IMG/VR virus record: IMGVR_UViG_3300005613_000001
Span: 372,001 to 436,000 of that record
DNA length: 64,000 nucleotides
Direction: 5' to 3' (one strand)
Shown: positions 1-64,000 of the stretch, in pieces
Numbering within the stretch: position 1 is the first letter of the stretch
Layout of the letters: each line of letters begins with the position of its first letter
The notes under the pieces: generated by a model
Told to the model about the DNA's origin: nothing
What the model saw: only the letters and a program-made list of their open reading frames with translations
Database searches by the model: none
Made by a program: the position numbers and the translations under genes

Positions 1-155
1 GGTATTTCACCCGCCTCTTTTGTATAGAATTCGTGTTTCATATCGCCGGGGGATATTTCTTCATCAAAGCTCTTAACAGTATCTTCAACTTCTTTCATGA
101 AGTCATCATCTTTTTTTTGTTCTTTTTTCCAATCATCCCAGGTCTTAAGAGCCAT
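1..155 (-). CDS. partial hypothetical protein (runs off window), N-terminus MALKTWDDWKKE
   Basis: ATG at 155 overlaps the end of the UDG gene; frame open to position 1; hand-translated. Confidence 0.6.
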   Translation of the reverse strand, partial: MALKTWDDWKKEQKKDDDFMKEVEDTVKSFDEEISPGDMKHEFYTKEAGEI

Positions 156-714
156 TATTTATCTCCTTCAGTAACACTTTAAAGTCTTCAATCATACCGA
201 GTTTTGCACTGGGGTTTCTTAGTGCATATGCGGGATGGAATATGGGTAGAACTTTCATTTCCCCGAATTGTTGCCATATCCCTCGTATCTTACTTATAGG
301 AGTGTCAATGCCCAATAAATTATGGGCTGCTACCGCCCCCATGCAAACGATGTATTTAGGATTGATGATTTTGAGTTGTAAATCAAAATAGGGGCGGCAA
401 TTCAACCTTTCCCCCAATTCAGGATTTCTATTTTTAGGGGGGCGGCATTTGATGGTATTTAGAATATAAACATCATCTCTATCCCATCCACAGGCAGTTT
501 TTAATACATCATCTAGAAGTTTGCCTGCGCGGCCTACAAATGGGGTTCCCTGTAGGTCTTCATCCCGGCCTGGTGCCTCTCCGCAGAGTACGATTCCCTT
601 ATCTGGATTTCCAGTCCCGAAGACGGTGTTTGTTCTGGTGCTGGCTAATTCTTCACATTTAGTACAAGTTTCTACCTTCTTGTTTAGAAGGGCTAACATA
701 TCTTTTCTATTCAT
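145..714 (-). CDS. udg: uracil-DNA glycosylase, family 4
   Basis: CxxC, GEAPG, PFVGRAG, KCRPP-NR and HPAY motifs. Confidence 0.95.
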   Translation of the reverse strand: MNRKDMLALLNKKVETCTKCEELASTRTNTVFGTGNPDKGIVLCGEAPGRDEDLQGTPFVGRAGKLLDDVLKTACGWDRDDVYILNTIKCRPPKNRNPELGERLNCRPYFDLQLKIINPKYIVCMGAVAAHNLLGIDTPISKIRGIWQQFGEMKVLPIFHPAYALRNPSAKLGMIEDFKVLLKEINNGS

Positions 715-953
715 GGATATCCTGCCTCATTTCCACTCTCTAAAATTGCTTGATTAATTAATCCTCGTAATTGCGCAACTTCTTTAGGCTCCTTCGGTTC
801 AACCACTTGCCCGGTTTGAGAACAGTGATAACCCCTTGTGCATTTACAGGGGGTGTTGGCTAGTTGTTTCAATGCGTTAAACAAATGTTCTGATAGAGAC
901 ATTTTGACATTAAATGTGTTGGTAACGGTAGTTTTTTTCTTAATTTCTATCAT
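711..953 (-). CDS. hypothetical protein
   Basis: AAGGGAG RBS before MIEIKKK; stop overlaps udg start. Confidence 0.6.
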   Translation of the reverse strand: MIEIKKKTTVTNTFNVKMSLSEHLFNALKQLANTPCKCTRGYHCSQTGQVVEPKEPKEVAQLRGLINQAILESGNEAGYP

Positions 954-1011
954 TGATCGTCTCCCTTTTATGTGATTATATGTAATAAATACAATTAAAT
1001 CAAGGAGCAAG

Positions 1012-1761
1012 ATGAACATAATTGTCAATACAATATGCTGGAATGAAGAGAAGATGTTACCTTTCTTTTTGAAGTATTATGAGCAATTCGCCTCTGAAAT
1101 CATAGTACATGACAATTATTCAACTGATGAATCGCCTCAGATTATTAAAAAGCACCCTAAAGCTAAGCTAAAGCATTTTTTCACAGGTGATAAATCTAGA
1201 GAGGATGTAGAGATTAAGGTAAAGGGACATGCTTGGAAGAAGTACCGAAGGGCTGATTGGGTTATAAATGTGGATATTGATGAGTACCTTTATCACCCTG
1301 ATCTTCTGGGGTTTTTAGATAAGTGCAAAAAGAAAGGCATTACAGCCCCCACCCCAAAGGGCTATGAAATGATAAGTGATAGGTTCCCCAATTACGGCAG
1401 TCATATTTTTGAGCAAGTTCAGTGGGGAATGAGAAAGCACAAGATGGATAAGATGGCTATATTTGATCCCAGAGAAATTCAAGAAGTGAATTATGGCCCT
1501 GGATGCCACCCCCCTAGAGGCCCACAGGCGCATATGTTTCAACCCAAAGGAAACATTGTGAGTCGTCGGAACCCTGATTTTAAATTACTTCACTTCAAAT
1601 TCCTCGGATTTGAATACGTTCGCCAAAGATATGAGGTATTGGGGGCTAGAAAAAGCCAAGAAGATATTGCATGTACTTACGGAATGTGTTATTTTGATAG
1701 CGCCAGGAAGCTTATGAAGCGATTTAACAAAATAAAAGCTAATTCCGTAAAGGTGGTATAG
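1012..1761 (+). CDS. GT2-like glycosyltransferase
   Basis: CWNEEKML, DNYSTD, VDIDE (DxD) motifs; AAGGAG RBS. Confidence 0.85.
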   Translation: MNIIVNTICWNEEKMLPFFLKYYEQFASEIIVHDNYSTDESPQIIKKHPKAKLKHFFTGDKSREDVEIKVKGHAWKKYRRADWVINVDIDEYLYHPDLLGFLDKCKKKGITAPTPKGYEMISDRFPNYGSHIFEQVQWGMRKHKMDKMAIFDPREIQEVNYGPGCHPPRGPQAHMFQPKGNIVSRRNPDFKLLHFKFLGFEYVRQRYEVLGARKSQEDIACTYGMCYFDSARKLMKRFNKIKANSVKVV

Positions 1762-1762
1762 A

Positions 1763-2437
1763 TTAACGCTGAGCAGTTAGAGTAATTCGCAATCCTTCTT
1801 CGTATGCCTCCAATTGCTTCCCTCTTGCTTTCCCCCAATCAAAGTAATTTATTTTTTCAAAGCTAAAACTGTGCAACATCATCTCAATAGCTTTGATTGA
1901 AGGGATGCCAACAAGGGCCATTCCATGTTGTGTGTTAGGCTTTAATATGCCATTTTGAGCAGCGGTGCCTTTTTCTGTTTTTAATCCAATGGATGGCTGA
2001 TCGTCTCCATTTACTTGGCTGTCAATAATTATATGTTTGACTCCCGTTTTAACTATTTTTTCAAGAATGGCGTATTGACTTAATGTGTGATAAAAAACAC
2101 CCAAGATAAAAGCTACATCGTATTTCCCCTCGATGGCCTCTACATCTATATTTGCTTGTTTAAATTGATATTTATTTTTGTCTATCCCGTATTGTAAGAA
2201 ATTAGATTCAGCAATTTTGAGTGATGATTCTCTTGCCTCATATCCTGTTATTGATTTCGCTCCATTTTTGAGAGCGGCAAAAGACCATCGACCATCGCAA
2301 GAGCCCAAATCAATTATGCGAGCCCCTTTGATAATTTCGAGATTATTTTGAATAATTGCTTTATATCGCCATTTAAGTCTATCAGGGTGATTGGCGACCG
2401 GGCCTTTTAAAAATACAGGGTATTTATTAAAAAACAT
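1763..2437 (-). CDS. class I SAM-dependent methyltransferase
   Basis: IIDLGSCDG motif I, GVFYH. Confidence 0.85.
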   Translation of the reverse strand: MFFNKYPVFLKGPVANHPDRLKWRYKAIIQNNLEIIKGARIIDLGSCDGRWSFAALKNGAKSITGYEARESSLKIAESNFLQYGIDKNKYQFKQANIDVEAIEGKYDVAFILGVFYHTLSQYAILEKIVKTGVKHIIIDSQVNGDDQPSIGLKTEKGTAAQNGILKPNTQHGMALVGIPSIKAIEMMLHSFSFEKINYFDWGKARGKQLEAYEEGLRITLTAQR

Positions 2438-2502
2438 ATCTTCCCTTTGTTTTCATATTATGTTATAGTATGTGTTATACTTCCGATAATTAGGAGTTAA
2501 AA

Positions 2503-3240
2503 ATGCGAGGCGTAATATTAGCAGGCGGAAAAGGGACGCGAATGTGCCCTTCTACCAAAGTAACAAATAAACACCTTCTGCCCGTTTATTCTGAGAAGGG
2601 TGCTGTACCAATGATTTTCTATCCTATCAGAACATTGGTGCAAAGCGGTATTACTGACATCCTCATCATCTCATCAAGAGAGCATTGTGGGCATATCATC
2701 CAAAATCTAGGAGATGGATATGATTTTGGGGCAAACTTCTCCTACAAGATTCAAGATCACCAACGAGTCCAATTAGGAATTGCCAGTGCATTAAAATTAG
2801 CTGAAAATTTCGTTAATGGAGAAAACTTTTCTGTTATATTAGGTGATAATTTCTTTGAAGACACCTTTGTAGATCAAGTAGAAGAATGGAACATGGGTGG
2901 TTGTTTGCCTCCCGCCGCCGTCTTCTTAAAAGAAACAACTGAAATTGAACGATTCGGTTGTGCAACTTTAAGTGAAGATCGTGTTACTAAAATTGTAGAG
3001 AAGCCCAAAGTTCCTGAAAGCAATTGGGCCGTCACGGGACTCTATTTCTACACGCCTCAAGTATTTGAAGTGGCTGAAACTTTAAAGCCGAGTCATCGTG
3101 GAGAATTAGAAATCACAGATATTAACAATCATTATTGTCCCGATTTACTTGGTGTGAAATTAAAGGGGTTCTGGAGCGATATGGGAACCCCTAATAGCAT
3201 GGCGAACACTCAAGAATTTATGCAACATCATAATTTTTGA
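2503..3240 (+). CDS. rfbA: glucose-1-phosphate thymidylyltransferase-like nucleotidyltransferase
   Basis: GVILAGGKGTR, NKHLLPV, LGDN, VEKP, RGELEITD, WSDMGT. Confidence 0.9.
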   Translation: MRGVILAGGKGTRMCPSTKVTNKHLLPVYSEKGAVPMIFYPIRTLVQSGITDILIISSREHCGHIIQNLGDGYDFGANFSYKIQDHQRVQLGIASALKLAENFVNGENFSVILGDNFFEDTFVDQVEEWNMGGCLPPAAVFLKETTEIERFGCATLSEDRVTKIVEKPKVPESNWAVTGLYFYTPQVFEVAETLKPSHRGELEITDINNHYCPDLLGVKLKGFWSDMGTPNSMANTQEFMQHHNF

Positions 3241-4099
3241 GGCGAGCTTGTATAGACTTGTGAATTTTCTTTAATGCTTGAGTTTCTGTTTCTCTATATC
3301 TCTCAACCTCTAATACCAATTTCTTCTTTTCGGTAATATCAATTACTGCACCTTCTACGCATCTGAAGCCGGGACAATTTGGAAGACATTTACCTTGGCG
3401 TTGACATAAGCCCTTACATATTTTCCCTGTAATTAAAACCCATTTTTCTTCTTTGGTTAAGGGCAGTTCAATATGAACTTCAAAATCTGTAACTTCCCCA
3501 TGTTTTTCTACAAGGTGGATGAACTGCCTTCTCTTCAAGGGGTCAAGATAAAGTTCAGTTGATTTAATGTTTTTTAGATCGCTGAATTCTACCCCAAGCA
3601 ACCTAACCATAGCAGGATTCGCTTTAATAAAAGTGCCATCTTCAAGTGTGGTGGTATAGAATCCAATAGGGGCGTTGTTATAGAAGTTCTGGTAATATTC
3701 TCGTTCATTCTCTGTGTTTTTAACTTTGATTGCATTCACAACAGAGTGGCATAACAAACCAGGCTCCGCCTCTATTTTACCTTTGGGTATATAATCTTGA
3801 GCCCCGGCTTTGAGCATCTCAACAGTAAGGGTTTCATCTCCATAACCAGTTATGACTATAATGGGGGTAAGAATTTGTCTGGATCGAATATCTTTAATTA
3901 ATTCTAATCCAGTGTAATCTGTCATCATATAGTCTATGATGATACAGTCGAAACTGCGTTTTCTTATCCAGTTTAGAGCTTCTTTGCCTGTTGAGGCTTT
4001 TTTCAATTCAGGACGCAGGCCCTTTAGCGCCTTTGAAAGCATCATTAGGTCAGCATCATCATCATCTGCCAAAAGCAGAACATATTTTTTCTTTGCCAT
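3218..4099 (-). CDS. response regulator, REC + PAS domains
   Basis: ADDD..IIDYMM..ITGYG..YIPK receiver; NAPIGFY..ANPA..DITE PAS/PAC. Confidence 0.9.
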   Translation of the reverse strand: MAKKKYVLLLADDDDADLMMLSKALKGLRPELKKASTGKEALNWIRKRSFDCIIIDYMMTDYTGLELIKDIRSRQILTPIIVITGYGDETLTVEMLKAGAQDYIPKGKIEAEPGLLCHSVVNAIKVKNTENEREYYQNFYNNAPIGFYTTTLEDGTFIKANPAMVRLLGVEFSDLKNIKSTELYLDPLKRRQFIHLVEKHGEVTDFEVHIELPLTKEEKWVLITGKICKGLCQRQGKCLPNCPGFRCVEGAVIDITEKKKLVLEVERYRETETQALKKIHKSIQARLKNYDVA

Positions 4100-4122
4100 T
4101 TTCCCTTACTTTCCTTGTATGT

Positions 4123-5652
4123 CTATTTATGAAGTGTGAAGTAAAATTTCGCACCTTCTCCCTCTTTTGAAATAACCCAAATTTTGCCTTTATATTCTTC
4201 TACTATCTTTTTTACTAATGATAAACCTATTCCCGTACTTTCTGTAGAATCTTTAGGTTCTAGAGTCTGGAATATCTGAAATATCTTATCATGATACTTA
4301 GATTCTATCCCAGGACCATTATCCGAAACACAAAATTCAACACAATCCCCGACATCTCTATTAGATATTTCAATTTTAATATTATCGGGATCATTATGAT
4401 GTTTTACAGCATTATTTATTAAATTAGAAAAAAGCTGTATCATCCTAGTGGGATTAGCCTCAATAAACTTCACTTCGAAACTTTTTTCTGTAACTGTTTC
4501 TAATGAGACTTCTACTTCCTTTATTACTCTCTGGATGTTTAATTTCTCTTTATTTACTTCCATACGGCCAATGCGAGAGAATTCAAGCAAGCCATTAATT
4601 AGAGATTCCATTCTTTTCACTCTTTGTTGTAAAAGCTCAACATGATCTGTAACATCTAGATTTTCTTTTAAGTCCTCCGCAATCCAAGATGATAAATTAA
4701 ACACTGCCCTCAAAGGAGCTTTCAAATCGTGAGATGCCACATAAGCGAATTGACTAAGTTCGGCATTAGAAGCAAGCAATTCATCTGTCCGCTGCGCAAC
4801 GCGAATTTCTAGAGAATCATTTGCCTCTTTCAATTGTTCATTTTGAATATAAATTTGATCTTTATTCTCTTTCAGGGAATGCATCATTTGCACCACGGAA
4901 TGAAATATGCCGGTAGTTTCTTTTTCTACTGCAACATTCAAATCGCCTGTTGCAATTCTTTCTGTTAATGATGCAATTTCTGAAGGTTCGCCACCTACCT
5001 GTGTTAAAACATTGCGAGTAATAAAGATAGTCAAAACTATCCCTGCCAAACAAGCAATGACGGTACTCACAATTAAAAAAATAACAGCATGTCTTGCTGT
5101 TGTTGTCGCTTCTTGCTGACGGGTTTCCAACAACCCCTTTTCCACATTGATAAATTCTTGTATGTGAAGTCGTATGTTGCCCATCTTGCCTTTGCCAATA
5201 GGAAGCATTGCAATGATTTCAGGATGTATTGGGCCTTCAAGATCTGTTATGCGAAGTTTAATTTCTTCTTTAGCTACGGAGTCCAGCCAATCCTGAACTA
5301 ATTTATCAATTTCTCTCACCTTTTCAATTTGAGATGGATTATCTGAAACGTGGTTATTCAAATGGGTTTGCATTTCCGCATATTCTTTTTGCCCACGCTC
5401 ATAGGGCTCTAGAAATTCCCGTGTGCCCGTAATAATGAAACCCCGCAATCCTGTTTCCATGTCAATAATTGATCCTTCAATAGCATGTGCATCGCCTATC
5501 ACTTCATTTGTGTGAATTACCCATTCTTCCGTTTCAATAATTGATGAAATGCTAAAGTGGCTCACAAGCGAAGTGGCAACCATAATCGCTAAAATAACAG
5601 CATAACCAAAAATTAATTTGGTGCGTAATGGGGCATCATTTTTCCAGTTCAC
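4123..5652 (-). CDS. membrane sensor histidine kinase (CHASE3-HisKA-HATPase)
   Basis: two TM segments, DMETGLRGF..FLEPY (CHASE3), ASHDLKAP H-box, N/G1/F/G2 boxes. Confidence 0.95.
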   Translation of the reverse strand: MNWKNDAPLRTKLIFGYAVILAIMVATSLVSHFSISSIIETEEWVIHTNEVIGDAHAIEGSIIDMETGLRGFIITGTREFLEPYERGQKEYAEMQTHLNNHVSDNPSQIEKVREIDKLVQDWLDSVAKEEIKLRITDLEGPIHPEIIAMLPIGKGKMGNIRLHIQEFINVEKGLLETRQQEATTTARHAVIFLIVSTVIACLAGIVLTIFITRNVLTQVGGEPSEIASLTERIATGDLNVAVEKETTGIFHSVVQMMHSLKENKDQIYIQNEQLKEANDSLEIRVAQRTDELLASNAELSQFAYVASHDLKAPLRAVFNLSSWIAEDLKENLDVTDHVELLQQRVKRMESLINGLLEFSRIGRMEVNKEKLNIQRVIKEVEVSLETVTEKSFEVKFIEANPTRMIQLFSNLINNAVKHHNDPDNIKIEISNRDVGDCVEFCVSDNGPGIESKYHDKIFQIFQTLEPKDSTESTGIGLSLVKKIVEEYKGKIWVISKEGEGAKFYFTLHK

Positions 5653-6055
5653 AAAGGCTCCAATATTTTCCTAAAATAGCCATTTTTTCAACAAATTGTT
5701 CCATCCCTACCGGCTTTAACAAATAGCCAGCAACATTGTTCCCATATGCTTTAACAATATCTTCATCATTGGCAGAAGAAGTAAGTATAACTACAGGAAG
5801 TGATTTCAACTCATCGTCTTTCCTGATTTCTGTTAGGAATTCAAGACCATTCATTTTCGGCATATTTAAATCTAAAAGAACAATAAGAGGTTGTTTGAGC
5901 TTCTTTTGCCCATTCTCTCCTCTCAATAAATCTAATGCTTCCAATCCATTTCCTGCCACATGAAGACTGTTAATAATATTGGCCTTTTTAAAGGCTCTTT
6001 TAATGGTTATAACATCTACTTCATCATCTTCTACCAAAAGAAAGCTGTACATCAT
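5636..6055 (-). CDS. single-domain response regulator (Rcp1-like)
   Basis: LVEDD, LLDLNMPKMNG, LTSS, LKP. Confidence 0.95.
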   Translation of the reverse strand: MMYSFLLVEDDEVDVITIKRAFKKANIINSLHVAGNGLEALDLLRGENGQKKLKQPLIVLLDLNMPKMNGLEFLTEIRKDDELKSLPVVILTSSANDEDIVKAYGNNVAGYLLKPVGMEQFVEKMAILGKYWSLCELEK

Positions 6056-6085
6056 AATTAATTTCCTCCATACTATTTATGCGCA

Positions 6086-6120
6086 TAAAAAAAACCCTCG
6101 CCAAATGGCGAGGGTTTTTT
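6086..6120. terminator. intrinsic terminator, bidirectional form
   Basis: A-tract CCCTCGCCA AA TGGCGAGGG T-tract, downstream of Hsp20. Confidence 0.85.
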
Positions 6121-6134
6121 AAATTAAAGGGATT

Positions 6135-6560
6135 TTAGCCCGTTTTAATTTCAATCTTGTGCGGCTTGTGGGCTTTAGATTTCCCCAATTTAACGGTCAG
6201 CACACCATTTTCTAATTGTGCTTCAACAGATTCGGAATCAACGTCAGTGGGAAGGGCGATTGTGCGGGTGAGATCTTCGGCAGAAAACTCTCGCCTAATG
6301 ACTTGAGTAGTTTCCGCTTCAAAAGGATCATCACGCTTCGCGGCAATTGTAAGGGAATCTCCGCAAACTGATACATCAACGTCTTCTGCTTTGAATCCTG
6401 GCAACTCACACTGTACGGTGAAGCCATCTAGTGATTCCGACACATTTAATGGCAGAGCCCTTTCAAACAGCCGAACATCACCTTGCATTCCTTTTTCAAT
6501 AGCTTCCAAGAGTGCTGCGCCACCAATTCCTGCCGCAATAGGTCCAAAAACTCTAGTCAT
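6135..6560 (-). CDS. Hsp20/alpha-crystallin small heat-shock protein
   Basis: ELPG, RTIALP, ENGVLTV, IEI tail; AAGGAG RBS before MTRVF. Confidence 0.92.
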   Translation of the reverse strand: MTRVFGPIAAGIGGAALLEAIEKGMQGDVRLFERALPLNVSESLDGFTVQCELPGFKAEDVDVSVCGDSLTIAAKRDDPFEAETTQVIRREFSAEDLTRTIALPTDVDSESVEAQLENGVLTVKLGKSKAHKPHKIEIKTG

Positions 6561-6570
6561 GGTAATCTCC

Positions 6571-6753
6571 TTAAAAATGAGCGAGTGCAGATAGATTGCT
6601 GGAAAAGTCACATCTAGCTACATCAAACACAAAATGTTTTTCATCAAGCGTTTGTTCAACTTGTTCTTGAGCTTCTCTTGAACTGGGAGAATCTACTAGA
6701 ACTGATTTTTTTCTTCGATTTATTGAAGATGCAATAGTAACTTTGTACGTCAT
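6571..6753 (-). CDS. hypothetical protein
   Basis: translationally coupled to upstream ORF. Confidence 0.6.
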   Translation of the reverse strand: MTYKVTIASSINRRKKSVLVDSPSSREAQEQVEQTLDEKHFVFDVARCDFSSNLSALAHF

Positions 6754-7262
6754 GCTATTTTCATTGATTGCACCGCACGAACTTCTTGAAGACAGCGAGT
6801 TAGTTCGTGTGCGGCATTTAGTCCATCGGTGGCAGGTTTATATACTGCTGGGTCTTCTGCCTTGATTTCCTGCAAAAAATCAATAACAGCACTAAGAGCG
6901 ACTTCCAATTGTGACTTGTTGATTGCCCTATCACGAACAATTTTCAGTGCTTGTGAGGTATCATGTCGCAAGCGTTCCCGTAAATTTTCTGCAAATTCAT
7001 CGTCTGTTAAAGTGCGAAGAATAACGGTTTCAACCTTAGCATTTTGGTTGAATATAACCGAACGACCGTCTGGGGAAGGTTTAGCACCCCATAAATCTAG
7101 CCCTCTTGGAACCCCCCCTGGGTAGATATCACGCATATCCACCAGGGCGGTAAAGCCATCACCAAACCCCAACCTAACACTTCCGTTTTCATTAACTGCG
7201 GAGGTTAGGTAAAGTGGGGAGGTAGAATCATTCTTCGGAAGGCTGTGAGATGGAATTTCCAT
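6750..7262 (-). CDS. hypothetical protein (N-terminus loosely DUF2442-like)
   Basis: 170 aa ORF with AAGGAG RBS. Confidence 0.7.
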   Translation of the reverse strand: MEIPSHSLPKNDSTSPLYLTSAVNENGSVRLGFGDGFTALVDMRDIYPGGVPRGLDLWGAKPSPDGRSVIFNQNAKVETVILRTLTDDEFAENLRERLRHDTSQALKIVRDRAINKSQLEVALSAVIDFLQEIKAEDPAVYKPATDGLNAAHELTRCLQEVRAVQSMKIA

Positions 7263-7264
7263 TT

Positions 7265-7307
7265 ATGCTCCTTTTTCACAATATACCATAAAAAAGGAGC
7301 ATGTAAA
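7265..7307 (-). promoter_or_regulatory. sigma70-like promoter nested in a 12-bp RBS-sequestering hairpin
   Basis: TTTACA-N16-(TG)TATATT; inverted repeat ATGCTCCTTTTT/AAAAAGGAGCAT covers the SD. Confidence 0.6.
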
Positions 7308-7311
7308 GGAG

Positions 7312-7743
7312 CTAGTCTATAACAACACCGTCCATTGGGTCTTCATTGATAAGCACTTCTGGATCAACTTGATCGTCCACCGGAGCTTCATTTAGCTTTT
7401 TAATCGGTGGTTCTTCAACAATCTGCTCAACAGTGCCTTCTGTAGTAACTGTTTCAGGTTGATCTAGAATAAGTTTTTCCTCGGTCATTGTATTCTCCAT
7501 TTGTTCTGGTGGAATGAGAGTGCGAACCAGTCTCGCCTCATTTGTTTTAACAAGGTCCATGAAGTAATCATCACCTTGAAACTCTTGCCCTGGTCCCACT
7601 ACTCTGGAACCATTTGCATCTGGCTTGGGTAACATTAAATCAGAATCTTGTGCATTTCTGAACACATACAACCCCTTGCCTCTTAAATCATATTCCAGCT
7701 TTTTCTTGCGGAATGCTCTCGCCTCGTACTTAGAAATTTTCAT
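7312..7743 (-). CDS. hypothetical protein
   Basis: 143 aa ORF, RBS. Confidence 0.75.
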   Translation of the reverse strand: MKISKYEARAFRKKKLEYDLRGKGLYVFRNAQDSDLMLPKPDANGSRVVGPGQEFQGDDYFMDLVKTNEARLVRTLIPPEQMENTMTEEKLILDQPETVTTEGTVEQIVEEPPIKKLNEAPVDDQVDPEVLINEDPMDGVVID

Positions 7744-7818
7744 AACCCGTTCTTTCCTTTCGCTGCCTTTTCTATTATAATAGTAGCAATCAGATTATAA
7801 CCTTGTGGAGATATATAT

Positions 7819-8211
7819 ATGAACTGGGACAAAGTTATTAAAAAAAGAATCAAAACAAGTGAAAAAAACAGAAAGGGTAATACGGTGAGCAAACCTCCTA
7901 AATGGACACAGGTATATCCTCAAGGAACACCCGCTGGGGATGAAGAACAGAGATTTTTCATTTCATTAGAACGACATAAAAAATTCATCTTCCGTAGTGT
8001 TGCCCAGTTAGCCAAGGAGACTCGCTTAACGAAAGAGCGAATAGAACAAATCATTCAAAAATATGCTCGCCGCAACATGGTCTTTCAAAATCCCAAGAAT
8101 GAAGACCAGTGGGGTTACTGGGAACGCTGCCCCAAATTACTCAAGTCAGATGAGATTAGTCTTTCTCGAAAAGATCAGAAAGATCGAATGGAGAAGTCTG
8201 AAGAAAAATAA
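7819..8211 (+). CDS. hypothetical protein, possible winged-HTH
   Basis: RSVAQLAKETRLTKERIEQII; GGAG RBS. Confidence 0.7.
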   Translation: MNWDKVIKKRIKTSEKNRKGNTVSKPPKWTQVYPQGTPAGDEEQRFFISLERHKKFIFRSVAQLAKETRLTKERIEQIIQKYARRNMVFQNPKNEDQWGYWERCPKLLKSDEISLSRKDQKDRMEKSEEK

Positions 8212-8279
8212 AAGCACAAAGCCCACACTAAAGGTGGGCCTTGTACTTCCCTTATTTCTTAGACAACTAACAAGATAAA

Positions 8280-8495
8280 TTAACTACCCATCTTGCCTGC
8301 CAGCTTACCATCTGCTGTAGACGTAGTGGGGTTAAAATATTTGTGCGGATATTGAGCCCTTACGTAAGCGTCTGGATAATTCTTGCTGGCACCTGCTCGG
8401 TGAGTGTTCTCACTGGCATCTGCATCTTCACTACCCTGTACCTCTACGGGAAGCTCAATTTTATTCTCTTCTGCCCATTGCATAAATGTTTTCAT
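8280..8495 (-). CDS. small putative internal head protein (CTS-like MKTFMQWAEE)
   Basis: N-terminal motif; exact TATAAATA at 8530-8537 upstream. Confidence 0.65.
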   Translation of the reverse strand: MKTFMQWAEENKIELPVEVQGSEDADASENTHRAGASKNYPDAYVRAQYPHKYFNPTTSTADGKLAGKMGS

Positions 8496-8601
8496 ATTGA
8501 ACACCTTCTTTAGATTAACCTAGTATTCTTATTTATATAGGAGCGTGCAGTTTTTTTTTAATAGAGATTTGTTTTTCTCTAGAGGTATATATACTTGTAA
8601 A

Positions 8602-8697
8602 ATGGGATGTAACTGTGGAAAAAGGAAAAAACGGGTAAGAAAAATCAGAGTCTTAAAACGCCCTTTACCTCCCAAAAAAGTGATTAAATTATTATGA
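8602..8697 (+). CDS. 31-aa basic peptide MGCNCGKRKK...
   Basis: hand-translated; same start type as next ORF. Confidence 0.55.
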   Translation: MGCNCGKRKKRVRKIRVLKRPLPPKKVIKLL

Positions 8698-8707
8698 GGA
8701 GATAATT

Positions 8708-8962
8708 ATGGGATGTGGTTGTGGTGGATCATCAAGACGACCAACTCGCCGTCCGAGAGCGACTCAAAGATTCCAGGCAAAAAAGGTGGGTGGTGTAAGA
8801 CAAACTAATAATCCCAATGTCCCAAGACGACCCAAACAGGTTAAAGCGAAAACCAAAGCGTCTACGACACACCCCCAAAGTGAAACTAGCATCATGAAGC
8901 ATAGAGAAAAGATTAAGAAGCTTCGTGAAAAAGCTATTATGAATAAATTGGGGCGAAGGTAA
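8708..8962 (+). CDS. basic protein MGCGCGG...
   Basis: GAGGAG RBS; Arg/Lys-rich. Confidence 0.7.
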   Translation: MGCGCGGSSRRPTRRPRATQRFQAKKVGGVRQTNNPNVPRRPKQVKAKTKASTTHPQSETSIMKHREKIKKLREKAIMNKLGRR

Positions 8963-8963
8963 A

Positions 8964-9812
8964 TTAGTCATTACCCATATCAATTTTGTATGATCTATCT
9001 GGCATTTGCCACCTACGGGAATCTATGGGGGTATTGATCCTAATATTGACTAGATTCCATTGAAGCTTAACATCCTCATCATGCCATATAATTACAAGCT
9101 TTTGGGGCACACTTACGCCTCCAACTGTCGTCCATTCCTTGATTTCAGTGCTTGCAACCATTTGTCCGCGTTCAAACAAATAGTGCCCCATTATACGCTC
9201 TTTTTGGGGGTCAATTAAGGTCATTTTATTGACTAATTGACCCATTGTGTTCACTCTTCGCTCGGTTAAAGCCCAATATTTATCTGTTTTGCGTAAATCG
9301 GCTTTCTCATTAACCTTACCTAAACTGAGTGATTCCATAATCCACATAGGGTTGAATGGCGTTTTTAGTCTTGTTTTGTGAAGGTCTGTATGTAAAGCCC
9401 AATGTAAAGCAGGAGGGTTCATCCTCTTAGACCAAAACCAAAAGATATTATCATTAGACCCCAAATCAGACTCAGAGCCTAAAACTGAGCGGGTTTTCAT
9501 TCTGAACCGTATGGGCTTTTCATAGTCCAAATCCGCCCGCAACCGCACAATCCTCTTTCCATCATCAATTTGTATTTCAATATCACATCCGAAGTTTCTA
9601 ATTAAGTTGCTTCGCTCATTGATGTTAAGAATGACGCTTTCTACCTTATTTTCTTCTTCTGGGGCGATCTCTGATATGATGGGAGTATTAGCAAGATAAA
9701 GCTCATCTGTAACAGGTTTGCCACATATTTTAAGAAAGAACACAGTGGCTAAGGTGAAAATGAAAAGTCCGAAAGAAATGACTTTACCTTTAGTTTGATA
9801 AAAGCTCTTCAT
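8964..9812 (-). CDS. membrane-anchored exported protein, LolA-like fold suspected
   Basis: N-terminal TM; DLGSND.FWFW..RM.PPAL segment; start reassigned to MKSFYQ. Confidence 0.65.
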   Translation of the reverse strand: MKSFYQTKGKVISFGLFIFTLATVFFLKICGKPVTDELYLANTPIISEIAPEEENKVESVILNINERSNLIRNFGCDIEIQIDDGKRIVRLRADLDYEKPIRFRMKTRSVLGSESDLGSNDNIFWFWSKRMNPPALHWALHTDLHKTRLKTPFNPMWIMESLSLGKVNEKADLRKTDKYWALTERRVNTMGQLVNKMTLIDPQKERIMGHYLFERGQMVASTEIKEWTTVGGVSVPQKLVIIWHDEDVKLQWNLVNIRINTPIDSRRWQMPDRSYKIDMGND

Positions 9813-9815
9813 GAT

Positions 9816-9845
9816 AAAAAAACCCTCGCCATTTGACGAGGGTTT
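9816..9845. terminator. intrinsic terminator
   Basis: AAAAAA CCCTCG CCATTTGA CGAGGG TTT. Confidence 0.75.
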
Positions 9846-9858
9846 GTCCTTTGTCAGC

Positions 9859-10227
9859 TTACCAGACCCCAAAAATCGCCCTTGGTCCATATAGCGCCCC
9901 TGAATTATAATAGAAATAGTAATTATTATAGGGGTTGTACGGATAGTAGTATGGATATGGTCTATAGTGGTAGTGATGTCTGTAATGTGGGTTGTGATGC
10001 GGTTTATAATGTGGATTATGTGGTTTGTGATGTGGATTCGGTTGATAGTGGGGGTTGTGGTGACGATTAGGCACATGAGCACCTGGCGCAACCATTGGAT
10101 TCGTATGCGGGTTGTGCAACGCATATGGATTGGGATTATTACCCATACTTCTCCGATAAACATGGTCATCGGCCATAGCAAGGGTTCCAAATCCCAACGC
10201 CAATAGAACTAAAGCGAATCGCATCAT
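9859..10227 (-). CDS. secreted His/Pro/Tyr-rich low-complexity protein
   Basis: signal peptide ending AMA, HNPH repeats, AGGAG RBS. Confidence 0.7.
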   Translation of the reverse strand: MMRFALVLLALGFGTLAMADDHVYRRSMGNNPNPYALHNPHTNPMVAPGAHVPNRHHNPHYQPNPHHKPHNPHYKPHHNPHYRHHYHYRPYPYYYPYNPYNNYYFYYNSGALYGPRAIFGVW

Positions 10228-10239
10228 AAGCTCTCCTTT

Positions 10240-10644
10240 TTACCTTCCACAGAAGATCCAAGAAAGCGTTCTGCGAACTGGTCTTCGGTTGTGGAAAAAT
10301 TTAACCGTATTTCTTACGGGTTGGTATGGTTGATAATACCAATATCCATGTGGATGGTACTGGTTATGATAGTAATAATAACCATTATTGTGGCAACCAC
10401 CACAATGTTCACACAAAGGCCCGCCACATGACTCGCATCTAGGTCTTACAGTTTCAGTGGGCTCAATGGGCTCAGTTGGTAAATCTAGAACAGCCGGGGG
10501 AACTCCCTCGTTGCCCTCTTCAGTTGGTTCCGTCTCAACTTTAGCTATGGGACCATGCGATTCTGCTACACACAAATCGTACAACAAAGTCCCGTTAATC
10601 GCTATAGCTAGGAGGACGGCTATACTGGCTAAGATCCTTTTCAT
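10240..10644 (-). CDS. secreted protein with CxxC pairs and QPVRN/RPVRR tail
   Basis: GGGAGG RBS, signal/TM segment. Confidence 0.7.
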   Translation of the reverse strand: MKRILASIAVLLAIAINGTLLYDLCVAESHGPIAKVETEPTEEGNEGVPPAVLDLPTEPIEPTETVRPRCESCGGPLCEHCGGCHNNGYYYYHNQYHPHGYWYYQPYQPVRNTVKFFHNRRPVRRTLSWIFCGR

Positions 10645-10727
10645 AGATTCCCTCCCAAAGTTGTTAAAAAAAAGTTCTTCCAATCCTATATATGGTACAT
10701 AAGATCCATTTATCTGGAGAAAAGGTT

Positions 10728-11408
10728 ATGTTATCATTTAAAGACTGGAAAGAGAAGCAAAATATTATCAAGGAAAGCGCCCTAGCGGGTACGTTTAACC
10801 TTGGAGTAAAATCGCCTAATAGCATCGGCATAAGTGGTGCCAACACTGAGCCCGTTTCGGATATTGAATTTGAGCTAGAAGAAGCTAAGAAGAAATGTGC
10901 TGCCAAAAAGTGTAAAAAGATGGATGCTGAATTGGGTGACGAAGAAGACGCTGAGACTGCTCCCGATGGTGAAGTAGTTCCAAAGGAAAAAGCAGCACCC
11001 AAAGATTTAGATGCTGAAGAAGAAGGCGGCGAAGAGGAAGTGTCTGATGAAGATACTCCCGATGTCCCCGAAGAAGGCGATGAAGACGCCGAAGCGGAAG
11101 CCCCCGATGACGCCAAGAAGAAACTTCCTGTTCCTATGCTTCAAAAGAAGAAACAAAAGAAGCAGAAAAAGGAAATGAAGAAAGAGGAAACTGAATTATC
11201 CGATGACGATAAGGAATTCCTCGCAAGCCTCAAGAAAATGTATGATGCAGGAAATCCTAATCATAAATTTTCAAGTGGATTGAGCGAAGATGCACTGATG
11301 ACCCCGGTTGACCCCAACGCAGGATTGGCAGATATGGACCCGGAAGTAAGTTCTGATCCCAAACCGGGTGAAGTTGGCTTTGCACCGGATACCAAAATTG
11401 GTCAGTAA
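10728..11408 (+). CDS. acidic low-complexity putative prohead core/internal protein (MLSFKDWKE)
   Basis: CTS-like start; several I/L-x-E sites. Confidence 0.75.
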   Translation: MLSFKDWKEKQNIIKESALAGTFNLGVKSPNSIGISGANTEPVSDIEFELEEAKKKCAAKKCKKMDAELGDEEDAETAPDGEVVPKEKAAPKDLDAEEEGGEEEVSDEDTPDVPEEGDEDAEAEAPDDAKKKLPVPMLQKKKQKKQKKEMKKEETELSDDDKEFLASLKKMYDAGNPNHKFSSGLSEDALMTPVDPNAGLADMDPEVSSDPKPGEVGFAPDTKIGQ

Positions 11409-12305
11409 TTAAAGATAATCTCTAATTCCAGCATTTAAATCATACTTAGGAGCAAATCCCAAGATCTCTTGGGATTTGCTCATATTTGTTTCGATGTTAT
11501 TCTGAAATGTCTCTGGGTGGGGGTTCTTAACATATCTTAATTCAACACCACGCATATCCATACGCTCAAGCCTAAGATATTCATTCAATGCATCCAGCAC
11601 TTCTCTAAATGTATAAGGATTTCCTGTGGCGCAATTGAATATTCCTGATCCTTCAAAGTGCATAGCTAACATATTTGCTTCTACTACATCTTTTACATAA
11701 ATCCATTCTCTTCTTTGGTCGCCATATTCAAACAAGCAAACTTCTTCGCCTCTTTTTATTTTATTTGCTAACTGGGTTACCATGCTGGCTCTGCGTCCTT
11801 TGTGTTCCTCCCCAGGACCGTAGACATTGCAATACCTTAGCCCAACAACATTCATGTCATATTTCTTAGCAAAGTCCATTGCATATTGGTCAAATCGCAA
11901 TTTTGAAATAGCATACGCATTAAGAGGCTCTGGTTCGGAATCCTCAGTAAAGGGCACCTGACCGTTACCATAAACAGCGGTGGATGATGCATAAACAAGT
12001 TGCTTACATTCACTGTGATGAAGTAATGCTAAAAACAAATCACAAGAGGCGTAAAAATTAGCCCTCATCATCTGTTCGTAATTAGGATCGAGTGTATTAT
12101 TATTAGCAGCTTGGTGGAAAAGAACATCTACTTTCTCAAGTTCTCGCCAATCGATACCATTTAAACAATGAGGTATAAATTTTGTTCCTTCGGGTATTCG
12201 CTCGGGACAACTTCCCGTTACCATTACCTCATGACCTTGATCCAAAAGAGTGCGGGCAATATGGGAGCCCACAAATCCCGTTCCACCAGTTACAAGAGCG
12301 ATCAT
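11409..12305 (-). CDS. NAD-dependent epimerase/dehydratase (HldD/RfaD-like)
   Basis: TGGTGFVG, YASSTAVYG, YAISK, RYCNVYGP.E.HKG. Confidence 0.9.
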   Translation of the reverse strand: MIALVTGGTGFVGSHIARTLLDQGHEVMVTGSCPERIPEGTKFIPHCLNGIDWRELEKVDVLFHQAANNNTLDPNYEQMMRANFYASCDLFLALLHHSECKQLVYASSTAVYGNGQVPFTEDSEPEPLNAYAISKLRFDQYAMDFAKKYDMNVVGLRYCNVYGPGEEHKGRRASMVTQLANKIKRGEEVCLFEYGDQRREWIYVKDVVEANMLAMHFEGSGIFNCATGNPYTFREVLDALNEYLRLERMDMRGVELRYVKNPHPETFQNNIETNMSKSQEILGFAPKYDLNAGIRDYL

Positions 12306-12317
12306 TTTGAAGACCTT

Positions 12318-12467
12318 TTAGGTATAGACCCGACTTTGGGGAGCCCATTCCGGTCCCCCTATTCGCTTGGCCTTGGCGAGTTTATCTAATCTGTCACGTT
12401 TATCTTTCGGCTTTATCAATTCAGGTTTTTTAACCTCTTGAAGTTGAAGCCATTCCTTAAAGTTCAT
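12318..12467 (-). CDS. 49-aa peptide with CTS-like start MNFKEWLQLQE
   Basis: hand-translated; fills the gap between co-directional genes. Confidence 0.65.
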   Translation of the reverse strand: MNFKEWLQLQEVKKPELIKPKDKRDRLDKLAKAKRIGGPEWAPQSRVYT

Positions 12468-12470
12468 ATT

Positions 12471-13133
12471 TTATCTAGTAAATGCACCTGCAAAAATATT
12501 AGAAAGCCAGCCTCCTTTGAATATTTTGTTTAGAATTGCTATTGAGTGCTTTACGTCTTGTTCCCAAATACAATGGTTTCCCTTCTTTCGCTCAAAGGCT
12601 TTTAGAATTCGGTAATTGTTTTCTATTAGGGCTCTTTTCATGGGAGCATATCTTTCGCTCCATGAGAAACACTCATCGTCTTTATTGTGAGACAGAATAA
12701 AGGGCATTTTGGGATGCTTACACCACGGCAGCAGTTGGGGCTCTAAAATAGCACCACTATGAACTACCACGCCAGCAAAGGGATTTTCACTGAAAGCAGC
12801 AACTTGAATTGCCATTACTGCTCCGGCTGAAAATCCTGCTAAAGCAATTTTATCTCTTCCAAATCCAAACTTATCCTCAATTCTACTAATAACCTCATCT
12901 ACAGCCTGCCTCGATTTTTCTATTCCATTTACGGCGGCGTCTTGATCTTTTGCACCATTAGGGAGTGGATACCATTTGAGCTTCCTTGGAGTTAACCCAA
13001 TAATTGTGGCTTTTGCGCCTTGATTTGCATAGCCTTTAGCGAAATCGGCCCCAGATCCACACCTACCAGGGAGAGTTATGATAATTCCTTGGGATGGGCC
13101 TTTTGGTTTGATAACGGTCCATTTTTCAATCAA
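12471..13133 (-). CDS. phospholipase/carboxylesterase (alpha/beta hydrolase)
   Basis: GFSAG nucleophile elbow, D and H at triad positions. Confidence 0.88.
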   Translation of the reverse strand: MIEKWTVIKPKGPSQGIIITLPGRCGSGADFAKGYANQGAKATIIGLTPRKLKWYPLPNGAKDQDAAVNGIEKSRQAVDEVISRIEDKFGFGRDKIALAGFSAGAVMAIQVAAFSENPFAGVVVHSGAILEPQLLPWCKHPKMPFILSHNKDDECFSWSERYAPMKRALIENNYRILKAFERKKGNHCIWEQDVKHSIAILNKIFKGGWLSNIFAGAFTR

Positions 13134-14058
13134 TGTGCCACTCCTTATAGAAGTCGTATTCTTTGCTGTATTTTAAAGATGTAATCTCTTTGTACAACTT
13201 CTTAGGAATCCACTTTTTAAATTGTGCAAAGAGCGAAGCGCTTAGCTTGGCATCATGTTCGGTAATTGCTTTCCTAATATTTTCTATGTCACACTTGTAT
13301 GTGTAGGCATTGGGAGGATACTCTTCAAGCATGTCCTCATTTAGATTCCAAAACAAATTTCTGTTGTCTTCATCTTCAATGAAATCTAAAGCCACTACAC
13401 ATAGATCATGGATCATGGAAACTAATTTTGGACTTGCTAGCCAGAAGTTACCAAGAGATCTATACTCTATACCATAATCAGTTTTTCTAAATCTACCTGC
13501 GTGTCCGTATAACTCTTTTCTTTGAATAGTGGTTTTATCAATATCCATAAGGACGGAGGGTAGTCCGACAAAGAAATCTAATGCTTTCGCCGCATCCCAA
13601 ACTCCGATGGGGAAAATATCAACTTGCCGTCGTACCCATCCCTCTTTTCCCAAATGAATATGACCCCCCGCACTTCGTTTCTGGCTATATTTAATAACCA
13701 TTTGAGGCGGGACTTTTTGCATCATCGTGTAGGCGCAGGTTTCGTCCTTGCACCCAGCAATAACCGCCTCTTTTGTTTTTAATTGGGATTTGGGGTACTC
13801 TTGAAAAGCTTGGGGGATTAATTTGAACGGCTGTACAATTTGTGCGTATTGTTGAAAGCATTCTTGAAAATTAAACAGGGTCTCTTCCTTGTCGTACCCT
13901 GGCTTTATGGCACACTCGGCCAAAACATTATCATAATAAAATTCATGTCCATTAACCCGATAACGGTTTTTGCGACTTCCTGGTACAATGCCGATAGCGC
14001 TGTAGATTGACCCATTTTTCCCCAACATGAACTCTGGGTCCGAGCCGAATGAGAGCAT
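13126..14058 (-). CDS. phiEco32-like COOH-NH2 ligase type 2
   Basis: GSDPEF, DNVLAE, RSAGGHIHLG, R.ELYG.AG.FR, YGIEYRSL.NFW. Confidence 0.88.
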   Translation of the reverse strand: MLSFGSDPEFMLGKNGSIYSAIGIVPGSRKNRYRVNGHEFYYDNVLAECAIKPGYDKEETLFNFQECFQQYAQIVQPFKLIPQAFQEYPKSQLKTKEAVIAGCKDETCAYTMMQKVPPQMVIKYSQKRSAGGHIHLGKEGWVRRQVDIFPIGVWDAAKALDFFVGLPSVLMDIDKTTIQRKELYGHAGRFRKTDYGIEYRSLGNFWLASPKLVSMIHDLCVVALDFIEDEDNRNLFWNLNEDMLEEYPPNAYTYKCDIENIRKAITEHDAKLSASLFAQFKKWIPKKLYKEITSLKYSKEYDFYKEWHID

Positions 14059-14933
14059 TAGTACACCTTTTCAATGCGGACAATTGGGGCATCTAAGCTT
14101 GTATCTAAATTAATTCGAGGCGGACTAGGAGGAGCTTCAATCTTTCGGATTGGTTTGGTTTTCTTTTTAATCTCCTTGATCTTACGATGCCAGTGGGGGA
14201 CAACACCTTTGGTATCTCCCTGTGCGAATCCAACAATTCCGCAGGTATCGTGCATGGTATCAATGGCTACAGGGGGGTAGTTCTCTCTGATGTCTCTAAA
14301 GAAGATTTTACGATCCCCTTGCTTTAAGATGCGGTTTATGCCTTTTTGGGCATATTTTAATTGTGAGCGATCTTGCTCTTGGTACGCTCCCGCAGCCCCG
14401 GTAGAAACTTGTTTGATGGTGGACTTATAGGACTTACCCTCTTCATGGATAAATCCAATTCTCAGCAAGAGCGTATAAAGGGATAACATGGGAGGCGACT
14501 TGATCCACCTACGACTGCCCTCAAAGAGCCACACGCCCCCGCTCGCGTACTTCTTGGGTGGATCTAGACATTCCCACGCATCACTATAACGTATTTTTAA
14601 TTTATTTTCTATTTGCCTCATGAAATCAAGGCAACCGGAGATTTTATCTCGGAAGTTTGGATCGCCCTGATTAGCCAAAAGGAGCCTGACTTTATCCAGC
14701 GAAATGGCCGGATCTTCCTCATGATCATACGTAAAGCGGTAAATACCACACACTTTGCGTTTGCATATAAAGCCCTGAACCGCATCTTGCAAGAAATCCT
14801 TGCAATATACGAAAACAGTGCTCTGCTCGTAGTCAGGTGAGACAAAAGCGTATTGAAGACCGCTCTGATAAACCTGTTGGGCGGTGCATTTTTTGGTGCG
14901 CCACTCTATCCCAACCTTCTTTTTGGTTCGCAT
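14058..14933 (-). CDS. hypothetical protein coupled to the ligase
   Basis: CKDFLQD, SLYTLLLRIG; AAAGGAGG RBS; TTGACA-N17-TATTTT upstream. Confidence 0.75.
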   Translation of the reverse strand: MRTKKKVGIEWRTKKCTAQQVYQSGLQYAFVSPDYEQSTVFVYCKDFLQDAVQGFICKRKVCGIYRFTYDHEEDPAISLDKVRLLLANQGDPNFRDKISGCLDFMRQIENKLKIRYSDAWECLDPPKKYASGGVWLFEGSRRWIKSPPMLSLYTLLLRIGFIHEEGKSYKSTIKQVSTGAAGAYQEQDRSQLKYAQKGINRILKQGDRKIFFRDIRENYPPVAIDTMHDTCGIVGFAQGDTKGVVPHWHRKIKEIKKKTKPIRKIEAPPSPPRINLDTSLDAPIVRIEKVY

Positions 14934-15016
14934 GGTCGCCTCCTTTGGAAATTAAAATAACACCTAACCAGAATCATGTCAATAGAATTATCGGGGCGGC
15001 GCACCTAGATAGGTAT

Positions 15017-15322
15017 ATGGAAGGTTTCAGGGAATTTATAACCGAAAAAAAATCCACTCATTCTGAGGGGGATGTAGTATTTTTGTATCTTCAGAAGGCT
15101 AAGATTACCGAGATTGCCACGCAAACGGGCCGTTCTATTGGGGAAATCTATAGAATATTAAAACGAAATCACATATCCCCAAATAGGCTGAAAACAGGAC
15201 ATAATCACGTACTCTATTACCATGATGCTGGATTTGACACTTCCCAAATTGCTGGGTTTACCAATTACAGCGAGCGAAATGTCCGCTATATCCTAAGAAA
15301 TAAATTGACCGATGCCAACTAA
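15017..15322 (+). CDS. tandem-HTH protein with CTS-like start MEGFREFITE
   Basis: ITEIATQTGRSIGEIYRIL and TSQIAGFTNYSERNVRYIL. Confidence 0.7.
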   Translation: MEGFREFITEKKSTHSEGDVVFLYLQKAKITEIATQTGRSIGEIYRILKRNHISPNRLKTGHNHVLYYHDAGFDTSQIAGFTNYSERNVRYILRNKLTDAN

Positions 15323-16178
15323 AGAGCAAATCGTTTTCCTATTATCTGGGGGTTTAAATAATAGAGACCCCAATGAATCCCTCGGTGGAGTGGCTTCTCA
15401 TGTGCCCATATTTGATGGGTTAAACAATTTGTACGATGACATTACCACAGAACAGGGTCGCGCGGGCACACATGTAGATTACCGCTGTTTTTATTTAAAA
15501 AACGCCTCCGATCAAAGATGGAAAAATGTAGTTGCCTATATTGACAATTATCCCACAGAAGGACAAGAATATGTGCCCGCTGTAGAAAGTGGAGCCTATT
15601 CACAAATTGGGGCGGCAAATGTTGATGATGTCCAACAGATTTCCGTTATAAGCCAAGGTGTAAACGGAGGTAGTTTTACGTTAGATTTTGATGGAGATAG
15701 CGTAATTGTGCCGTGGGTGAGCGGTGTTGCTGCTTGGGCTGCTAGTTTTCAAACAGCCTTACGAAATCTTGATAGTTTAAGTGAAGTGACAGTTGCCGGA
15801 AAGCGAGTGGTAACTCCCGTACAAAAATTTCACATTTTCACAGTTACATTTACAGGAGCAGATGGAAATAGAAATCAGCCGTTCTTAGAAACTCAAACCA
15901 ATAATCTTACCGGCCCTGGACCTATTACTATTAGTGAAACCAAAACAACAACCGGGGGACCGGCAAATGCAATTGCACAAGAAATCCCCGAAGAAACACT
16001 AGCACCTACTGGGGTAAGTTTTAAATATGCAAGTTTAGCCGATCCTTTAGAGCTTGGAACCTTGAATGCAAATGAATCTGTACCCATTTGGATTAAACGA
16101 TTCATGTTAGAGCCATATACGGCTGACTTCTTTGAAGATAAATTTACTATTAGCATTCAAGGGAAGGCAGAGATGTGA
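15312..16178 (+). CDS. putative virion structural protein
   Basis: SLGG..NNLYDDIT..DYRCFY pattern, beta-rich composition. Confidence 0.6.
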   Translation: MPTKEQIVFLLSGGLNNRDPNESLGGVASHVPIFDGLNNLYDDITTEQGRAGTHVDYRCFYLKNASDQRWKNVVAYIDNYPTEGQEYVPAVESGAYSQIGAANVDDVQQISVISQGVNGGSFTLDFDGDSVIVPWVSGVAAWAASFQTALRNLDSLSEVTVAGKRVVTPVQKFHIFTVTFTGADGNRNQPFLETQTNNLTGPGPITISETKTTTGGPANAIAQEIPEETLAPTGVSFKYASLADPLELGTLNANESVPIWIKRFMLEPYTADFFEDKFTISIQGKAEM

Positions 16179-16726
16179 AAAAAATAATCATCCTAATGGC
16201 AGTATTATGCTGCTCCCATGTCCATGCGGCACCCATATTGCCTAGAATTATTACCATCCCCGCCCCAATTGTTACTACTTTACTTGGTGAGCCACCCGTT
16301 GAAGAAGACTTTTTGAAGGCGATTAGGCGCTTTGAAGAGTGGAATAAAAATCTAGACAACCCTGATTTTTACTACAAGCGGGTAACTTTTCGTAATCGTG
16401 CTGGGAAAGTAATAAAATTCAAGGATCTTTCTGAGTTTGAGAAAAGCATCTTTTATATTACTCAGGGCAACAAACTTACGAACACGCTTGCAAAATTAGA
16501 GTTTTTATGGAAAATAGAGTCCGCCAGGTTACCAGATATAAATGTTAAAAAATATCTCGGTGAACTGACTGATTTGCGAAAAGATACTGCTGTAAAATAT
16601 GAAGATGTGATAGAAGGAATATTTAAGAAGTTTCCAAAAGAGATTCCAGAACAAGAGAGAGATTTGTTTTTGAAAGAAATACGCGAACTGCACGACAAGC
16701 ATAATTTGGTGAAACGAGATGAATAA
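16175..16726 (+). CDS. secreted hypothetical protein
   Basis: signal peptide; coupled GTG start. Confidence 0.7.
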   Translation: MKKIIILMAVLCCSHVHAAPILPRIITIPAPIVTTLLGEPPVEEDFLKAIRRFEEWNKNLDNPDFYYKRVTFRNRAGKVIKFKDLSEFEKSIFYITQGNKLTNTLAKLEFLWKIESARLPDINVKKYLGELTDLRKDTAVKYEDVIEGIFKKFPKEIPEQERDLFLKEIRELHDKHNLVKRDE

Positions 16727-17336
16727 AAATGTATGTCCTATAAGTGGTGAGAATTGCTACCTTCCTAAACCTCATCAAATAACGGAATTGGAAGATGGTA
16801 AGGTGGTAAAAGCATTCAAATTATGCAACAAATGTTTTTACGAATATGTTTCTGGGGATAAGAACTTCCCAAAGCCTAAACCAAAAGTAGAAATTGATCC
16901 TGAACAAGCAAATACGTTTGTTAAAAATTTAATGGACTTTGCGGAGACTATGATACAACAACAGGGAAGTCAATTCTCTATTCCTCAAAAAGCACCTTGC
17001 CCTAAATGCAATCAAACTATTGACAAAATAAATAAAACGGGCAAATTAGGGTGTCCTAATTGTTATGTGTGGTTTGATAAAGAATTGAAGCCTGTTCTTT
17101 ATTATTCACACAAGACACCCCATTCGCCCGAAGACATCATGCACACAGGCAAGAAGCCAAAGAAGTGGAAAAAATCTGCTAAACCACAACTGGAATCGCC
17201 TCAAATGAAATTGGTTAAGCTAAAATTCAAATTAGCCAAAGCTGTTCAAGCTGAAGACTACGAACAAGCTGCCAAGTTCAGAGATATGATCCGTGATTTA
17301 GAAGATGAAATCACTTCCTCTTCCTCTTCTTCTTAG
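16719..17336 (+). CDS. mcsA: McsA-like protein (CxxC motifs + UVR domain)
   Basis: CPKC..TGKLGCPNCY, HTGKKP, EDYEQAAKFRDMI. Confidence 0.85.
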   Translation: MNKNVCPISGENCYLPKPHQITELEDGKVVKAFKLCNKCFYEYVSGDKNFPKPKPKVEIDPEQANTFVKNLMDFAETMIQQQGSQFSIPQKAPCPKCNQTIDKINKTGKLGCPNCYVWFDKELKPVLYYSHKTPHSPEDIMHTGKKPKKWKKSAKPQLESPQMKLVKLKFKLAKAVQAEDYEQAAKFRDMIRDLEDEITSSSSSS

Positions 17337-18300
17337 ATTTAAGATACTCTTGAAAACTTCTAGGATCAATTATTCCAAAACCTTGGAAGAATTTTTTACC
17401 TGCATAGTCTTTATCTGAAATCGGAGTAGTATGCTTTCGGAGAACGCTCCTAATTGCACGAACCGTGTCCAATTTAGCTCCAGGTTTGTGTTTTTTAACG
17501 TATGACATAAGTAATGCTGTCACTCCGACCGCAAATGGACAAGCCATTGAAGTCCCTGACATCACACCATACCAATCATCGGGTATAGCACTTAAAATCT
17601 TTCCGCCTGGTGCCATAAAATCTAAATTCTGTCCTGTATTGCTAAAAGATGATCGTTTGAAATTCTCATCAATTGATCCAATTGCAATTGTCTCTGGATA
17701 ACGAGCAGGATAGAAAACATTTTTAGTTAATCCCGAGTTTCCAGCGGCACAAAAGACAGGAATTCCCTTCTTTGTAGCCAAACGAATTGCATTGTGTAAA
17801 TTTTGCACAGGAAATGGTGCGCCAAGCGACATAGAAATGATATCTACTTTGTTTCTAATTGCAAAGTAAATGCCCTTCGTCACCGCGTTTAAATCACCAC
17901 TTCCATTACGATCAAGAACTTTAACCGGCATAATTGTAGCTTGTGGTGCCACACCTATGATACCTAAATCATTTTTAGGGGCGGCAATAATACCGCAGCA
18001 ATGTGTGCCGTGAGCATTATCGTCAGCCGGTGGCTTGCTTGGATTTAGAATGTTTGCCCCACGTTTAACTACTAAATTAGCAGCAATATCAGGGTGGTCT
18101 AAATCACATCCCGTATCTAATACAGCTATAGTAACACCTTTGCCTTTTGTGTGTTCCCAAGCGTCGGGAAGATTGAAAGCAGTGATTTGCCATCCTGGGG
18201 CATCCCCTGCTTGTGCAATAGACATTGTTGTTTCAATTTTATAAGGAGGCAAAAAACAACGTCGCCTATTTTTCCTGTTCCTCTTCTGGTTGTACTTCAT
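17311..18300 (-). CDS. subtilisin-like S8 serine peptidase
   Basis: VLDTG, HGTHCCG, AAGN, SGTSMA. Confidence 0.95.
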   Translation of the reverse strand: MKYNQKRNRKNRRRCFLPPYKIETTMSIAQAGDAPGWQITAFNLPDAWEHTKGKGVTIAVLDTGCDLDHPDIAANLVVKRGANILNPSKPPADDNAHGTHCCGIIAAPKNDLGIIGVAPQATIMPVKVLDRNGSGDLNAVTKGIYFAIRNKVDIISMSLGAPFPVQNLHNAIRLATKKGIPVFCAAGNSGLTKNVFYPARYPETIAIGSIDENFKRSSFSNTGQNLDFMAPGGKILSAIPDDWYGVMSGTSMACPFAVGVTALLMSYVKKHKPGAKLDTVRAIRSVLRKHTTPISDKDYAGKKFFQGFGIIDPRSFQEYLKSKKKRKRK

Positions 18301-18730
18301 CTTTATCCCTCCATAAACCATTTCTATATTTTTCAACCATGAAATCGATCATATAAGAAATCATCACATAGATGATTAAATGTTTTACTTTGCCCGCAAA
18401 TGGCTTTAACCAAAGAGGCATTGCTTCCTTGACAATATGATCGTAAAGCTGTTCTAAGGCAAACAATACTGTTGCCTTCTTGTCTTTTCCTTCCAAATCG
18501 ATGAAGTCATCTACAGCTAAGATAAATTCATCCATACAGTTAATAAGAAAGGATACGACTTTCATCATCGTACTTGATCTTGTTTTGAACCAAGTCCAAA
18601 ACTTCCACCACGATGCGGTTACTTCCTCTGGAAGATCACCGTCCCAGATAGCCATAAAATGCTGAACTTTGTCATCCAAGACATCGTGTATTGCACCAAT
18701 GGGATTCGCGTCATTTACTACCTTGTCCAT
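18266..18730 (-). CDS. hypothetical protein
   Basis: GGAGG RBS before MDKVV. Confidence 0.7.
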   Translation of the reverse strand: MDKVVNDANPIGAIHDVLDDKVQHFMAIWDGDLPEEVTASWWKFWTWFKTRSSTMMKVVSFLINCMDEFILAVDDFIDLEGKDKKATVLFALEQLYDHIVKEAMPLWLKPFAGKVKHLIIYVMISYMIDFMVEKYRNGLWRDKDEVQPEEEQEK

Positions 18731-18777
18731 CTTTAATCCTCCCATACTATATAGTATTATTACTATTATAAAGTACC

Positions 18778-19686
18778 ATGAAGACTGTATTATTTGTATT
18801 AGGCGGCGGCATTGGAAATATAGTCCAAGCAACGCCCGCAATAAAGGCGATTGCAGCAAAAGGGTTTGTTGTTGATCTTAAGTTGCATTGCAATAGCACA
18901 AAAGATGTAGAAAGCATTTTTCATATCCCCGCTGTTCGCAAAGTTTTTGTAAAAGACAACCCTCCTGGCACATATGATTTTCAACTGAATGGCCCATTTA
19001 CTTCTAAAATAAAGCATAGAGCAAAGAAGTTTTTGAAAACTAAAGTCTATTATGCTCAAAACGCACCTGAAGTTAATGTTTATTTTGATTTGGCTAAACA
19101 ACTTGGGGTAACAGGTGTAGTCCCAGAAATAGAAATTAATCTACCTCAAAAGGGATTTAAACCCGAACACAAAGACACTGTTGCAATTTACCCCGGTTCA
19201 AAACCAAATTGGGCTATGAAAAGATGGAATAAATATGACCGCCTAGCAGAGCAATTCAAACATACAATGATAGTTGGCACATCCGATGATATTCATTCTC
19301 ATGGAAAGCCCACATGGATCACAAGACCGTGGAACTGGCCGCCGAATGCTACATTCTTTCAAGGGGGGCTAAGAGAAGTTGCTTATGCTATTTCAAAATG
19401 TAAAATGTTTATAGGAAATGATGGAGGTTTAGCCCACATCGCAGCAGCAACAAAAATACCAACATTCGTTTTATTTGGACCATCATCTCAAATGAAAAAT
19501 AAACCATATGCCAAAAATGCTCACGTTGTTGCTATTTGTCTCCGTTGCCAACCTTGTCAATTTAAAACATCAGGAAACGGAGATCAAATATTCAACGCTA
19601 ATCGCGCAAGTTGTATGCATAACATGAAATGTATGCGAGATATGTCTGTGCAATATGTGATAAGTAAAATTAATGCGTTGCTTTAA
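18778..19686 (+). CDS. GT9 (heptosyltransferase-like) glycosyltransferase
   Basis: GIGNIV..TP, MKRW, GNDGGLAHIAAA, LFGP. Confidence 0.9.
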   Translation: MKTVLFVLGGGIGNIVQATPAIKAIAAKGFVVDLKLHCNSTKDVESIFHIPAVRKVFVKDNPPGTYDFQLNGPFTSKIKHRAKKFLKTKVYYAQNAPEVNVYFDLAKQLGVTGVVPEIEINLPQKGFKPEHKDTVAIYPGSKPNWAMKRWNKYDRLAEQFKHTMIVGTSDDIHSHGKPTWITRPWNWPPNATFFQGGLREVAYAISKCKMFIGNDGGLAHIAAATKIPTFVLFGPSSQMKNKPYAKNAHVVAICLRCQPCQFKTSGNGDQIFNANRASCMHNMKCMRDMSVQYVISKINALL

Positions 19687-20335
19687 TTTTATACCCTGCC
19701 AAAGCCAATGTATTTTTATCTAATCTTTGATTAATTAAATAAATTTCTTTTCTTTTAAATGTATTTTCAGAAAATACAAAGTGTTTTCCTGTATCCTTCA
19801 AACCAGGAGCAATACGCGCTTTGAGAGGTTGTAGTTTCTTATTTTTACGTTCCCATCCAAATGCTTTTTCTAATCTGTTTAATATTTCCATCTGATCTGA
19901 AAGCATTTGCTCATTTTGAATTTGTTGCAAGACATTGGGAGATTTATTTATTGATAACCAATGTTTTGTTAATATATTAAAAGCCCCTATCGGTGTCTTG
20001 TCTTTTAGCCAATTAACATCTTTATAATGCCAAGAGGGTTTGGTTAAGAATTCAAGCAGCGTTTTGCCCCGCCTCAATTTTGTATCATTTTCAAATTTGA
20101 ACAACGAATTGAGCCAATCATAAGGATTTTTTGTACAAACAACGAATGTAAGATCATCGGTGTCAATATCCTTTTTGTGTATAGATCGCCCGCTTATAGT
20201 ATTTTTTCCATGCTTCCAGCATGGGAAGTTGTTGAGAACTCTAACCTTAAAATTTCTCCTTATAAGAACTTCTACTGCATTAGTGCAAGTTCTAGGTAAT
20301 CCAAATACTTTTACAACCCTCATTTTTTTCTCCAT
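19670..20335 (-). CDS. sulfotransferase-like protein
   Basis: GLPRTCTN 5'-PSB-like loop, WKHG, KNPYDWLNS. Confidence 0.65.
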   Translation of the reverse strand: MEKKMRVVKVFGLPRTCTNAVEVLIRRNFKVRVLNNFPCWKHGKNTISGRSIHKKDIDTDDLTFVVCTKNPYDWLNSLFKFENDTKLRRGKTLLEFLTKPSWHYKDVNWLKDKTPIGAFNILTKHWLSINKSPNVLQQIQNEQMLSDQMEILNRLEKAFGWERKNKKLQPLKARIAPGLKDTGKHFVFSENTFKRKEIYLINQRLDKNTLALAGYKIKATH

Positions 20336-20337
20336 AA

Positions 20338-22320
20338 TTAAAAACTCAATTTACCCTGACTAATCAATTGGCGAACACCTACCGGGTGTATGCCTTCAAA
20401 TGGGGCAAAATCTCCCCCGGACTTCGGATGAGTTTTCCCACGCACCGAGTTCGGTTTGGTTCTCCACTTAAGAAAGACATCATCTATGTAACTTTGATTA
20501 TCAATTCCTGATTGATGTTTATAATACAATAATTTTTGTCTTAGTTTTTCAATTGGGCGAACCCAAGAGTAATGGTAGAATAGTTTTTCTTCTCCCCTCC
20601 AACATGGATATTGTGAATGAACCAAATGCCCTTTACCATCTGATACATTTAAGTGATTTCCATTTTTATAACTAAATCCCTGTTTCCAATGGACTACTCT
20701 TTCTTGAGGGTAATGTCCCCAACTTCCTGTGCCTAAAGTGTTTACATCGTTCCAGAAAAGCCAGAATTGCATAATTAAAACTTCATATGATTTCATCAAC
20801 TCTGTAACTCGCCACAGTTGCTCAGGCTTATAAACCTCATCGCCGTCTAGCATAAACATCCACTGCCCTTGCTTTAGATGTCTTGCATAGGCATTCCTCA
20901 TTTCCACTTTATCTTTCCAACAACGCCCTGGCGGTTCAATAACTTTCCCATTGTGTTTTTTGGCAAGATTATGAGCAATTTCTAAAGTGCTATCCGTGGG
21001 GTATCCTTTTTCATCACACATGCCCGATTTGTTTGCAAATTTATTGCCCCCAATGACAAAATACCATTCATCTACAATTGGGGCGGCACTATCAACAGAT
21101 ACCTCTAAAAATTCTTCTTCATTACAGGCGATAACACAACCAATAACTTTTCCGTGAACATTCTGTTTTATTTTAGATTTTACTTTTCTTTTTGTATCAC
21201 ACAGGCTTTGCATTCGTCCTGTAGTAATCCACCTATCTTGAAATAATTTTCTATTTGACCCAAGCCAAGGATGTCCTCCGGCTTTAGAATGTCCGAGACT
21301 GTGATGAATGATTGATTTAGGCGTGTAAAAAACTTTATATCCGGCGTCTTTAACCCTCATGTTTAAATCAGAGTCTTCCCAATAACCTATACGATATTGT
21401 GTATCAAATCCTTGGATGTCATTGAATAATCGTCTTGGAATTAGAAAGCAGGCCCCTGTAACCATATGTCGTTCGCCCGGCACTTTCAAATCATCCGGCA
21501 TATTAGATACTGTAAAAGCCGATCCCATATCCTTTCCATGATATATATTTCTACCTATATGTTGGAAAGAGCTTGACTTCCAACTCCATTCTGACCCGGC
21601 TGAATCCACTCTGCTATCTTTTAAGTGCAAATTGCCAACAATGCCAATTGCGGGATCGGATTCTATCAACTCGACCATTGGTTTAATCCAATTTTCGGTT
21701 ACAATACAATCGGCATTCAAAAATATTAGATATTTCCCTGATGCAAACTCCGCCCCGGAATTACAAGCAGAACCAAATCCTCCATTGATGTTGTGCAAGA
21801 TGATCTTACCAACGCCCCGTTTAATGTCTTTTTTTCTTCTTTGCCACCCTTTTAGTACATGAAAGTGAGATTGTTCTGGACAACGATCATCAACATAAAT
21901 AATTTCCTTATTGAGTCCATCTGGTTTAATATCCCATTTAGCGATTTGCCTTTCAATTTCAGAAGAACTCTTGAACATGGGCACAATAATAGAAACATCA
22001 ATGGGTTGTGTTGTTTGGAACCAATCATCTATAGGAAATTCAGCCGCCTCGGGCTTAACATAAGGTTTTCGGGTTTTCGGCACGACGGGAGCAGTAGAGT
22101 ATACTTTATTATGGCGTTTCCTATTACGCTGATTAAAAACTCTACCTTTTTGTGCGGCTGCCATTTTGGTTCTTTGAGGATCTTGGCTTAATTTCTTAAT
22201 ATGTTCATCGGAATACCCATGTGCTCCCAATGCTCTTGATATCCTATTAGAAAGTGCGGCCTTGACCTTTTCATCTAAAGTCCTTCTTTTATTTTTATGT
22301 CTTGTGACTCGCTTATTCAT
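20338..22320 (-). CDS. double-domain GT2 glycosyltransferase
   Basis: SIIVP..YVDD..FLNAD..YWEDSD plus second domain CNEEEFL..LDGDE. Confidence 0.9.
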   Translation of the reverse strand: MNKRVTRHKNKRRTLDEKVKAALSNRISRALGAHGYSDEHIKKLSQDPQRTKMAAAQKGRVFNQRNRKRHNKVYSTAPVVPKTRKPYVKPEAAEFPIDDWFQTTQPIDVSIIVPMFKSSSEIERQIAKWDIKPDGLNKEIIYVDDRCPEQSHFHVLKGWQRRKKDIKRGVGKIILHNINGGFGSACNSGAEFASGKYLIFLNADCIVTENWIKPMVELIESDPAIGIVGNLHLKDSRVDSAGSEWSWKSSSFQHIGRNIYHGKDMGSAFTVSNMPDDLKVPGERHMVTGACFLIPRRLFNDIQGFDTQYRIGYWEDSDLNMRVKDAGYKVFYTPKSIIHHSLGHSKAGGHPWLGSNRKLFQDRWITTGRMQSLCDTKRKVKSKIKQNVHGKVIGCVIACNEEEFLEVSVDSAAPIVDEWYFVIGGNKFANKSGMCDEKGYPTDSTLEIAHNLAKKHNGKVIEPPGRCWKDKVEMRNAYARHLKQGQWMFMLDGDEVYKPEQLWRVTELMKSYEVLIMQFWLFWNDVNTLGTGSWGHYPQERVVHWKQGFSYKNGNHLNVSDGKGHLVHSQYPCWRGEEKLFYHYSWVRPIEKLRQKLLYYKHQSGIDNQSYIDDVFLKWRTKPNSVRGKTHPKSGGDFAPFEGIHPVGVRQLISQGKLSF

Positions 22321-22322
22321 TT

Positions 22323-22619
22323 CTAAACCACGGGAGAAGGAACTTGAGCCCCGCCGCCCTGTACGATGCCCGAGCGCGAACGGGTAATCAAAGCCTTTAA
22401 CAATACCTTAAGTCCAGCATCAGGATCATTTGCATATTGTTGTTTTATTCGATCCACGTCGTCCCAGTTTGAAATGGTTGGATTGTCACTGGGTTGCCCT
22501 GTAGAGGTTGTAGCGCCTACATCTAGAGAGGAACGACCAATGGAACCATCGTGCGTCCAGCCAGGAGGCTGAATGGTCGTAAATTCCCTCATGGTTTTCC
22601 ACTCTTTAAATGTTTTCAC
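22323..22619 (-). CDS. putative internal head protein (MKTFKEWK)
   Basis: CTS-like start. Confidence 0.7.
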   Translation of the reverse strand: MKTFKEWKTMREFTTIQPPGWTHDGSIGRSSLDVGATTSTGQPSDNPTISNWDDVDRIKQQYANDPDAGLKVLLKALITRSRSGIVQGGGAQVPSPVV

Positions 22620-22957
22620 TCGCCTTCGCCACCTTCGCCTGCCATATTTTGTGCAATTCTATCTGCTCTGCTAAGCATATTGCCAAGAGCCGATGTACTC
22701 CAATTTCTTGAAGTAACTTCAGGTCTAACAGCAAAAATAGCTGCGTTAATTATTGCACTAAGCAGTTTATCAGGATCATCCCTATATTTGGGATTTGCAC
22801 TTAATCTTTTAGCTATATTTTGAATATATGAAATAACAGCCGGATCGGCCTCGCCTCTTTGACCCATTACTCGGTATAGATAACGCCAATCCATACTACC
22901 CTCGGGTGCTGCAATTTCAGATAATTCGTTTTCTTGCCATTCTTTATATGATTTCAT
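22616..22957 (-). CDS. putative internal head protein (MKSYKEWQENELSE)
   Basis: CTS-like start, AGGAG RBS. Confidence 0.75.
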   Translation of the reverse strand: MKSYKEWQENELSEIAAPEGSMDWRYLYRVMGQRGEADPAVISYIQNIAKRLSANPKYRDDPDKLLSAIINAAIFAVRPEVTSRNWSTSALGNMLSRADRIAQNMAGEGGEGE

Positions 22958-22965
22958 TTTTTCTC

Positions 22966-23352
22966 CTAAGGGGTGGGTTTCGTAGCATCAGGAAAAGTTA
23001 CTGGCCCCATCGCATCGTTACCATTGCCACCATCGGGCATCTGTGGAGGACCATCCCCTGTTGAAACTAAATTATTCTTACTTTGTGTATCTGCTTGTGA
23101 TACTTTGTCCAAATTCTCTTTTATCTTAGCAGGCCAATCTGATACTTGGTCTTCACGAACTCCTAATAGCTCAGAAAGCCCCTCCGCATTGTTGCAAAGC
23201 TTTGAAAAACTATCCCAAAAGTCTTTACCTACCTGCATACCAATGCGCACAACTTCCATAGCCTTAGAATCATCACCGCTATCTAAAAGAGGCGGTAATT
23301 TTTCTTCGCCATCGGCATCTACCTTTTCCCAAAGATCATAAAAATTTCCCAT
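22966..23352 (-). CDS. putative internal head protein (MGNFYDLWE)
   Basis: divergent CTS-like start. Confidence 0.65.
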   Translation of the reverse strand: MGNFYDLWEKVDADGEEKLPPLLDSGDDSKAMEVVRIGMQVGKDFWDSFSKLCNNAEGLSELLGVREDQVSDWPAKIKENLDKVSQADTQSKNNLVSTGDGPPQMPDGGNGNDAMGPVTFPDATKPTP

Positions 23353-23353
23353 A

Positions 23354-23668
23354 TTATTCCACAATTTCTAAAATTGGGTTATCACCTGTTGTGTATCTAT
23401 CTTTTAAATAAATAGCATTTTGACCATATTCGGTAAAGGTTTCGCCATCCTTCATCTCACGATTGTTAGCGGCAGATAGACCTGGAATCCATGTAGAACG
23501 AAGCTCTACGTGGTTTGCTATATTGCTTACTGCCCTATCTTGGTCGTTATCATGACGATCAGGATGCAGAATGCCAGGGGATCGGGAATTGGTTTTTGGA
23601 CCCATTAATTCTGTACTATTTAACTCTAAATTTACTCTAAATGTAATTTCTGGACTTGGATTCGCCAT
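23354..23668 (-). CDS. hypothetical protein, probably virion-associated
   Basis: AAGGAG RBS; lies within the CTS gene cluster. Confidence 0.7.
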   Translation of the reverse strand: MANPSPEITFRVNLELNSTELMGPKTNSRSPGILHPDRHDNDQDRAVSNIANHVELRSTWIPGLSAANNREMKDGETFTEYGQNAIYLKDRYTTGDNPILEIVE

Positions 23669-23696
23669 TATTGTCTCCTTTAGAAAATATTTAGTC

Positions 23697-23909
23697 CTAT
23701 CTTTTCATTTTACGTTTCATTTTACGCTTCATGAATCCCATCAAAGGCTTACATGATCCCTCCTTCGCACACGATTGATCCATTGGCTTAGGAGCGGCTC
23801 GCTGACTACGGTTACTTCTGCATTTGCTGGAAAATTGCGGATCTTCCCCATTGCTGTAAGAAGCCGACACTTCACCCGTATCTTCTAACCATTTTCTGAA
23901 ACTTAACAT
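23697..23909 (-). CDS. small protein (MLSFRKWLED) ending in MKRK repeats
   Basis: CTS-like start; near-perfect 12-bp tandem repeat at 3' end. Confidence 0.65.
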   Translation of the reverse strand: MLSFRKWLEDTGEVSASYSNGEDPQFSSKCRSNRSQRAAPKPMDQSCAKEGSCKPLMGFMKRKMKRKMKR

Positions 23910-23953
23910 ATTACTGAATATATATAGATAGGACTTTAAAGGATTTAAGCAGG

Positions 23954-24142
23954 ATGCTATTATTTAAATGGTTCAAAAGAAAGAACAAAGAAAACTCTAA
24001 GGATTCCCCTCTCTGCCCTAAATGTAATATGCCAATGGAAAGCTTTACCCCTTGGGGATGCCCTGTTGAACAGAAGAATGGGGAATTTTGTGACTATTTT
24101 GGGAATGTCACTGATATAATCTGGCGATGCCCTAGTTGTTAA
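23954..24142 (+). CDS. small Cys-rich protein
   Basis: CPKC...CPSC. Confidence 0.55.
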   Translation: MLLFKWFKRKNKENSKDSPLCPKCNMPMESFTPWGCPVEQKNGEFCDYFGNVTDIIWRCPSC

Positions 24143-24954
24143 TAGTTAAACCAAACACATTCCATTTTGTAGTCTTTGGTCTTCTTCTGAGATGCGTGAT
24201 TGACAATTTTTTTCTTCTTACATCGCCAATCTTGATACAGCCGCCTATAAAGCTTAGAAGAATAGCCACTTATCATGGCTTTGCCCTTGAAACTATTTAA
24301 CACGTTAGCAAGAGCAATATGGTCGTCATCTGTCATCTCATGCTCATAAACATCTTTGCTGACTCTAGTTTCTGGCAAATAAGGAGGATCAGCATATATG
24401 AAAGTCTTTTTGTCATTAAATGCCTTTATTACCTCAATTCCCAGCTTGTTAAGAATGTAAACTCTTTCTAATTTCTTGGAAATTGCAGGCAATTCATCCA
24501 AAATAGTATTCCATGCATTCAAATCACCTGGCTTCCCGCCTCGTTTTCTTGTAGACCACGCAAAATGTTTCTGTAGCCCTCCTCTGCTCATTCTGCGTGT
24601 TACAAACTCATTGATAGCATGACTTAAATAATCCTTAAATGGCCTTTTCGCCCGGCTAATCGCTCGCCTGAAAGTCTGCTCTGTATAAGGAGTTCTTTTG
24701 AGGCGACTGATAAACTCCCCTGGTTCATCCCTCAATGCCCTGAAAATCTGAACAATGCCCAAATCAATGTCATTCAAACATTCTTCTGAACATTTTTCAT
24801 CCTTATTTAGAAAGACATTTGCCCCACCACAAAAAGGCTCTATGTAGCACATGTCTTCATAGTCCTCTGGGAAGAACTCAAGAATCCAATTAGATAAATA
24901 ATATTTGCCCCCATGAATCTTAATGGGGGGCCTGATTTTTTTCTTTCGGGGCAT
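24139..24954 (-). CDS. Dam-family DNA adenine methyltransferase
   Basis: GGKY, EPFCGG, LND, ADPPY, ISGY. Confidence 0.93.
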   Translation of the reverse strand: MPRKKKIRPPIKIHGGKYYLSNWILEFFPEDYEDMCYIEPFCGGANVFLNKDEKCSEECLNDIDLGIVQIFRALRDEPGEFISRLKRTPYTEQTFRRAISRAKRPFKDYLSHAINEFVTRRMSRGGLQKHFAWSTRKRGGKPGDLNAWNTILDELPAISKKLERVYILNKLGIEVIKAFNDKKTFIYADPPYLPETRVSKDVYEHEMTDDDHIALANVLNSFKGKAMISGYSSKLYRRLYQDWRCKKKKIVNHASQKKTKDYKMECVWFNY

Positions 24955-24956
24955 GT

Positions 24957-25148
24957 TTATTCTGCTTGATATTTGCGAATGATTTTCTTGCATCTATGAC
25001 AAACGACATCTTCTGTGTGACCGAAGCCACCGTCCCAAAACCAAGCTGCGTCGGAATCGGTACGACAATCTACGCACATGACCCGCATGTATGCATCTTT
25101 GTCGTTTGTTCCCTCTATATAAAAATAGCACTCTTCATTCATTAACAT
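24957..25148 (-). CDS. small zinc-binding protein
   Basis: CVDC..CHRC. Confidence 0.55.
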   Translation of the reverse strand: MLMNEECYFYIEGTNDKDAYMRVMCVDCRTDSDAAWFWDGGFGHTEDVVCHRCKKIIRKYQAE

Positions 25149-25160
25149 ATAATAGTAAAA

Positions 25161-25910
25161 ATGAAAAGATTCGGAACAAAACGACTCTTGGCAATATTGG
25201 GACTAATAGGCGTAGCAGCCTTTATGCTCTGGCCTGAATCCCTAACTCATAAAGCCCCTGAGTATAAATTAGAAAATATCACTATTTATAAGCAGCCTGA
25301 TGGTATAAGCTGCGGACCTACATCTTGTGCTATGGTTCTGAAGCTTTATGGAAAAGATGTGTCCATTGAAGATATTAAAAAGGTTGCCAAAACAACGTGG
25401 TATAAATCAAACGAGGCGGAAATTGGCATGACCGCCCCCGAATATATTGAGACTGCTCTTAAGCATTTTGGTGTGCCTTGTAAATTGAAAACGGGTGATT
25501 TAAATGATTTGAAAGCTTACATTGAGCGAGATCGCCCCCCAATAGTATTGCTCCGAAGCAGTAAAACCACTTGGCACTATGTCGCAGTTATAGGTTACAC
25601 GCGCACGGGATTTGCTATAGCTGATCCTGCCGGGTACGAACACACAATGGAAAATTCTGTATTTGAGAATGCCTGGAATTTTTCAAGCGACATGTATGGT
25701 GCTAAGATAACTGATCCTTGTAAAGTATGTGGGGGCGACGGCAAGATATCAGAGCTTCCAGGTCAATTGGGGAAATGCGACAATTGTGCAGGCACGGGCG
25801 AGGGATCTGATGTTTTGGTGCAACTTTTAAATTTGGCAGATGTGACGGGCAATATGTTAATTGTGCCAACAAAAGGGATAAATAAAAAGGAGGAAAACAA
25901 TGGCAGTTAG
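25161..25910 (+). CDS. exported C39-like cysteine peptidase with DnaJ-type Zn-finger insert
   Basis: Q....SCGP, WHYV, ADPA; CKVCGGDG/CDNCAGTG. Confidence 0.85.
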   Translation: MKRFGTKRLLAILGLIGVAAFMLWPESLTHKAPEYKLENITIYKQPDGISCGPTSCAMVLKLYGKDVSIEDIKKVAKTTWYKSNEAEIGMTAPEYIETALKHFGVPCKLKTGDLNDLKAYIERDRPPIVLLRSSKTTWHYVAVIGYTRTGFAIADPAGYEHTMENSVFENAWNFSSDMYGAKITDPCKVCGGDGKISELPGQLGKCDNCAGTGEGSDVLVQLLNLADVTGNMLIVPTKGINKKEENNGS

Positions 25911-26106
25911 AGCATGCAGTGTAGAATATAGATTAACACAGAATACCTTACTTGCAATATTAAACGAGGACCATTTTTTACAAACGGTCCCCCGAGATCA
26001 ATGGGCGATTACAAGTTTTGATGCTAAAACAATGATAGTATGCATCAAAATGACTAATGATGTAAGTATAACCAATCTTACTGTAACACTGCCTGAATTT
26101 GTTTAA
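25900..26106 (+). CDS. hypothetical protein
   Basis: AGGAGG RBS. Confidence 0.65.
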   Translation: MAVRACSVEYRLTQNTLLAILNEDHFLQTVPRDQWAITSFDAKTMIVCIKMTNDVSITNLTVTLPEFV

Positions 26107-26289
26107 TTACTCTTCTTCTACCCCGTGTTCAGCTAACCATTCTTTAAAAACTTTCTCAGTATGGTTAGTTAAATATGTATCAATTGCACCGCAATCGAAT
26201 ACATTAACACGTTCTAGTAGTTCAGCAATTTCTTCAACGGTGAATTTTTTTTCTTTGTTCCACCACCAAAAAGCTTTAGCCTTTTCCAT
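26107..26289 (-). CDS. hypothetical protein
   Basis: AGGAGGT RBS. Confidence 0.65.
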   Translation of the reverse strand: MEKAKAFWWWNKEKKFTVEEIAELLERVNVFDCGAIDTYLTNHTEKVFKEWLAEHGVEEE

Positions 26290-26301
26290 TTTAACCTCCT
26301 A

Positions 26302-26850
26302 TTATCTTCTCCAAGGCAACCCGTGTTCGGGCTTTACATTAAGCCAGGCAAGGAAACTTGTAGCACCAAGATACCCTTTCCCTGATTTGACGACTTGTGG
26401 AGCTTCAACTGTAGATTTCTCGGCGTTTACAATGAAATATGCCGGAATTCCCTTAACTCCATAAGACTTAGCAATATTTGGCTCTTCATCTGTGTCGCAC
26501 ATATAGAAAACGTATTTCTCCATAGACTTTTTAACTCTTTCATTGGAAAGAGTCTCGTTTTTCATTCTTTGGCAATAACTACACCAATCTGCGGTAAAGA
26601 ATATAAGCACATCCTTATCTGAGGCTCTAGCCGCATCTAATGCGCCTTGATAACCCTTACCAACATCTTCATGGGGAACCACTTCTTCTTCAACTGGTTC
26701 TTCTTCCCTTCCTTCGGGTTCTGCTTCCCAAGTTGTGTCCTGCCAACCCTCTTCTTGCTCTGCTGGTGTGAACATTCCTTGCTCTAATGCGAGAATTCCC
26801 AATCCTAACACCACGGCTACAAGAAGTAACACCACCGTATTGGATTTCAT
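26302..26850 (-). CDS. membrane-anchored thioredoxin-like protein
   Basis: FTADWCSYC, GIP cis-Pro loop, N-terminal TM. Confidence 0.9.
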   Translation of the reverse strand: MKSNTVVLLLVAVVLGLGILALEQGMFTPAEQEEGWQDTTWEAEPEGREEEPVEEEVVPHEDVGKGYQGALDAARASDKDVLIFFTADWCSYCQRMKNETLSNERVKKSMEKYVFYMCDTDEEPNIAKSYGVKGIPAYFIVNAEKSTVEAPQVVKSGKGYLGATSFLAWLNVKPEHGLPWRR

Positions 26851-26871
26851 TAAGACCTCCTATATACAAAT

Positions 26872-27672
26872 ATGCAAAAGATTTTCTTCCTTGTATTAAT
26901 AATAATACCCTCTACGGTATTTAGTGATGAACCGGATAAAATACTACACGAAAAGTGTCTGTACCCAACCGTAATCATTGCTTCACATACGGAAGGTCGC
27001 ACCCGTGAGCGTGGAACAGGTGTTATTGTTAGAAGTGAAAAAATCGATGATTCTTATTTTAATGTCGTAGCAACCTGTCAGCATGTCTTAACCCACGCTG
27101 ATATGGCAATTAAACTTCCTATTTTTAAAGATTGGTCTAAATTTGAAAAGTGGGAAGTGTTTCCTTGTCTTAAATTCGCAGGACATAAAGATAGAGATTT
27201 AGGGATTGTTTTATTTGTAAGCTCAGAACCAATGCCCACTGCCGATTGGGGAATGGATGAGAAATTATTCATGGGCACAAGAATAATGAAAATTGCTTGC
27301 GGGAATGCAGAAGATCCCCGTTTAGATTGGGGATATATTAGCTCCCTCAATAATATAAAACATGAACACTCTGGGAAAATTAGAACATCAATTACAACTG
27401 TTCCCGGTGACTCCGGTGGACCAGTATTCTGCAACTATAAAATTATAGGGTTGGCTCAATCTATTAAAATGGTACAAGGCATGCCTGTGACCTGTATTTC
27501 TAATGCAATTCCAGCCCCTTTATTTAAAGAGTGGAATGAAGAAGAAAAGGGGCGGTTGGCGTTTGTATATGATCCCGAAAGCCCCTTGCCAATTTTAAGT
27601 TTTGCTATTGCAAAATTTGAATCTTATGAGATAAATAATAGCGTAATTCCTGAACACCATTGGGAGAATTGA
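26872..27672 (+). CDS. exported trypsin-like serine protease
   Basis: GTG, TCQH, DLG, GDSGGP. Confidence 0.9.
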   Translation: MQKIFFLVLIIIPSTVFSDEPDKILHEKCLYPTVIIASHTEGRTRERGTGVIVRSEKIDDSYFNVVATCQHVLTHADMAIKLPIFKDWSKFEKWEVFPCLKFAGHKDRDLGIVLFVSSEPMPTADWGMDEKLFMGTRIMKIACGNAEDPRLDWGYISSLNNIKHEHSGKIRTSITTVPGDSGGPVFCNYKIIGLAQSIKMVQGMPVTCISNAIPAPLFKEWNEEEKGRLAFVYDPESPLPILSFAIAKFESYEINNSVIPEHHWEN

Positions 27673-28253
27673 TGAAGACATTTAAAGAATATGCCGGAGA
27701 ACGCGATTTTATAGCTGAAGTGGCTCTAATTATGGCCGAAGAAAATATTGACCCAGTGGAGTTTATCGATAATTGCATCCAAGAATGCCAACCTCAATTA
27801 TTTAATGAGGCGGGCTTAATGAACAGAATGGGGAATTGGTTTCAAAAAGCTGGCGAATACGCCGCCCAAATCCCCAGTAGAGTCGGGAGTTACATAGATC
27901 AACAGTCAGCCATCGGTGGAATTGAAGTGGCTACTAATTTTAAAAATGCCTATCATTATTTAAATAATGCCAATGCAGTTTTGGAAAAGTATCGCAAACA
28001 AAATCCTGCCGGAGACGCAGAATTAATTCAAGGGGTAAATGAATTGGCACAATTCGTCCAAGCTGCGATGCAAAAATTGTATAATATGAAAAAGAAAGCA
28101 GATCGGGTTGAAGGCAGAATTAAAGCTCACACTATGCAAAATAGGCAGAGCCCCGATTGGGCACCGCCCCCAGGAAGTCAACAGGCTCCGGCCCCAGCAC
28201 CAGCCAACCCGGCACCAACTCCTGCTGCTATTCCGGTTCCTGGTGGACCCTAA
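27672..28253 (+). CDS. putative internal head protein (MKTFKEYAGE)
   Basis: CTS-like start; LFNE-AG cleavage-like site; Pro/Ala tail. Confidence 0.75.
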   Translation: MKTFKEYAGERDFIAEVALIMAEENIDPVEFIDNCIQECQPQLFNEAGLMNRMGNWFQKAGEYAAQIPSRVGSYIDQQSAIGGIEVATNFKNAYHYLNNANAVLEKYRKQNPAGDAELIQGVNELAQFVQAAMQKLYNMKKKADRVEGRIKAHTMQNRQSPDWAPPPGSQQAPAPAPANPAPTPAAIPVPGGP

Positions 28254-28540
28254 ATCCAGCCCGTTTTTTCAGCTTGAGTTAAATCATGGAGTGTGACTTT
28301 TCGCCCAACCACTTCTGATATGCTCTCTAAAAAGTGTTTGGCTATGTCTATCTGAGCCGCCCGAAAATACTCTGGACCCTGCTGCTTGGCCCATTCAAAA
28401 GCCTCGGGATCAACTCCCCAGTCAAAGAATTCTCCATCAATGAAAATCTGCTTGTCCATCATCCCATCATCATCCGTGGCTATTTTAATCTCAAACTTCT
28501 TTTTTCCTTCGTCTCTCTTTTTTTCTTCTTGTGTAGCCAT
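28250..28540 (-). CDS. hypothetical protein
   Basis: 96 aa ORF. Confidence 0.7.
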   Translation of the reverse strand: MATQEEKKRDEGKKKFEIKIATDDDGMMDKQIFIDGEFFDWGVDPEAFEWAKQQGPEYFRAAQIDIAKHFLESISEVVGRKVTLHDLTQAEKTGWI

Positions 28541-28572
28541 ACTTTTATATTAGTCTCTCACTACATATTATT

Positions 28573-29097
28573 ATGGATTTCAAAGAGTGGATTATAGAAG
28601 AGTCATCTCTAAATGACCTATATCAAAGTGCGGTAGATGCGTTCCCCAACTGTCGTAAGCGTCAGCATTCCATTGATGAAATCACAATTACAAGATTAGA
28701 GTGGGTGCCTTATCGTGGAATGAGAACCCTTTTTATAAAAGGGCTAGCTCAAAATACCTCAAATGGGCACGAATATTCTCCGGTTGTTGTCTTTAAAGGA
28801 GTTCAGTACCACAATGAAGGCGAAGGAAATCTTGTAGAAATTATTGATAATAATGGGGTTCGCCATTTCTTCGAAAAGCTGTCAAATCAAGACACTCAAA
28901 TTCTCACAAAATGTACGTGCAAGGACTATGAATGGAGATTTAGGCATAAAAACTTTGAAGATCACTCACATCAGGGAAGAGATAGAACACCTTATGTTGC
29001 ATTGTTTAACCCTGGCATAGCTGATATTGCCCCTGGTTTGTGCAAACACATTATGAAATTAGCTCATGTTTTGTCGGAATCTGGAATTACTGGTTGA
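28573..29097 (+). CDS. SWIM Zn-finger protein with CTS-like start (MDFKEWIIEE)
   Basis: CTCKDY...CKH. Confidence 0.8.
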   Translation: MDFKEWIIEESSLNDLYQSAVDAFPNCRKRQHSIDEITITRLEWVPYRGMRTLFIKGLAQNTSNGHEYSPVVVFKGVQYHNEGEGNLVEIIDNNGVRHFFEKLSNQDTQILTKCTCKDYEWRFRHKNFEDHSHQGRDRTPYVALFNPGIADIAPGLCKHIMKLAHVLSESGITG

Positions 29098-29127
29098 TTT
29101 TTAATGGCAGTTTAACTATTATAGTGT

Positions 29128-29904
29128 ATGCCTAGAAAATTAAAAAATCTTATTGGACACACATTTGGCAAACTCACTGTTGTTAAATATGCTGGACTCA
29201 AACCAGCAGGTAAACAAAAACAATCGGCATGGTTATGCAAGTGTGAATGTGGAACCATTGTTGAAGTGCTAAATAATAATCTCAAAAAAGGCAATACTAA
29301 GTCTTGTGGATGTCATCATAAGAAGCGAGCCAAAGAAGCCAATCTTATAGATATATCAGGTAAAAAATACGGTCTGTTGCAAGCTCTAGAATATGTTGAA
29401 TCCCGAAATCGCAACGCCTATTGGAAATGTATTTGTGAGTGTGGCAAAGAAACCATAGTATCATCTTGTGGACTAAAAAGCGGCGGTGTAAAATCTTGCG
29501 GGTGTAGACAAGGTAATTTTATTCATGGAGAATGGTCAAAAGGAAGAGCAAATTATTCAAGATATAGAAGACAAGATCCGCTTGTAAGATTGAGACATAA
29601 TGTAAGTGCTGCTATTCGTGATTCCCTTAAATATAAATCAAATAAATCTATTTTTGATTATTTGCCCTATACATTTCAAGAATTAAAAGAACATTTAGAA
29701 TCACAATTTGAATCGTGGATGACGTGGGATAATTATGGCGGCAAGAGCAATGATGAGCGAAAAACCTGGCACATGGACCACATACAACCCCAATGTAAAT
29801 TTTCTTATCAATCACTTGACGACCCTCTAATGGTTGAATGCTGGGCATTATCCAACCTTCAACCATTAGAGAAAAAAACCAACTTTTCAAAAGGAGCTAA
29901 ATAA
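29128..29904 (+). CDS. HNH homing endonuclease
   Basis: two W.C.CECG..KSCGC repeats; WHMDHI..NLQPL...N. Confidence 0.9.
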   Translation: MPRKLKNLIGHTFGKLTVVKYAGLKPAGKQKQSAWLCKCECGTIVEVLNNNLKKGNTKSCGCHHKKRAKEANLIDISGKKYGLLQALEYVESRNRNAYWKCICECGKETIVSSCGLKSGGVKSCGCRQGNFIHGEWSKGRANYSRYRRQDPLVRLRHNVSAAIRDSLKYKSNKSIFDYLPYTFQELKEHLESQFESWMTWDNYGGKSNDERKTWHMDHIQPQCKFSYQSLDDPLMVECWALSNLQPLEKKTNFSKGAK

Positions 29905-30084
29905 ATGAAAATTTCAGTAATAGTAACAGATCAGGGCAACGGGGGAGCTTATTGTCCGAATTGCCATAAATGTCTTGATAATGGAGATCCCCGCATCAAG
30001 TTCCCCTCAAAGTGCCCCAAATGTGAAGTTGAATTTACAGGTGTTGATGAACCCTGGCTCAGCCCAGGTGGGAGTGATTTTTAA
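29905..30084 (+). CDS. small Zn-ribbon protein
   Basis: hand-translated; CPNC..CPKC; AAGGAG RBS. Confidence 0.6.
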   Translation: MKISVIVTDQGNGGAYCPNCHKCLDNGDPRIKFPSKCPKCEVEFTGVDEPWLSPGGSDF

Positions 30085-30086
30085 AC

Positions 30087-30119
30087 AAAAAAGGCCCCTT
30101 TCTAACGAAAGGGGCCTTT
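30087..30119. terminator. bidirectional terminator closing the cas locus
   Basis: AAAAAAGGCCCCTTTC TAAC GAAAGGGGCCTTT. Confidence 0.88.
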
Positions 30120-30164
30120 CCCAAGGGCTTCGAGTCATTGTCCAATCTTATGTGACGACACCCC

Positions 30165-30199
30165 GTTTCGACCCACACGGTCAGATAAATTCTGCCATG
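30165..30199 (-). CRISPR. solitary degenerate repeat overlapping the cas3 stop
   Basis: hairpin CATGG-CAGA/TCTG-A-CCGTG followed by TGGGTCGAAAC (repeat handle is TGGGTTGAAAC). Confidence 0.55.
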
Positions 30200-32388
30200 T
30201 AACCTAGAAAGTTAGGATCATAGGCACCCTTCCAAATGTAAAATCCATCTTCATTTTTTACAACAGGACACTTATCTTTCTTTTTCTCATATATCTGAAC
30301 GCTGTTTCTTGTAATCTCGTTTCGTGAAAGTGGATCATTCTTTAGAACGCTAGGATCAATAACTGCTGCAAATTTCAATGCGTTAATAACACGAAAATAC
30401 TCACCCACAGTTCTTAATTTCCCAGCATTCTCAGCCCGAACCAATTCTTCAATTGTGTACCCTTTGTCGTCGGGCTCTCTTTTTATCTTCTTTTCTTTTT
30501 CTGTTTCTAGTTGTAATTTGGCCGCTGCATCACACATTTCCGGGCCATAAGTCCCCTTTTTGTAAAAATCTCTGAATATCTTCGCAGGAATTTGGAATTC
30601 AGGATTTTCTGTAAATGGGTTGAAAGGATTAAAATTATCTTCATCTTGCTGTTCAAGTTCAAATATCTGAATAAAAGAATCTCTATAAAGACCTTCCCTG
30701 TTAATCCTTCCTTTGCACTGATGAGCATTATCTAGCCCTGCAATTTCTCTAAATCCATAACGGAATGAGAAATCAATTCCACACTCTACGCAAGATGTGG
30801 CTACAAGAATCCAATCATCATTCGGGCGATTTTTTAATTTCTTTATCACTCTATCCAATATTGCTTGTCTATCTTTGGGAGTAAGACAAGTTGATAGGTG
30901 TTCGACCTCTTTGCCTTGTTCATATAATGTTTTGGCAACTATAGCTGCATTTTTGATTGTATTAAATACAGCTAATTTTGGACCTTGAGGCTTAGAAATC
31001 ATTCTGCAAACACTTTGCAACGTATGCTTCCAAGGAGAATACCTTATTTCCACTCTCCCATTCTCTCTCTCAAGTGTTTTTTTGCTCAATTTAGGAGGAA
31101 TGATAGAGGGAACTTCAAAATCAAAACCACTTAATTCCTTAAAATAAGCATCCTCCCAAGGTCTAATTAGTGAACCTGAAGAAAAGAGCACTTTGCACCC
31201 TAGATTTTCAACAAGATATTTAAGCGACTTTAGTGCTAAAGGCCAAAAAATCAGAGGTATTGAAATGTGGGATTCATCAATAATGATAAAAGATCCTGCG
31301 AAGTTATGCAGTTTCCTTAATTTTCTTGTCCTACAAGCCAATAAAGATTCAAAAAACTGTACTGCTGTTGTGCAAACAATGGGACAGCTACATGTTGTTG
31401 CTAGAGCTTTTGCCCGAATACCCCTTCCTACGTCCTCATCATCTTCTACTTGATGATGATATTCGCCTACTGTTTCTGGTCCCTCATTTGGAAGTAACAA
31501 TTTGCGATATGTGTTCACACTTTGTGATATAATAGAGCAAAATGGAGCCACATAAATTATTTTCCTTGGATTCTGTTTAAGGGCATAAGCCATTAAAGCC
31601 GTAGTTTTCCCTGTTCCCACTTCGCTAGGACAACAAACAACGGGAGCCTCAACAGGAGAATTTCTACAAGCCCCATATACCGATGCCCTTATTCTATTTC
31701 TATCGTTATTTTCACTTTCTTTTTGCAAATTGTGAATGTAAGTATCTAATATTTTAAGTCGTTTCTCGGCATCTAGTTCTAACTCCGATTCAATTACAAA
31801 ATTGCCATAATGTTGGGCTGTATCATGCCAATCTGCGTCTACCAAGCATGATAAAGCAATTCTCATTAAATTGGGTGAAAGTTTATTGGGCGAATCTCCT
31901 TGTATGTCTTTTATTGTCTTGCTATGCTTTTCAACTAGCGATGGCAACATTTCATCAAAATAATCGCAAACCATACCATCATAATCAACCCAAGGGGTTC
32001 TATCTCTAACTAAATTCTCATCTCTATAATCCACACCTGTTGGTGAGTAATCACAATAACCTCTATGGTGCGACACTACCATCCATGCTGCTGGTAAATG
32101 TTTTTCGGAGATAAGATGGGCCGTGCCCGCATCAACATGATTGGGCATCTTGCCATTTTTTTCTCCCCTTAGCACTATTTGGTTGTGTTTTCCAAGTTTG
32201 CCCAAATCATGCCATCTCGCGGCTTTTAAGACAATTAATGACAATGCCTCAAAGTCACTTTTGTTTAAATGCGGGCGTATTTTCTCTAAATTATATTCAC
32301 ATTTACGACAAACCCCTTCAATGTGAGAGGGGTATGTTTGAACCGGAATCCCACGCTCTATGTCTGCTGAATGTGCTAGGTATTCCAT
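30181..32388 (-). CDS. cas3: Cas3 HD nuclease-helicase
   Basis: AHS, WHDLGK, SHH, LVDADW; GTGKTT, IIDESH, GIDFS, Q..GRINREG. Confidence 0.95.
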   Translation of the reverse strand: MEYLAHSADIERGIPVQTYPSHIEGVCRKCEYNLEKIRPHLNKSDFEALSLIVLKAARWHDLGKLGKHNQIVLRGEKNGKMPNHVDAGTAHLISEKHLPAAWMVVSHHRGYCDYSPTGVDYRDENLVRDRTPWVDYDGMVCDYFDEMLPSLVEKHSKTIKDIQGDSPNKLSPNLMRIALSCLVDADWHDTAQHYGNFVIESELELDAEKRLKILDTYIHNLQKESENNDRNRIRASVYGACRNSPVEAPVVCCPSEVGTGKTTALMAYALKQNPRKIIYVAPFCSIISQSVNTYRKLLLPNEGPETVGEYHHQVEDDEDVGRGIRAKALATTCSCPIVCTTAVQFFESLLACRTRKLRKLHNFAGSFIIIDESHISIPLIFWPLALKSLKYLVENLGCKVLFSSGSLIRPWEDAYFKELSGFDFEVPSIIPPKLSKKTLERENGRVEIRYSPWKHTLQSVCRMISKPQGPKLAVFNTIKNAAIVAKTLYEQGKEVEHLSTCLTPKDRQAILDRVIKKLKNRPNDDWILVATSCVECGIDFSFRYGFREIAGLDNAHQCKGRINREGLYRDSFIQIFELEQQDEDNFNPFNPFTENPEFQIPAKIFRDFYKKGTYGPEMCDAAAKLQLETEKEKKIKREPDDKGYTIEELVRAENAGKLRTVGEYFRVINALKFAAVIDPSVLKNDPLSRNEITRNSVQIYEKKKDKCPVVKNEDGFYIWKGAYDPNFLGYMAEFI

Positions 32389-32406
32389 TTTTTGTCCACG
32401 TATAAT

Positions 32407-33587
32407 ATTTCAACCCACGCCATATCAAATGACGAACGCCTCTTGTTATTATCCGCCGCCTCCTCGCCAGTTTCAACCCACGCCATATTAAATGACGAAC
32501 TTGAGCAGGGAAGTGGCTTCCTTTGGTGAATGTTTCAACCCACGCCATATTAAATGACGACTTTCCCGTAGCACGCCGAAAGGATAGTATGGGTTTCAAC
32601 CCACGCCATATTAAATGACGACTTCTCCTGTTTCGGTTTCCTTGGCATTCCGCAGTTTCAACCCACGCCATATCAAATGACGATTGTAAGTAAGCTCCCG
32701 CGAATTATTCTCATCGTTTCAACCCACGCCATATCAATGACGATTGTTAGACGCAATCATTTTGTCGGTGAGTAGCCGCCGTTCGTCGTTTCAACCCACG
32801 CCATATCAAATGACGATTGTTACGTCGCAGAAAGCCTAACGGGATGTGGCTAACGTGTTTCAACCCACGCCATATCAAATGACGATTGTTAGACCCTCAT
32901 TCACGGGAGACTCTATAGTGCATCGTTTCAACCCACGCCATATCAAATGACGATTGTAAGTTGGAATAGATGCAGTCGCAGTCGTCGTTTCAACCCACGC
33001 CAAATGACGGTCGCTTATGTCCTGCTGGGTGTATCCACAATTGTTTCAACCCACGCCATATCAAATGACGATTGTTAGGTAAATGCTACTGGACAGGACG
33101 GATCTATGTCTATGACGGGTTTCAACCCACGCCAAATGACGATTGTTAGTCGGCAGCAATTTCCACCGCCTCCCATTTTGAGTTTCCGTTTCAACCCACG
33201 CCATATCAAATGACGATTGTTAGTACGGGGAATACACCACTTGTGTAGGTGTAAGCGTCGTTTCAACCCACGCCATATCAAATGACGATTGTTAGGATCG
33301 TATGAACAGGGACAAGAGCCAATCCCGCCTCGTTTCAACCCACGCCATATCAAATGACGATTGTTAGCCCCTCTAGCGTCTTTTACTTTGTGCTTTTGTC
33401 CGGTCAGTTTCAACCCACGCCATATCAAATGACGATTGTTAGCCGCCTCAAATACGCATCATTCAAGCCAGAGGTAACAGTTTCAACCCACGCCATATCA
33501 AATGACGATTGTTAGAAAATCTAATGCAAGCTCGCCACCACTCCCAAACGTGTTTCAACCCACGCCATATCAAATGACGATTGTTAG
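32407..33587 (-). CRISPR. type I-C CRISPR array, 18 repeats / 17 spacers
   Basis: consensus CTAACAATCGTCATTTGATATGGCGTGGGTTGAAAC (36 nt), stem CGTCAT/ATGGCG plus 11-nt tail; degenerates toward cas3. Confidence 0.98.
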
Positions 33588-33752
33588 GGCTTATGATTTA
33601 AGTCCTTAACACTAAAAGACTTATGAAGGTGTTTTCGAGAGGTATCAAAAACCACTTTCATTTTTGAGCTTCTTTTTAATTGTTTATCAATTTGCATCAC
33701 CGTAAGTGGTTCTCATTGAGCCACTTACGGTGATGCGAGTGGTGCGGGAGGT
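33588..33752 (-). promoter_or_regulatory. CRISPR leader
   Basis: adjacent to the best-conserved repeats; two TAAGT-N15-ACTTA inverted repeats; 16-bp perfect stem at 33694-33736. Confidence 0.8.
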
Positions 33753-34643
33753 TTATTTAGCACGGAACCCTTCGAATTGGTTCAAATCCTCCACTGGGAA
33801 ATCAAAATCTGGTTGTGAGAACGTGTAATCCTCCAAGGAGTGAGATGCCATAGTAGGATCATCCCCTATCCTCACGGGAGTTAAAGATTCCCAGAATTTT
33901 CGTTCATCAAAACTGCCCAGTGGATTTGTGTGGTCAGCCCACCAAGTATGAAGGACATTCAGTGACCCAGGCGGGCGAGAAGTTGATGTGGAGGATGTAA
34001 AGATGTGCTTCAAAACATGTTTGAATACTTCTACGTCCTCTTGCGTAGTAAAGGTCCGCGTGGCAAGATTCGGATTAACCGAAATTCTTGATACATACAC
34101 TCCATGTGTAATGTATTTCTTGGCTCGGGGAGCCAAATCCGATTCTTCTTGCCGCAATGGGAACCTCTTAGACAATGTGCCGCCATCAAGTTTATTTACT
34201 TTTGCCACCGAAATGGCATTTGATAGCACAACAGGCCCAGTAGCAATAAAGTCAAATTCCTTTTCTTCTTTCTTGCCTTGGATTGCTGTTGTTCCGAATA
34301 GTCTAACATCCCAATACCAATTACAAAAGGCTTCAATGTCCTCACTCAGTTTGGAAGCTAATTTTTTGGCTTCAACACCATCTGAAGCATCTTTAAACCC
34401 TCGCAGCATAGATTCAAAGACATGAAATCTATCGGGATTAATTTCCAATCTTTCTTGCAAATACTGAAAGACCGGCGATTTATGATCTACAAATAAATCC
34501 CGCAGTTTTCTTTTCAGAGAACAATCACTGGCCCAACCATAACCATCAGAGGTTACTCGGGGTTCCCCTTCCCAATCGGGATCGCCATTGGGGTTTCCAA
34601 GGTTACATTCAAAGACGAGCAGACCTGAACTTCTTTTAATCAT
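33753..34643 (-). CDS. cas7: Cas7 (Csd2), type I-C
   Basis: GNPNGDPD...PR, SLKRKLRD, WDVRLFG, TGPV. Confidence 0.95.
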   Translation of the reverse strand: MIKRSSGLLVFECNLGNPNGDPDWEGEPRVTSDGYGWASDCSLKRKLRDLFVDHKSPVFQYLQERLEINPDRFHVFESMLRGFKDASDGVEAKKLASKLSEDIEAFCNWYWDVRLFGTTAIQGKKEEKEFDFIATGPVVLSNAISVAKVNKLDGGTLSKRFPLRQEESDLAPRAKKYITHGVYVSRISVNPNLATRTFTTQEDVEVFKHVLKHIFTSSTSTSRPPGSLNVLHTWWADHTNPLGSFDERKFWESLTPVRIGDDPTMASHSLEDYTFSQPDFDFPVEDLNQFEGFRAK

Positions 34644-34644
34644 G

Positions 34645-35031
34645 TTACTCTCCGTTTTCTTGGGGTTTTCTGTATGAGTATCCGGCTGCTAAAAGCAATG
34701 ATGCTTGGTGTGACAAGCTAGTAGGAAGTTGCCCGTGGGCCGCTTCTGTCATTCTTGACAATAACTCTTCATAGATTCTTACTGAGAAGTAGCAATTATC
34801 ACTTTCCTTTCTTTTGTAGTTTTTCGCCCAATCCAAATACACATTAAAATTTCTTACGAAACTATCCATTCCGCTATCTGGATTGGATCGAATTCCATAA
34901 AGGCTTTTTCCGCCAATCAATGTGGAGGGCACACTTGCCCCACGGCACATGAAAAACGCTCGGTGTATAGCACTCGCCTCTGTAAGAAGCCTCCCTAAAA
35001 GAAATGCCCAATGATTTTCGTAATCTTCCAT
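34645..35031 (-). CDS. cas11: Cas11 small subunit from internal in-frame start within cas8c
   Basis: AAGAAAGG-N7-ATG before MEDYENHWAFLLGRLL; 128 aa; internal translation is established for I-C. Confidence 0.65.
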   Translation of the reverse strand: MEDYENHWAFLLGRLLTEASAIHRAFFMCRGASVPSTLIGGKSLYGIRSNPDSGMDSFVRNFNVYLDWAKNYKRKESDNCYFSVRIYEELLSRMTEAAHGQLPTSLSHQASLLLAAGYSYRKPQENGE

Positions 35032-36453
35032 TTTCAAGCCTTTCTTGTACAAGATTAAATGACCTAGAGGTAAAAGATGCCTTAATAAGTAAGGCGCGTT
35101 TTTGTAATTACATCTAAAGACCATAGGAGCTACATGGGTTGCATAGTGTCTTTCAAATTTAGCAATTGCAGCCGGTTCATTAAAGAACAAATCATGCGCA
35201 TCCCAAATGTTGAAGCCATAAGATTTAACACTTGTAAATTTATCCTCTGCTCCATTGTAATTCCAAGTGCAATTACAAGCATCTACTACATTTCGGAGAT
35301 TTGGGTAGGCAACCTGGAAAATACTTCTGCCGTTTTGTATTCCGGCTTTCCATTCATTGACCCCATTTAATATCTCTTCTGAAGTGGCTGATTTAGAATA
35401 AACAACCCTTCCCACTTTCTTCTGTCCCACTAATTCTAAAACGACAATCCGGCCTACAACATCTCGTTTCTTTTGTTCCCTCATCATTTTTATAAGAGAT
35501 GCTGCCGATTCTTGCCAATCTTCTAAGGTAACCTCACTTTTTGATTCTAATGTTGTTTGATTAGGGAGTATGCTGCTCAGCACCCAATGGGATTTCATCA
35601 CTTTGCCATCTATATTTGTAACGGAGACGCTGTACCAAAGCCCTCCAACTTCCCTTTTATTTTTCTTATCATAATAAGCTTGATGCTCTGGAGATAGAAT
35701 GAAGTCAATCGCCCTTTCGATTTTCCTTCGAGAAGTAATTCCCAAAACGCAGCTTTGAGTGGAATTTAATCCAAAACGCTCAAAACATTGGTTTTTTTCA
35801 AATTTTGAAAAATATTGAATTTGAATATTGCCGGGCTTAACTTCAAAACCCTTTTTATCACTTCCGAAATTAGAATTGCCTAGAATATCTTTTTTCTCAT
35901 CATCTGCTTGCGGACTTTCTAATTGCCCATCTTCTAATTCAAATAATCGTTGACTAATCTTGCGAAGACAAGTAAAGCTTTGAACAGGGCACGGATAGTC
36001 AGAAGGTTTATCTACTTCTAACGCCACATGGAGAGGCTTGTCTTGGTAATATTCTGATAGTTGTTCTATGAAAGCATTTACATCAATCTTTTCTAAATGC
36101 TCTGCCAATTGTTTAAGTGCTAACAATTCCTCTGAACCATCAAAAACTTCTTTGCTGATTTCTATTGTTGTTTGTATTCTTGCTTTAATTCTCTCTAGCT
36201 TTTTCTCCTCATCTTCATCTTTCTTAGGACCAAAAGACAGCCCTATTGCTTTGTTGCTTTTTTTGTAGAATCTAAGATTTCGCCAAGCGTCAAAATCATT
36301 AATTTCTACAATTCCCTTTGGGCCAATGCGAACTTCAATGGCCTTTTGATTGGGATTGGATTTTAATTCACGGTGCCACTGTTCTCCGTCCTGCTCGGGC
36401 GAGATGCCCCAAGATTCTAAACTATCACAAAAAGAGAGCAATTCGTTCAACAT
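34645..36453 (-). CDS. cas8c: Cas8c large subunit (divergent)
   Basis: position between cas5 and cas7; MLNEL start, WHRELK, C-terminal AFLLGRLL..GY. Confidence 0.8.
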   Translation of the reverse strand: MLNELLSFCDSLESWGISPEQDGEQWHRELKSNPNQKAIEVRIGPKGIVEINDFDAWRNLRFYKKSNKAIGLSFGPKKDEDEEKKLERIKARIQTTIEISKEVFDGSEELLALKQLAEHLEKIDVNAFIEQLSEYYQDKPLHVALEVDKPSDYPCPVQSFTCLRKISQRLFELEDGQLESPQADDEKKDILGNSNFGSDKKGFEVKPGNIQIQYFSKFEKNQCFERFGLNSTQSCVLGITSRRKIERAIDFILSPEHQAYYDKKNKREVGGLWYSVSVTNIDGKVMKSHWVLSSILPNQTTLESKSEVTLEDWQESAASLIKMMREQKKRDVVGRIVVLELVGQKKVGRVVYSKSATSEEILNGVNEWKAGIQNGRSIFQVAYPNLRNVVDACNCTWNYNGAEDKFTSVKSYGFNIWDAHDLFFNEPAAIAKFERHYATHVAPMVFRCNYKNAPYLLRHLLPLGHLILYKKGLKMEDYENHWAFLLGRLLTEASAIHRAFFMCRGASVPSTLIGGKSLYGIRSNPDSGMDSFVRNFNVYLDWAKNYKRKESDNCYFSVRIYEELLSRMTEAAHGQLPTSLSHQASLLLAAGYSYRKPQENGE

Positions 36454-37154
36454 AGCTTACTCCATTCAACGTCAAGTTTTTGTTGAATTTTCTGATCCTG
36501 AAAAACTAAAATACCATCCCTCAAGGTCACTTCTTGATCTGTTAATCTTAAAACACCCGCCTCAATTTTTACATTTCTAGCTGTCACCACATCAACGCAT
36601 CCACCGGGTTTATCATCATCAAAGACAGACATAACCATAGTGGGAACATCAAAAGAGCAATCATTGATTTTGGTAATTGGTTTCCCCAAATATGTTGCCA
36701 TAAATTCTTTTCTACCCAAGGAAACAGGGTGGTAGGATTGTCCCCGCTTCAATCTTCTAAAGAATTGATTTTGGAAGGAATGGGCGCAATTAACATTTTG
36801 ATATTTGGCGGGGGATGGTTTGGAGTTTGTATTAAGTGCTAGAGCTAGAATTTGGAATCGCGGCCTAAGCAATACGGATTCATGGAGTTGTAAAGCATTG
36901 TCTTTTTCTATTTGATCTTTGAGGCGGAATGGGCTACGCGAATTATACGTATAGTGCGTATATTGAGGTTTTGCACATACTCCAATTGCTACTATTTCTA
37001 GTTTGACCCCCTTTATTCTACAGCATGATTCAATCATGCCTATACAAGCGGAAGGAGGAGGGAGGGGATAGCTAGCACTTTCACTACCTGTACACGGATC
37101 AGCAAACATCCCGAAGTCGCCAGCGATTTCAAAGCCGATAGGATAAGCAATCAT
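36447..37154 (-). CDS. cas5: Cas5 (Cas5d, crRNA-processing)
   Basis: FEIAGDFGMF.DP..SYP.PPPSA..GMIES, SLGRKEF. Confidence 0.92.
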   Translation of the reverse strand: MIAYPIGFEIAGDFGMFADPCTGSESASYPLPPPSACIGMIESCCRIKGVKLEIVAIGVCAKPQYTHYTYNSRSPFRLKDQIEKDNALQLHESVLLRPRFQILALALNTNSKPSPAKYQNVNCAHSFQNQFFRRLKRGQSYHPVSLGRKEFMATYLGKPITKINDCSFDVPTMVMSVFDDDKPGGCVDVVTARNVKIEAGVLRLTDQEVTLRDGILVFQDQKIQQKLDVEWSKLC

Positions 37155-37181
37155 CTTAAGTTCCTTTTATCCATTGAAAGT

Positions 37182-37415
37182 GTTTCAACCCACGTCATGT
37201 TAATGACGAATCCGCATGCTGCCGTCTGCCACTCGCATGACCTTCTTTCTTTCAACCCACGCCATACTAATGGCGATTGTTAATCTGAGCGACGATTGCT
37301 TGTAAGCCACAGCGCATGAGTTTCAATCCACGCCATATCAAATGACGATTGTTAGTCGCATATCACCCCTGTTGGTGGAGCCGCTGTTTTAACCCACGCC
37401 ATATCAAATGACGAT
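37182..37415 (-). CRISPR. mini-array, 4 divergent repeats / 3 spacers, upstream of cas5
   Basis: repeats at 37182, 37249, 37320, 37386; stems retained through stem-preserving substitutions. Confidence 0.92.
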
Positions 37416-37489
37416 CCACAGTACATTCATCGGCAAAATGACGACGATTGTGACCTACCACGTACAATTCCTTTTCCCCGTATTTTCCC

Positions 37490-37517
37490 ATAATAGCATA
37501 GGTCCATTGAAAGTAAA
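37490..37517 (-). promoter_or_regulatory. predicted promoter of mini-array/cas operon
   Basis: TTTACT-N16-(TG)TATTAT, same architecture as the promoters at 7280-7307 and 38912-38939. Confidence 0.65.
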
Positions 37518-37547
37518 GAGGAATTCTAGTACCAAAATCGGGGGGTT

Positions 37548-38483
37548 CTAATCCACCCACGATCTTGAATCTGGATGCGGAATATAGTTATCTGGCGTTT
37601 TGATTTTTCTACGACCATCATAAATTGGGATCTGATTAGCATAATCATACCATCCAAAAACTGGTTCGTCTTCTGCGCGAGCAAACAATAAATCACCCGA
37701 ACCCGCTTTAACATGATTGTTCATGAAGCTTCGTAGTTCTCCCGCCTCAATAACTTGATCTTGATTGGGGTCAATATCTGGGCTTTCTTCTGCGATTGCC
37801 ACTAATACTTTTTTCATAGGGTCAATTTGATCGCCCCAATAACTCACCTTATTTGCGGGAGAGCTTGCAATCATAGTAAAGAGTTTTTGCTGGTTTTCAG
37901 GCATGCTAGAGATTTCTGGAAGGCCGGAAGCTGCGTAACAAGCGGATTGCCACCATAATGTTTCTTGTTTGCATTCGCCCGCTGCCTCAGCAAAAATTCT
38001 ACCTATGACATCTCTCTTGCCAAATTCAGCCATAGAACCGCTTCGGCTGCCGTGACCACAGGTGTAAATGAAAAGCGTATCTCCTGATACGGCATCTGTT
38101 TTCATTTGTTCAATTAAAAATTCTTTCAAATTAGAAAGGGAAATCTTTTTACCTGACCAAACTACTCGATTGATTCTTGGACCCTCTCCATTAACAAGAT
38201 GCGCTCCAATGTCTTTGATTCTAAGACCTTTTGAGGCTGCTATGTTTGCTACCTCTAACGCTTGACCAGCATTTTTGTTTGCAATAGATTCTGTACAGTG
38301 TTTCAAAACCAAAAATCTAACAGATGTGCGACTGTTTAGTTCGACACTACCAATAAAGTGTTCTTCAACAGCCGGTGCTTGAACATAAAGAGGCGGACTT
38401 TCTTTTGTTTGGTTGCACTTAGAAAGGATTACACATCCCAAAATTAAAGCAGCTACAACTGTAAGTAACAATCGTGCTTTCAT
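37548..38483 (-). CDS. exported caspase-fold (clan CD) peptidase-like protein
   Basis: GDTLFIYTCGHG and QSACYA His/Cys dyad; signal peptide. Confidence 0.75.
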   Translation of the reverse strand: MKARLLLTVVAALILGCVILSKCNQTKESPPLYVQAPAVEEHFIGSVELNSRTSVRFLVLKHCTESIANKNAGQALEVANIAASKGLRIKDIGAHLVNGEGPRINRVVWSGKKISLSNLKEFLIEQMKTDAVSGDTLFIYTCGHGSRSGSMAEFGKRDVIGRIFAEAAGECKQETLWWQSACYAASGLPEISSMPENQQKLFTMIASSPANKVSYWGDQIDPMKKVLVAIAEESPDIDPNQDQVIEAGELRSFMNNHVKAGSGDLLFARAEDEPVFGWYDYANQIPIYDGRRKIKTPDNYIPHPDSRSWVD

Positions 38484-38531
38484 GATAACCTCCTTGATTG
38501 TTTTATGTTATCCTTACTCTTATATAGTGCC

Positions 38532-38828
38532 ATGAAAATCACTTTACAACAAGCAGTAGAATTAGGAATAATAACTCAAAAAGAAGCAGATGACGGTGGT
38601 GTTTATATTCCATCGCGCAAAGAGTTTTTTCCTTATAATAACATTTGGATTACAGAATATTTTTTACAAGATGTGCAAGCACGGCAAAGTATCGTTAATT
38701 CTGCTAGAGCAAGGGATATAACAGATCAAGATATTGATGATTGGCGAGAAGTGGGAAAACAATTAGATGCAATGGATTTCAAAGAAATCAGAAAGCGGGT
38801 TGTATTTGAGAGAGAAGATCATGGGTGA
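38532..38828 (+). CDS. hypothetical protein
   Basis: ORF after TATATA motif. Confidence 0.6.
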   Translation: MKITLQQAVELGIITQKEADDGGVYIPSRKEFFPYNNIWITEYFLQDVQARQSIVNSARARDITDQDIDDWREVGKQLDAMDFKEIRKRVVFEREDHG

Positions 38829-38911
38829 GGGGGCATCATTTGCCTCATTCTGGGGGAATAATCTTGCTCATAAGTTTTCGAAAACGATTTTGCTTTTTTT
38901 GCCCTGGACCC

Positions 38912-38939
38912 TTGACATCGCAATTCTGCATGCTATACT
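38912..38939 (+). promoter_or_regulatory. sigma70-like promoter
   Basis: TTGACA-N16-(TG)TATACT. Confidence 0.75.
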
Positions 38940-38996
38940 GAGAAATAGATGGCAACCCGCAAATGGAAATTGTACCCAGGGCCACTCTACTAGGGT

Positions 38997-39413
38997 ATGA
39001 TTTGTGAGGCTTGTGGAGAAAAATGCCAAGAAAAATGGTGTCTATCTTGTACTTTTGGGGGGTTCATACCCAAAGAAGTTGACTACTCGCCCTTCAAACC
39101 AATTCTATCGCGTGCAAAGCAACGGAAGAAAAAAATTGACCTGACGCTGAGCGATCTTTACAATCAATGGCAAAAACAAAAGGGGCGGTGTCCGTATACT
39201 GGTTGGAAACTAAAGCTGCCCGCTGGCCGGAATGAAAAACTGCCCAAAACCCCAGATCGCGCCAGCTTAGATCGTATTGATAGTTCAGGCGGTTACACAC
39301 CCGATAACATACAATATGTTTCTCTTGCTATTCAATACGCAAAACACAACTGGTCACAATTTGAAGTGAAGAAAATGCTTTTAGATGCAACAAAGCATCT
39401 GCATTTGATTTAG
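38997..39413 (+). CDS. HNH-like endonuclease
   Basis: Q.GRCPYTG, SLDRIDSSGGY..DNIQ. Confidence 0.8.
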   Translation: MICEACGEKCQEKWCLSCTFGGFIPKEVDYSPFKPILSRAKQRKKKIDLTLSDLYNQWQKQKGRCPYTGWKLKLPAGRNEKLPKTPDRASLDRIDSSGGYTPDNIQYVSLAIQYAKHNWSQFEVKKMLLDATKHLHLI

Positions 39414-39441
39414 TTTTCTTCTTTTTCTCAGGGAGTTTAAC

Positions 39442-41295
39442 ATGAAATTGGTTAATGGTATGCTCGTAGAAGATGGAGTGCCTATGGGCAAAAGAATCAA
39501 ATTGGTAGGCGGGAATGGGCAAATAACCGTCCCACCTATGGATTATCGTAGCGATGATGACCACATTAAACTGTGTCATGTGCTAAGAGAATGTTGCTCT
39601 AATGCAGAAAACTATGGAGCAACAAAAGCTCATGCTATGATGACTTGGGGTTTCGGTCACAACTGGCTGAATTTCATGCACGATGGGGAACCATTCGATA
39701 ATTTGATTGATGACATTATCGCTCTAGGTTGTCGCCCTTTTATTTCCAAATTTGAGGGCAAAGCCTTTCAAGGTAACGGGTTGGCTGCTTCTTCTGCTGG
39801 TGTCTCGTCGTCATACCCCCTCTTGTTGATTGGTTCTAACACCAAAAAAGAGGGGTTTAAGGTGGGTATTGGCTGTCCCTCAGAAACTAATGAATGGTGG
39901 CAGTTTGATGCTACAGAAGTTTGGGAGCCTGAACTCCGCAGACTGCTCGGCAATAAATTGATTGATTCGCATAACGTGATCTATAGCTTCAAATTTGATT
40001 TGCAAGAAACCAAAGCGCGTTTGTGGTTGAATGGAAAACTTTTCAACACTCTCGCAATGCAGGCCCCCAGCATTCTGGGTGATGGCGAAACCACACCTGG
40101 AAAATTGCAACTGTATTACACAGAAAAACAAATTGGCTATCCCTACCCCACCAAGAAGCATGCAAAGACGTATTCCACATATGAAACCGCGAGACGATTA
40201 TTGAAAAATTCGGGTGCTACCCGAAGATACACTAAGTCTTTCCAAGGTTTAGTCGCACGGTTCGTAGGCAAGGGTGCGGGAGGTACAATGCATGATGGGC
40301 ATTTTGAAATCCCCTGTAAACCCTTTGCGCTTGAAGATAAAAACAGAAAAGAAACCCTGGAAATTCAAAAGGCAACGCTTCATATTAACTTTTGGCCCGC
40401 TGTGAAAAACAAAGATAGAGGCGCTCACGGGCGGCACTTCCATGAAGTGCTTCGAGATGGCTCTGTTGATGGCGACTTCAAAGCTGGCAAACAATGGGAA
40501 TATGGAATTCAACCTTATACAAAAGTTTTCTTGGTAATCCCTTGGCTTTGTGATGATTATGCCGAAAAAGATGAAGATGAAAATAAATACAAACGCTTTT
40601 TGGATAATAGTCTTGGAACATATGGTCGTCCTCGGAATATCATGGACATTTTGAATTGTGCGTACAATGAAAAAGGAGACGATGCGAGTTCGGGTGACGC
40701 TTATGTTACCATTCACGTTTCAATTGATGAAATTGGTACGGTAGTGCGACATGGTAAAAGGCATCGCGCAACAGCAAAAGCTGTTTTCGATATTTTTGGG
40801 CGAAGGTCTGACTTTACATTCTCCAATAACACTCTGATTCACCAAACGCTTAAGAAAGCTGCTGAATCTGCTGAAGAGACAGAAGATTTAAAACGATTGA
40901 GAGAATTGTGTGACCAATACTTTAAGGTCGATCAAAGTGATATGGTTGAAATCTATGAGAATTACGGAGGCAGAACTAAGAAGAATGGCAACAATGTGGA
41001 GTTAAGCCGGAAGAATAACGTAATTCTTTACGATTTAGAGGCATCCAAAGAGGCAGGCGAACCTGTTGAATTGGAAAAAGAGCTTAAACCTGGCAGTTCA
41101 ATCAGAGTGTTGGCTTGGCACAAAGTTCTTGGCCGTTTTATCAAACCTGACGAAGTGATTCCCCAAGACTTAACTAAAGGTCTAACCATAACGCACGCCG
41201 ATGATTTCGGGGTTGAAGAAGCGGCAGAGATGATAGCTCAACACAATTTGGTTGAAGACACACTTGCTATTGCCGCTCAATTGAAAAGAGATTAG
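39442..41295 (+). CDS. large protein with divergent GHKL ATPase N-terminus
   Basis: LRECCSNA, HDGEPF, QGNGL in Bergerat-fold order. Confidence 0.6.
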   Translation: MKLVNGMLVEDGVPMGKRIKLVGGNGQITVPPMDYRSDDDHIKLCHVLRECCSNAENYGATKAHAMMTWGFGHNWLNFMHDGEPFDNLIDDIIALGCRPFISKFEGKAFQGNGLAASSAGVSSSYPLLLIGSNTKKEGFKVGIGCPSETNEWWQFDATEVWEPELRRLLGNKLIDSHNVIYSFKFDLQETKARLWLNGKLFNTLAMQAPSILGDGETTPGKLQLYYTEKQIGYPYPTKKHAKTYSTYETARRLLKNSGATRRYTKSFQGLVARFVGKGAGGTMHDGHFEIPCKPFALEDKNRKETLEIQKATLHINFWPAVKNKDRGAHGRHFHEVLRDGSVDGDFKAGKQWEYGIQPYTKVFLVIPWLCDDYAEKDEDENKYKRFLDNSLGTYGRPRNIMDILNCAYNEKGDDASSGDAYVTIHVSIDEIGTVVRHGKRHRATAKAVFDIFGRRSDFTFSNNTLIHQTLKKAAESAEETEDLKRLRELCDQYFKVDQSDMVEIYENYGGRTKKNGNNVELSRKNNVILYDLEASKEAGEPVELEKELKPGSSIRVLAWHKVLGRFIKPDEVIPQDLTKGLTITHADDFGVEEAAEMIAQHNLVEDTLAIAAQLKRD

Positions 41296-41326
41296 TTTCC
41301 CACTTCCATTTTCAGAAGGTTTTAAA

Positions 41327-42001
41327 ATGAAAAAGAAGAAAGCCAAACCGCCAGTTTGGGGTTTAAAGATTGCATCCGTATCCCAAATGGATGGTGAAGA
41401 AAAAGCGGTTCCATGTACAATTGAAGAGTGGGCAGCATTACCACCCGCCCAACGATTACCCAGTCGTCAAATTCGGGCTAGATGTAATACCAATGGAGAA
41501 TCTATCAACATTGGTGTTGTAGAAGAACTCCCCAAAGGCCCTAAAGGGAAAAAGCAACCGCCTCCTGGCCCTAGATTAAAGTTGATAGGAAAAGATGGCA
41601 AGGCGGAAGGGGTAGGGATAAGTGGAAAAGCAAAATCCACAACTGGCAACAAGTCTTCTTTGCCCTACTTTGACGGACCAGAAACAGGAGAATTATGCCG
41701 ATATAGTATCAAGGGTGTATTTGAACTGAATAAAAATGATCCTTGGGTAAGAAAATACTTCTTTCAAGGAGATCGCAGGCTCAGCAAAAAACAAAAGGAA
41801 ATGCGGGCCAAGCTTTTTATCAGTTTGGAAATTAGAGGCAAGACAATAGCTGAAACATATCGTGGCTACGAAAATCAAGGAGAAATGAAGGGAGCCACTA
41901 GAATGGATGAGTCCGATTTTATCAACAAGACACTTACAGTACAAGTGCAAGAAGATCCATTGATCTTGGAGCTAACTGATAAAATGGATGAAGATGACTA
42001 G
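41327..42001 (+). CDS. hypothetical protein
   Basis: 224 aa, AGAAGG RBS. Confidence 0.7.
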   Translation: MKKKKAKPPVWGLKIASVSQMDGEEKAVPCTIEEWAALPPAQRLPSRQIRARCNTNGESINIGVVEELPKGPKGKKQPPPGPRLKLIGKDGKAEGVGISGKAKSTTGNKSSLPYFDGPETGELCRYSIKGVFELNKNDPWVRKYFFQGDRRLSKKQKEMRAKLFISLEIRGKTIAETYRGYENQGEMKGATRMDESDFINKTLTVQVQEDPLILELTDKMDEDD

Positions 42002-42795
42002 GACAGTCGCTCCATAGCAACCTCATGGTACTTTTGGAATTTTTCAATTCCAATATAGTTTCTGTTTTCGTCTTTACATACAAGTCCCGCTGTTCCAACC
42101 CCACTGAAGGGGTCTAGAACAGTATCTCCGGGTCGTGTTAGATATTTTATCCAATGCGACATGAGATTGTAGGGAGTCCCCGCCCCGTGCCCGAGGGCAC
42201 CGGATGAAGTCGGGTGGTATGTATTTGGTAACTTCAGTAAGTTGAAAGGTGTCGCCCCGCCCCTTTCTTTTGGAACAGAATAGGCCCTATCGTGGCGGAT
42301 TGTATAGCCACTAGGGGAAGAAATCAAATCATTTGTTGATTTCTTTGGTTGTTTTGCGTAGGGGATTAAAATGGCATCTTGGTTTCTATAGCATTGAGAA
42401 TCACCAAGCCAAATACACATTTTAACAGAGGGTCGCATTAAGCCGTATTTTCTTTGAGAATGTACGTTGGGCATGGCCGCGTTGTTGAACCAATAAACAT
42501 CTTGAATTATATTCCATTCGTTTCCTGCCCACACCAAGAACTCCCATAGCCACGTTCGCATCTGCCCGACTTTCTCGCTATTCGCTTGCACGATGAATAC
42601 AGCGCTTCCATCGTCTGTGAGTATTCTTCGAGATTCAATAACAATCGTCTTCATCATGGAAAACCAGTCTTCAACCGATATGCGTCCATATTCTCGGTCT
42701 ATCTCTGGATACGGAGGGTCAGTAACAATTGCATTTGTACTTTTCTCTTCTATAGTTGGAAGGATATCTAAACAGTCACCTTGAAATAATCTCAT
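41998..42795 (-). CDS. N4/N6 DNA methyltransferase (beta class)
   Basis: GDC, TDPPY ... VLDPFSGVG, YIGIE. Confidence 0.93.
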   Translation of the reverse strand: MRLFQGDCLDILPTIEEKSTNAIVTDPPYPEIDREYGRISVEDWFSMMKTIVIESRRILTDDGSAVFIVQANSEKVGQMRTWLWEFLVWAGNEWNIIQDVYWFNNAAMPNVHSQRKYGLMRPSVKMCIWLGDSQCYRNQDAILIPYAKQPKKSTNDLISSPSGYTIRHDRAYSVPKERGGATPFNLLKLPNTYHPTSSGALGHGAGTPYNLMSHWIKYLTRPGDTVLDPFSGVGTAGLVCKDENRNYIGIEKFQKYHEVAMERLS

Positions 42796-42807
42796 ATTGT
42801 AATATAG

Positions 42808-42842
42808 AAAAACCCGCCTCAATTAATTTTGAGGCGGGTTTT
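42808..42842. terminator. intrinsic terminator
   Basis: AAAACCCGCCTCAA TTAATT TTGAGGCGGGTTTT. Confidence 0.88.
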
Positions 42843-42868
42843 AGTTTTTCAAAACCTTACCTTTTTGT

Positions 42869-43195
42869 TTACGCACCGACTTTGACGACCATAAGATCAA
42901 CAACATCGGTTCCTGTACCGGCCAGAGTAACGCCCGAAAGAACGCCATCTGTTTCTACCTTCGTTACGACAACTGCGTTAGCAGCTTGAGTCATAACGTT
43001 GTATTCTGTGCCAGCGGCATCCATAGCTTCTGGGAAGTTATAGGTAGCTGCACCAGCGGCCAAAGTGACCTGTACTGCCAACATAACTCTTGGCCCGATA
43101 AGCTTCTCTACGCCAACAAAATTTCTTTCTTTTGGCCCTTTTGCGGAACCTTCTGCGGAACCTGGACCCACACCTGTTACTGAAGTTGCACCCAT
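42869..43195 (-). CDS. putative virion decoration/fibre protein (MGATSVTGVGPGSAEG)
   Basis: shared N-terminal arm; strong RBS and terminator. Confidence 0.7.
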   Translation of the reverse strand: MGATSVTGVGPGSAEGSAKGPKERNFVGVEKLIGPRVMLAVQVTLAAGAATYNFPEAMDAAGTEYNVMTQAANAVVVTKVETDGVLSGVTLAGTGTDVVDLMVVKVGA

Positions 43196-43286
43196 TGTAT
43201 TGTCTCCTATTTAAAATTTAAAGTTAACTTCAAGAATATCTATGCGCTTATTAGAACAAATTGATAACAATATAGTCCAAATAAGA

Positions 43287-43721
43287 TTATGTTGCTTCTA
43301 TGCCTAAATGAACCACAGTCCACATAACCATTCTACCCGCTACATCAGATTGCCCAGCGACAGCGCCACCATAGGCATTTAGATGGAAGGTTGGAAATGT
43401 AGTAGTGCCCCATTTTGCATAAACCTCTGTACGAATGTCCGCGTGCCCATAACCACCATGCTCACCCAGCGGCGTTAACATTACTACATAATTTTCCGGT
43501 CCCTCTGGTAGTGGCTCAGGGAAATTTACATATAATTCAGCGGTATGGTCACCTACTAAGACATGTCCTGCTCCTACATTTGCGGTAGGTAGGGTTGCAA
43601 TTCCCGCAGCCACAACGCGAGGCCCGTTTTTTGCAACATACATATTACGATCATTTCCCGGTCCTCGGGCATTCGGCATGGCAGAACCTTGTCCTGCACC
43701 TGTTACTGTACTTGCACCCAT
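43287..43721 (-). CDS. putative virion decoration/fibre protein (MGASTVTGAGQGSA)
   Basis: paralog of 42869; exact TATAAATA at 43747-43754. Confidence 0.7.
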   Translation of the reverse strand: MGASTVTGAGQGSAMPNARGPGNDRNMYVAKNGPRVVAAGIATLPTANVGAGHVLVGDHTAELYVNFPEPLPEGPENYVVMLTPLGEHGGYGHADIRTEVYAKWGTTTFPTFHLNAYGGAVAGQSDVAGRMVMWTVVHLGIEAT

Positions 43722-43802
43722 TATATTCTCCTCTTTTGAGATACATTATTTATAATAATCTCAATGATTTTTATTTCTCCACTCTAATATTATTGTTTTA
43801 CT

Positions 43803-44384
43803 ATGAATAAAGAGCAAAAACAAATAATATATGGGAGTCTCCTGGGAAATGCTTATATTTCGTCCCCTAAGACCGCTGTAAATAAATTTTTATCTATTTC
43901 AGGGAATAGGGACTTGGACTGGCTAAGATATAAAGCTTTTAAAATACAGGGCGGTAGGGGGCTCCTGATGCGTGATAAAAACCGATGGGTGTGGAGATCA
44001 ACCTGTGATCCCTTTTGGAACCAAATGCATGAGAAATTCTATGGGCCAAATGGTAAAATGGTTAAAATGGATATTTTAGACTCACTTTACGATGATGCCT
44101 TAGCCATTTGGTTCCTAGATAAAGGCTTCTTTGCCTCTAAATTTAAAATTTGCCTTAGAACTACCGTGTTTGGATATAAAGGGAATTTAACGATAAAACA
44201 GTTTTTTAATGAGGTAGGTATTCCCTGTGGAATACGCAAGGAGAGAAATACAGGTAGAATTCTATTTACAGAGGCGGGGACTAAGATATTTATTAATACA
44301 ATTAGGCGTGCCGTGCCTGAATTTATGGCATATCGCTTGGCACCAGAATCCGACCAAAACCTAAGGTCTTCCAGTGCTTCTTAA
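43803..44384 (+). CDS. LAGLIDADG-family homing endonuclease (possibly degenerate)
   Basis: IIYGSLLGNAY and ALAIWFLDKG; canonical acidic residues altered. Confidence 0.8.
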   Translation: MNKEQKQIIYGSLLGNAYISSPKTAVNKFLSISGNRDLDWLRYKAFKIQGGRGLLMRDKNRWVWRSTCDPFWNQMHEKFYGPNGKMVKMDILDSLYDDALAIWFLDKGFFASKFKICLRTTVFGYKGNLTIKQFFNEVGIPCGIRKERNTGRILFTEAGTKIFINTIRRAVPEFMAYRLAPESDQNLRSSSAS

Positions 44385-44766
44385 AATGCTCACAATAGTC
44401 TTCATAGGTAGCTAAAGTCCATTTATCATTAAGGCAAGACCCATATTTCTTAGCATATAGCTTTTCGTACTCCTCCACAGCAAACATTTCCGCCTCTATT
44501 TCTAATGAATAGAGTATTTTTGTATGTCTGCCATTCATTGTCATGCGATTTTGTTTAAATTGCATAGCATGACGCATCTCATGAAGAAGCGAAAGCAACC
44601 TACGACGGCAAATTCGCTTATCTCGCAAGCAAATTTCCCATAGGATAAAATTCAGAATGGCTTCAGATTTTAACCGATCTAATGCAAACGGATCGAAGTA
44701 TAACTTTAAATACTTCAAGTTATAACGTTTGCGTAGTCGTTTAAACTCCGTTTGGATATTTGGCAT
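44323..44766 (-). CDS. HExxH metallopeptidase-like protein
   Basis: LLHEMRHAMQ ... EIEAE. Confidence 0.65.
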   Translation of the reverse strand: MPNIQTEFKRLRKRYNLKYLKLYFDPFALDRLKSEAILNFILWEICLRDKRICRRRLLSLLHEMRHAMQFKQNRMTMNGRHTKILYSLEIEAEMFAVEEYEKLYAKKYGSCLNDKWTLATYEDYCEHFKKHWKTLGFGRILVPSDMP

Positions 44767-44797
44767 GCCCCTACTATATTTCTAATTTAAATAAAAG

Positions 44798-45682
44798 TCA
44801 AGCCGCTTTTCTAGGAATGGGAATATAATCCCTTGGATATTCTTTTTGAGGATTGTTCATATCCTTAATTGGCAGTTTTCTTGCGGGTAATTCTAAAATA
44901 AAATCATAGTTTTCGGCACGCAAGAACTTATAAATTTGCAACAATGAACTCCAATACCCTTCACCGCCCCCTGTTTTCGTATTGCTGCCTCTAGAACAGA
45001 TGGCAAAAAACTCCCCATTATCGGTGAAGACTCCACCCCCGGAGCGACCCCCACGCGGTCCATTTTTCTGGGTAACATATTCAGTTACAGTTCCTCTTTT
45101 TCTTTCTTCTTGAAACTCAACTAAATAATGGGCAATTTCTGATCCGCCGTCACACCCTACGCTATGATATTCTTGTCCTTTAACAAGTTTTAAATTTAGG
45201 GGGGCAATTGGAGCATAAATTGGATTTTTCCATTTTGGTTTGAATCGCATTAAGCTAACATCCCAAACTCCGCCACCACCTTTCCACACCTGACAAACAT
45301 GGCATAAGACCTCTGCTTCGTACTTTTCAGGTTTGGCTAATTTCTTTTCGTTATGGTAGAATACTGTTACTTCTCGGGTTCTGGGGTTCTTTTTGTATTC
45401 ATCTACACCTTTGTAGCCGTTGTTGAATAGGTGTCCGCAAGAGATGACGTACATGTAATTGGTAGATGAATCAAAATAAACCATTGTGCCTGATCCGCCT
45501 CCTATTTTTACTGAGGGGATTAACCATAATGCCCATTCTTCTCCTCGTTCTTGCCATCCACGTCGCGGAGCTTCCTCTTTGTATTCAATTTCAGCAACGG
45601 GTATGGGTGTGGGAAGATCAAGTGCCTTAGAAGTAGGCGGCAGAAGAGAGAAAAAAATTGTTATCATCCATAACATTTTCAT
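44798..45682 (-). CDS. exported trypsin-like serine protease
   Basis: GSGT, SCGH, DVSL, GRSGGG. Confidence 0.88.
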   Translation of the reverse strand: MKMLWMITIFFSLLPPTSKALDLPTPIPVAEIEYKEEAPRRGWQERGEEWALWLIPSVKIGGGSGTMVYFDSSTNYMYVISCGHLFNNGYKGVDEYKKNPRTREVTVFYHNEKKLAKPEKYEAEVLCHVCQVWKGGGGVWDVSLMRFKPKWKNPIYAPIAPLNLKLVKGQEYHSVGCDGGSEIAHYLVEFQEERKRGTVTEYVTQKNGPRGGRSGGGVFTDNGEFFAICSRGSNTKTGGGEGYWSSLLQIYKFLRAENYDFILELPARKLPIKDMNNPQKEYPRDYIPIPRKAA

Positions 45683-45776
45683 AATAACTTATTTATGTAA
45701 GAAAGCCCGTTTCTTCGGAATAAAAGAAACGGGCTCCCAGTACCAAAAGTGCGATATCTTATTTATAGATAGTAAT

Positions 45777-45992
45777 ATGAAAACTTTAGATTTACATGGC
45801 ACAAAACATCACGAAGTAAATCGCCTCCTTGAAAACTTCGTGTTATTGAATGACCTCCCTGTAAGAATCATCACAGGGAACAGTCCAGCCATGAAATCTC
45901 TATTAAATGATGTTTTGGAAGCACATAACCTTATTGGTGAATTTGAAAACTACTACAATTTGGGGGCATCAATCATTAGAGAAAAGCCCTAA
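45777..45992 (+). CDS. minimal Smr-domain-like protein
   Basis: LDLHG, RIITG, NLGA. Confidence 0.75.
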   Translation: MKTLDLHGTKHHEVNRLLENFVLLNDLPVRIITGNSPAMKSLLNDVLEAHNLIGEFENYYNLGASIIREKP

Positions 45993-46117
45993 AGAAATCC
46001 TTGTTGAAACAATTGCTTCCTTACTATGTTGAGTGAGAGTGAAATTAAGTTTCTTCATGATGCTGAAAAACTTACATTTACAGAGCAGTATGAAAATTTA
46101 TATCAAGAAAGATACCA

Positions 46118-46585
46118 ATGATCGAGCTTTATTGTGGCACGATTGCATCAGGAAAATCAACTTGCGCCAAAGAAAGAGCCAAAGAGGGTGCAATCATTAT
46201 AAATGATGATGCCATTCTTTTAGCAGTTCATGCCGGGGATTACACCCTTTACGATAAAAAACTAAAACCGTTTTACAAATCTATTGAAACCCACATCCTG
46301 CTTTCTGCTGTTTTAATGGGGAGAGATGTCATTATTGATAGAGGGCTTCACTTGAGGAAGGAAAGCCGGGCAAGATGGATCGCTCTGGCAAGAAGCCTTG
46401 AAGTGCCCATTCATGCGAGGGTTTTTCCAATAGAGTCGCCGGAAGTGCATGTGGAACGCCGAATGAAATCTGATAGTAGAGGTCTCACCCGCGAATTCTG
46501 GATGGAAGCCGTTCAAGAGCATATAGAACAATATGAAAGGCCCACTCTATCCGAAGGTTTCAACCACATAACGGTTATCAGATGA
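46118..46585 (+). CDS. P-loop kinase (AAA_33-like)
   Basis: GTIASGKST, VIID, P...EGF. Confidence 0.85.
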   Translation: MIELYCGTIASGKSTCAKERAKEGAIIINDDAILLAVHAGDYTLYDKKLKPFYKSIETHILLSAVLMGRDVIIDRGLHLRKESRARWIALARSLEVPIHARVFPIESPEVHVERRMKSDSRGLTREFWMEAVQEHIEQYERPTLSEGFNHITVIR

Positions 46586-46684
46586 CACCCATCGACATTT
46601 TTGTGATTTTCATATTGCCCGCTCTAGGTTGGTGGCAATTTATAATGGTTCGCATGATTGTGAAACATTTGACTACATAGAAGC

Positions 46685-47023
46685 ATGAAACGAGTGGGTT
46701 ATAAAATAGTCGCCTATGACAGCAACCGATATTACTCTTTGCAATCTAATGCAACCATCAATGGGGAAATAGGGTCTATCATCACCCATCCACAAGGCAT
46801 ATATTTAGGAGCAAGCGAAGAGTTTGTTAAGGATTATTACACAGGGCTCACAGACGATATTGACATACTAATGACTTATGAATTTGATGAGCAAGATATA
46901 ATTAAAAATAATGGCTCTGAAATCCTAGTACGTCAAGCTATGCTGAAAAACAAACAGGTTCTACCCAAACAAGAAGACTTCAGTTTCGCTAAATGGCTAC
47001 ATCATGAAAAGCTACAAACTTGA
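46685..47023 (+). CDS. hypothetical protein
   Basis: 112 aa ORF. Confidence 0.65.
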   Translation: MKRVGYKIVAYDSNRYYSLQSNATINGEIGSIITHPQGIYLGASEEFVKDYYTGLTDDIDILMTYEFDEQDIIKNNGSEILVRQAMLKNKQVLPKQEDFSFAKWLHHEKLQT

Positions 47024-47179
47024 AATCAAACTAACAGAACTCGCTACTGCCCGATTTATGGCTGAATTAAAAGAGGCGGAGCGCAAGTGTAAAAAAGCAA
47101 AAGATTCCAATGGCAAGAGGTTAATGGAAAGTGTAATCTCCGTCCTTGAATCTCAAATTAAAAAGCAGCAGAAAAGAAT

Positions 47180-47386
47180 CTAATCCTTTACGCCCCATTT
47201 GACATACTTATACCAGATTCTTTCATGTACATAAAAGATAAGAGTTTTAATAACAAAATCAGCTAGAGTAAGCCAACCCCCTGTTGATATACTCCCTGTA
47301 ATTATAAATCCAGCTAATCCTGTAAAGAGGCTTCCAAATACCCTGTATGTGATGGCTTTTGCCAAATGTCGCTTCTTCTCGATCAT
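47180..47386 (-). CDS. DUF2061-like small membrane protein
   Basis: RHLAKAITYR ... YVHERIW..VKWG. Confidence 0.8.
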   Translation of the reverse strand: MIEKKRHLAKAITYRVFGSLFTGLAGFIITGSISTGGWLTLADFVIKTLIFYVHERIWYKYVKWGVKD

Positions 47387-47474
47387 ATTCTATTTAGAGT
47401 AATACTCTAACTCATTTTCTACGATTTATAGTCCCTCAATCTTATATATTTATAAAAGATAAGTATATATTCTT

Positions 47475-48137
47475 ATGGGTGATCCGAGAAGAGGTAGAAA
47501 ATATTTAACGCCAGCAGGCCAGCTTGTTGTCTTTCTGTATGCCAAGCGATTGGCCGCTGCCTGGGATGACCCCTATCAAGAAGAAGATGTAGTAGTTAAG
47601 CATATCGGCAAAGGGTACTCAGGCGAGCTTGAAGATATTCCTTTTCATTACTTGAAGCCTGTCCGTAAACGACGCCGACCCCAAGCACTTCCTTCTGATC
47701 GCGGGGGTTATTCATGTCCGCATTGCAGGACTTCATTTCCTAATTATCGCGGCCCCGAAGTAGAATGCCCTGGCTGTGGAAGTATTGGGGAATCTTTTAA
47801 AGAGTGGCTACTTAATGAAATGGCAATGATTTCATTACCTCGCCCCTTGGCTACTGAAGATGGGGTTATTGATGCAATTGATTTAAGATTAGAAGATTAC
47901 CCTAAGAATACAGAAAAAGAGAAAACAAAGTTATCATTGCTTATGTTTAGAAGTCCATTTTGCGGCAAATTTCCCGGCTCTAGTAAATATTTCGTATTTG
48001 ATGGTGAGGATTACACAATTGATATGCAACCACATCCTGATTACATACAATTGCCGGAAGATTGGTGGGAATTCGCCGTAGCTTATAGAAAAAACAAGGT
48101 TGTCAAGCGGCCAAGGAAGGCCCGCATTTATGATTGA
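47475..48137 (+). CDS. hypothetical protein with Zn ribbon and internal CTS-like motif
   Basis: CPHC..CPGC followed by ESFKEWLLNE. Confidence 0.7.
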   Translation: MGDPRRGRKYLTPAGQLVVFLYAKRLAAAWDDPYQEEDVVVKHIGKGYSGELEDIPFHYLKPVRKRRRPQALPSDRGGYSCPHCRTSFPNYRGPEVECPGCGSIGESFKEWLLNEMAMISLPRPLATEDGVIDAIDLRLEDYPKNTEKEKTKLSLLMFRSPFCGKFPGSSKYFVFDGEDYTIDMQPHPDYIQLPEDWWEFAVAYRKNKVVKRPRKARIYD

Positions 48138-48439
48138 GGTCCGAATATATGAGCCGGATCATCAAGTGCGTCAGGCGATTTGCCTTGAAACTGCATGAAT
48201 TTTATTTCTAATTGTCTAATTCTCTCCTTCACGGCATTTAACATCTTGTGAAGGTTTGAAGAGTCGGTCATTGCTCTTTGTACTCCTACTTCAAGCCTTC
48301 TAATAGCATAAGGCTCCTCAGGAGTTGATTTAACAGGAGGCGCAGTAGGAACTTTCATCCCAGCAGCCGGTGTTTGGCTTGGTAATTCTTCTGTGGGGCT
48401 GTCCCCTACGTTCTCTATAAAATCTCTAAAAGCACCCAT
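48128..48439 (-). CDS. putative internal head protein (MGAFRDFIE)
   Basis: CTS-like start. Confidence 0.7.
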   Translation of the reverse strand: MGAFRDFIENVGDSPTEELPSQTPAAGMKVPTAPPVKSTPEEPYAIRRLEVGVQRAMTDSSNLHKMLNAVKERIRQLEIKFMQFQGKSPDALDDPAHIFGPQS

Positions 48440-48458
48440 TTAGCCACACCACCAGTGC

Positions 48459-48654
48459 CAATGTGTTAGCTGTATGTTCCCATACAGATCGGACTATCTC
48501 ATCCCCGTAGGGCCGGGCGCTCTTGCTGGTAATTAAGAGGACTCTACCTCCCCAGTAGTCTCTGCACCTTCTTCCGGTGTACCGAAAGCTTGGCTCAGGG
48601 TTGCCCGTTCTGGGTTTTCCCTGAATTCACCCGATTTAACGTGGCCTATTTTAT
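48459..48654 (-). ncRNA. group I intron ribozyme (compact, with P7.1; no ORF), intergenic
   Basis: P3 TCGGGTG/CGCCCGG; P4 TCAGGG/CCCTGA; P5 CCC/GGG; P6a CTTTCGG/CCGGAAG; R GTGCAGAGACTA; P7.1; P8 CCC-TACG-GGG; S ATGAGATAGTCC; P9 CTGTATG-GGAA-CATACAG; P9.0 GAT/ATT before omega-G at 48459. Confidence 0.9.
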
Positions 48655-49704
48655 CTATTCACTTACTTGCTCTTCTGTAACCCAACATTTCATTAACCGT
48701 AGATAAGAGTCAGAATCTTCCATTACATCGGTATGGCGTGATCGTTTAAATAACAAAATTAACGTGTGCCACTCGCCCGCTGCCGGTAAATTCGCCCCTA
48801 ATGCTGTGCTTACTTTCTCATACACTCTCAATTCTTCTGCATTCGTCAATTCAAAATCACCAACCGTTTCCAATTCATATCCACCACACTCTGCATAGCT
48901 CCACCAATAGGGGGCTGTGTTTAATAGTGTTCCCGATGGCGAACCATCAAATTCTTCTCTAAACGCCCCACCTTCCGCAGCATTTTCTGCACCAACGTTG
49001 GTCTTTAAAATATAAGTAGGAGCCCCAAGAACATAAGTAGTCCCATTGTGTTGGGCACATTCAAATACACAGAGGCGGTGACAAAAAGAGTGGTGACCAT
49101 CTTCAGTGGGCGGATCAAGATTTGTCATCGCACGAATTAATTGTGGATGGCCCGAAAGTAGTGTCTCACCGTCTTCTGGCCCTGGCGTTATATCCGAACT
49201 TGCCTCATCAAGATCATCATAACTACAAACATCCTCGCCCCAAGTTCCATAATACCAAGATGCAATCAACCATTGAGTCCCATCTGATACAACATGCATC
49301 CCCACTGCTTGATTGGTGGTAGACCATTCTGCCAAACCATCTACAAGGAAACCTTCACTTTTGAGAGTCAAAGCCGCAGTAGAAGTATTGGCTCGTTTTA
49401 TAACATATTCTTCCCCACTACACCCTCTAGGATCAGGCAAGTTAACAGTGGTAGCATCTTCAGATGTTACGACAATTAGATGGTCTTCAAAGGTCACATA
49501 AATAATGGTCACAGAAGACTCAACAACTCTAATTTCAAGCCCGTTTCTAAACTGAACGTGCTTATTGGCGGGACCACCAGTTTTGTTAACAGAGGCGGCT
49601 GGGCTATTCGCCTTGAGAACCTTATGCATGTCATCAAGAGTATAGCCTCTTAATTTACCTTCTGCCGAGCCGGGGCCTGTGCCTGTTGCTGATTGTGCGC
49701 CCAT
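48655..49704 (-). CDS. putative virion fibre protein (MGAQSATGTGPGSAEG)
   Basis: shared N-terminal arm; TVNLP..G..YVIK..VDG..SDGTQW fibre-like module. Confidence 0.7.
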   Translation of the reverse strand: MGAQSATGTGPGSAEGKLRGYTLDDMHKVLKANSPAASVNKTGGPANKHVQFRNGLEIRVVESSVTIIYVTFEDHLIVVTSEDATTVNLPDPRGCSGEEYVIKRANTSTAALTLKSEGFLVDGLAEWSTTNQAVGMHVVSDGTQWLIASWYYGTWGEDVCSYDDLDEASSDITPGPEDGETLLSGHPQLIRAMTNLDPPTEDGHHSFCHRLCVFECAQHNGTTYVLGAPTYILKTNVGAENAAEGGAFREEFDGSPSGTLLNTAPYWWSYAECGGYELETVGDFELTNAEELRVYEKVSTALGANLPAAGEWHTLILLFKRSRHTDVMEDSDSYLRLMKCWVTEEQVSE

Positions 49705-49716
49705 TAAAATATATAT

Positions 49717-50238
49717 CTACTCGGTCAGCTTTCTATAAAGGCTAATCGGACTTTCTTTCCAATGTGCTGAGTTAATCCGCCCCGTTTGACTTATCATATC
49801 GCCTACATAGTGACTACAATGCATTCCAATTACTTCACGATTGACTAGCCAACCCCTTAAAGAATATGGTCTTCCAATATGTGAATTAGCATATTTCTTC
49901 ATTTTGGCAAGCTCTTCCCCGGTATAGGGCACATCAGGCTGCACATAATACACTTCTAGGCTTCTACGAAATCTTTGACGCCTAACTGTTTTTTCTAAAT
50001 ATGTGCTTAATAGTGTTCTTTGCACGCCACCTGGGGCTGCTTCGTAAGCCCAATGTCTGCCATCTTCATACAAAACAATAGCCACATGACACATATGACT
50101 TCCTGTGTGTCTTGCAATGGGGCGAGAGAAGAATCCATTCTTAAAGAATATGACTGTTCCCTCTGCCATTTCCGCTGAAAAAACAGGTGTACAGAGTAGT
50201 ACAAAAAATAAGAATAGAGATAAAACGATCCTGTTCAT
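49717..50238 (-). CDS. exported permuted papain-like NlpC/P60 (YiiX/YebB-like) hydrolase
   Basis: HVAIV before IGRPY..HCS..V; signal peptide. Confidence 0.85.
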   Translation of the reverse strand: MNRIVLSLFLFFVLLCTPVFSAEMAEGTVIFFKNGFFSRPIARHTGSHMCHVAIVLYEDGRHWAYEAAPGGVQRTLLSTYLEKTVRRQRFRRSLEVYYVQPDVPYTGEELAKMKKYANSHIGRPYSLRGWLVNREVIGMHCSHYVGDMISQTGRINSAHWKESPISLYRKLTE

Positions 50239-50273
50239 AGCACTCCTTTACAAAATCCTCTACTAATATTTAT

Positions 50274-51590
50274 TCAGTTACAAACAATAATACAAGAATA
50301 CCAAACACCATTTGATCCTTTTGCCATATCTGCGCCAAAGTAACGATGTTGTTTTGAAGCAACAGACCAATGACCTGGCGATTCTTTCCAACATTTAAAC
50401 ATTTCCCACCCTAAATCAAACATTGAATCATTTTCTTGTCGTTTCCATGATTCGGCACAAATCTCTGCTGTCTCTCTCCCTAAACCAGCATTCATAATCT
50501 CTTGAGAGCGTTTGTTGAAATTTTGATGTCCTTGTGTCCGAACTCTTGCTTGATATTCTGCGTGTTTTGTAGCTAATTCCATCAATAGTGGATGGGGTTC
50601 TGATTTACAAACATTAGCCCCCGGAAATTGCAGCCCCGCCTCTATAAGACCTTCTGATGTGTTGTGCAAGTCGGGCTTTGCATTATTTTCAAATGCTATT
50701 GGGGCCTCTTTCATAAAATATAACGCCGCCTCATAAGTTCTATTAAACTCATCTTTGATTTCATTATCTGAGGGGGGTCTTTGATGTGTGCCGAATTCAA
50801 TAATAATTCCAAATGCACCTTGTCTATCTGCCCAATTGGCATCTAGAGTTGGCCCAGCAGATCCACCTCTAGTTCTATAGCCTGACAAGTCGCCCATTTT
50901 CCCGCATATTCTTTTGTAGGCGTCTTTATTTGAAGGATATATAAATACCCTTCCATAAGAGTGCCCTGAGGCAAAGGCATCAAATTCCTGTTTTTTAAAG
51001 AAATCTCTTAAATTTTGAATAGGCGTTACTGACTTTTTGTTGTCATAAAAATTCCTATTGGGATCAACCCCGTCTACGCTTCTACTATTGGGGTAACTAT
51101 CGGGGGATATAACTGGAATAAACCACAGTTCTCTTGTATCTACAAGTTCTGTAATTTTTGCATCTTTCCCATAATTATCTAGAATAGTTCCAATCCACCC
51201 CAATACAGTGCAGGTAGAAATAGGCTCATTACCATGAATACAACCCGACATCAAAACTTTGGGTTTGTCACCTGTTTTCATCTCATTGGTAATGCGAATA
51301 TAAACTTGATCCTTATTTTTAGTTGTTTTCCCATAGGTTCCAATCTCAACTAAATCTTCCGCTTCTTTTTCCCACGCTTTTAATTGCTCCACTAATTGTG
51401 GATACTCCATAAAAGATGGGATAACAACCGAAATGTTGGGTTGTTGCGGCTCTTGAGGTTGAGTCAGTTCGGAAACTGCTCCCTCAAATTTCTTAAAGAG
51501 TTCTTCTACTGGTCTTTCTGTTGACGTGGAGTAGAAGAAGAGTGTAGATAGCACAAACAGTGCTATAAATAGAATAACCTTCTTGTCCAT
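50274..51590 (-). CDS. exported M14 zinc carboxypeptidase fused to CAP-like domain
   Basis: IHGNE, DPNRN, HSYG, IEFG; C-terminal H..F..R, EICAES, W..SPGH. Confidence 0.88.
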   Translation of the reverse strand: MDKKVILFIALFVLSTLFFYSTSTERPVEELFKKFEGAVSELTQPQEPQQPNISVVIPSFMEYPQLVEQLKAWEKEAEDLVEIGTYGKTTKNKDQVYIRITNEMKTGDKPKVLMSGCIHGNEPISTCTVLGWIGTILDNYGKDAKITELVDTRELWFIPVISPDSYPNSRSVDGVDPNRNFYDNKKSVTPIQNLRDFFKKQEFDAFASGHSYGRVFIYPSNKDAYKRICGKMGDLSGYRTRGGSAGPTLDANWADRQGAFGIIIEFGTHQRPPSDNEIKDEFNRTYEAALYFMKEAPIAFENNAKPDLHNTSEGLIEAGLQFPGANVCKSEPHPLLMELATKHAEYQARVRTQGHQNFNKRSQEIMNAGLGRETAEICAESWKRQENDSMFDLGWEMFKCWKESPGHWSVASKQHRYFGADMAKGSNGVWYSCIIVCN

Positions 51591-51645
51591 AACAAGTAAT
51601 CCTTTACTAAAAATCCTTCCATGCTATTTATTGTTGATATCGAAT

Positions 51646-51680
51646 AAAAAACCCGCCTCAAAATTAATTGAGGCGGGTTT
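51646..51680. terminator. intrinsic terminator after major capsid gene
   Basis: AAAAACCCGCCTCAA AATTAA TTGAGGCGGGTTT. Confidence 0.9.
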
Positions 51681-51702
51681 AATTATTTTATGTAATCTAC
51701 GA

Positions 51703-53178
51703 TTAGATCACGAAGTTTGCAATTGACAGACGGGCGTAGAACTTACTTCCTTCACGGAGCAACTTCTTACCGTAACGTGTCAAGATACCCTTCCTCGGGC
51801 AGAAGCTCTCGGGGTCCAACACAACCGGAGTTTGTGTCAGGGGCACGTATGGAAGGTAGAAGTAACCAGCGTCCATGTAGCTGTCACCCTTGTAACCCAT
51901 AAGGATCTGGCCTTGTGGGAACAGAGGATCTTTGTACAGACGCCAACGGCTATTCACCGTACCAACGTACTGGATACCTAGAGAACTTGTGAAAGTCTCG
52001 GAAGGTGCAGGAGCGAAACCAGCGGTAGCTGTTTCAAAGATAGAAGCAACTTCAGGAGAAGTAACAAGCCAGTTACATCCACCACGAAGAGTCTTTCTAT
52101 GAACAACGTTACTGACTTCTACGATCTTCACGTAGAGGCTTTCATAACGCTCTTTAATTGTGTCACCCAAAGCGGTATTGAAGTCCCAAGAAGCAACCGT
52201 ACCAGCGTTGTTACGAAGGTCAGTAAGAACTTCTCGGTCAATTTCCAAGTTAATTTCTTGGGCCAAAACGGCTGTCAATTCAGCTTCAGCGTCAAGGTTG
52301 TGCTGGCTACGAAGGTCTTGTTGAGCTTCATAGGACCAAACAGCCTTAAGCTTTCTTGTCTTGGCAGCGACTTCTTCGCTTTCCACGACTAAATTAATTT
52401 CGGGCAGATCAGGGTTGCATTCCATGTTATATTCATAGTTTGCGACAACAGAGTTGTCCCCAGGCCCGGCTCCCCCGCCACCAGTGTCAGACCACGCAAT
52501 TACTAGCTCACCTGTGGTGAGGTCTAGCGAACTACCGGCTGCTAGTGGGGTATAATCAGGAGCACCAATAGCATTAACGGTGAAAGTACCACTCTCATCG
52601 ATGGCATACGTAGCAACTGCTGTAGCACCATCATAAATCGTACCTGTCATCGTTCCTGCCAAAATTGGCGTGTGTTCAAGCGGAGCGAAAACACTTGTCA
52701 TATCTAAACCATCATCAGTGGAACTCGTCTCATTCTGGACGAACTGGTGAGAGTAGTAGATATCAAGGTTTGCATCACCACTTGCCAACTGTTGAAGTGA
52801 ATTCACATCGTCAGTTGGGTAGCCGCCATTATTATCAGCACCACGGGTTGCGCCCTTGTTGCTGCTGTAACGGAAGCGTAGGTAATAAACCAAACCAGTT
52901 GGGCCAAGCAATGGTTGTACGGATACAATCTTGTTAGCAATTAACTGGGGATAAATACGACGTACAAGCGGAATAGAAATACGCTTGAACTGGGCAATGT
53001 CGCCCGTGTCGGTTGAAGTCTCGTTGAAAAGCATTTGGTTTTCAAGCATAACGGCAGTGTTCTTGCGAATGAATTCATCATCCAGGTCGCCATCTACACT
53101 CTCAAGAAGACCAGTCTTTTCCCACTTGGCTTCACAAACTTTACTTTCATTCAAAAGTTTTGAATTACCACTAAACAT
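51703..53178 (-). CDS. T4-like major capsid protein gp23
   Basis: LENQ, LVRR..P.L.A..IVSVQP..GPTG, AKTRKLKA.W..E..QDL, EINLEIDRE, PYVPL, TRYG. Confidence 0.97.
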   Translation of the reverse strand: MFSGNSKLLNESKVCEAKWEKTGLLESVDGDLDDEFIRKNTAVMLENQMLFNETSTDTGDIAQFKRISIPLVRRIYPQLIANKIVSVQPLLGPTGLVYYLRFRYSSNKGATRGADNNGGYPTDDVNSLQQLASGDANLDIYYSHQFVQNETSSTDDGLDMTSVFAPLEHTPILAGTMTGTIYDGATAVATYAIDESGTFTVNAIGAPDYTPLAAGSSLDLTTGELVIAWSDTGGGGAGPGDNSVVANYEYNMECNPDLPEINLVVESEEVAAKTRKLKAVWSYEAQQDLRSQHNLDAEAELTAVLAQEINLEIDREVLTDLRNNAGTVASWDFNTALGDTIKERYESLYVKIVEVSNVVHRKTLRGGCNWLVTSPEVASIFETATAGFAPAPSETFTSSLGIQYVGTVNSRWRLYKDPLFPQGQILMGYKGDSYMDAGYFYLPYVPLTQTPVVLDPESFCPRKGILTRYGKKLLREGSKFYARLSIANFVI

Positions 53179-53195
53179 TGTTTAACCTCGCAATA

Positions 53196-54131
53196 TTATT
53201 TAACACCTGCAAGCTTTTTGATGGCGGCAAGGTCACCAAAACTCTCGCTCAGTGTGTCAGTTTCCTCTTGTTTGCTTTCTTTAACTACTTCCGGTTCGTC
53301 AAACTCAGCAATCAATTTTTCGTCTGTTACGACTTGTCCTCTCCCCGTTGCGCTCTCTGCTTTTTCAACTCTTTCATTCTGTTCTGAGATAACCTCTTTT
53401 TCCTTATCGGATTCTTTGGCTTCTCTATATTCTTTCAAGACCTGTGCGGCCTCGTTTAATTGTTCTTGCATCTTTGTGTTATCAGTAGAGATGCGGATAT
53501 TACGCCCCTCCATGATCTTCACTTGTGCCTTCAGCTTATCAAGCTCTTGGCGAGCTTCGTCCAGCTTAGAGCTAGTAGCAAGTTGTGCTTCTTCTTCTGA
53601 GAGATAGTCGGAAGTGAGTTCAACAATCTTGTCAAGGACAACTTTATGCTCAGCCATACGTGGGTCATTAATAATGTCACGTTTAGCTTGTTCATAAATT
53701 TCTTTACCCTTGTGCTGTAGGAATGCATCAACCTTATCAACGATATATTCTTTCATATCATTGAGTTTGGAATCATACTCTTCCAACATTGTTGTCTCGA
53801 TATCAGTATTCTTGCCCTTCTCTTCTTCAATCATCTTGTAGGCTTCTTCATACTGCTCTTCGAGCATCTTTTCAAACTCTTCTTTAAGAGCTTCTTTCCT
53901 CATCTCTTGGTCCTTAATAATGGCAACGGCTTCTTGATAGCCTTCGTAGGCAACTCGTTCCGCTTCCTCAAGCTCGGAAGAGAGATTTTTGTAGGCTTCT
54001 TCGAGATTTGCCTCATACTCGCCTTCGAGTTCCTTTTTGGCCTCTTCTACCATTTCTTGGACAACAGAAGCTACTTCATTAGTTTGCTCTTCTGGTAATA
54101 ACTGTTTTAGTGCTTCTAATAGCTTATCCAT
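53196..54131 (-). CDS. prohead core scaffold protein (gp22-like)
   Basis: acidic coiled coil between protease and MCP; KKLAGV tail. Confidence 0.85.
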   Translation of the reverse strand: MDKLLEALKQLLPEEQTNEVASVVQEMVEEAKKELEGEYEANLEEAYKNLSSELEEAERVAYEGYQEAVAIIKDQEMRKEALKEEFEKMLEEQYEEAYKMIEEEKGKNTDIETTMLEEYDSKLNDMKEYIVDKVDAFLQHKGKEIYEQAKRDIINDPRMAEHKVVLDKIVELTSDYLSEEEAQLATSSKLDEARQELDKLKAQVKIMEGRNIRISTDNTKMQEQLNEAAQVLKEYREAKESDKEKEVISEQNERVEKAESATGRGQVVTDEKLIAEFDEPEVVKESKQEETDTLSESFGDLAAIKKLAGVK

Positions 54132-54855
54132 CGATTAACCTCGCTTTAAATTCGGAAGTCTGTCTGTGTACAAGACCGCTCAATATAACAACTAAAGCAT
54201 CTTTGTTGTTCTTATTATGTATGCTCGTAGCTTCATTTTTGGGCGGACTATTTTGTGGCGTAATAACTTCACGTTGATTATTAGCCACTCGTTGTTGGAA
54301 CGCAGCATAGGTAGAAGGATCAGCTACAGCGTCGAAAGTAATCAACTTATAGCTTTCGCCTATAATAAAAATACCTTCTTCGTTTACCTTTCCGTTACCA
54401 ACTCCACGGGATGATATTCCCACGCGGATATCATCATCAATTAAACTCTTCAAAACTTTACCACAGGGAGTATTAAGAATTTGACCCTCTCCCATCAAAG
54501 TGTTATTATCCCACCAAAGCTTGGTTACAACGTGAGAAGCTTCTTTAAAATGGATAATACTGTCCGTTGGGTGGTCAAGTTCCCCTAACAATCCCCTGTT
54601 GTTTACAGTTTCTTCAAGTCTTTTTAAGTTCGTGTCAAGGACATTATATGGATACATCCTTTTATTTTTGTTAACTGCCTCTGCTTCTTGGAATTTGCCT
54701 TTGAAAGTCATCAAAGACTTCTTCCCAACAGAAGCCGATTCATTCAATTCACACTCATTTAGCAAGAAACCAACATTTTCAACAAGAAGTCTATCGCTAT
54801 ACTCCTTGCCAGGAGTCGGATCATGCTCTACTAACAATAGAGGGTCCATATACAC
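54124..54855 (-). CDS. prohead protease gp21
   Basis: N.N.R.Y, LGELDHP, SH, TP.G, GISSRG.G, D.VADPS. Confidence 0.95.
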   Translation of the reverse strand: MYMDPLLLVEHDPTPGKEYSDRLLVENVGFLLNECELNESASVGKKSLMTFKGKFQEAEAVNKNKRMYPYNVLDTNLKRLEETVNNRGLLGELDHPTDSIIHFKEASHVVTKLWWDNNTLMGEGQILNTPCGKVLKSLIDDDIRVGISSRGVGNGKVNEEGIFIIGESYKLITFDAVADPSTYAAFQQRVANNQREVITPQNSPPKNEATSIHNKNNKDALVVILSGLVHRQTSEFKARLIDG

Positions 54856-54865
54856 TCCTTAAATG

Positions 54866-56698
54866 TTATTGGTCAATTACTAAATCTTGCTCTTTACCCT
54901 TGTTCATCTTATAAGACTGAGGCGTTTCAGCCTTCGGAACGTAAGGATTCTGCAAGCTGGGCCATGTGTCGGAACCTTGATCTTGACCTAAGCCGCCTTC
55001 ATGGTTCTTATCAACGCCGGGCTCACCCTTCATCGTATAATCACCAAATGGTTTCGGCACATACGGGTTCTGTAGGGAAGGATACGTCTCCGAATCGCCT
55101 ACATTGCCGTAACTGCTATTTCTCATCTTACTAGCCAAACCGCCCTTATAATTCTTTCCATCACTAACGGGAGCTACATCGCCCCAATCACCGGAGAAAT
55201 CATTTTTAGGACTGTAAGGTACGCCAGCGTTCTGAGCCATCCTGGGATGGTCACCACTTGTGGTGATATGAACTTTATTACTTGGATTCCACTCGCTCGT
55301 ATCGAGATTGGTTTCCATTAAATATTGCACCCATTCGGCTACTGTTTCAGCCAAATCAACATCGGGTTCAATTTCACCTTCTACAACAGCGTGTAAGTCA
55401 CGCAAGAATTCCTGAGCCTCTTCGGCCAGAATCTCATCACCATCTTTATTGGCCTGTGAATAAATTTCACCGACGACGGTGTAGAGATCATAGAAAACTT
55501 GCATTTCTACGCCAGCAGATTCGTCCAGTTCAGGATAGAACTGAGTTACAGCCTCTTGGAAGCATTCATATTCTTGACAATCAGTTTGATTGGCAAGCCT
55601 AAGAATTTTATCAATACTTTCAGTATGGATTTCGTGGGCTGTTCTTAAAATTCCCTCTGCCATAAAATCGCAAATTTGGTCATCATAAGCAGAAACCCCT
55701 GCGGTTTCTAATGCTTCTTGAACAACCTTTGCGAGTTCAGATTGTGTCAGATAGACAACATTGGGCCATTGGGTAATAATGCCTTCCAAAGATTCTTGCA
55801 AAGCATCTGAATCATCAAAAGCATTATGTCGTTTTAATTCTGCTACGGCCTTGCAGAAATCTGTGTTTTCAGCCAACCTCTTGCTACCGTCACGTAAGCA
55901 CTTGACTTCGTGATTGAGCGTTTTCCAGTTAAAACTGAGAATTTTACCTTCATTGCGGACATTAATGGTAGGAATGCGAAGGGCAACTACATTACCCTTT
56001 TCATCGTGCTTGGCAACAGATTCTTTTAATGCCGGTCCCAAAGCTCTAAAATCAACATATTCTAATACGTTTTGAGCAGTGGTATTAATTTGATTAACAA
56101 CTTCGGTAGCCATTTTCAGGCCAACCTTATGTCGTCTACGTTCCGCAGCCTGTCTCTCACGTCGCTTTTGAGCCGGACCCTTTAGGCGTGCAGCCTTTTT
56201 TCGTCCTCGCAACATGGCAGCTTTACGTGCCCCAGAATAATGCTTTCTAGGCTTTTTCACTAGCTTCTTCTTAACGCCATGCTTGGTCTCAACAGCCCTA
56301 TAACGTGCATCTTCCATTTGTCTCTTAACAACTGGCAAGCCTACGTAATCGTCAAAAATTTCATGGGCCTTCGTTTCATTGCCGTCTATTAATTCTTCAA
56401 CAAGACTACGAAGGGTTCCTCGGGCATTTTGTCGTTCCTGTTCCTCGTCAACCACCAACTCCTCAATACCCTCTAAGGTGATTGCATCCTTATCCAGCGT
56501 ATAGGACGCATAAATGTAGGTATCACTTAATGTTTCATAAAGAACGTGTGAATCGCCATAACAATGCAACGAAACGGCTTCTTGTTGTAATGCTTGGGCT
56601 AACACATCCTCTGCACCAACTAACTCTCGTTCGGCATTGGATAGTGATTCACTCTCGATCTTTCTAAATACATCAAAGTCAATTAGTTTTCGCTTCAT
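54866..56698 (-). CDS. large prohead-core-like protein
   Basis: between portal and protease; duplicated PSLQNPYVPK near C-terminus; AGGAG RBS. Confidence 0.75.
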   Translation of the reverse strand: MKRKLIDFDVFRKIESESLSNAERELVGAEDVLAQALQQEAVSLHCYGDSHVLYETLSDTYIYASYTLDKDAITLEGIEELVVDEEQERQNARGTLRSLVEELIDGNETKAHEIFDDYVGLPVVKRQMEDARYRAVETKHGVKKKLVKKPRKHYSGARKAAMLRGRKKAARLKGPAQKRRERQAAERRRHKVGLKMATEVVNQINTTAQNVLEYVDFRALGPALKESVAKHDEKGNVVALRIPTINVRNEGKILSFNWKTLNHEVKCLRDGSKRLAENTDFCKAVAELKRHNAFDDSDALQESLEGIITQWPNVVYLTQSELAKVVQEALETAGVSAYDDQICDFMAEGILRTAHEIHTESIDKILRLANQTDCQEYECFQEAVTQFYPELDESAGVEMQVFYDLYTVVGEIYSQANKDGDEILAEEAQEFLRDLHAVVEGEIEPDVDLAETVAEWVQYLMETNLDTSEWNPSNKVHITTSGDHPRMAQNAGVPYSPKNDFSGDWGDVAPVSDGKNYKGGLASKMRNSSYGNVGDSETYPSLQNPYVPKPFGDYTMKGEPGVDKNHEGGLGQDQGSDTWPSLQNPYVPKAETPQSYKMNKGKEQDLVIDQ

Positions 56699-56860
56699 AT
56701 TATGACTCCTTAAGCCGATGTACATGATAATTAACTCGTATGGTCTATATATGGAAGTAGCGGAGTTTTCTATTAACCTTTTGAGGTAAAATTACAACCA
56801 CTACTCATAAATAGCTACTAGTATTATTGTATGCAGCAACGCACAAAAAAGGGTTCATAA

Positions 56861-57328
56861 ATGATAACTTTCAAAGATTACGTTCAAAATAAGCAGTTAA
56901 TGGAATTTGATGCCTCTACTGATTTTATGGGAGGCGCAACAGATCCAGGTGGCCCTCTTGGTGGTGATTCCCCTCAAAAAGTACCCAGCAGTGACTCTGG
57001 AAAATGGAAATTCTCTAGAGGCGACGGTAGTAATAGCAGCGAACAAGCAGATAAAGCCCTAGCACAATTAAATAACCTAGTCCGAATGGTTATTGAACAC
57101 TCGCCCCCAACAGTATTAAGTTTTTTAACAAGAGTTAAGGGGCAAATGAATGACACTTTTAATCAGCAATTGCAAGACATGCAAAATTCCGGCGCATGGG
57201 CACAAATACAAGGCATGAGAAAGCCTAGAATAGCCAATAACCATCCATCTGATGATGGCTTGGAAACAATCGCCCCCAATGATGCTGACTCAGGTGGAGG
57301 CGCAGGTGGAGAAGAAGGTGGAGAATAA
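56861..57328 (+). CDS. putative internal head protein (MITFKDYVQNKQLME)
   Basis: CTS-like start; ATAAATA upstream. Confidence 0.7.
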   Translation: MITFKDYVQNKQLMEFDASTDFMGGATDPGGPLGGDSPQKVPSSDSGKWKFSRGDGSNSSEQADKALAQLNNLVRMVIEHSPPTVLSFLTRVKGQMNDTFNQQLQDMQNSGAWAQIQGMRKPRIANNHPSDDGLETIAPNDADSGGGAGGEEGGE

Positions 57329-57338
57329 TAACTAATTA

Positions 57339-59912
57339 TTATATCTCACTATAGTCAATCTCTTCCTCGTCTTTTTCCTTGCTGTAATTTAGGATTTGAA
57401 GATCATATTTCTTCAAGTCGTCTTCCGTAGGATCAGGCAATGATACTTTGGCCGTTTGAGCCCCTTCACCCTGAGATTCACCGTTTCCAGCCTCAGGAGC
57501 ATTTAATTGAGGCGGGCCTTCATTTGAAAATGCAGGACCACCCATTCCACCGCCAGGCATAGGCGGTGCGCCACCCGGAGGTGGCGCACCCATGCCCCCA
57601 GGTTCCAACATTGGGTTCGGACCACCAGGCTGGGAACCAATTTCTTGCTCTCCCTCACCAGGCATTCCAACCCCCAATAGTGCAGGATTTTGCGCCAAAA
57701 CTTGAATTTTTAAGTCTTCAAGTTTTTGTATCTTTAACCTTGATAACTTTTCTTTCGCCTCATCTTCTGAAAGCTTAAGCCAATCAAGATATATGTCGTA
57801 ATCACTGAATAGTTGCGAACCCTTTAAATTAGTAGCATTGTTAATACGGTTAGTAATTACCTCCGCCCGGCTCATTTCTCGCCAATCCGAAGGTGCGGTC
57901 ATCTTAATCTTTAAATCTTCGTAAGACTCTTCGGGGAAACCACGTAATTTTAAATGTCTGTCTGCAATATCCCACAAACAATCCTCAATGGATGCTTGGA
58001 GGCGTTCTATTAATCTGGCAAACTTAACATCTTGTGCTGATAATGTAATTCTAGTAGCATTCGGGTCTTCATTGTTAAAATAGTTCTTGGGGAAGTTCAT
58101 AGCCGTAAACAGTTTATTACGGAAATAAATAGCGTCGTCAATTTCGCCCAAGTTTTGAGCACCAGGAAGTGTTTCAACCCGTGTATTAGATTGCGGACGA
58201 ATTGGAATCCAATAATCTTCGTCAGCAGAAGGTGGATGCCATCTTTCCTCAACCTGTGATGCTCCGGGTAATCCCGTTCTACTACTTCCTACCTTCTTCT
58301 TACGGAATTGATCTTTCATTCTCTCCATGAATGCTTCCGCTTTAAATGGTGGTAATCCGCCAACATCAATATAAAATACACGTCGCTCGGGGGCGCGTGT
58401 TAATCTATACACCACCATTGCATCTTCCATGAGCCTTAATTGGTGTGCTGGTCCCCTTGCCGCCTCAATTAATGAAACCCCATAGGGGTAGAATGTTTTT
58501 CTATCATCACCAATACGACCATGCACAACCTGCTCAGGCGAGAACCGGATAGCAGTAGATTGTCGCAATTCTGCCTCTGTTGCCTGAGTCACAGGAGCTT
58601 TAGTTAATGATTCGTGGTCTGGACCTTCTTTACTCTGTTGAAATTCTATTAATCGCCCTTTGGTGGTCTCAATGCGATACATGGATTCAGGCGGTAACAT
58701 CATAACCTTTAGAATTCCATCCTTGGGATTGTCCATATTCGTAACAAGTTCAATAAAAATGTCACCAAAAATAAATAAATTTTTAGCCCAATTCCAAATC
58801 CTTCTGTTAATATTCAACATTTTGTAATGGAAGAGCATGAATTCAAGTTCTTCTTTAACTTCTTCATTCTTCACTTCAATTTTACAAACATGACCGTCAT
58901 CATTAGCTTGGCAGTTGTGGAATACCGCCGATTCACCACAGAAGTTTTCATGATCCCGAACAGACAAATCATATACAGGCATTTCATCCCAAGGAAGAAT
59001 GCCTACAACCCGCCTGTGTTTTTCCTTCTTAGCCAACCAACGTATCTCTTTGAATGAAAAACCAGCCTTGTGAATCCAAGATTCTATTGTTTTCCATTGA
59101 TGGCTCATCTGATTTTGAACTTGCTTGGTAGTCAGCCCAGCAGCAATTAACCTTACGGCTTTATTGACTTCTTCAAACTTGTCTCGTTTTTTGCCTGATT
59201 TCCACTCATCAATGAATTGTCGTTCGTGTTTCCATCCATCAAAAGTGAAAATCCTGGGGAATTGATTGGTTTTTAATTTTGTGAGATTTTGATTTGCAGG
59301 CATCCTATAAAATGGCATTAGTTCGCTGCCAAATTCAAGTTGCCCTGCCATTCTCCATTCACCATTTTTAAGTAAAACCCTATGATCTAAGGTAGAAATG
59401 AAGTGTGTTCCGTCATCAAGTACAATTTTAACCGTCTTTTCAACCTTAACTTTACGAGGCGCATAAGCCCACCCTAAACTGTAATCTTCTTTCTCAAAAT
59501 CCCAACAATAAACTAAAAATTCATCATCAGCCTTATTTTCAGCTAACCATTCAATTGTTTTGGGTCCATCAAACAAAGTGGATATTATAGTGTTGCCCGC
59601 TAAGCACGATTCATCTGCAAATACCGTCATAGCTGTCTCAATTTCAGCTACATTTCTGAGGCGTTCGTACTCCTTGTAACGGCTTTGTCGGTTTGTGACG
59701 GATGATAAATCTACAAAGTCATTCGAATCTCGGAGGCGAATCATGCCTCGGCTTCCACCCCAGAAGCTACCATCTTGGCGAATATCGGGAATTGCATCTG
59801 GCTGAGATACGCCAGCACCCGTTAATTTTTTGTTATCTAATGCTGCGGAAAGGGGATCTTTCGTCCCTAGAGCATATTGAAATAATTTAAAATAGTCCCA
59901 CCACGCGGCCAT
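57339..59912 (-). CDS. T4-like portal protein gp20 containing an intein
   Basis: YPYG.S.IE, QLRLMEDA.V.YR..RAPERRVFYIDVG, EDYWIP, TLPG.QNLGEIDD. Confidence 0.96.
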   Translation of the reverse strand: MAAWWDYFKLFQYALGTKDPLSAALDNKKLTGAGVSQPDAIPDIRQDGSFWGGSRGMIRLRDSNDFVDLSSVTNRQSRYKEYERLRNVAEIETAMTVFADESCLAGNTIISTLFDGPKTIEWLAENKADDEFLVYCWDFEKEDYSLGWAYAPRKVKVEKTVKIVLDDGTHFISTLDHRVLLKNGEWRMAGQLEFGSELMPFYRMPANQNLTKLKTNQFPRIFTFDGWKHERQFIDEWKSGKKRDKFEEVNKAVRLIAAGLTTKQVQNQMSHQWKTIESWIHKAGFSFKEIRWLAKKEKHRRVVGILPWDEMPVYDLSVRDHENFCGESAVFHNCQANDDGHVCKIEVKNEEVKEELEFMLFHYKMLNINRRIWNWAKNLFIFGDIFIELVTNMDNPKDGILKVMMLPPESMYRIETTKGRLIEFQQSKEGPDHESLTKAPVTQATEAELRQSTAIRFSPEQVVHGRIGDDRKTFYPYGVSLIEAARGPAHQLRLMEDAMVVYRLTRAPERRVFYIDVGGLPPFKAEAFMERMKDQFRKKKVGSSRTGLPGASQVEERWHPPSADEDYWIPIRPQSNTRVETLPGAQNLGEIDDAIYFRNKLFTAMNFPKNYFNNEDPNATRITLSAQDVKFARLIERLQASIEDCLWDIADRHLKLRGFPEESYEDLKIKMTAPSDWREMSRAEVITNRINNATNLKGSQLFSDYDIYLDWLKLSEDEAKEKLSRLKIQKLEDLKIQVLAQNPALLGVGMPGEGEQEIGSQPGGPNPMLEPGGMGAPPPGGAPPMPGGGMGGPAFSNEGPPQLNAPEAGNGESQGEGAQTAKVSLPDPTEDDLKKYDLQILNYSKEKDEEEIDYSEI
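58914..59606 (-). mobile_element. intein (231 aa) in portal protein
   Basis: ES|CLAGNT start, T.DH block B, VYDLSV..HENF....VFHN|C end. Confidence 0.92.
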
Positions 59913-59951
59913 AATGATACCTTCCTAATCTTTTTAATATAGTTATTAGAG

Positions 59952-60269
59952 CTAGGAAGCATTTTCGGATTTTATGTACTTCTTGGCATTTTTAAGAGTG
60001 TTCTTAAGATGATATGCATAGGTGTCTGCACTGATTCTACGCCTAAAGAACAACCACCTTAAGTGTTGCTTCCATTCTTTTACAGATTTAAAGTGAGCAA
60101 ACCACATTGGACTGGAGGCGGGCTCATAATAAAGATCGCCTGGGAAATCTTCGTCAGGTTCCCAATCCGTTTGTTTTATCCAAGGCATTTCTTTTATTCT
60201 AAGTATAGCCCGTTTGTATTCATCCTTGTCTATTTTCTCGTTATACATCATCCATCGCAAATACTTCAA
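59952..60269 (-). CDS. hypothetical protein
   Basis: coupled to upstream ORF. Confidence 0.65.
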   Translation of the reverse strand: MKYLRWMMYNEKIDKDEYKRAILRIKEMPWIKQTDWEPDEDFPGDLYYEPASSPMWFAHFKSVKEWKQHLRWLFFRRRISADTYAYHLKNTLKNAKKYIKSENAS

Positions 60270-63200
60270 ATAACCCCTTTTAGATTTAAAGTGGGCCAGC
60301 AGCCGAGCATTTTATACTTGGCAAGTTTTTCAGGCATTTTTCTACCTGATGCTTTGACGGCTCTTTCTATTGCTGATAGAGTTTCCAGTGCAGTCTGAGA
60401 ATTGGATCTATTGTTTGCAAGCATCCACATAACCAATTTAATAGCTAATTCTTTATTTTCTGGCTTTGTTCTTAACTCAAGTTCTCTTACTACTTTGCGG
60501 GCATTTAACCGATAATCATATAATTCATATGACACATTCCCTTGTATCTCATCATTCTCAGGAACACCGTGCTTAAATAACAAGTGGAATCTACTTAATG
60601 CTTCCATGTATTGGCGTTTAGAAATTATTTTTGTAGATAGCAACATTTCTGCTAATCTCTTTACATCACTTACATTCTTAAGCCCCATTGCAAGTGCTGT
60701 CTTGTAGTTCATAGTTGGCAACGATTCTAATGATTCACCGTGCTCTCGCGGAACAGTTAAATCAATTCCACTTAAATCGGAACTCCAAGCTTTTGCCCAC
60801 CTGCTCTTTGCCTCGGCTGCTGCTTTTTCACTTATAGAGTTCGATGCTACAAAATAATCAATTAACTTTTCAAATCTTTCTTTTCCTAGCGAGAGCGTAT
60901 CTGCCTTGCTGATATGCTCTGGCCCAGATGCATATGTGAATTGCTCAGGAATTTGTTTAAATACAGGATCTTTTTCAAATGCTTCTCGGGCTTTTACCGT
61001 GGCTAGCCATTTTTCAACAGCCTCATCCTCACTCTCACCAGGCACGTTGCCTTTTTCTACTTGATAACGAATTAAGTTCCTCAACTCCGCCTCTGATTTT
61101 GCTCTTTGAACCAATTGGGCTGTAGTTAAATACATAACGCTGTCGTTACGTTCATGATGACCGAGTTTCTGAAGGTTTTCATCATTCCAGAACCAATCCC
61201 AACGATGAAGTTGATCGTTTATTTCTTGCTGTGTACCTATATTTCCTCTTGCTGCTTGGTGTTTTACCAAAGCATACCATTGATCCTTCCCAAATCCTTC
61301 TATTTGACCCAAAATTAGATCTTTCACAGGCGTCCATCTTATTTGATCCGGCAATTGTGATACTTGTTTGTGATAAGGATATAGAATATCTAATTTTTGC
61401 AAGTCCTCAGGCTTTGGTATAGGTCTATCTTTGCTTGAATATTTTGGAACATTAACTGGCGAATGTCTAATTAGATTTCTTACTACATCTATTTTGGCTC
61501 TCAATGCTCTCCAGGGTCCATGTAGCCAAGCCTGATATTTTGGATCTCTTATAAGTGCTTCCAACCGTTCATTAATTTGTTGCAATTGAGTTTGTGTCAT
61601 TGCAATATGGTCACTTATCCGCTGATTGCCTGCGGTCTTTATAGAACCCTTAAGAACTTTTTGTTCAAAGGTGGTTGAAAGTGTATGGAATGATTGAATA
61701 ATTTTAGCTAAATAGCCAAGTCCAATATGAATCTTCTGCCAAGAGTCGTCATAATTTCGACGCGAAGCTTTACCCAAATTGTCCATTAGCTCACTTTTTA
61801 CAGCTTCAATTGCTCTGCGTATACCAATCATGGTTCTTTCTAAAGAACCTGCCGACGTGTGATAATCAATTTCCCGACCCTTGCGTTGTTTTCCTTTCTC
61901 CCGAATATATTGAAACCTTCCATGATCAACGTCATAAGCAGTTGTTTGATAACCACCTTTAAAGTCTGTCCAATTGCTTACATGTTTCTCAGGAATATCC
62001 TCATCTTCTGGAATCCCGTTTGCTTTTTTGAAGTGAGCTTTTAAAAATCCCTCCCACTCACCTTGCTTTTCAAAGGGAATGTCCTCACTTTCATAAGGAT
62101 CAATACCATGCTTCTTTTTAAATTGTGTCATTAAATCATAGTATTGTATTTTGGGGCGACCATGTGGTGATCTAGGATCAATATGTGATTGATTGTCAAT
62201 TTGCGCAATTGGAATTAAAGAACCCGAATCAAAAAACACACCCTGTTTGGGTTCCCCCGAGTGTATAACACTCCAACCCTGACGATCTGTAAAACCATCA
62301 ATTCCCAACCCTCTTAAAACTGCCGTCCACTCCCTCCACTTTTTCGCCTTTGACCCTTTGGGCATCACACCAGCTTTAATATCTTTAACCTGTAAATCGT
62401 CCAACTCAACCCAATCACGTTCGTTCTTACCTGGAATATGACTGGGCAGTTCAACGTGTGCTAAATTTTTATCTTTGTTGACCTTAAGAACTGTTGCTTC
62501 TTTCCCTGCATATTTGCCATTTGCAATATAAACCTTTTTGCCTTTTTCTATTTGTTTGCTTCGTTCTAACTTTCTACCCACGTCCTTTGCTTGTGGAAGT
62601 CCTAGCCCCAAAAGTGGGTGGCCGCTAGTTTTTACAATACCCTTCTTTTTCTTCTCTTTCCTCTCACTAGCTAAACTGCTTGCCATCCATAAAATAAATC
62701 CCGCCCCATTTTTAGTCCTACTTTGGTCTGTATTCCAAAGTGTTTCGTATAATGCGTTAAACCAACTTAAGTGGTTGGCCTCTGCATATTTTTTAATTCT
62801 TTGATGGAAAGGAAACTTAGCTTTATTGATAATAGGATCAACTACATCTCGCTTATAGTTACTCACAAATTTATTGAGGCGGCGCAAAACAAGAGTTGCT
62901 ACTTTTTTCCATTCTTCTGATTGAACTACATCTTGTAGGCTTTGTCCTGATTTCTTTTCTTTAGCATTACGTAACGCAACGAGTTTTTCCCAATGCTGTA
63001 CTGTTTTGTTTTTACCATATGCATCATCGCCAAAATAATTAAGAGCGGCTTTATTCTCCCCTTCTAAATCAAATACATCTTTCATAGAAACCGTCTCAGG
63101 GGCTTCTGGATGTTTCTCAAGATAATGGTCCGTATGCTGAACTGTTAAATCTCCAAAATTTGCGTCACGATACTTTGTGAGTCGTTCGTGCCAATTATCA

Positions 63201-64000
63201 TAATGACCATCTATATCCACTCTTTGAAGAAAGCTTCTGAGGGCAGACACATGTTCGTCCTCTGTGGCTTTCTCATCGTGTGTTTCTCCCATGCCTTGCA
63301 AGAAATTAAAGGCCATTTCCCTATCTGCTTGTATTGCTAAAATGCCTTTATTCGGATCAATAGTGCCATGATTGGCATAGTGGGCCGACATCTTGTTTAT
63401 TACCGTTCCCAATTTGTCTTCTAATTGTTTTAGGATGGCTTCCTTATGTGGCGTTGTTTTGAAATCCACAGCTTCGGGTAATTGTTTAATTCCTAAATAT
63501 TGGTGTGCCCAAGCCATAATTTTCTTACGCTCTTCCTGTAGTATGTCGTGAAAATCAGGTTTTATTTTCCGTATTTCCTCTCTAATTTCTTCAACTTCTT
63601 GACGAAGATGGGGGAAACTGTACATGCGACTGCCACTATAGTAGCCACCATTGGGCCGCTGTTTTTTTCTTTTTCCCTCTTTTACAGAGGTTGAATAAAT
63701 TGCAGGTTTTCTACCTCGGGATTTAGAATAGGTTCTTCTAATTTTAAATACTTGCGCAAAGGGGCGTTCTTTAAAGCCTCCCTTTGCACTATCATCAATG
63801 ACAGCCTGAATTGGATAAGCATAGATTCCCAAAGGCGTACTACCATCGTCTGCATCTGGATTAACGCCTAATTTATCTACTTGTGTGAAGGCAACCCAAA
63901 TATCTCTTTCAGGAGTTCCCTTCCTTATCTCGCTGGCTAGAATTTGTTTTAATAACCGTATTTTGTCATTATGTCGCCAATTTCTTCGTGTGACTGGATC
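60266..64000 (-). CDS. very large phage protein, 5'-truncated by window (>1240 aa)
   Basis: frame open to 64000; KLGVNP..TPLGIYAYP, KOW-like segment, GIDGFTD..IH..EP.Q.VFF. Confidence 0.85.
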   Translation of the reverse strand, partial: DPVTRRNWRHNDKIRLLKQILASEIRKGTPERDIWVAFTQVDKLGVNPDADDGSTPLGIYAYPIQAVIDDSAKGGFKERPFAQVFKIRRTYSKSRGRKPAIYSTSVKEGKRKKQRPNGGYYSGSRMYSFPHLRQEVEEIREEIRKIKPDFHDILQEERKKIMAWAHQYLGIKQLPEAVDFKTTPHKEAILKQLEDKLGTVINKMSAHYANHGTIDPNKGILAIQADREMAFNFLQGMGETHDEKATEDEHVSALRSFLQRVDIDGHYDNWHERLTKYRDANFGDLTVQHTDHYLEKHPEAPETVSMKDVFDLEGENKAALNYFGDDAYGKNKTVQHWEKLVALRNAKEKKSGQSLQDVVQSEEWKKVATLVLRRLNKFVSNYKRDVVDPIINKAKFPFHQRIKKYAEANHLSWFNALYETLWNTDQSRTKNGAGFILWMASSLASERKEKKKKGIVKTSGHPLLGLGLPQAKDVGRKLERSKQIEKGKKVYIANGKYAGKEATVLKVNKDKNLAHVELPSHIPGKNERDWVELDDLQVKDIKAGVMPKGSKAKKWREWTAVLRGLGIDGFTDRQGWSVIHSGEPKQGVFFDSGSLIPIAQIDNQSHIDPRSPHGRPKIQYYDLMTQFKKKHGIDPYESEDIPFEKQGEWEGFLKAHFKKANGIPEDEDIPEKHVSNWTDFKGGYQTTAYDVDHGRFQYIREKGKQRKGREIDYHTSAGSLERTMIGIRRAIEAVKSELMDNLGKASRRNYDDSWQKIHIGLGYLAKIIQSFHTLSTTFEQKVLKGSIKTAGNQRISDHIAMTQTQLQQINERLEALIRDPKYQAWLHGPWRALRAKIDVVRNLIRHSPVNVPKYSSKDRPIPKPEDLQKLDILYPYHKQVSQLPDQIRWTPVKDLILGQIEGFGKDQWYALVKHQAARGNIGTQQEINDQLHRWDWFWNDENLQKLGHHERNDSVMYLTTAQLVQRAKSEAELRNLIRYQVEKGNVPGESEDEAVEKWLATVKAREAFEKDPVFKQIPEQFTYASGPEHISKADTLSLGKERFEKLIDYFVASNSISEKAAAEAKSRWAKAWSSDLSGIDLTVPREHGESLESLPTMNYKTALAMGLKNVSDVKRLAEMLLSTKIISKRQYMEALSRFHLLFKHGVPENDEIQGNVSYELYDYRLNARKVVRELELRTKPENKELAIKLVMWMLANNRSNSQTALETLSAIERAVKASGRKMPEKLAKYKMLGCWPTLNLKGVI

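What the first reader, a model, noticed from the sequence alone, without database searches (positions are those of the whole stretch)
8280..57328. Large family of unrelated proteins with T4-type capsid-targeting N-termini
Seen: MKTFMQWAEE (8495), MLSFKDWKE (10728), MNFKEWLQLQE (12467), MEGFREFITE (15017), MKTFKEWK (22619), MKSYKEWQE (22957), MGNFYDLWE (23352), MLSFRKWLE (23909), MKTFKEYAGE (27672), MDFKEWIIEE (28573), MGAFRDFIE (48439), MITFKDYVQ (56861), plus MALKTWDDWKKE at 155. Established: T4 internal proteins carry a ~10-aa targeting sequence (MKTYQEFIAE type) that gp21 removes after Glu. Inference: a large set of packaged, co-injected proteins. The cargo includes a tandem-HTH protein and a SWIM Zn-finger protein, candidates for takeover or anti-defence effectors.
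Basis: partly seen in the sequence, partly recalled or inferred. Interest (0 to 1): 0.7.

Follow-up and report, generated by a model that had tools for sequence, protein, structure and literature searches.

The report
T4-type capsid-targeting tags, expanded tenfold
A 527-kb uncultivated T4-like huge phage puts the same ten-residue N-terminal tag that phage T4 uses to load proteins into its head on about 37 unrelated proteins, so its injected protein cargo can probably be read from the sequence, though packaging itself is untested.

Summary
All 13 N-termini exist, though one starts at GTG, one has an ambiguous start and one is only a weak match.

- **Specificity.** Genome-wide, a position matrix finds 36 strong copies among 14,997 possible start codons. 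35 of them sit on independently called gene starts.
- **Not paralogy or DNA repeats.** The protein bodies share no similarity, and the codons encoding the motif vary.
- **Match to T4.** The consensus is M-(K)-T-F-K/R-E-W/F/Y-L-E-E. Its information peaks at residues 4 and 7, the T4 IPIII targeting determinants, followed by L/I at 8 and a Glu. T4 ipI starts MKTFKEF.
- **Machinery.** The window encodes a gp21-type prohead protease, a gp23-type capsid protein and a portal. The genome has a gp55-type late sigma factor.
- **Expression.** Tagged genes are about 7-fold enriched in units headed by a T4-late-like TA(T/A)ATA element.
- **Modularity.** NUDIX and SWIM-like cargo have untagged homologues.
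- **Distribution.** The expansion is specific to this clade: 36 and 22 copies in two relatives, against 0-3 in five other T4-like phages.

The best reading is functional capsid-targeting sequences. This is a known mechanism on a new scale, with enzyme cargo. Packaging, cleavage and injection remain inferred.

The parts
8280..8495 (-). Tagged gene, 71 aa, MKTFMQWAEE; orphan
   Evidence: PSSM 12.8 at a called start. No Pfam or PHROG hit. The orthologue in LR756511 keeps the identical tag.
10728..11408 (+). Tagged gene, 226 aa, MLSFKDWKE; acidic, low-complexity body
   Evidence: PSSM 12.8. No family hit. Sequence shown.
12318..12467 (-). Tagged gene, 49 aa, MNFKEWLQLQE
   Evidence: PSSM 15.2.
15017..15322 (+). 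Candidate tagged gene, 101 aa, MEGFREFITE, HTH protein. It is identical to T4 IPII/III MKTYQEFIAE at residues 1, 6, 7, 8 and 10.
   Evidence: HTH_23 at 24.7 bits against a cut-off of 24.6, plus PHROG DNA-binding hits. First ATG after a divergent intergenic region; PSSM only 3.8.
22323..22619 (-). Tagged gene, 98 aa, GTG start, (M)KTFKEWK; last of a run of four tagged genes
   Evidence: Read directly from the sequence; the GTG overlaps the upstream stop. PSSM 6.0.
22616..22957 (-). Tagged gene, 113 aa, MKSYKEWQE
   Evidence: PSSM 11.5.
22966..23352 (-). Tagged gene, 128 aa, MGNFYDLWE
   Evidence: PSSM 10.8. The orthologue in LR756511 starts MTFLEAWE.
23697..23909 (-). Tagged gene, 70 aa, MLSFRKWLE; heads the run, with a TATATATA element 7 nt before the ATG
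27672..28253 (+). Tagged gene, 193 aa, MKTFKEYAGE; its start overlaps the stop of a trypsin-like peptidase gene
   Evidence: PSSM 11.6.
28573..29097 (+). Tagged gene, 174 aa, MDFKEWIIEE; SWIM-like viral family
   Evidence: PSSM 14.8. CxC...CxH pattern present. Atlas viral clusters, some carrying PF04434. About 26 of 38 homologues lack the tag.
48128..48439 (-). Tagged gene, 103 aa, MGAFRDFIE; 3.3 kb downstream of the capsid gene
   Evidence: PSSM 10.8. No orthologue in 80 related loci.
56861..57328 (+). Tagged gene, 155 aa, MITFKDYVQ; lies between the portal gene and the 610-aa head-module gene
   Evidence: PSSM 12.0. One orthologue at 81% identity keeps the tag.
1..155 (-). Start of a 169-aa gene (genome 371646-372155), MALKTWDDWKKE; weak variant, membership doubtful
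   Evidence: PSSM -2.4.
54124..54849 (-). gp21-type prohead protease; presumed to remove the tags
   Evidence: Peptidase_S77 E 5e-27. T4 gp21 structure 5JBL E 1.8e-16.
53196..54131 (-). Glu/Lys-rich coiled-coil protein in the position of T4 gp22; presumed scaffold and tag receptor
   Evidence: Position and composition only. Conserved in 58 related loci. No similarity to T4 gp22.
51703..53178 (-). gp23-type major capsid protein with an N-terminal propeptide of about 46-53 aa
   Evidence: PF07068 E 1.7e-83. 29% identity to T4 gp23 from residue 58. Conserved LNE, LLE and L-x-N-E sites.
57339..59912 (-). Portal protein
   Evidence: phrog_213 E 1.4e-77.
54866..56698 (-). Conserved 610-aa protein of unknown function between portal and protease, the position of T4 gp67/gp68
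   Evidence: No family hit. Homologues in 64 related-locus ORFs.

Best explanation
The N-termini are functional T4-type capsid-targeting sequences.

1. About 37 unrelated proteins are made late in infection.
2. Their first ~10 residues form an amphipathic tag: aromatic at 4 and 7, Leu/Ile at 8, Glu at 9-12.
3. The tag docks them into the scaffolding core of the assembling prohead.
4. The gp21-type protease then cuts after the Glu, freeing the mature proteins inside the head.
5. They leave with the DNA at the next infection.

Shown here:
- the motif, its restriction to true N-termini and its statistical excess;
- the unrelated bodies;
- the match to the T4 determinants;
- the presence of protease, capsid protein, portal and late sigma factor;
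- the link to late-type promoter elements;
- the modularity of the tag;
- the restriction of the expansion to one clade.

Inferred: docking, cleavage, packaging, ejection, and any role of the cargo in the host.
For: - **N-terminal exclusivity.** 35 of 36 high-scoring sites among 14,997 candidate starts are called gene starts. Enrichment over internal Met has p 1e-13.
- **Unrelated cargo, protein-level constraint.** No blastp match among the 37 bodies at E<1e-3. Arg is encoded by six codons and Leu by five at the conserved positions.
- **Match to T4.** Translated from NC_000866, ipI is MKTFKEF..., ipII and ipIII are MKTYQEFIAE, and gene 61.1 is MKTFKEFIKE. A 6-column matrix built only from this phage ranks 61.1 and ipI first and second of 3086 T4 start candidates.
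- **Determinant positions.** A review of Mullaney & Black 1996 places targeting at residues 4 and 7 and processing at 8 and 10 (PMC9026906). Here information peaks at residue 4 (F in 34/37, 3.9 bits) and residue 7 (W/F/Y in 36/37, 3.7 bits). Residue 8 is L or I in 23/37. A hydrophobic-(x)-Glu motif follows in 29/37, against 133/795 other proteins.
- **Machinery.** Peptidase_S77 protease, gp23-type capsid protein, portal and a gp55 homologue. The capsid propeptide has conserved L-x-(N)-E sites like those that end many tags.
- **Expression.** TA[TA]ATA lies 4-7 nt before the ATG at 61 genes, including the large terminase. 22/37 tagged genes lie in units headed by it, against 139/793 others (OR 6.9, p 4e-8).
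- **Modularity.** The three nearest NUDIX homologues are tagged and 13 more distant ones are not. About 12 of 38 SWIM-like homologues are tagged; the rest start directly at the conserved domain.
- **Conservation.** About 10 orthologue pairs at 31-63% identity keep the tag. There are 22 copies in LR756511 and 27 in 929 kb of related IMG/VR loci.
Against: - There are no protein-level data, so nothing shows that any of these proteins is in a virion or is cleaved.
- The presumed receptor, the gp22-like scaffold, has no detectable similarity to T4 gp22. Conservation of the binding site is therefore assumed.
- Five other T4-like phages lying between T4 and this clade lack the motif. The likeness to T4 could be convergence or patchy retention.
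- 11-15 tagged genes have no recognisable late element of their own or upstream in their unit. The late status of TA[TA]ATA is itself inferred.
- T4's best match, gene 61.1, is not a known head protein.
- 8 of the 37 lack a hydrophobic-(x)-Glu motif in the expected place.
- The complex prediction gave no answer.
Confidence: 0.6

Rival explanations
1. The tag is a genuine protein-level docking peptide, but for a destination other than the prohead. Candidates are a phage or host hub protein, a chaperone or a degradation adaptor. On this reading the likeness to the T4 CTS is convergent, both being short amphipathic helices.
For: - The motif is absent from five intermediate T4-like phages.
- The scaffold is not recognisably gp22.
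- T4's best match is gene 61.1, which lies in the primase region and is not a known head protein.
- Several cargo are enzymes of kinds that T4 does not package: NUDIX, P-loop kinase, GNAT and a nucleotidyltransferase.
Against: - The match to T4 covers the four functionally mapped positions and strict placement at residue 1.
- In T4 the 10 residues alone suffice to package foreign proteins.
- The tag is linked to late-type promoters and sits next to the head module.
- The Glu motif that ends the tags resembles the conserved sites in the capsid propeptide.
Confidence: 0.2
2. The shared N-terminus reflects a constraint on the 5' coding sequence for translation initiation, for instance on leaderless late mRNAs, and is not a protein signal.
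For: - Tagged genes are enriched for a promoter element placed 4-7 nt before the ATG, which implies leaderless or near-leaderless mRNAs.
- The second codon is often AAA or AAT.
Against: - 50 other genes with the same element lack the motif.
- 15 tagged genes have only a Shine-Dalgarno leader.
- Conservation is at the amino-acid level. Lys and Arg interchange across unrelated codon families, five Leu codons are used, and TGG, TTY and TAY interchange at residue 7.
- Orthologues keep the residues while the DNA changes.
Confidence: 0.05
3. The motif is a relic of shared ancestry or of a recombination cassette (promoter plus first codons copied between genes) and has no present function, or it is a chance pattern.
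For: - In T-even phages the conserved CTS-coding DNA has been proposed to help swap internal-protein genes. This rests on my own knowledge and was not tested here.
- Several tagged genes lie in tandem runs.
Against: - The bodies share no similarity.
- The upstream DNA differs between members and the codons differ.
- The excess over shuffles and over internal Met is large.
- The tag persists in orthologues at 31-63% identity and across a clade sampled from many environments.
Confidence: 0.03

Closest known systems
Phage T4 internal proteins IPI, IPII and IPIII and their capsid-targeting sequence (Mullaney & Black 1996; reviewed in PMC9026906 and PMC3012670)
   Same: - A ~10-residue tag starting at Met1.
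- Aromatic residues at 4 and 7, Leu/Ile at 8, then a Glu.
- Identical first seven residues in some members: T4 ipI MKTFKEF against MKTFKEY/W here.
- Otherwise unrelated cargo.
- The phage has gp21-, gp23- and gp55-type genes.
   Different: - About 37 tagged genes (4.4% of 830 called genes) against 3-4 in T4.
- Phe and Trp are preferred over Tyr and Phe.
- There are two registers, M-x-x-F and M-x-F.
- The Glu is often at residue 9 or in an L-N-E motif.
- Cargo includes recognisable enzymes and proteins up to 947 aa, and is not notably basic (median pI 6.6).
- The scaffold is not recognisably gp22.
- Nothing has been verified at the protein level.
T4 Alt, gp67 and gp68 (other gp21-processed head proteins)
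   Same: Packaged proteins whose propeptides are removed after Glu by gp21. Alt is an enzyme delivered with the DNA.
   Different: Their N-termini (MELITELFDE, MEGLIEAIK, MLLIPETHE) do not match this motif. No homologues of them were sought or seen here.
Ejection and inner-body proteins of phiKZ, 201phi2-1 and SPN3US (giant phages; PMC5694885, PMC7411985, PMC10052503)
   Same: Giant phages that package many different proteins. A gp21-related prohead protease trims them after Glu.
   Different: Their cleavage motif is S/A-X-E in longer propeptides, and no shared N-terminal decapeptide has been reported. They have a different capsid lineage and biology. Here one short, uniform tag marks the cargo.
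Phage P1 Dar proteins and encapsulin cargo-loading peptides
   Same: Short terminal peptides that direct otherwise unrelated proteins into a capsid-like shell.
   Different: The sequences, termini and shells differ. This is an analogy only and was not tested here.

Membership tests
T4-type capsid-targeting sequence / internal proteins | The tag sits at the extreme N-terminus, starting at Met1 | tested here: met
   35 of 36 high-scoring sites in a six-frame scan of 14,997 start candidates are called gene starts. Matches to T4 proteins always align residue 1 to residue 1.
T4-type capsid-targeting sequence / internal proteins | Aromatic residues at positions 4 and 7, the targeting determinants of IPIII | tested here: met
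   F in 34/37 at position 4 and W/F/Y in 36/37 at position 7. These are the two most informative columns. The determinants are taken from PMC9026906.
T4-type capsid-targeting sequence / internal proteins | Hydrophobic residue at 8 and Glu near 10, forming an L/I-x-E site for gp21 | tested here: met
   L or I at position 8 in 23/37. A hydrophobic-(x)-E motif within positions 7-12 in 29/37, against 133/795 other proteins. Eight members lack it.
T4-type capsid-targeting sequence / internal proteins | The phage encodes a gp21-type prohead protease | tested here: met
   PF03420 E 5e-27, above the cut-off. PDB 5JBL E 1.8e-16.
T4-type capsid-targeting sequence / internal proteins | gp22-type scaffolding core to which the tag binds | tested here: inconclusive
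   A Glu/Lys-rich 311-aa protein occupies the gp22 position and is conserved in the clade. Neither phmmer-type nor jackhmmer searches link it to T4 gp22.
T4-type capsid-targeting sequence / internal proteins | Expression together with head genes (late) | tested here: inconclusive
   Promoter-like TA[TA]ATA elements are enriched (OR 6.9-7.8). They also precede the large terminase. A gp55 homologue is present. No transcript data exist: no sequencing run holding this genome was listed.
T4-type capsid-targeting sequence / internal proteins | Protein present in the virion with the tag removed after Glu | not testable with these tools
   This needs virion mass spectrometry. The phage is known only from a metagenome.
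T4-type capsid-targeting sequence / internal proteins | The tag alone suffices to package a foreign protein | not testable with these tools
   This needs a fusion experiment. The structure-based proxy (scaffold + protease + 71-aa cargo) returned 'no answer'.
SWIM zinc finger (cargo 28573-29097) | CxCxnCxH signature and a match to PF04434 | tested here: inconclusive
   The signature is present in the sequence. There is no Pfam hit at E<0.01. The nearest Atlas viral clusters carry PF04434 in 12-23% of members.
Helix-turn-helix DNA-binding protein (cargo 15017-15322) | A match to an HTH family above the curated cut-off | tested here: met
   HTH_23 at 24.7 bits against a cut-off of 24.6. PHROG DNA-binding families match both halves. 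This is marginal, and the gene start is ambiguous.

The most novel reading that the evidence does not exclude
One clade of huge T4-like phages from sediments and waters uses a single ten-residue tag to load some 40-50 different proteins per genome into the head. The cargo would include a NUDIX hydrolase, a P-loop kinase, a GNAT acetyltransferase, a CCA/poly(A)-type nucleotidyltransferase and DNA-binding proteins. If so, the whole injected effector set of an uncultivated phage can be listed from its sequence. The deep conservation of the tag between T4 and this clade, despite an unrecognisable scaffold, would point to a conserved receptor that has not yet been identified.
Probability: 0.45. Interest if true: 0.75.

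Novelty: new member of a known kind. Interest (0 to 1): 0.58.

Why it matters
Proteins that travel inside the phage head act before any phage gene is expressed, so they are prime candidates for first-strike counter-defence and takeover. In T4 there are only a handful, and one of them (IPI) blocks a restriction system.

If the tag works here as in T4, it gives a sequence-only way to list the injected proteome of huge phages that cannot be grown. It would also supply dozens of unknown proteins and several enzymes as candidates for such roles. Tagged and untagged versions of the same enzyme family would show how phages recruit proteins as cargo. Finally, it offers natural tag variants for T4-based protein-packaging work.

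Tried and rejected
- **Complex prediction.** Scaffold-like protein plus protease plus a 71-aa tagged protein, with clade alignments, returned 'no answer' at score 0.00. It counts neither for nor against. I rebuilt the alignment without it.
- **T4 queries against the genome.** Single-sequence searches with T4 gp55 and gp22 found nothing. An iterated search among seven T4-like genomes then found gp55, but not gp22 or gp33.
- **Sequencing runs.** None was listed for a 6-kb stretch. For the capsid gene, only runs holding relatives were listed, with at most 0.13 of the words, from marine, sediment and peat samples. I therefore laid no reads and have no transcript evidence.
- **Degenerate DNA patterns.** As a cross-genome probe they caught under half of the known members and scored at control level in other phages. 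I replaced them with protein-level scans of fetched genomes.
- **Cargo hypervariability.** I expected the cargo to be more variable than the rest of the genome. It is not: 14/37 have a match in LR756511, against 215/793 other proteins (p 0.19).
- **Basic cargo.** I expected T4-like basic internal proteins. The median pI is 6.6, against 5.9 for the other proteins.
- **Function of the cargo.** Pfam and PHROG found nothing for most of it. The Atlas found nothing for the 947-aa member.
- **T4 coverage.** T4 bases 150,001-168,903 were not scanned.


Full report
**What the window is.** The window is bases 372,001-436,000 of a single 527,112-bp virus record (IMG/VR). It is rated complete, has 41% G+C and uses the standard genetic code. 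It carries a T4-type head module:
- a gp23-type major capsid protein at 51703-53178(-) (PF07068, E 1.7e-83; 29% identity to T4 gp23);
- a gp21-type prohead protease at 54124-54849(-) (Peptidase_S77, E 5e-27; T4 gp21 structure 5JBL, E 1.8e-16);
- a portal at 57339-59912(-);
- a Glu/Lys-rich coiled-coil protein in the gp22 position at 53196-54131(-).

The nearest GenBank record is the unannotated 595-kb uncultured phage LR756511, with 74.5% capsid-protein identity. All cultured T4-like phages are at about 30%.

**The observation.** Every listed N-terminus exists, with three caveats:
- MKTFKEWK at 22619 starts at GTG.
- MEGFREFITE at 15017 is the first ATG after a divergent intergenic region, but lies inside a longer open frame.
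- MALKTWDDWKKE at 155 is a weak variant on a gene that leaves the window.

I called 830 genes in the genome with a simple codon-score, RBS and start-codon scheme that knows nothing of the motif. A loose regex for the motif matches 32 of the 830 N-termini but only 12 of 3172 internal Met (p 1e-13). Column-shuffled N-termini give 3.7.

A 10-column matrix built from these N-termini was then run over all 14,997 ATG/GTG/TTG codons followed by at least 35 codons, in six frames. 36 score above 9, and 35 of those are my called gene starts. With the GTG gene this makes 37 members, or 4.4% of the called genes, plus about five borderline cases. They lie all over the genome, from base 623 to 513,395. The window holds about a third of them.

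**Not paralogy and not a DNA repeat.** With the first 15 residues removed, no two of the 37 proteins match at E<1e-3. Upstream DNA differs between members. At the conserved positions Arg is written with six codons, Leu with five, and Phe with both of its codons. The constraint therefore acts on the peptide.

**Comparison with T4.** I translated the T4 genes from NC_000866:
- ipI begins MKTFKEFTST.
- ipII and ipIII begin MKTYQEFIAE.
- The uncharacterised gene 61.1 begins MKTFKEFIKE.

Members here begin MKTFKEY, (M)KTFKEW, MKTFREW and MKTFRQF. A 6-column core of my matrix, built from this phage alone, ranks 61.1 and ipI first and second among 3086 start candidates in the first 150 kb of T4. Similarity to the T4 proteins never extends past about residue 9 and always aligns residue 1 with residue 1.

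The review PMC9026906, reporting Mullaney & Black 1996, states three things:
- The first 10 residues of IPIII suffice for packaging.
- Targeting depends mainly on residues 4 and 7.
- Processing depends on residues 8 and 10.

In this family, information content peaks at exactly residues 4 (Phe in 34/37, 3.9 bits) and 7 (Trp/Phe/Tyr in 36/37, 3.7 bits). Residue 8 is Leu or Ile in 23/37. A hydrophobic-(x)-Glu motif follows within residues 7-12 in 29/37, against 17% of other proteins. The matrix selection makes the height of these peaks partly circular. Their positions were not chosen by me.

**Protease sites.** Across 53 capsid proteins of the clade, the N-terminal propeptide has three conserved sites: L-N-E, L-L-E and L-x-N-E. 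The last lies five residues before the point where homology to mature T4 gp23 begins. Many tags end in the same way, for example WLNE-S, LLNE-N and YDLNE-G. This fits one protease specificity serving both the capsid protein and the cargo, but it remains an inference.

**Expression.**
- The hexamer TA[TA]ATA is strongly over-represented just upstream of genes, with a sharp peak 4-7 nt before the ATG at 61 genes. This implies leaderless or nearly leaderless transcripts.
- The element resembles the T4 late promoter TATAAATA. That resemblance rests on my own knowledge.
- It precedes the large terminase and a baseplate-like protein.
- An iterated search finds a gp55-type late sigma factor at genome 352456-353085.
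- In the first count, which used the 32 regex-matched N-termini, 11 of 32 tagged genes carry the element against 50 of 798 others (OR 7.8, p 5e-6).
- Counting short co-directional units over the full set of 37, 22 of 37 tagged genes lie behind it against 139 of 793 others (OR 6.9, p 4e-8).
- Fifteen tagged genes have only a Shine-Dalgarno leader, so the motif is not tied to one mode of initiation.

**Modularity.** The tagged NUDIX hydrolase has its Pfam domain starting at residue 13. Its three nearest database homologues (46-60% identity) begin MKFKNWF, MNFKNWF and MNFREY, whereas 13 more distant ones have unrelated N-termini. The SWIM-like cargo at 28573-29097 belongs to a widespread viral family. 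Of its 38 homologues, about 12 carry an M-x-F-x-x-W-L extension and about 26 start directly at the conserved ESSL...LYQSAV segment. The tag is thus an add-on that a protein family can have or lack.

**Distribution.** Scores above 9 with the same matrix:

| Genome | Size | Sites scoring above 9 |
|---|---|---|
| This phage | 527 kb | 36 |
| LR756511 | 595 kb | 22 |
| LR756508 (another huge T4-like phage) | 484 kb | 3 |
| Flavobacterium phage immuto | 160 kb | 0 |
| Cyanophage S-SSM4 | 183 kb | 1 |
| Aeromonas phage Ah1 | 221 kb | 0 |
| T4 (first 150 kb) | 150 kb | 1 |

- Eighty IMG/VR loci with capsid proteins 64-98% identical hold 27 further tagged ORFs in 929 kb. Most lie 1-9 kb downstream of the capsid gene, and their bodies differ between loci.
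- Fourteen of the 37 cargo proteins have a homologue in LR756511, and about ten of these pairs (31-63% identity) keep the tag.
- Cargo is not more variable than the rest of this very divergent genome pair.

The expansion is therefore a property of one clade. The absence of the motif from intermediate T4-like phages leaves open whether the likeness to T4 is retained ancestry or convergence.

**Cargo.** Most members are orphans of 49-226 aa. The recognisable ones are:
- a PolyA_pol/CCA-type nucleotidyltransferase (539 aa);
- a NUDIX hydrolase;
- an AAA_33 P-loop kinase;
- a GNAT acetyltransferase;
- a SAM methyltransferase with a weak tag;
- an HTH protein;
- the SWIM-like protein.

A role in counter-defence or takeover is plausible by analogy with T4 IPI and Alt, but nothing here tests it.

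**Verdict.** The pattern is real, specific and conserved. It matches the one experimentally defined phage capsid-targeting signal at the positions that matter, in a phage that has the matching protease and capsid lineage. I put 0.6 on functional capsid targeting with proteolytic removal. I put 0.2 on a docking tag with another destination, and little on translational or historical explanations.

No paper in the searchable library links capsid-targeting sequences with jumbo or huge phages. The same review does suggest that T4-like phages use the CTS to package varied proteins. This is therefore a new and much larger instance of a known mechanism, not a new one.

Noticed in passing
window 30181-37154 (array at 32399-33600): A phage-borne CRISPR-Cas locus. 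About 18 direct repeats of ~36 nt, spaced 61-75 nt apart, lie between a Cas3-like helicase gene (30181-32388) and a Cas7 gene (33753-34643). Unassigned 602-aa and 235-aa genes follow, possibly Cas8 and Cas5.
   Followed up: partly
genome-wide; in the window e.g. upstream of 23909, 49704, 64144(-); gp55 homologue at G000:C1:352456-353085: 61 genes have TA[TA]ATA just 4-7 nt before the ATG, which implies leaderless late transcripts. The large terminase and several large structural-looking genes are among them. A gp55-type late sigma factor is present.
   Followed up: partly
window 50274-51590, 17311-18336, 26872-27672, 44798-45682: An unusual load of peptidases. An M14 zinc carboxypeptidase with a signal-like N-terminus lies directly downstream of the capsid gene. 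There is also a subtilase and two trypsin-like peptidases, one of which has a signal-like N-terminus and a late-type element.
   Followed up: no
window 4123-5652: A complete sensor histidine kinase (CHASE3, HisKA, HATPase_c) encoded by the phage.
   Followed up: no
L045, L048, L049, L050 (genome 268702-270867, 210470-211684, 197479-198432, 126294-127133): A second recurrent N-terminal pattern. Several late-element genes begin with short Cys/Gly-rich stretches (for example ...NNCGPQ......NECGQWG......GSGCGST...) and have no PHROG match.
   Followed up: no
L003 (genome 289880-290362) and L004 (genome 120883-121092): Two extra partial matches to the gp23 capsid family lie away from the head module. 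One sits in a 325-aa open frame. The other is interrupted by two stop codons.
   Followed up: no
L006:18966-19130 (T4 gene 61.1): The best match to this motif in T4 is not an internal protein. It is the uncharacterised 54-aa product of gene 61.1, MKTFKEFIKED..., which is annotated only as hypothetical.
   Followed up: partly
window 19670-23909: Four tagged genes form one co-directional run with an untagged 104-aa gene, a 660-aa family-2 glycosyltransferase and a 221-aa gene. A COOH-NH2 ligase, an NAD-dependent epimerase, a Dam methylase and an N4/N6 methylase lie nearby.
   Followed up: no

What the first reader, a model, noticed from the sequence alone, without database searches (positions are those of the whole stretch)
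30087..30199. Cryptic solitary repeat at the cas3 stop followed by a 45-nt guide-like segment and terminator
Seen: a 9-bp bulged hairpin spanning the last cas3 codons ends exactly before TGGGTCGAAAC (10/11 match to the crRNA handle). It is followed by 45 nt (GGGGTGTCGTCACATAAG...) and a terminator stem, the same spacing as full array units. Inference: a third crRNA-like RNA (regulatory guide or decoy), or a Cas5d mRNA-processing site. I saw no target in the window but could not search exhaustively.
Basis: partly seen in the sequence, partly recalled or inferred. Interest (0 to 1): 0.6.

Follow-up and report, generated by a model that had tools for sequence, protein, structure and literature searches.

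The report
Lone CRISPR repeat ending phage cas3
A single worn copy of the CRISPR repeat sits at the stop codon of cas3 in a huge phage's own CRISPR system, probably a leftover processing site that trims the cas3 message and sheds a guide-like RNA with no known target, so it belongs to a kind of element already described.

Summary
On the minus strand, a 9-bp bulged hairpin (30199-30176) contains the cas3 stop codon. It ends exactly before TGGGTCGAAAC (30175-30165), a 10/11 match to the locus handle TGGGTTGAAAC. Next come 42-45 nt and a strong terminator (30122-30087).

A handle match alone is within chance: 1.64 are expected per window and 4 lie outside the arrays. Only this one has a hairpin ending at the G before the handle, which occurs at 0.2-1.2% of random positions.

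The window comes from a 527-kb phage contig. It carries a type I-C-like system without cas1/2/4, ordered array-cas5-cas8-cas7-array-cas3-lone repeat.

One relative (Cas3 47% identical) has a 3-repeat mini-array starting at its cas3 stop codon. Four more lineages have arrays 35-165 nt after cas3; twelve have none.

My best reading is a degenerate but probably still cleavable repeat. Cas5 cleavage would leave cas3 mRNA ending in a stable hairpin and release a crRNA-shaped RNA.

No target was found, but two genuine spacers also found none, so that result says little. The repeat differs from the consensus at a handle position that is invariant in 45 other repeats. An inert relic therefore remains a strong rival.

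It is a new member of the known standalone-repeat class.

The parts
30176..30199 (-). Hairpin of the solitary repeat. 5' arm 30199-30191 lies in the Y-M-A-E codons of cas3, loop 30190-30186, 3' arm 30185-30176 includes the TGA stop (30183-30181). 9 bp with one bulged A.
   Evidence: -9.5 kcal/mol; z = -3.25 for the 41-nt repeat-like segment.
30165..30175 (-). Handle-like 11-mer TGGGTCGAAAC, 10/11 to the locus handle. The odd base is C at 30170 (handle position 6).
   Evidence: Position 6 is invariant T in 45 distinct repeats from 7 loci.
30123..30164 (-). No target found.
30087..30122 (-). Intrinsic terminator of the cas3 transcript (16-bp stem, 4-nt loop, T-run). It would serve as the 3' hairpin of the released RNA.
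30181..32388 (-). cas3 (735 aa; helicase domains plus a conserved HD-type motif).
32407..33588 (-). CRISPR array 1, 18 handle-bearing repeats between cas7 and cas3. The last handle ends 18 nt before the cas3 ATG. The four cas3-proximal repeats are a variant form.
33753..34643 (-). cas7.
   Evidence: Cas_Cas7, E = 5e-40.
34645..36453 (-). Large subunit in the cas8c position. It has no Pfam hit.
   Evidence: the same position in relatives.
36447..37154 (-). cas5 of the Cas5d/Cas5c kind, the presumed repeat-cutting enzyme.
   Evidence: Cas_Cas5d, E = 3e-6; solved type I-C Cas5, E = 4e-4.
37182..37418 (-). CRISPR array 2, 4 heterogeneous repeats upstream of cas5. The last handle ends 27 nt before the cas5 ATG.
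29905..30084 (+). Convergent 59-aa ORF ending just before the shared terminator. This is context and not part of the element.

Best explanation
The element is a degenerate CRISPR repeat that forms the far boundary of a repeat-flanked cas3 gene in a huge phage's adaptation-less type I-C-like system.

Shown:
- The locus reads array-cas5-cas8-cas7-array-cas3-lone repeat-terminator on one strand.
- The last array repeat ends 18 nt before the cas3 start.
- The lone repeat overlaps the cas3 stop.
- It fits the clade's repeat grammar: any short hairpin ending at a G, then the handle.

Inferred:
- The unit is transcribed through.
- The phage Cas5 cuts between G30176 and U30175.
- cas3 mRNA is then left ending in a hairpin of -9.5 kcal/mol, stronger than the -4.9 kcal/mol of ordinary repeats, in place of its terminator.
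- A crRNA-shaped RNA is released: 11-nt handle, 42-45 nt, terminator hairpin. It could load into Cascade.

I think its main effect is on cas3 mRNA 3'-end formation, with the guide-like RNA as a by-product of unknown or no targeting function.
For: - Handle 10/11 plus the preceding G plus an anchored hairpin. Only 1 of 4 extra-array handle matches has these, and an anchored hairpin this good occurs at 0.2-1.2% of random positions.
- 43 of 45 distinct repeats from 7 related loci have a hairpin ending at the G before the handle, with 37 different hairpin sequences. A new hairpin sequence is therefore normal for this clade.
- Cas5c enzymes are reported to recognise the stem base and the UGG just after the cut, and to tolerate loop and 5' changes (PMC8524198). 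All of these are intact here.
- Relative L002/L011 has a repeat starting within its cas3 stop codon, followed by two more. Arrays follow cas3 at +35 to +165 nt in L020, L005, L007 and L022.
- The spacing from handle to 3' hairpin is 42-45 nt, against a modal 44 nt in array units.
- The sequence is identical in a second assembly.
Against: - The one mismatch (C30170) is at handle position 6, which is T in all 45 compared repeats. This could abolish binding or cleavage.
- There is no repeat after cas3 in 12 of 18 lineages, including the nearest relative L028.
- The Cas3 tree is star-like, so a shared origin with L002 is not shown.
- The catalytic residues of this Cas5 were not verified. Al-Shayeb et al. 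note altered active-site residues in a huge-phage I-C variant (PMC7162821).
- There are no expression data.
- The 5' arm of the hairpin is constrained by conserved coding sequence. Only about 5 non-coding bases, one codon choice and the choice of stop codon are free to create the stem.
Confidence: 0.5

Rival explanations
1. Inert relic. This would be the last decayed repeat of an array that once followed cas3, as it still does in relatives. It would no longer be bound or cut, and the hairpin would be a coincidence of conserved coding sequence plus a few bases.
For: - The mismatch lies at an otherwise invariant handle position.
- Arrays after cas3 are common in the clade, so a remnant is expected.
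- Distribution is patchy, and the repeat is absent in the nearest relative.
- No target was found.
- Shmakov et al. report that many standalone repeats are partially degraded and arise sporadically (PMC10120712).
Against: - The original hairpin is gone, yet a stronger one ends exactly at the right base. This has 0.2-1.2% probability by chance.
- The G|UGG cut context is retained.
- The spacing to the terminator hairpin matches array units.
Confidence: 0.3
2. Regulatory crRNA-like guide (CreR/crlRNA type). The released RNA would load into Cascade and bind a partially matching site in the host or elsewhere in the 527-kb phage genome, repressing transcription without cleavage.
For: - It has crRNA-like geometry.
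- This class exists in type I loci, often next to cas3 (PMC10120712; CreR preprint 10.1101/2023.03.10.532045).
- L002's post-cas3 mini-array has non-standard, duplicated spacers that do not look acquired.
Against: - No seed match of at least 10/10 anywhere else in the 64-kb window. The best was 9/10 with no PAM or extension.
- No match to the cas locus's own intergenic regions.
- No match for L002's spacers in its own locus.
- The other 463 kb of the phage was searched only for long matches.
Confidence: 0.12
3. Decoy (Racr-like). The lone repeat would soak up Cas5/Cas7 of a host type I-C system, or of the phage's own, forming dead-end complexes.
For: Phage solitary repeat units do this. RacrIC1 sits 11 nt after a protein gene and is co-transcribed with it (PMC10651486).
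Against: - It lies inside the phage's own cas operon, beside 22 ordinary repeats that would bind the same proteins.
- No acr gene neighbour was identified.
- Racr units are described as not associated with cas genes.
Confidence: 0.05
4. Pure chance resemblance in an ordinary 3' UTR.
For: About 1.6 handle-like 11-mers are expected per window, and three others are evidently chance.
Against: The joint expectation with the anchored hairpin is about 0.003-0.02 per window. The site is also on the right strand and at the right place, and L002 offers a parallel.
Confidence: 0.03

Closest known systems
Standalone repeat-like / crRNA-like elements inside CRISPR-cas loci (Shmakov et al. 2023, PMC10120712; CreR and CreA mini-CRISPRs)
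   Same: A degraded copy of the locus's own repeat, outside the array, in a UTR of cas3, followed by a spacer-like stretch.
   Different: - Those with a shown function have a spacer partly matching a cas or cargo promoter next to a PAM, and none was found here.
- Enrichment near cas3 was reported for I-E, I-D and I-F1, not for I-C.
- Here the repeat's hairpin is built from cas3 coding sequence and the stop codon.
- A terminator replaces the second repeat.
Phage solitary repeat units acting as RNA anti-CRISPRs (Racr; RacrIC1), PMC10651486
   Same: Phage-borne, type I-C-like single repeat, placed a few nucleotides after a protein gene and co-transcribed with it.
   Different: Racrs sit in acr loci away from cas genes and act against a host system. 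This one ends the phage's own cas operon.
Canonical type I-C repeat processed by Cas5c/Cas5d
   Same: [quoted passage not shown]
   Different: - The stem is 9 bp and bulged, against 6 bp.
- It has no 5' repeat part.
- The handle carries C at position 6.
- There is no downstream partner repeat.
Adaptation-less type I-C variant systems of huge phages (Al-Shayeb et al. 2020, PMC7162821)
   Same: A huge-phage locus with cas5-cas8-cas7 and no cas1/2/4, with Cas5 as the presumed processing enzyme.
   Different: The published variant has a helicase in place of Cas3. This locus has a full Cas3 with a conserved HD-type motif.

Membership tests
CRISPR repeat of this locus (type I-C-like) | 11-nt handle matching the locus consensus | tested here: met
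   10/11 match. The mismatch is at a position invariant in 45 repeats.
CRISPR repeat of this locus (type I-C-like) | Hairpin whose 3' arm ends at the G immediately before the handle | tested here: met
   The same rule holds in 43 of 45 clade repeats.
CRISPR repeat of this locus (type I-C-like) | 5' repeat part (CTAACAAT) and hairpin sequence homologous to the array repeats | tested here: not met
   Local alignment recovers only the 12 nt GTGGGT[T/C]GAAAC. The hairpin sequence is unrelated to the array hairpin.
CRISPR repeat of this locus (type I-C-like) | Cleavage by Cas5 | not testable with these tools
   Needs an in vitro assay or RNA end mapping.
CreR/CreA-type regulatory mini-CRISPR (crRNA-like RNA) | Degenerate repeat(s) flanking a spacer-like segment within a cas locus | tested here: met
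   One repeat plus 42-45 nt. The second repeat is replaced by a terminator.
CreR/CreA-type regulatory mini-CRISPR (crRNA-like RNA) | Spacer seed partly complementary to a cas or toxin promoter next to a PAM | tested here: not met
   No seed match of at least 10/10 in the window besides itself. The rest of the phage genome was searched only for long matches.
Racr (RNA anti-CRISPR solitary repeat unit) | Solitary repeat on a mobile element, not associated with cas genes, often beside acr genes | tested here: not met
   It lies at the end of the phage's own cas operon.
Racr (RNA anti-CRISPR solitary repeat unit) | Inhibits a CRISPR-Cas system by sequestering Cas proteins | not testable with these tools
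   Needs an interference assay.
Type I-C CRISPR-Cas | cas5d/c, cas8c, cas7 and cas3 present, no cas6 | tested here: met
   Pfam hits for Cas5d, Cas7 and the Cas3 domains. The large subunit is assigned by position only.
Type I-C CRISPR-Cas | Adaptation genes cas1, cas2 and cas4, and the order cas3-cas5-cas8-cas7 | tested here: not met
   None lie adjacent to the cas locus, and cas3 is last. Only the nine ORFs at and next to the locus were family-scanned. The same layout occurs in relatives.

The most novel reading that the evidence does not exclude
In this clade of huge-phage type I-C-like systems, cas3 is embedded in the array like a giant spacer. Cas5 cutting at the flanking repeats would then set both ends of the cas3 mRNA and feed back on Cas3 production.

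In the window, the upstream handle ends 18 nt before the ATG and the downstream repeat contains the stop codon. In L007, the only start codon lies inside the last repeat, so cutting would decapitate the message.

The released 3' RNA would be a built-in non-targeting or regulatory Cascade cargo.
Probability: 0.15. Interest if true: 0.6.

Novelty: new member of a known kind. Interest (0 to 1): 0.36.

Why it matters
If Cas5 really cuts here, this would be a case where a CRISPR repeat doubles as the 3' end of a cas gene. It would link guide processing to Cas3 expression in phage-borne systems that cannot acquire spacers. That would add type I-C and huge phages to the list of systems with repeat-derived regulatory RNA elements. 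If it is an inert relic, it only documents how arrays decay and move around cas3 in these phages.

Tried and rejected
- Target search for the 45-nt segment. Window scans of full length and of seed positions 1-5 and 7-11 found only itself, the best other hit being 9/10 without extension.
- IMG/VR was searched with two 20-specified-base patterns, with N at every sixth position. Only the source contig matched.
- GTDB species genomes gave no match.
- Control: two genuine array spacers searched the same way also hit only themselves. These negatives therefore carry little weight.
- A possible second decayed repeat inside the 45 nt (the GTCGTCA... start). Alignment to the repeat is not significant: 74/2000 and 633/2000 shuffles score as well. 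Rejected.
- Rfam scan of 29000-38600. Nothing relevant, only two sub-threshold sRNA hits, one on the terminator.
- Megablast of the locus against the phage collection found no match. A single-protein Cas3 scan of genome contigs found no relative.
- A covariance model of the repeat was considered. I dropped it because the ungapped alignment (A3) does not align the 5' arms of hairpins with different loop sizes. I used an anchored-hairpin test instead.
- The Cas5 catalytic triad could not be mapped from the weak alignments to solved Cas5c.
- Nam et al. 2012 (PMC3479641) is not held in the library.

Full report
**What is there**

The finding lies on the minus strand. The 735-aa ORF 30181-32388 is Cas3: Pfam finds DEAD, Helicase_C and Cas3-like_C_2, and an HD-type motif is conserved across relatives. 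It ends ...GYMAEFI with TGA at 30183-30181.

- CATGGCAGA (30199-30191) pairs with TCTGACCGTG (30185-30176) around the loop ATTTA. This gives 9 pairs with one bulged A, and the stop codon lies inside the 3' arm.
- The next base starts TGGGTCGAAAC (30175-30165).
- A 16-bp terminator follows at 30122-30087, with a T-run.

**Context**

The window is part of IMGVR_UViG_3300005613_000001, a 527-kb viral contig. An independent assembly (L010) has the identical sequence here.

On the same strand, reading 5' to 3', the locus is:
- array 2, with 4 heterogeneous repeats (37418 to 37182);
- cas5 (37154-36447; Cas_Cas5d, E = 3e-6);
- a large subunit in the cas8c position (36453-34645);
- cas7 (34643-33753);
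- array 1, with 18 handle-bearing repeats (33588 to 32407);
- cas3;
- the lone repeat and the terminator.

No cas1, cas2 or cas4 lies adjacent to the cas locus. The standard repeat is 36 nt: an 8-nt 5' part, a 6-bp hairpin with a 5-nt loop, then the 11-nt handle TGGGTTGAAAC. The last repeat handle ends 18 nt before the cas3 ATG and 27 nt before the cas5 ATG. No strong separate promoter stands out. The cas mRNAs therefore appear to be cut out of array-containing transcripts.

**Is it more than chance?**

The handle alone is not. Matches with at most 1 mismatch are expected 1.64 times per window, and four lie outside the arrays. Only the one at the cas3 stop is preceded by G and by a hairpin whose 3' arm ends at that G.

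Among 20,000 random window positions, 1.2% have such an anchored hairpin with at least 6 bp and -6 kcal/mol or better. Only 0.2% have one as good as this (at least 8 bp, -9 kcal/mol or better). The joint expectation is about 0.003-0.02 per window. That figure does not yet count that the site is on the cas strand, six bases after the last cas gene.

**Does it fit the family's repeat grammar?**

I collected 45 distinct repeats from the window and six related loci. An ungapped alignment shows these columns invariant: the G before the handle, and handle positions 1, 2, 5, 6, 9 and 10. In 43 of the 45 a hairpin ends at that G, yet there are 37 different hairpin sequences.

The rule in this clade is therefore 'any short hairpin, G, then the handle'. 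The lone repeat obeys it, with a longer and more stable stem (-9.5 against -4.9 kcal/mol). It breaks one invariant: C instead of T at handle position 6 (30170).

Published work on Cas5c enzymes places recognition at the stem base and at the UGG immediately after the cut, with tolerance for loop and 5' changes (PMC8524198; review PMC5965381). Those features are intact here. The effect of position 6 is unknown to me.

**Relatives**

Cas3 homologues at 39-47% identity come from large, phage-like contigs. I surveyed 18 lineages including the window.

- Repeats follow cas3 in six: the window; L002/L011; L020 (+35 nt); L005 (+120); L007/L008 (+140); L022 (+165, with the same handle as the window).
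- In L002/L011 the first repeat begins within the cas3 stop codon and two more follow. The C-terminal peptides are homologous (GYMAHFV* against GYMAEFI*).
- The other twelve have a gene or unrelated sequence after cas3. This includes L028, which groups with the window on the Cas3 tree and has the canonical order cas3 then cas5.
- The tree is otherwise star-like, so I cannot show that the window and L002 inherited the stop-adjacent repeat from a common ancestor.

The end of cas3 is thus a usual place for arrays in this clade, and a lone repeat there is most simply what remains of one.

**Is the 45-nt segment a guide?**

Its length to the 3' hairpin (42-45 nt) equals the modal 44 nt of leader-proximal array units. 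The overall range is about 33-48 nt. The released RNA would therefore have crRNA geometry, with the terminator standing in for the repeat hairpin.

I found no target:
- nothing in the window beyond itself, by full-length or seed scan;
- nothing in IMG/VR, including the rest of the source contig, for two 23-nt patterns with every sixth base free;
- nothing in GTDB species genomes.

L002's post-cas3 spacers also match nothing in their own locus. Two genuine spacers searched the same way found only themselves. These negatives therefore do not separate a real guide from a non-guide. A hint of a second decayed repeat at the start of the segment is not significant.

**Mechanism I consider most likely (confidence about 0.5)**

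- The array-cas3 unit is transcribed through to the terminator.
- Cas5 cuts after G30176.
- cas3 mRNA is left with a stable 3' hairpin in place of its terminator.
- An RNA of about 90-95 nt with a 5' handle is released and may enter Cascade.

The anatomy, the grammar fit and the parallels in relatives are shown. Transcription, cleavage and loading are inferred.

The strongest rival (about 0.3) is an inert relic. It is favoured by the hit on an invariant handle position and by the patchy distribution. A regulatory guide (about 0.12), a decoy (about 0.05) and chance (about 0.03) follow.

**Comparison with what is known**

Standalone repeat-like sequences in cas loci are a described class. They occur in 25-29% of cas3 UTRs in I-E, I-D and I-F1 systems. 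Many are degraded, and some form regulatory mini-arrays that match cas promoters (PMC10120712; CreR preprint).

Phage solitary repeat units can act as RNA anti-CRISPRs. One of these is a type I-C unit placed 11 nt after acrIC5 (PMC10651486). Huge phages with adaptation-less I-C variants are also known (PMC7162821).

This element belongs to the first class by anatomy. It fails that class's functional hallmark (a promoter match) as far as I could test, and it does not fit the Racr context. What is unusual is that the hairpin is made of cas3 coding sequence plus the stop codon, and that a terminator supplies the 3' hairpin.

**Verdict**

This is a real, repeat-derived element and a new member of a known kind. 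Its function is unproven and its interest is moderate to low.

Noticed in passing
L007:3968-4003 (IMGVR_UViG_3300037067_022526): The only in-frame start codon of cas3 (ATG 3977) lies inside the hairpin of the last array repeat, and the 11-nt handle is translated (MKSRVNCN-LAHS...). Cas5 cutting at that repeat would remove the start codon. This suggests that processing and Cas3 translation exclude each other.
   Followed up: partly
window 32389-32417 and 37155-37192 (minus strand): The last repeat handles end 18 nt before the cas3 ATG and 27 nt before the cas5 ATG. Processed cas mRNAs would therefore begin with a crRNA 5' handle, and Cas5/Cas7 binding there could occlude the start codons.
   Followed up: no
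L002:6073-6937, L020:1084-3642, L003:1930-3286, window 32407-32629 and 37182-37418: Arrays in this adaptation-less phage clade have very heterogeneous repeats. For example, 13 of 13 are distinct in L002 and 32 of 38 in L020. Stem changes are compensatory and the handle is conserved. Spacer lengths are irregular, with units of 45-65 nt in the window.
   Followed up: partly
L002:6965-6998: Just upstream of the cas3 ATG there is a perfect 13-bp hairpin. Its 3' arm is the reverse complement of a repeat end with the window-type handle (GGCGTGGGTTGAAA). The 85-nt region scores z = -4 on folding. It could be an anti-repeat or an attenuator-like structure.
   Followed up: partly
L002:9238-9400: The two 'spacers' of the post-cas3 mini-array share their first 5 nt and last roughly 21 nt. 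One is the other plus a 28-nt insert, so they arose by duplication and not by acquisition. They match nothing else in the 13.6-kb locus.
   Followed up: partly
window 1536-1546 (minus strand): An exact copy of the handle TGGGTTGAAAC lies antisense inside a 249-aa plus-strand ORF. It has no preceding G or hairpin and is probably chance.
   Followed up: yes
window 32987-33019 and 33119-33151 (minus strand): Two array-1 repeats lack 5 nt of the loop and 3' arm (CGTCATTTGGCG), which leaves only a 4-bp stem.
   Followed up: no
L028:2394-2515: The relative that groups with the window on the Cas3 tree has the canonical order cas3 then cas5, with a promoter-like TTGACT right after the cas3 stop. Gene order around cas3 is therefore fluid in this clade.
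   Followed up: partly

What the first reader, a model, noticed from the sequence alone, without database searches (positions are those of the whole stretch)
30181..37415. Phage-encoded type I-C interference module with repeats placed at the head of each cas transcript block
Seen: cas5/8c/11/7 and cas3 are present, with no cas1/2/4 in the window. The main array separates cas7 from cas3. The cas3 ATG is 18 nt and the cas5 ATG 27 nt after a terminal repeat. Cas3 keeps HD and helicase motifs with variants (SEVGTGKT, DESH, SGS for SAT). Spacers are visibly more GC-rich than the phage. Established: large phages carry adaptation-less CRISPR systems aimed at competitors or host genes. Inference: cas3 translation is coupled to array processing, and targets are host or other mobile elements.
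Basis: partly seen in the sequence, partly recalled or inferred. Interest (0 to 1): 0.6.

Follow-up and report, generated by a model that had tools for sequence, protein, structure and literature searches.

The report
Self-regulating CRISPR system in huge phage
A 527-kb phage carries a CRISPR type I-C attack module that cannot acquire new spacers, and it re-uses its own CRISPR repeats as control elements in front of its cas genes, including a short guide that matches the promoter of the operon it sits in.

Summary
On the minus strand lie a 4-repeat mini-array, cas5, cas8c and cas7, then an 18-repeat array, then cas3. The cas5 ATG is 27 nt and the cas3 ATG 18 nt after a terminal repeat. Cas3 motifs are intact. 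Spacers are 52% GC against 41% for the genome. Cas1, Cas2, Cas4 and Cas6 are absent from the whole 527-kb virus record.

New findings:
- The 12 nt right after the terminal mini-array repeat are an exact copy of 12 nt at the -35 box of the promoter-like site upstream of the mini-array, next to TTT. This is the anatomy of a CreR/crlRNA autorepression guide.
- Two related phage loci (Cas7 40-45% identical) also hold a 14-nt seed match between a guide and their cas5 promoter, next to TTA or TTT. Shuffles reached these matches in 1/500, 0/500 and 0/300 trials.
- In one relative, cas3 again abuts an array, and its start codon lies inside the degenerate terminal repeat.
- Promoter, solo repeat, ribosome site and ATG modules also head other genes in both phages.

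Coupling of cas3 to array transcription is strongly implied. Coupling of its translation to processing is untested. Spacer targets remain unknown. This is a new variant of known kinds.

The parts
30085..30113 (-). intrinsic-terminator-like hairpin plus T run after cas3
   Evidence: stem 30113->30095, then CCTTTTTTGT
30165..30179 (-). degenerate repeat-handle remnant (CGTGTGGGTCGAAAC), starting 2 nt after the cas3 stop codon
   Evidence: 12 of its last 13 nt match the repeat's 3' end; no guide target found
30181..32388 (-). cas3 (735 aa), HD nuclease plus SF2 helicase, motifs intact
32407..32434 (-). terminal repeat R22: intact hairpin, handle ends GAAAT, 18 nt before the cas3 ATG
32448..32476 (-). 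promoter-like site TTGAAA-17-GATAAT, built from the R21 handle and spacer S21
   Evidence: 10 of 12 matches; by analogy with the promoter-in-spacer module of L005; function unproven
32407..33588 (-). main CRISPR array: 18 repeats, 17 spacers. The four cas3-proximal repeats lack the TAACAAT extension; two repeats have a 5-nt loop deletion
33589..33693 (-). AT-rich leader of the main array
   Evidence: the promoter could not be placed with confidence
33694..33736 (-). perfect 16-bp hairpin after the cas7 stop, with no U tract
   Evidence: read directly; not listed as a terminator
33753..34643 (-). cas7 (Csd2-like, 296 aa)
34645..36453 (-). cas8c (602 aa), divergent
   Evidence: PADLOC Cas8c 3.5e-39; no Pfam or PDB sequence match
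34645..35031 (-). candidate internal cas11 reading frame (128 aa from M475 of cas8c)
   Evidence: inferred from the known internal start in type I-C cas8c (recalled from memory)
36447..37154 (-). cas5 (Cas5c-like, 235 aa), the presumed pre-crRNA endonuclease
37170..37181 (-). 12-nt guide seed (ACTTTCAATGGA): the first bases after terminal repeat R4 and the start of the cas5 5' UTR
37182..37413 (-). mini-array: 4 divergent repeats (R1-R4) and 3 spacers. R3 and R4 carry changes that turn the stem's G-U pair into G-C or A-U
37490..37517 (-). promoter-like site TTTACT-16-TATTAT (TG before the -10 box) upstream of the mini-array
37503..37517 (-). predicted target of the guide: a 12-nt exact copy (37514->37503) preceded by TTT (37517->37515), overlapping the -35 box

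Best explanation
This is a working type I-C interference system, without adaptation genes, of a huge phage. Its CRISPR repeats also serve as control elements at the 5' ends of the cas messages.

1. A promoter at about 37517-37490 transcribes the mini-array together with cas5-cas8c(cas11)-cas7.
2. Cas5c cuts each repeat at the 3' base of its hairpin. This releases three crRNAs and leaves the cas message starting with the 11-nt crRNA handle.
3. That handle plus the next 12 nt forms a CreR-like guide. Cascade loaded on it binds the -35 region of its own promoter (12-bp seed, TTT as PAM) and represses the operon. The match is too short to license Cas3, so nothing is cut.
4. cas3 has no room for a promoter after the array. 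It is therefore made as the 3' part of the array transcript, or from a promoter inside the last spacer, and always behind repeat R22. Cas3 output is thus tied to crRNA output.

Shown: the anatomy, the seed matches and their conservation.
Inferred: cleavage by Cas5c, repression, and the direction of any effect on cas3.
For: - All four cas genes are intact, and Cas3 motifs are kept.
- The Cas5 profile hits solved type I-C pre-crRNA endonucleases at 2e-14, and an invariant His aligns with the His of the K-H pair in D. vulgaris Cas5c.
- The repeat has the type I-C layout, a hairpin followed by the 11-nt handle TGGGTTGAAAC, as in many bacterial type I-C arrays.
- Repeat variants R3, R4 and the orphan repeat keep the stem.
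- The gaps of 27 nt and 18 nt leave no room for a promoter.
- The 12-mer after R4 occurs exactly twice in 64 kb against 0 expected. The second copy lies at the -35 box, next to TTT.
- One uniform test was run on the 200 nt upstream of the cas5 operon in three lineages. The best seed runs were 12, 14 and 14 nt, with mismatches only at positions 6 and 12, and PAMs TTT, TTA and TTT. Shuffles reached these in 1/500, 0/500 and 0/300 trials.
- In relative L005/L006, cas5-8-7, leader, array and cas3 follow in that order. The cas3 ATG (10495) sits inside the degenerate terminal repeat, and the conserved LAHSAD motif starts at the first base after it.
- CreR autorepression is experimentally established for types I-B, I-E and V-A, and creA-like elements are predicted for type I-C (bioRxiv 10.1101/2023.03.10.532045; PMC10120712).
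Against: - No transcript or protein data exist: no sequencing run was listed.
- The guide has a repeat only on its 5' side and runs on into the cas5 message, whereas CreR/CreA have two flanking pseudo-repeats.
- The PAMs are TTT/TTA, not the canonical type I-C TTC (PMC7913775).
- The promoter is only a consensus match, and promoter-like sites in this region are not more frequent than in shuffles.
- In the window, the 12-nt copy could be a scar of the event that inserted the mini-array.
- The mini-array before cas5 is absent from the relatives. They keep the guide-promoter match but place the guide elsewhere.
- No guide matching a cas3 or leader promoter was found.
Confidence: 0.55

Rival explanations
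1. One reading: cleavage of the terminal repeat by Cas5c is what makes the cas3 (and cas5) message translatable or stable, so Cas3 is only made once the array is being processed.
For: - cas3 must be transcribed through R22.
- The processed 5' UTRs are unstructured.
- Engineered Csy4 sites in 5' UTRs are known to standardise expression (recalled from memory, not checked).
- The array-to-cas3 fusion is conserved in L005.
Against: - Folding of the unprocessed region shows no structure that hides the ribosome site or AUG (z = -0.09).
- In L005 the cas3 start codon lies inside the terminal repeat, upstream of the expected cut. Cleavage there would destroy the reading frame, and that repeat's stem is broken.
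Confidence: 0.25
2. RNA-level repression in cis. After cleavage, Cas5c stays on the handle and Cas7 polymerises over the next 30-35 nt. In every case this stretch holds the ribosome site and AUG, so Cascade proteins shut off translation of repeat-led messages (cas5, cas3, the orphan small ORF, and the L005 repeat-led genes).
For: - All start codons lie 0-30 nt after a handle, inside the footprint of a crRNA guide: window 18, 27 and 21 nt; L005 22, 0-2 and 30 nt.
- Solo-repeat RNAs are known to bind Cas6f plus 8-9 Cas7f (PMC10651486).
Against: There is no direct evidence. The range of distances could simply reflect compact phage intergenic regions. Cas7 coating of a long mRNA has not been described.
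Confidence: 0.25
3. No regulatory meaning. Arrays and cas genes were shuffled by recombination between repeats in a compact genome, and the 12-nt duplicate is a junction scar.
For: - cas genes are embedded among arrays in both phages. L005 has duplicated leaders on either side of cas3, and the window has a handle remnant after cas3.
- HNH endonuclease genes flank the locus.
Against: - Seed matches to the cas5 promoter occur in three lineages with different layouts. All start at guide position 1, all lie next to TTW, and mismatches fall only at positions 6 and 12.
- A scar would not explain L005 or L001, where guide and target are 4-8 kb apart.
Confidence: 0.1
4. A decaying, non-functional remnant: with no adaptation genes, the repeats are degenerating and spacer lengths are irregular.
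For: - Spacer lengths range from 26 to 41 nt, and there are several repeat variants.
- The L001 array has about 58 progressively degenerate repeats.
Against: - All four ORFs are intact and their motifs are kept.
- Repeat variants preserve the hairpin.
- The second assembly of the phage (L172) is 100% identical over 7 kb.
Confidence: 0.08

Closest known systems
Type I-C (Dvulg) CRISPR-Cas interference module (D. vulgaris, B. halodurans, N. lactamica, P. aeruginosa)
   Same: It has Cas3 (HD plus helicase), Cas5c as the processing enzyme with no Cas6, Cas8c and Cas7. The repeat is a hairpin followed by an 11-nt handle ending GTTGAAAC.
   Different: - The gene order is mini-array, cas5-8-7, array, cas3, instead of cas3-cas5-cas8-cas7-cas4-cas1-cas2-array.
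- There is no adaptation module.
- The proteins score below NCBIfam's curated cut-offs.
- The repeat stem is AT-rich, and most copies carry an 8-nt 5' extension.
Variant type I-C systems of huge phages (Al-Shayeb et al. 2020, PMC7162821)
   Same: It is phage-borne, lacks Cas1, Cas2 and Cas4, and has a Cas5d-like processing protein with altered proposed active-site residues.
   Different: The systems described there have another helicase in place of Cas3. This one has a bona fide Cas3. The text passages retrieved from that paper do not mention repeat-led cas messages or promoter-matching guides.
CreR / crlRNA mini-arrays (Cas-regulating RNAs; bioRxiv 10.1101/2023.03.10.532045; PMC10120712)
   Same: A degenerate mini-CRISPR lies next to the effector operon. 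Its guide has only a PAM-proximal match of 12-14 nt to the core promoter of the cas operon.
   Different: - The guide follows a terminal repeat and has no 3' pseudo-repeat.
- In the window it is the 5' UTR of the regulated message itself.
- The PAM is TTT/TTA rather than TTC.
- The host of the circuit is a phage, and nothing has been shown experimentally.
Solitary repeat units / RNA anti-CRISPRs (Racr; PMC10651486) and viral crlRNAs (bioRxiv 10.1101/2024.10.29.618823)
   Same: A promoter is followed directly by a solo repeat in a viral genome. This applies to the orphan at genome 321503-321532 and to the two units in L005.
   Different: Here the solo repeats match the phage's own cas system. 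They are followed within 0-22 nt by a ribosome site and a protein-coding ORF. No target promoter was found for them.
CreTA (Cascade-repressed toxin-antitoxin RNA pair)
   Same: A Cascade-dependent element lies next to a small, possibly toxic gene. The orphan repeat precedes a 24-aa hydrophobic ORF and a terminator.
   Different: CreA represses the creT promoter on DNA. Here the repeat lies inside the candidate toxin's own message, no promoter match exists, and toxicity is untested.

Membership tests
Type I-C CRISPR-Cas | Cas3 with an HD nuclease domain and SF2 helicase motifs | tested here: met
   PADLOC Cas3c 2.9e-90; cas3_HD and cas3_core; alignment to 8g9u_P and 8zns_A; motifs read in the translation
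Type I-C CRISPR-Cas | Cas5c, Cas8c and Cas7 (Csd2) effector genes, with no Cas6 | tested here: met
   no Cas6 match in the genome. Scores fall below NCBIfam's curated cut-offs, so these are divergent members
Type I-C CRISPR-Cas | Repeat with a hairpin and an 11-nt 5' handle of the (A/G)TTGAAAC type | tested here: met
Type I-C CRISPR-Cas | Adaptation genes cas4-cas1-cas2 and the canonical order cas3-cas5-cas8-cas7 | tested here: not met
   no Cas1, Cas2 or Cas4 in the 527-kb genome; the order is cas5-8-7, array, cas3. It is therefore an interference-only variant
Type I-C CRISPR-Cas | Cas11 made from an internal start in cas8c | tested here: inconclusive
   a candidate ATG at 35031 with an SD-like AAGAAAGG, giving 128 aa; no homology test was possible
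Type I-C CRISPR-Cas | Cas5c catalytic residues (the Y/K/H triad of B. halodurans Cas5d, recalled from memory) | tested here: inconclusive
   an invariant His (H125) aligns with the His of the K-H pair in D. vulgaris Cas5c, but the Lys is Ala
CreR / crlRNA autoregulatory mini-array | Degenerate repeat(s) next to the effector operon | tested here: met
   mini-array R1-R4, each repeat different, 27 nt before cas5
CreR / crlRNA autoregulatory mini-array | Guide with partial, PAM-proximal complementarity to the cas operon promoter | tested here: met
   12-nt seed at the -35 box; 14-nt seeds in L005 and L001; shuffles reached these in 1/500, 0/500 and 0/300 trials
CreR / crlRNA autoregulatory mini-array | Canonical PAM beside the target | tested here: inconclusive
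   TTT, TTA and TTT against the canonical TTC; this clade's own PAM is unknown
CreR / crlRNA autoregulatory mini-array | Guide flanked by two pseudo-repeats | tested here: not met
   in the window and in L001 the guide follows the last repeat. It is followed by cas5 in the window and by a terminator hairpin in L001. In L005 it is flanked by two repeats
CreR / crlRNA autoregulatory mini-array | Cascade-dependent repression of the promoter | not testable with these tools
   needs a reporter assay
Racr / solitary repeat unit | Solo repeat directly downstream of a promoter in a viral genome, away from cas genes | tested here: met
   the orphan at genome 321503-321532: TTGAAA-17-TATAAT, 83 kb from the cas locus
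Racr / solitary repeat unit | Mimics the host's repeat and inhibits the host's CRISPR-Cas | not testable with these tools
   the host is unknown, and the repeat matches the phage's own system

The most novel reading that the evidence does not exclude
The phage runs a small regulon of repeat-tagged messages. CRISPR repeats placed between a strong promoter and the ribosome site act as 5' UTR operators. The phage's own Cas5c and Cascade proteins read these operators on RNA, and so time or guard protein-coding genes. These genes include cas3, the cas5 operon, a 24-aa hydrophobic peptide unit in this phage, and two genes in the 138-kb relative. In that reading CRISPR-Cas acts as a post-transcriptional regulator of ordinary genes, on top of the DNA-level CreR-like loop.
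Probability: 0.2. Interest if true: 0.8.

Novelty: new variant of a known kind. Interest (0 to 1): 0.62.

Why it matters
- It would extend CreR-type autoregulation to a CRISPR-Cas system owned by a virus. It would also show a minimal form of it: one repeat plus the operon's own 5' UTR as the guide.
- It predicts the PAM (TTT/TTA) of a divergent phage type I-C clade without any known target.
- It points to a possible use of CRISPR repeats as 5' UTR control elements on protein-coding messages.
- The locus is compact (four genes, 7 kb) and could be tested directly in E. coli.

Tried and rejected
- **Spacer targets.** blastn-short of all 20 spacers against the phage genome found nothing above chance. 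The main array against GenBank phages and PLSDB plasmids gave no match. Spacers S5, S9, S16, S2 and S3 against IMG/VR gave none. S8 against JGI metagenomes found only the phage itself (L172, 100% identical). There is no cross-targeting between this phage and L005.
- **Merged patterns.** Merging two spacers into one degenerate pattern was considered. It was not sent, because such patterns hold fewer than the 14 specified bases the tool asks for.
- **Sequencing runs.** None was listed.
- **Host inference.** Searching bacterial genomes for the handle failed because it occurs in many phyla.
- **Other arrays or solo repeats.** The rest of the genome holds only the one orphan. Other periodic repeats are coding repeats. 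No other IMG/VR contig has this repeat.
- **RNA switch.** Folding gave no support for a structure switch at the cas3 or cas5 heads.
- **Other promoter-matching guides.** None was found for cas3, the handle remnant after cas3, the orphan, or the L005 solo repeats.
- **Baseline.** A first baseline for the distance from array to next gene was spoiled by spurious ORFs in GC-rich genomes. It was replaced by a stricter one.
- **Closest single-protein search.** A search of viral contigs with Cas7 alone found nothing. An alignment was needed.
- **Not used.** The large protein search, structure prediction and complex prediction were not needed. No alternative genetic code was used.

Full report
**Setting.** The window is bases 372001-436000 of a 527,112-bp virus record that CheckV rates 100% complete. 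The record has a terminase match just outside the window and a tRNA cluster. HNH endonuclease genes lie on both sides of the cas locus. A JGI metagenome contig, L172, is 100% identical over 7 kb.

**Observation.** On the minus strand lie:
- cas3, 30181-32388;
- an 18-repeat array, 32407-33588;
- cas7, 33753-34643;
- cas8c, 34645-36453;
- cas5, 36447-37154;
- a 4-repeat mini-array, 37182-37413.

Family scans assign all four proteins to type I-C, though below NCBIfam's curated cut-offs. Cas3 has the HD motifs and the helicase motifs SEVGTGKT, DESH and SGS. It aligns to solved type I-C Cas3 at about 1e-32. cas11 is not a separate gene. An internal start in cas8c (ATG 35031, 128 aa) is a candidate. 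The cas3 ATG is 18 nt and the cas5 ATG 27 nt after a terminal repeat. Spacer GC is 0.52 against 0.41 for the genome. Cas1, Cas2, Cas4 and Cas6 are absent from the whole genome.

**The repeats.** The core is a 6-bp hairpin (CGTCAT, loop, ATGGCG) followed by the 11-nt handle TGGGTTGAAAC. This is the layout of bacterial type I-C repeats. Most copies carry a conserved TAACAAT extension on the 5' side. The four copies next to cas3 lack it.
- Mini-array repeats R3 and R4 change the stem's G-U pair to G-C and A-U.
- R4 has a perfect stem and a canonical handle.
- Spacer lengths are irregular (26-41 nt), as expected without Cas4, Cas1 and Cas2.

**Is the placement chance?** Among 52 bacterial arrays with the same handle, at most 10% have a long co-oriented ORF starting within 30 nt of the last repeat. 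Those few are in very GC-rich genomes. Here both arrays do.

**Relatives.** Cas7 has few close relatives; the best is 45% identical.
- L002 has the canonical order cas3-cas5-cas8-cas7. L003 has cas8-cas7-cas3 with no array between them.
- L001 has cas5-8-7 followed by about 58 degenerate repeats and then a terminator.
- L005/L006 are two IMG/VR phage records, one of them 137,762 bp and complete. They have Cas7 at 40% and Cas3 at 41% identity and no Cas1. Their order is cas5-8-7, leader, a 9-repeat array, then cas3.
  - The only in-frame start codons for that cas3 (ATG 10495, GTG 10507) lie inside the degenerate terminal repeat.
  - The conserved LAHSAD motif begins at the first base after that repeat.
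  - A second array with a duplicated leader follows cas3.

So the fusion of array to cas3 occurs in two phage lineages.

**A guide aimed at its own promoter.** I asked whether any spacer, or the sequence after a terminal repeat, has a seed match near the cas promoters.
- In the window, the 12 nt right after R4 (37181-37170) are identical to 37514-37503, which are preceded by TTT. This copy overlaps the -35 box of the promoter-like site TTTACT-16-TATTAT upstream of the mini-array. The 12-mer occurs exactly twice in the window against 0 expected.
- In L005, an odd 39-nt spacer, flanked by a repeat with compensatory stem changes, matches the -10 box and 5' UTR of the cas5 promoter in 13 of 14 positions. 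The one mismatch is at position 6, and the PAM is TTA.
- In L001, the sequence after the last repeat matches the -35 box of the cas5 promoter. Mismatches fall only at positions 6 and 12, and the PAM is TTT. A terminator hairpin follows the guide.
- A uniform shuffle test on the 200 nt upstream of each operon gave 1/500, 0/500 and 0/300.

Partial, PAM-proximal matches of guides to cas promoters define CreR/crlRNA autorepression. That mechanism is shown for types I-B, I-E, I-F and V-A, and creA-like elements are predicted for type I-C. The canonical type I-C PAM is TTC. This clade may use TTT/TTA.

**Solo repeats before other genes.** Outside the window, at genome 321503-321532 (L004:7504-7533, minus), a near-consensus promoter (TTGAAA-17-TATAAT) is followed by these elements:
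- a solo repeat with a shortened stem;
- 21 nt holding AAGGAAG;
- a 24-aa hydrophobic ORF;
- a strong terminator.

L005 has two such modules on the strand opposite cas5. Each has TTGACA-17-TATAAT, then 9 nt, then a repeat, and then an ATG after 22 nt or after 0-2 nt. One of them sits behind a further degenerate repeat, so that its promoter occupies the place of a spacer. The window shows the same design at R21, S21 (TTGAAA-17-GATAAT) and R22, followed by cas3. By my own arithmetic, a given spacer would supply such a -10 box by chance about 1% of the time. No promoter-matching seed was found for these solo repeats. Their products match no PHROG family.

**Mechanism.** The model I favour is this. 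The cas5 operon is transcribed behind the mini-array. Cas5c cleavage leaves the message with a crRNA handle, and the handle plus 12-nt seed guides Cascade back to the promoter for autorepression without cleavage. cas3 is expressed only as an extension of array transcription, always behind R22.

Whether the repeat raises or lowers cas3 translation is open.
- Folding gives no sign of a switch.
- All start codons lie within 30 nt of a handle, inside a crRNA-guide footprint. This would fit occlusion by Cas5 and Cas7, as seen for solo-repeat RNAs that bind Cas6f and Cas7f.

**Targets.** There is no self-target. No hit was found in any collection tried. The higher GC of the spacers points to a source outside the phage, but host and targets remain unknown.

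**Limits.** No RNA data could be obtained, since no run was listed. All promoters are consensus matches. The catalytic competence of Cas5 is inferred.

**Verdict.** It is a divergent, interference-only type I-C system of a huge phage, which is a known kind. What appears to be new is the combination: a CreR-like guide built from the operon's own 5' UTR, cas3 fused to an array, and repeat-led coding genes.

Noticed in passing
L004:7350-7545 (genome 321350-321545, minus strand; outside the window): Compact unit: promoter TTGAAA-17-TATAAT, a solo CRISPR repeat, a ribosome site, a 24-aa hydrophobic ORF (MGIFSSSLSFLFLSLYLSDRWRCA) and a strong terminator. Two tRNA-Phe genes follow directly. It is a possible small toxin or membrane peptide under Cas control.
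   Followed up: partly
L004:800-7200: The phage carries a cluster of nine tRNA genes (3 Leu, 2 Ser, 2 Tyr, 2 Phe), all on the minus strand, near the orphan repeat.
   Followed up: no
window 29128-29904 (+) and 38997-39413 (+): HNH or homing-type endonuclease genes (phrog_374 at 7.5e-36; phrog_3322 at 2.3e-19) lie on both sides of the cas locus, which hints that the locus is a mobile island.
   Followed up: no
window 33694-33736: A perfect 16-bp hairpin lies right after the cas7 stop codon, with no U tract on either strand. It could be a processing or stabilising element, or a terminator that needs no U tract.
   Followed up: no
window 30165-30179: A remnant of a repeat handle starts 2 nt after the cas3 stop codon. 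It suggests that cas3 was once flanked by arrays on both sides, as it is in L005.
   Followed up: partly
L005:4590-4830 (minus strand): A degenerate repeat is followed by a consensus promoter in the place of a spacer, then a repeat, then a 125-aa ORF with an N-terminal membrane helix. About 95 nt into that ORF lies a second repeat hairpin without a handle.
   Followed up: partly
L005:7345-7358 (minus strand): The same L005 regulatory spacer has a second 12-of-12 seed match inside cas8, next to GGA rather than TTW. Its meaning is unknown.
   Followed up: no
L001:6500-10610: About 58 repeats become progressively more degenerate along a 4-kb array, with no cas3 on the part of the contig that was read.
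   Followed up: partly
L007:8440-8970: Another viral type I-C-like locus has a roughly 9-repeat array with spacers of very uneven length. It ends 58 nt before a cas7-like gene on the same strand.
   Followed up: no
genome 242480-242570 (minus strand; outside the window): The motif ATACAGGGAG occurs three times around a TATAAT box before a gene. It is not CRISPR-related and may be an operator.
   Followed up: no
genome 450400-450800 and 309540-309760 (outside the window): Collagen-like (Gly-X-Y) and lysine-rich tandem coding repeats. They look like arrays in a k-mer scan but are not CRISPR.
   Followed up: yes
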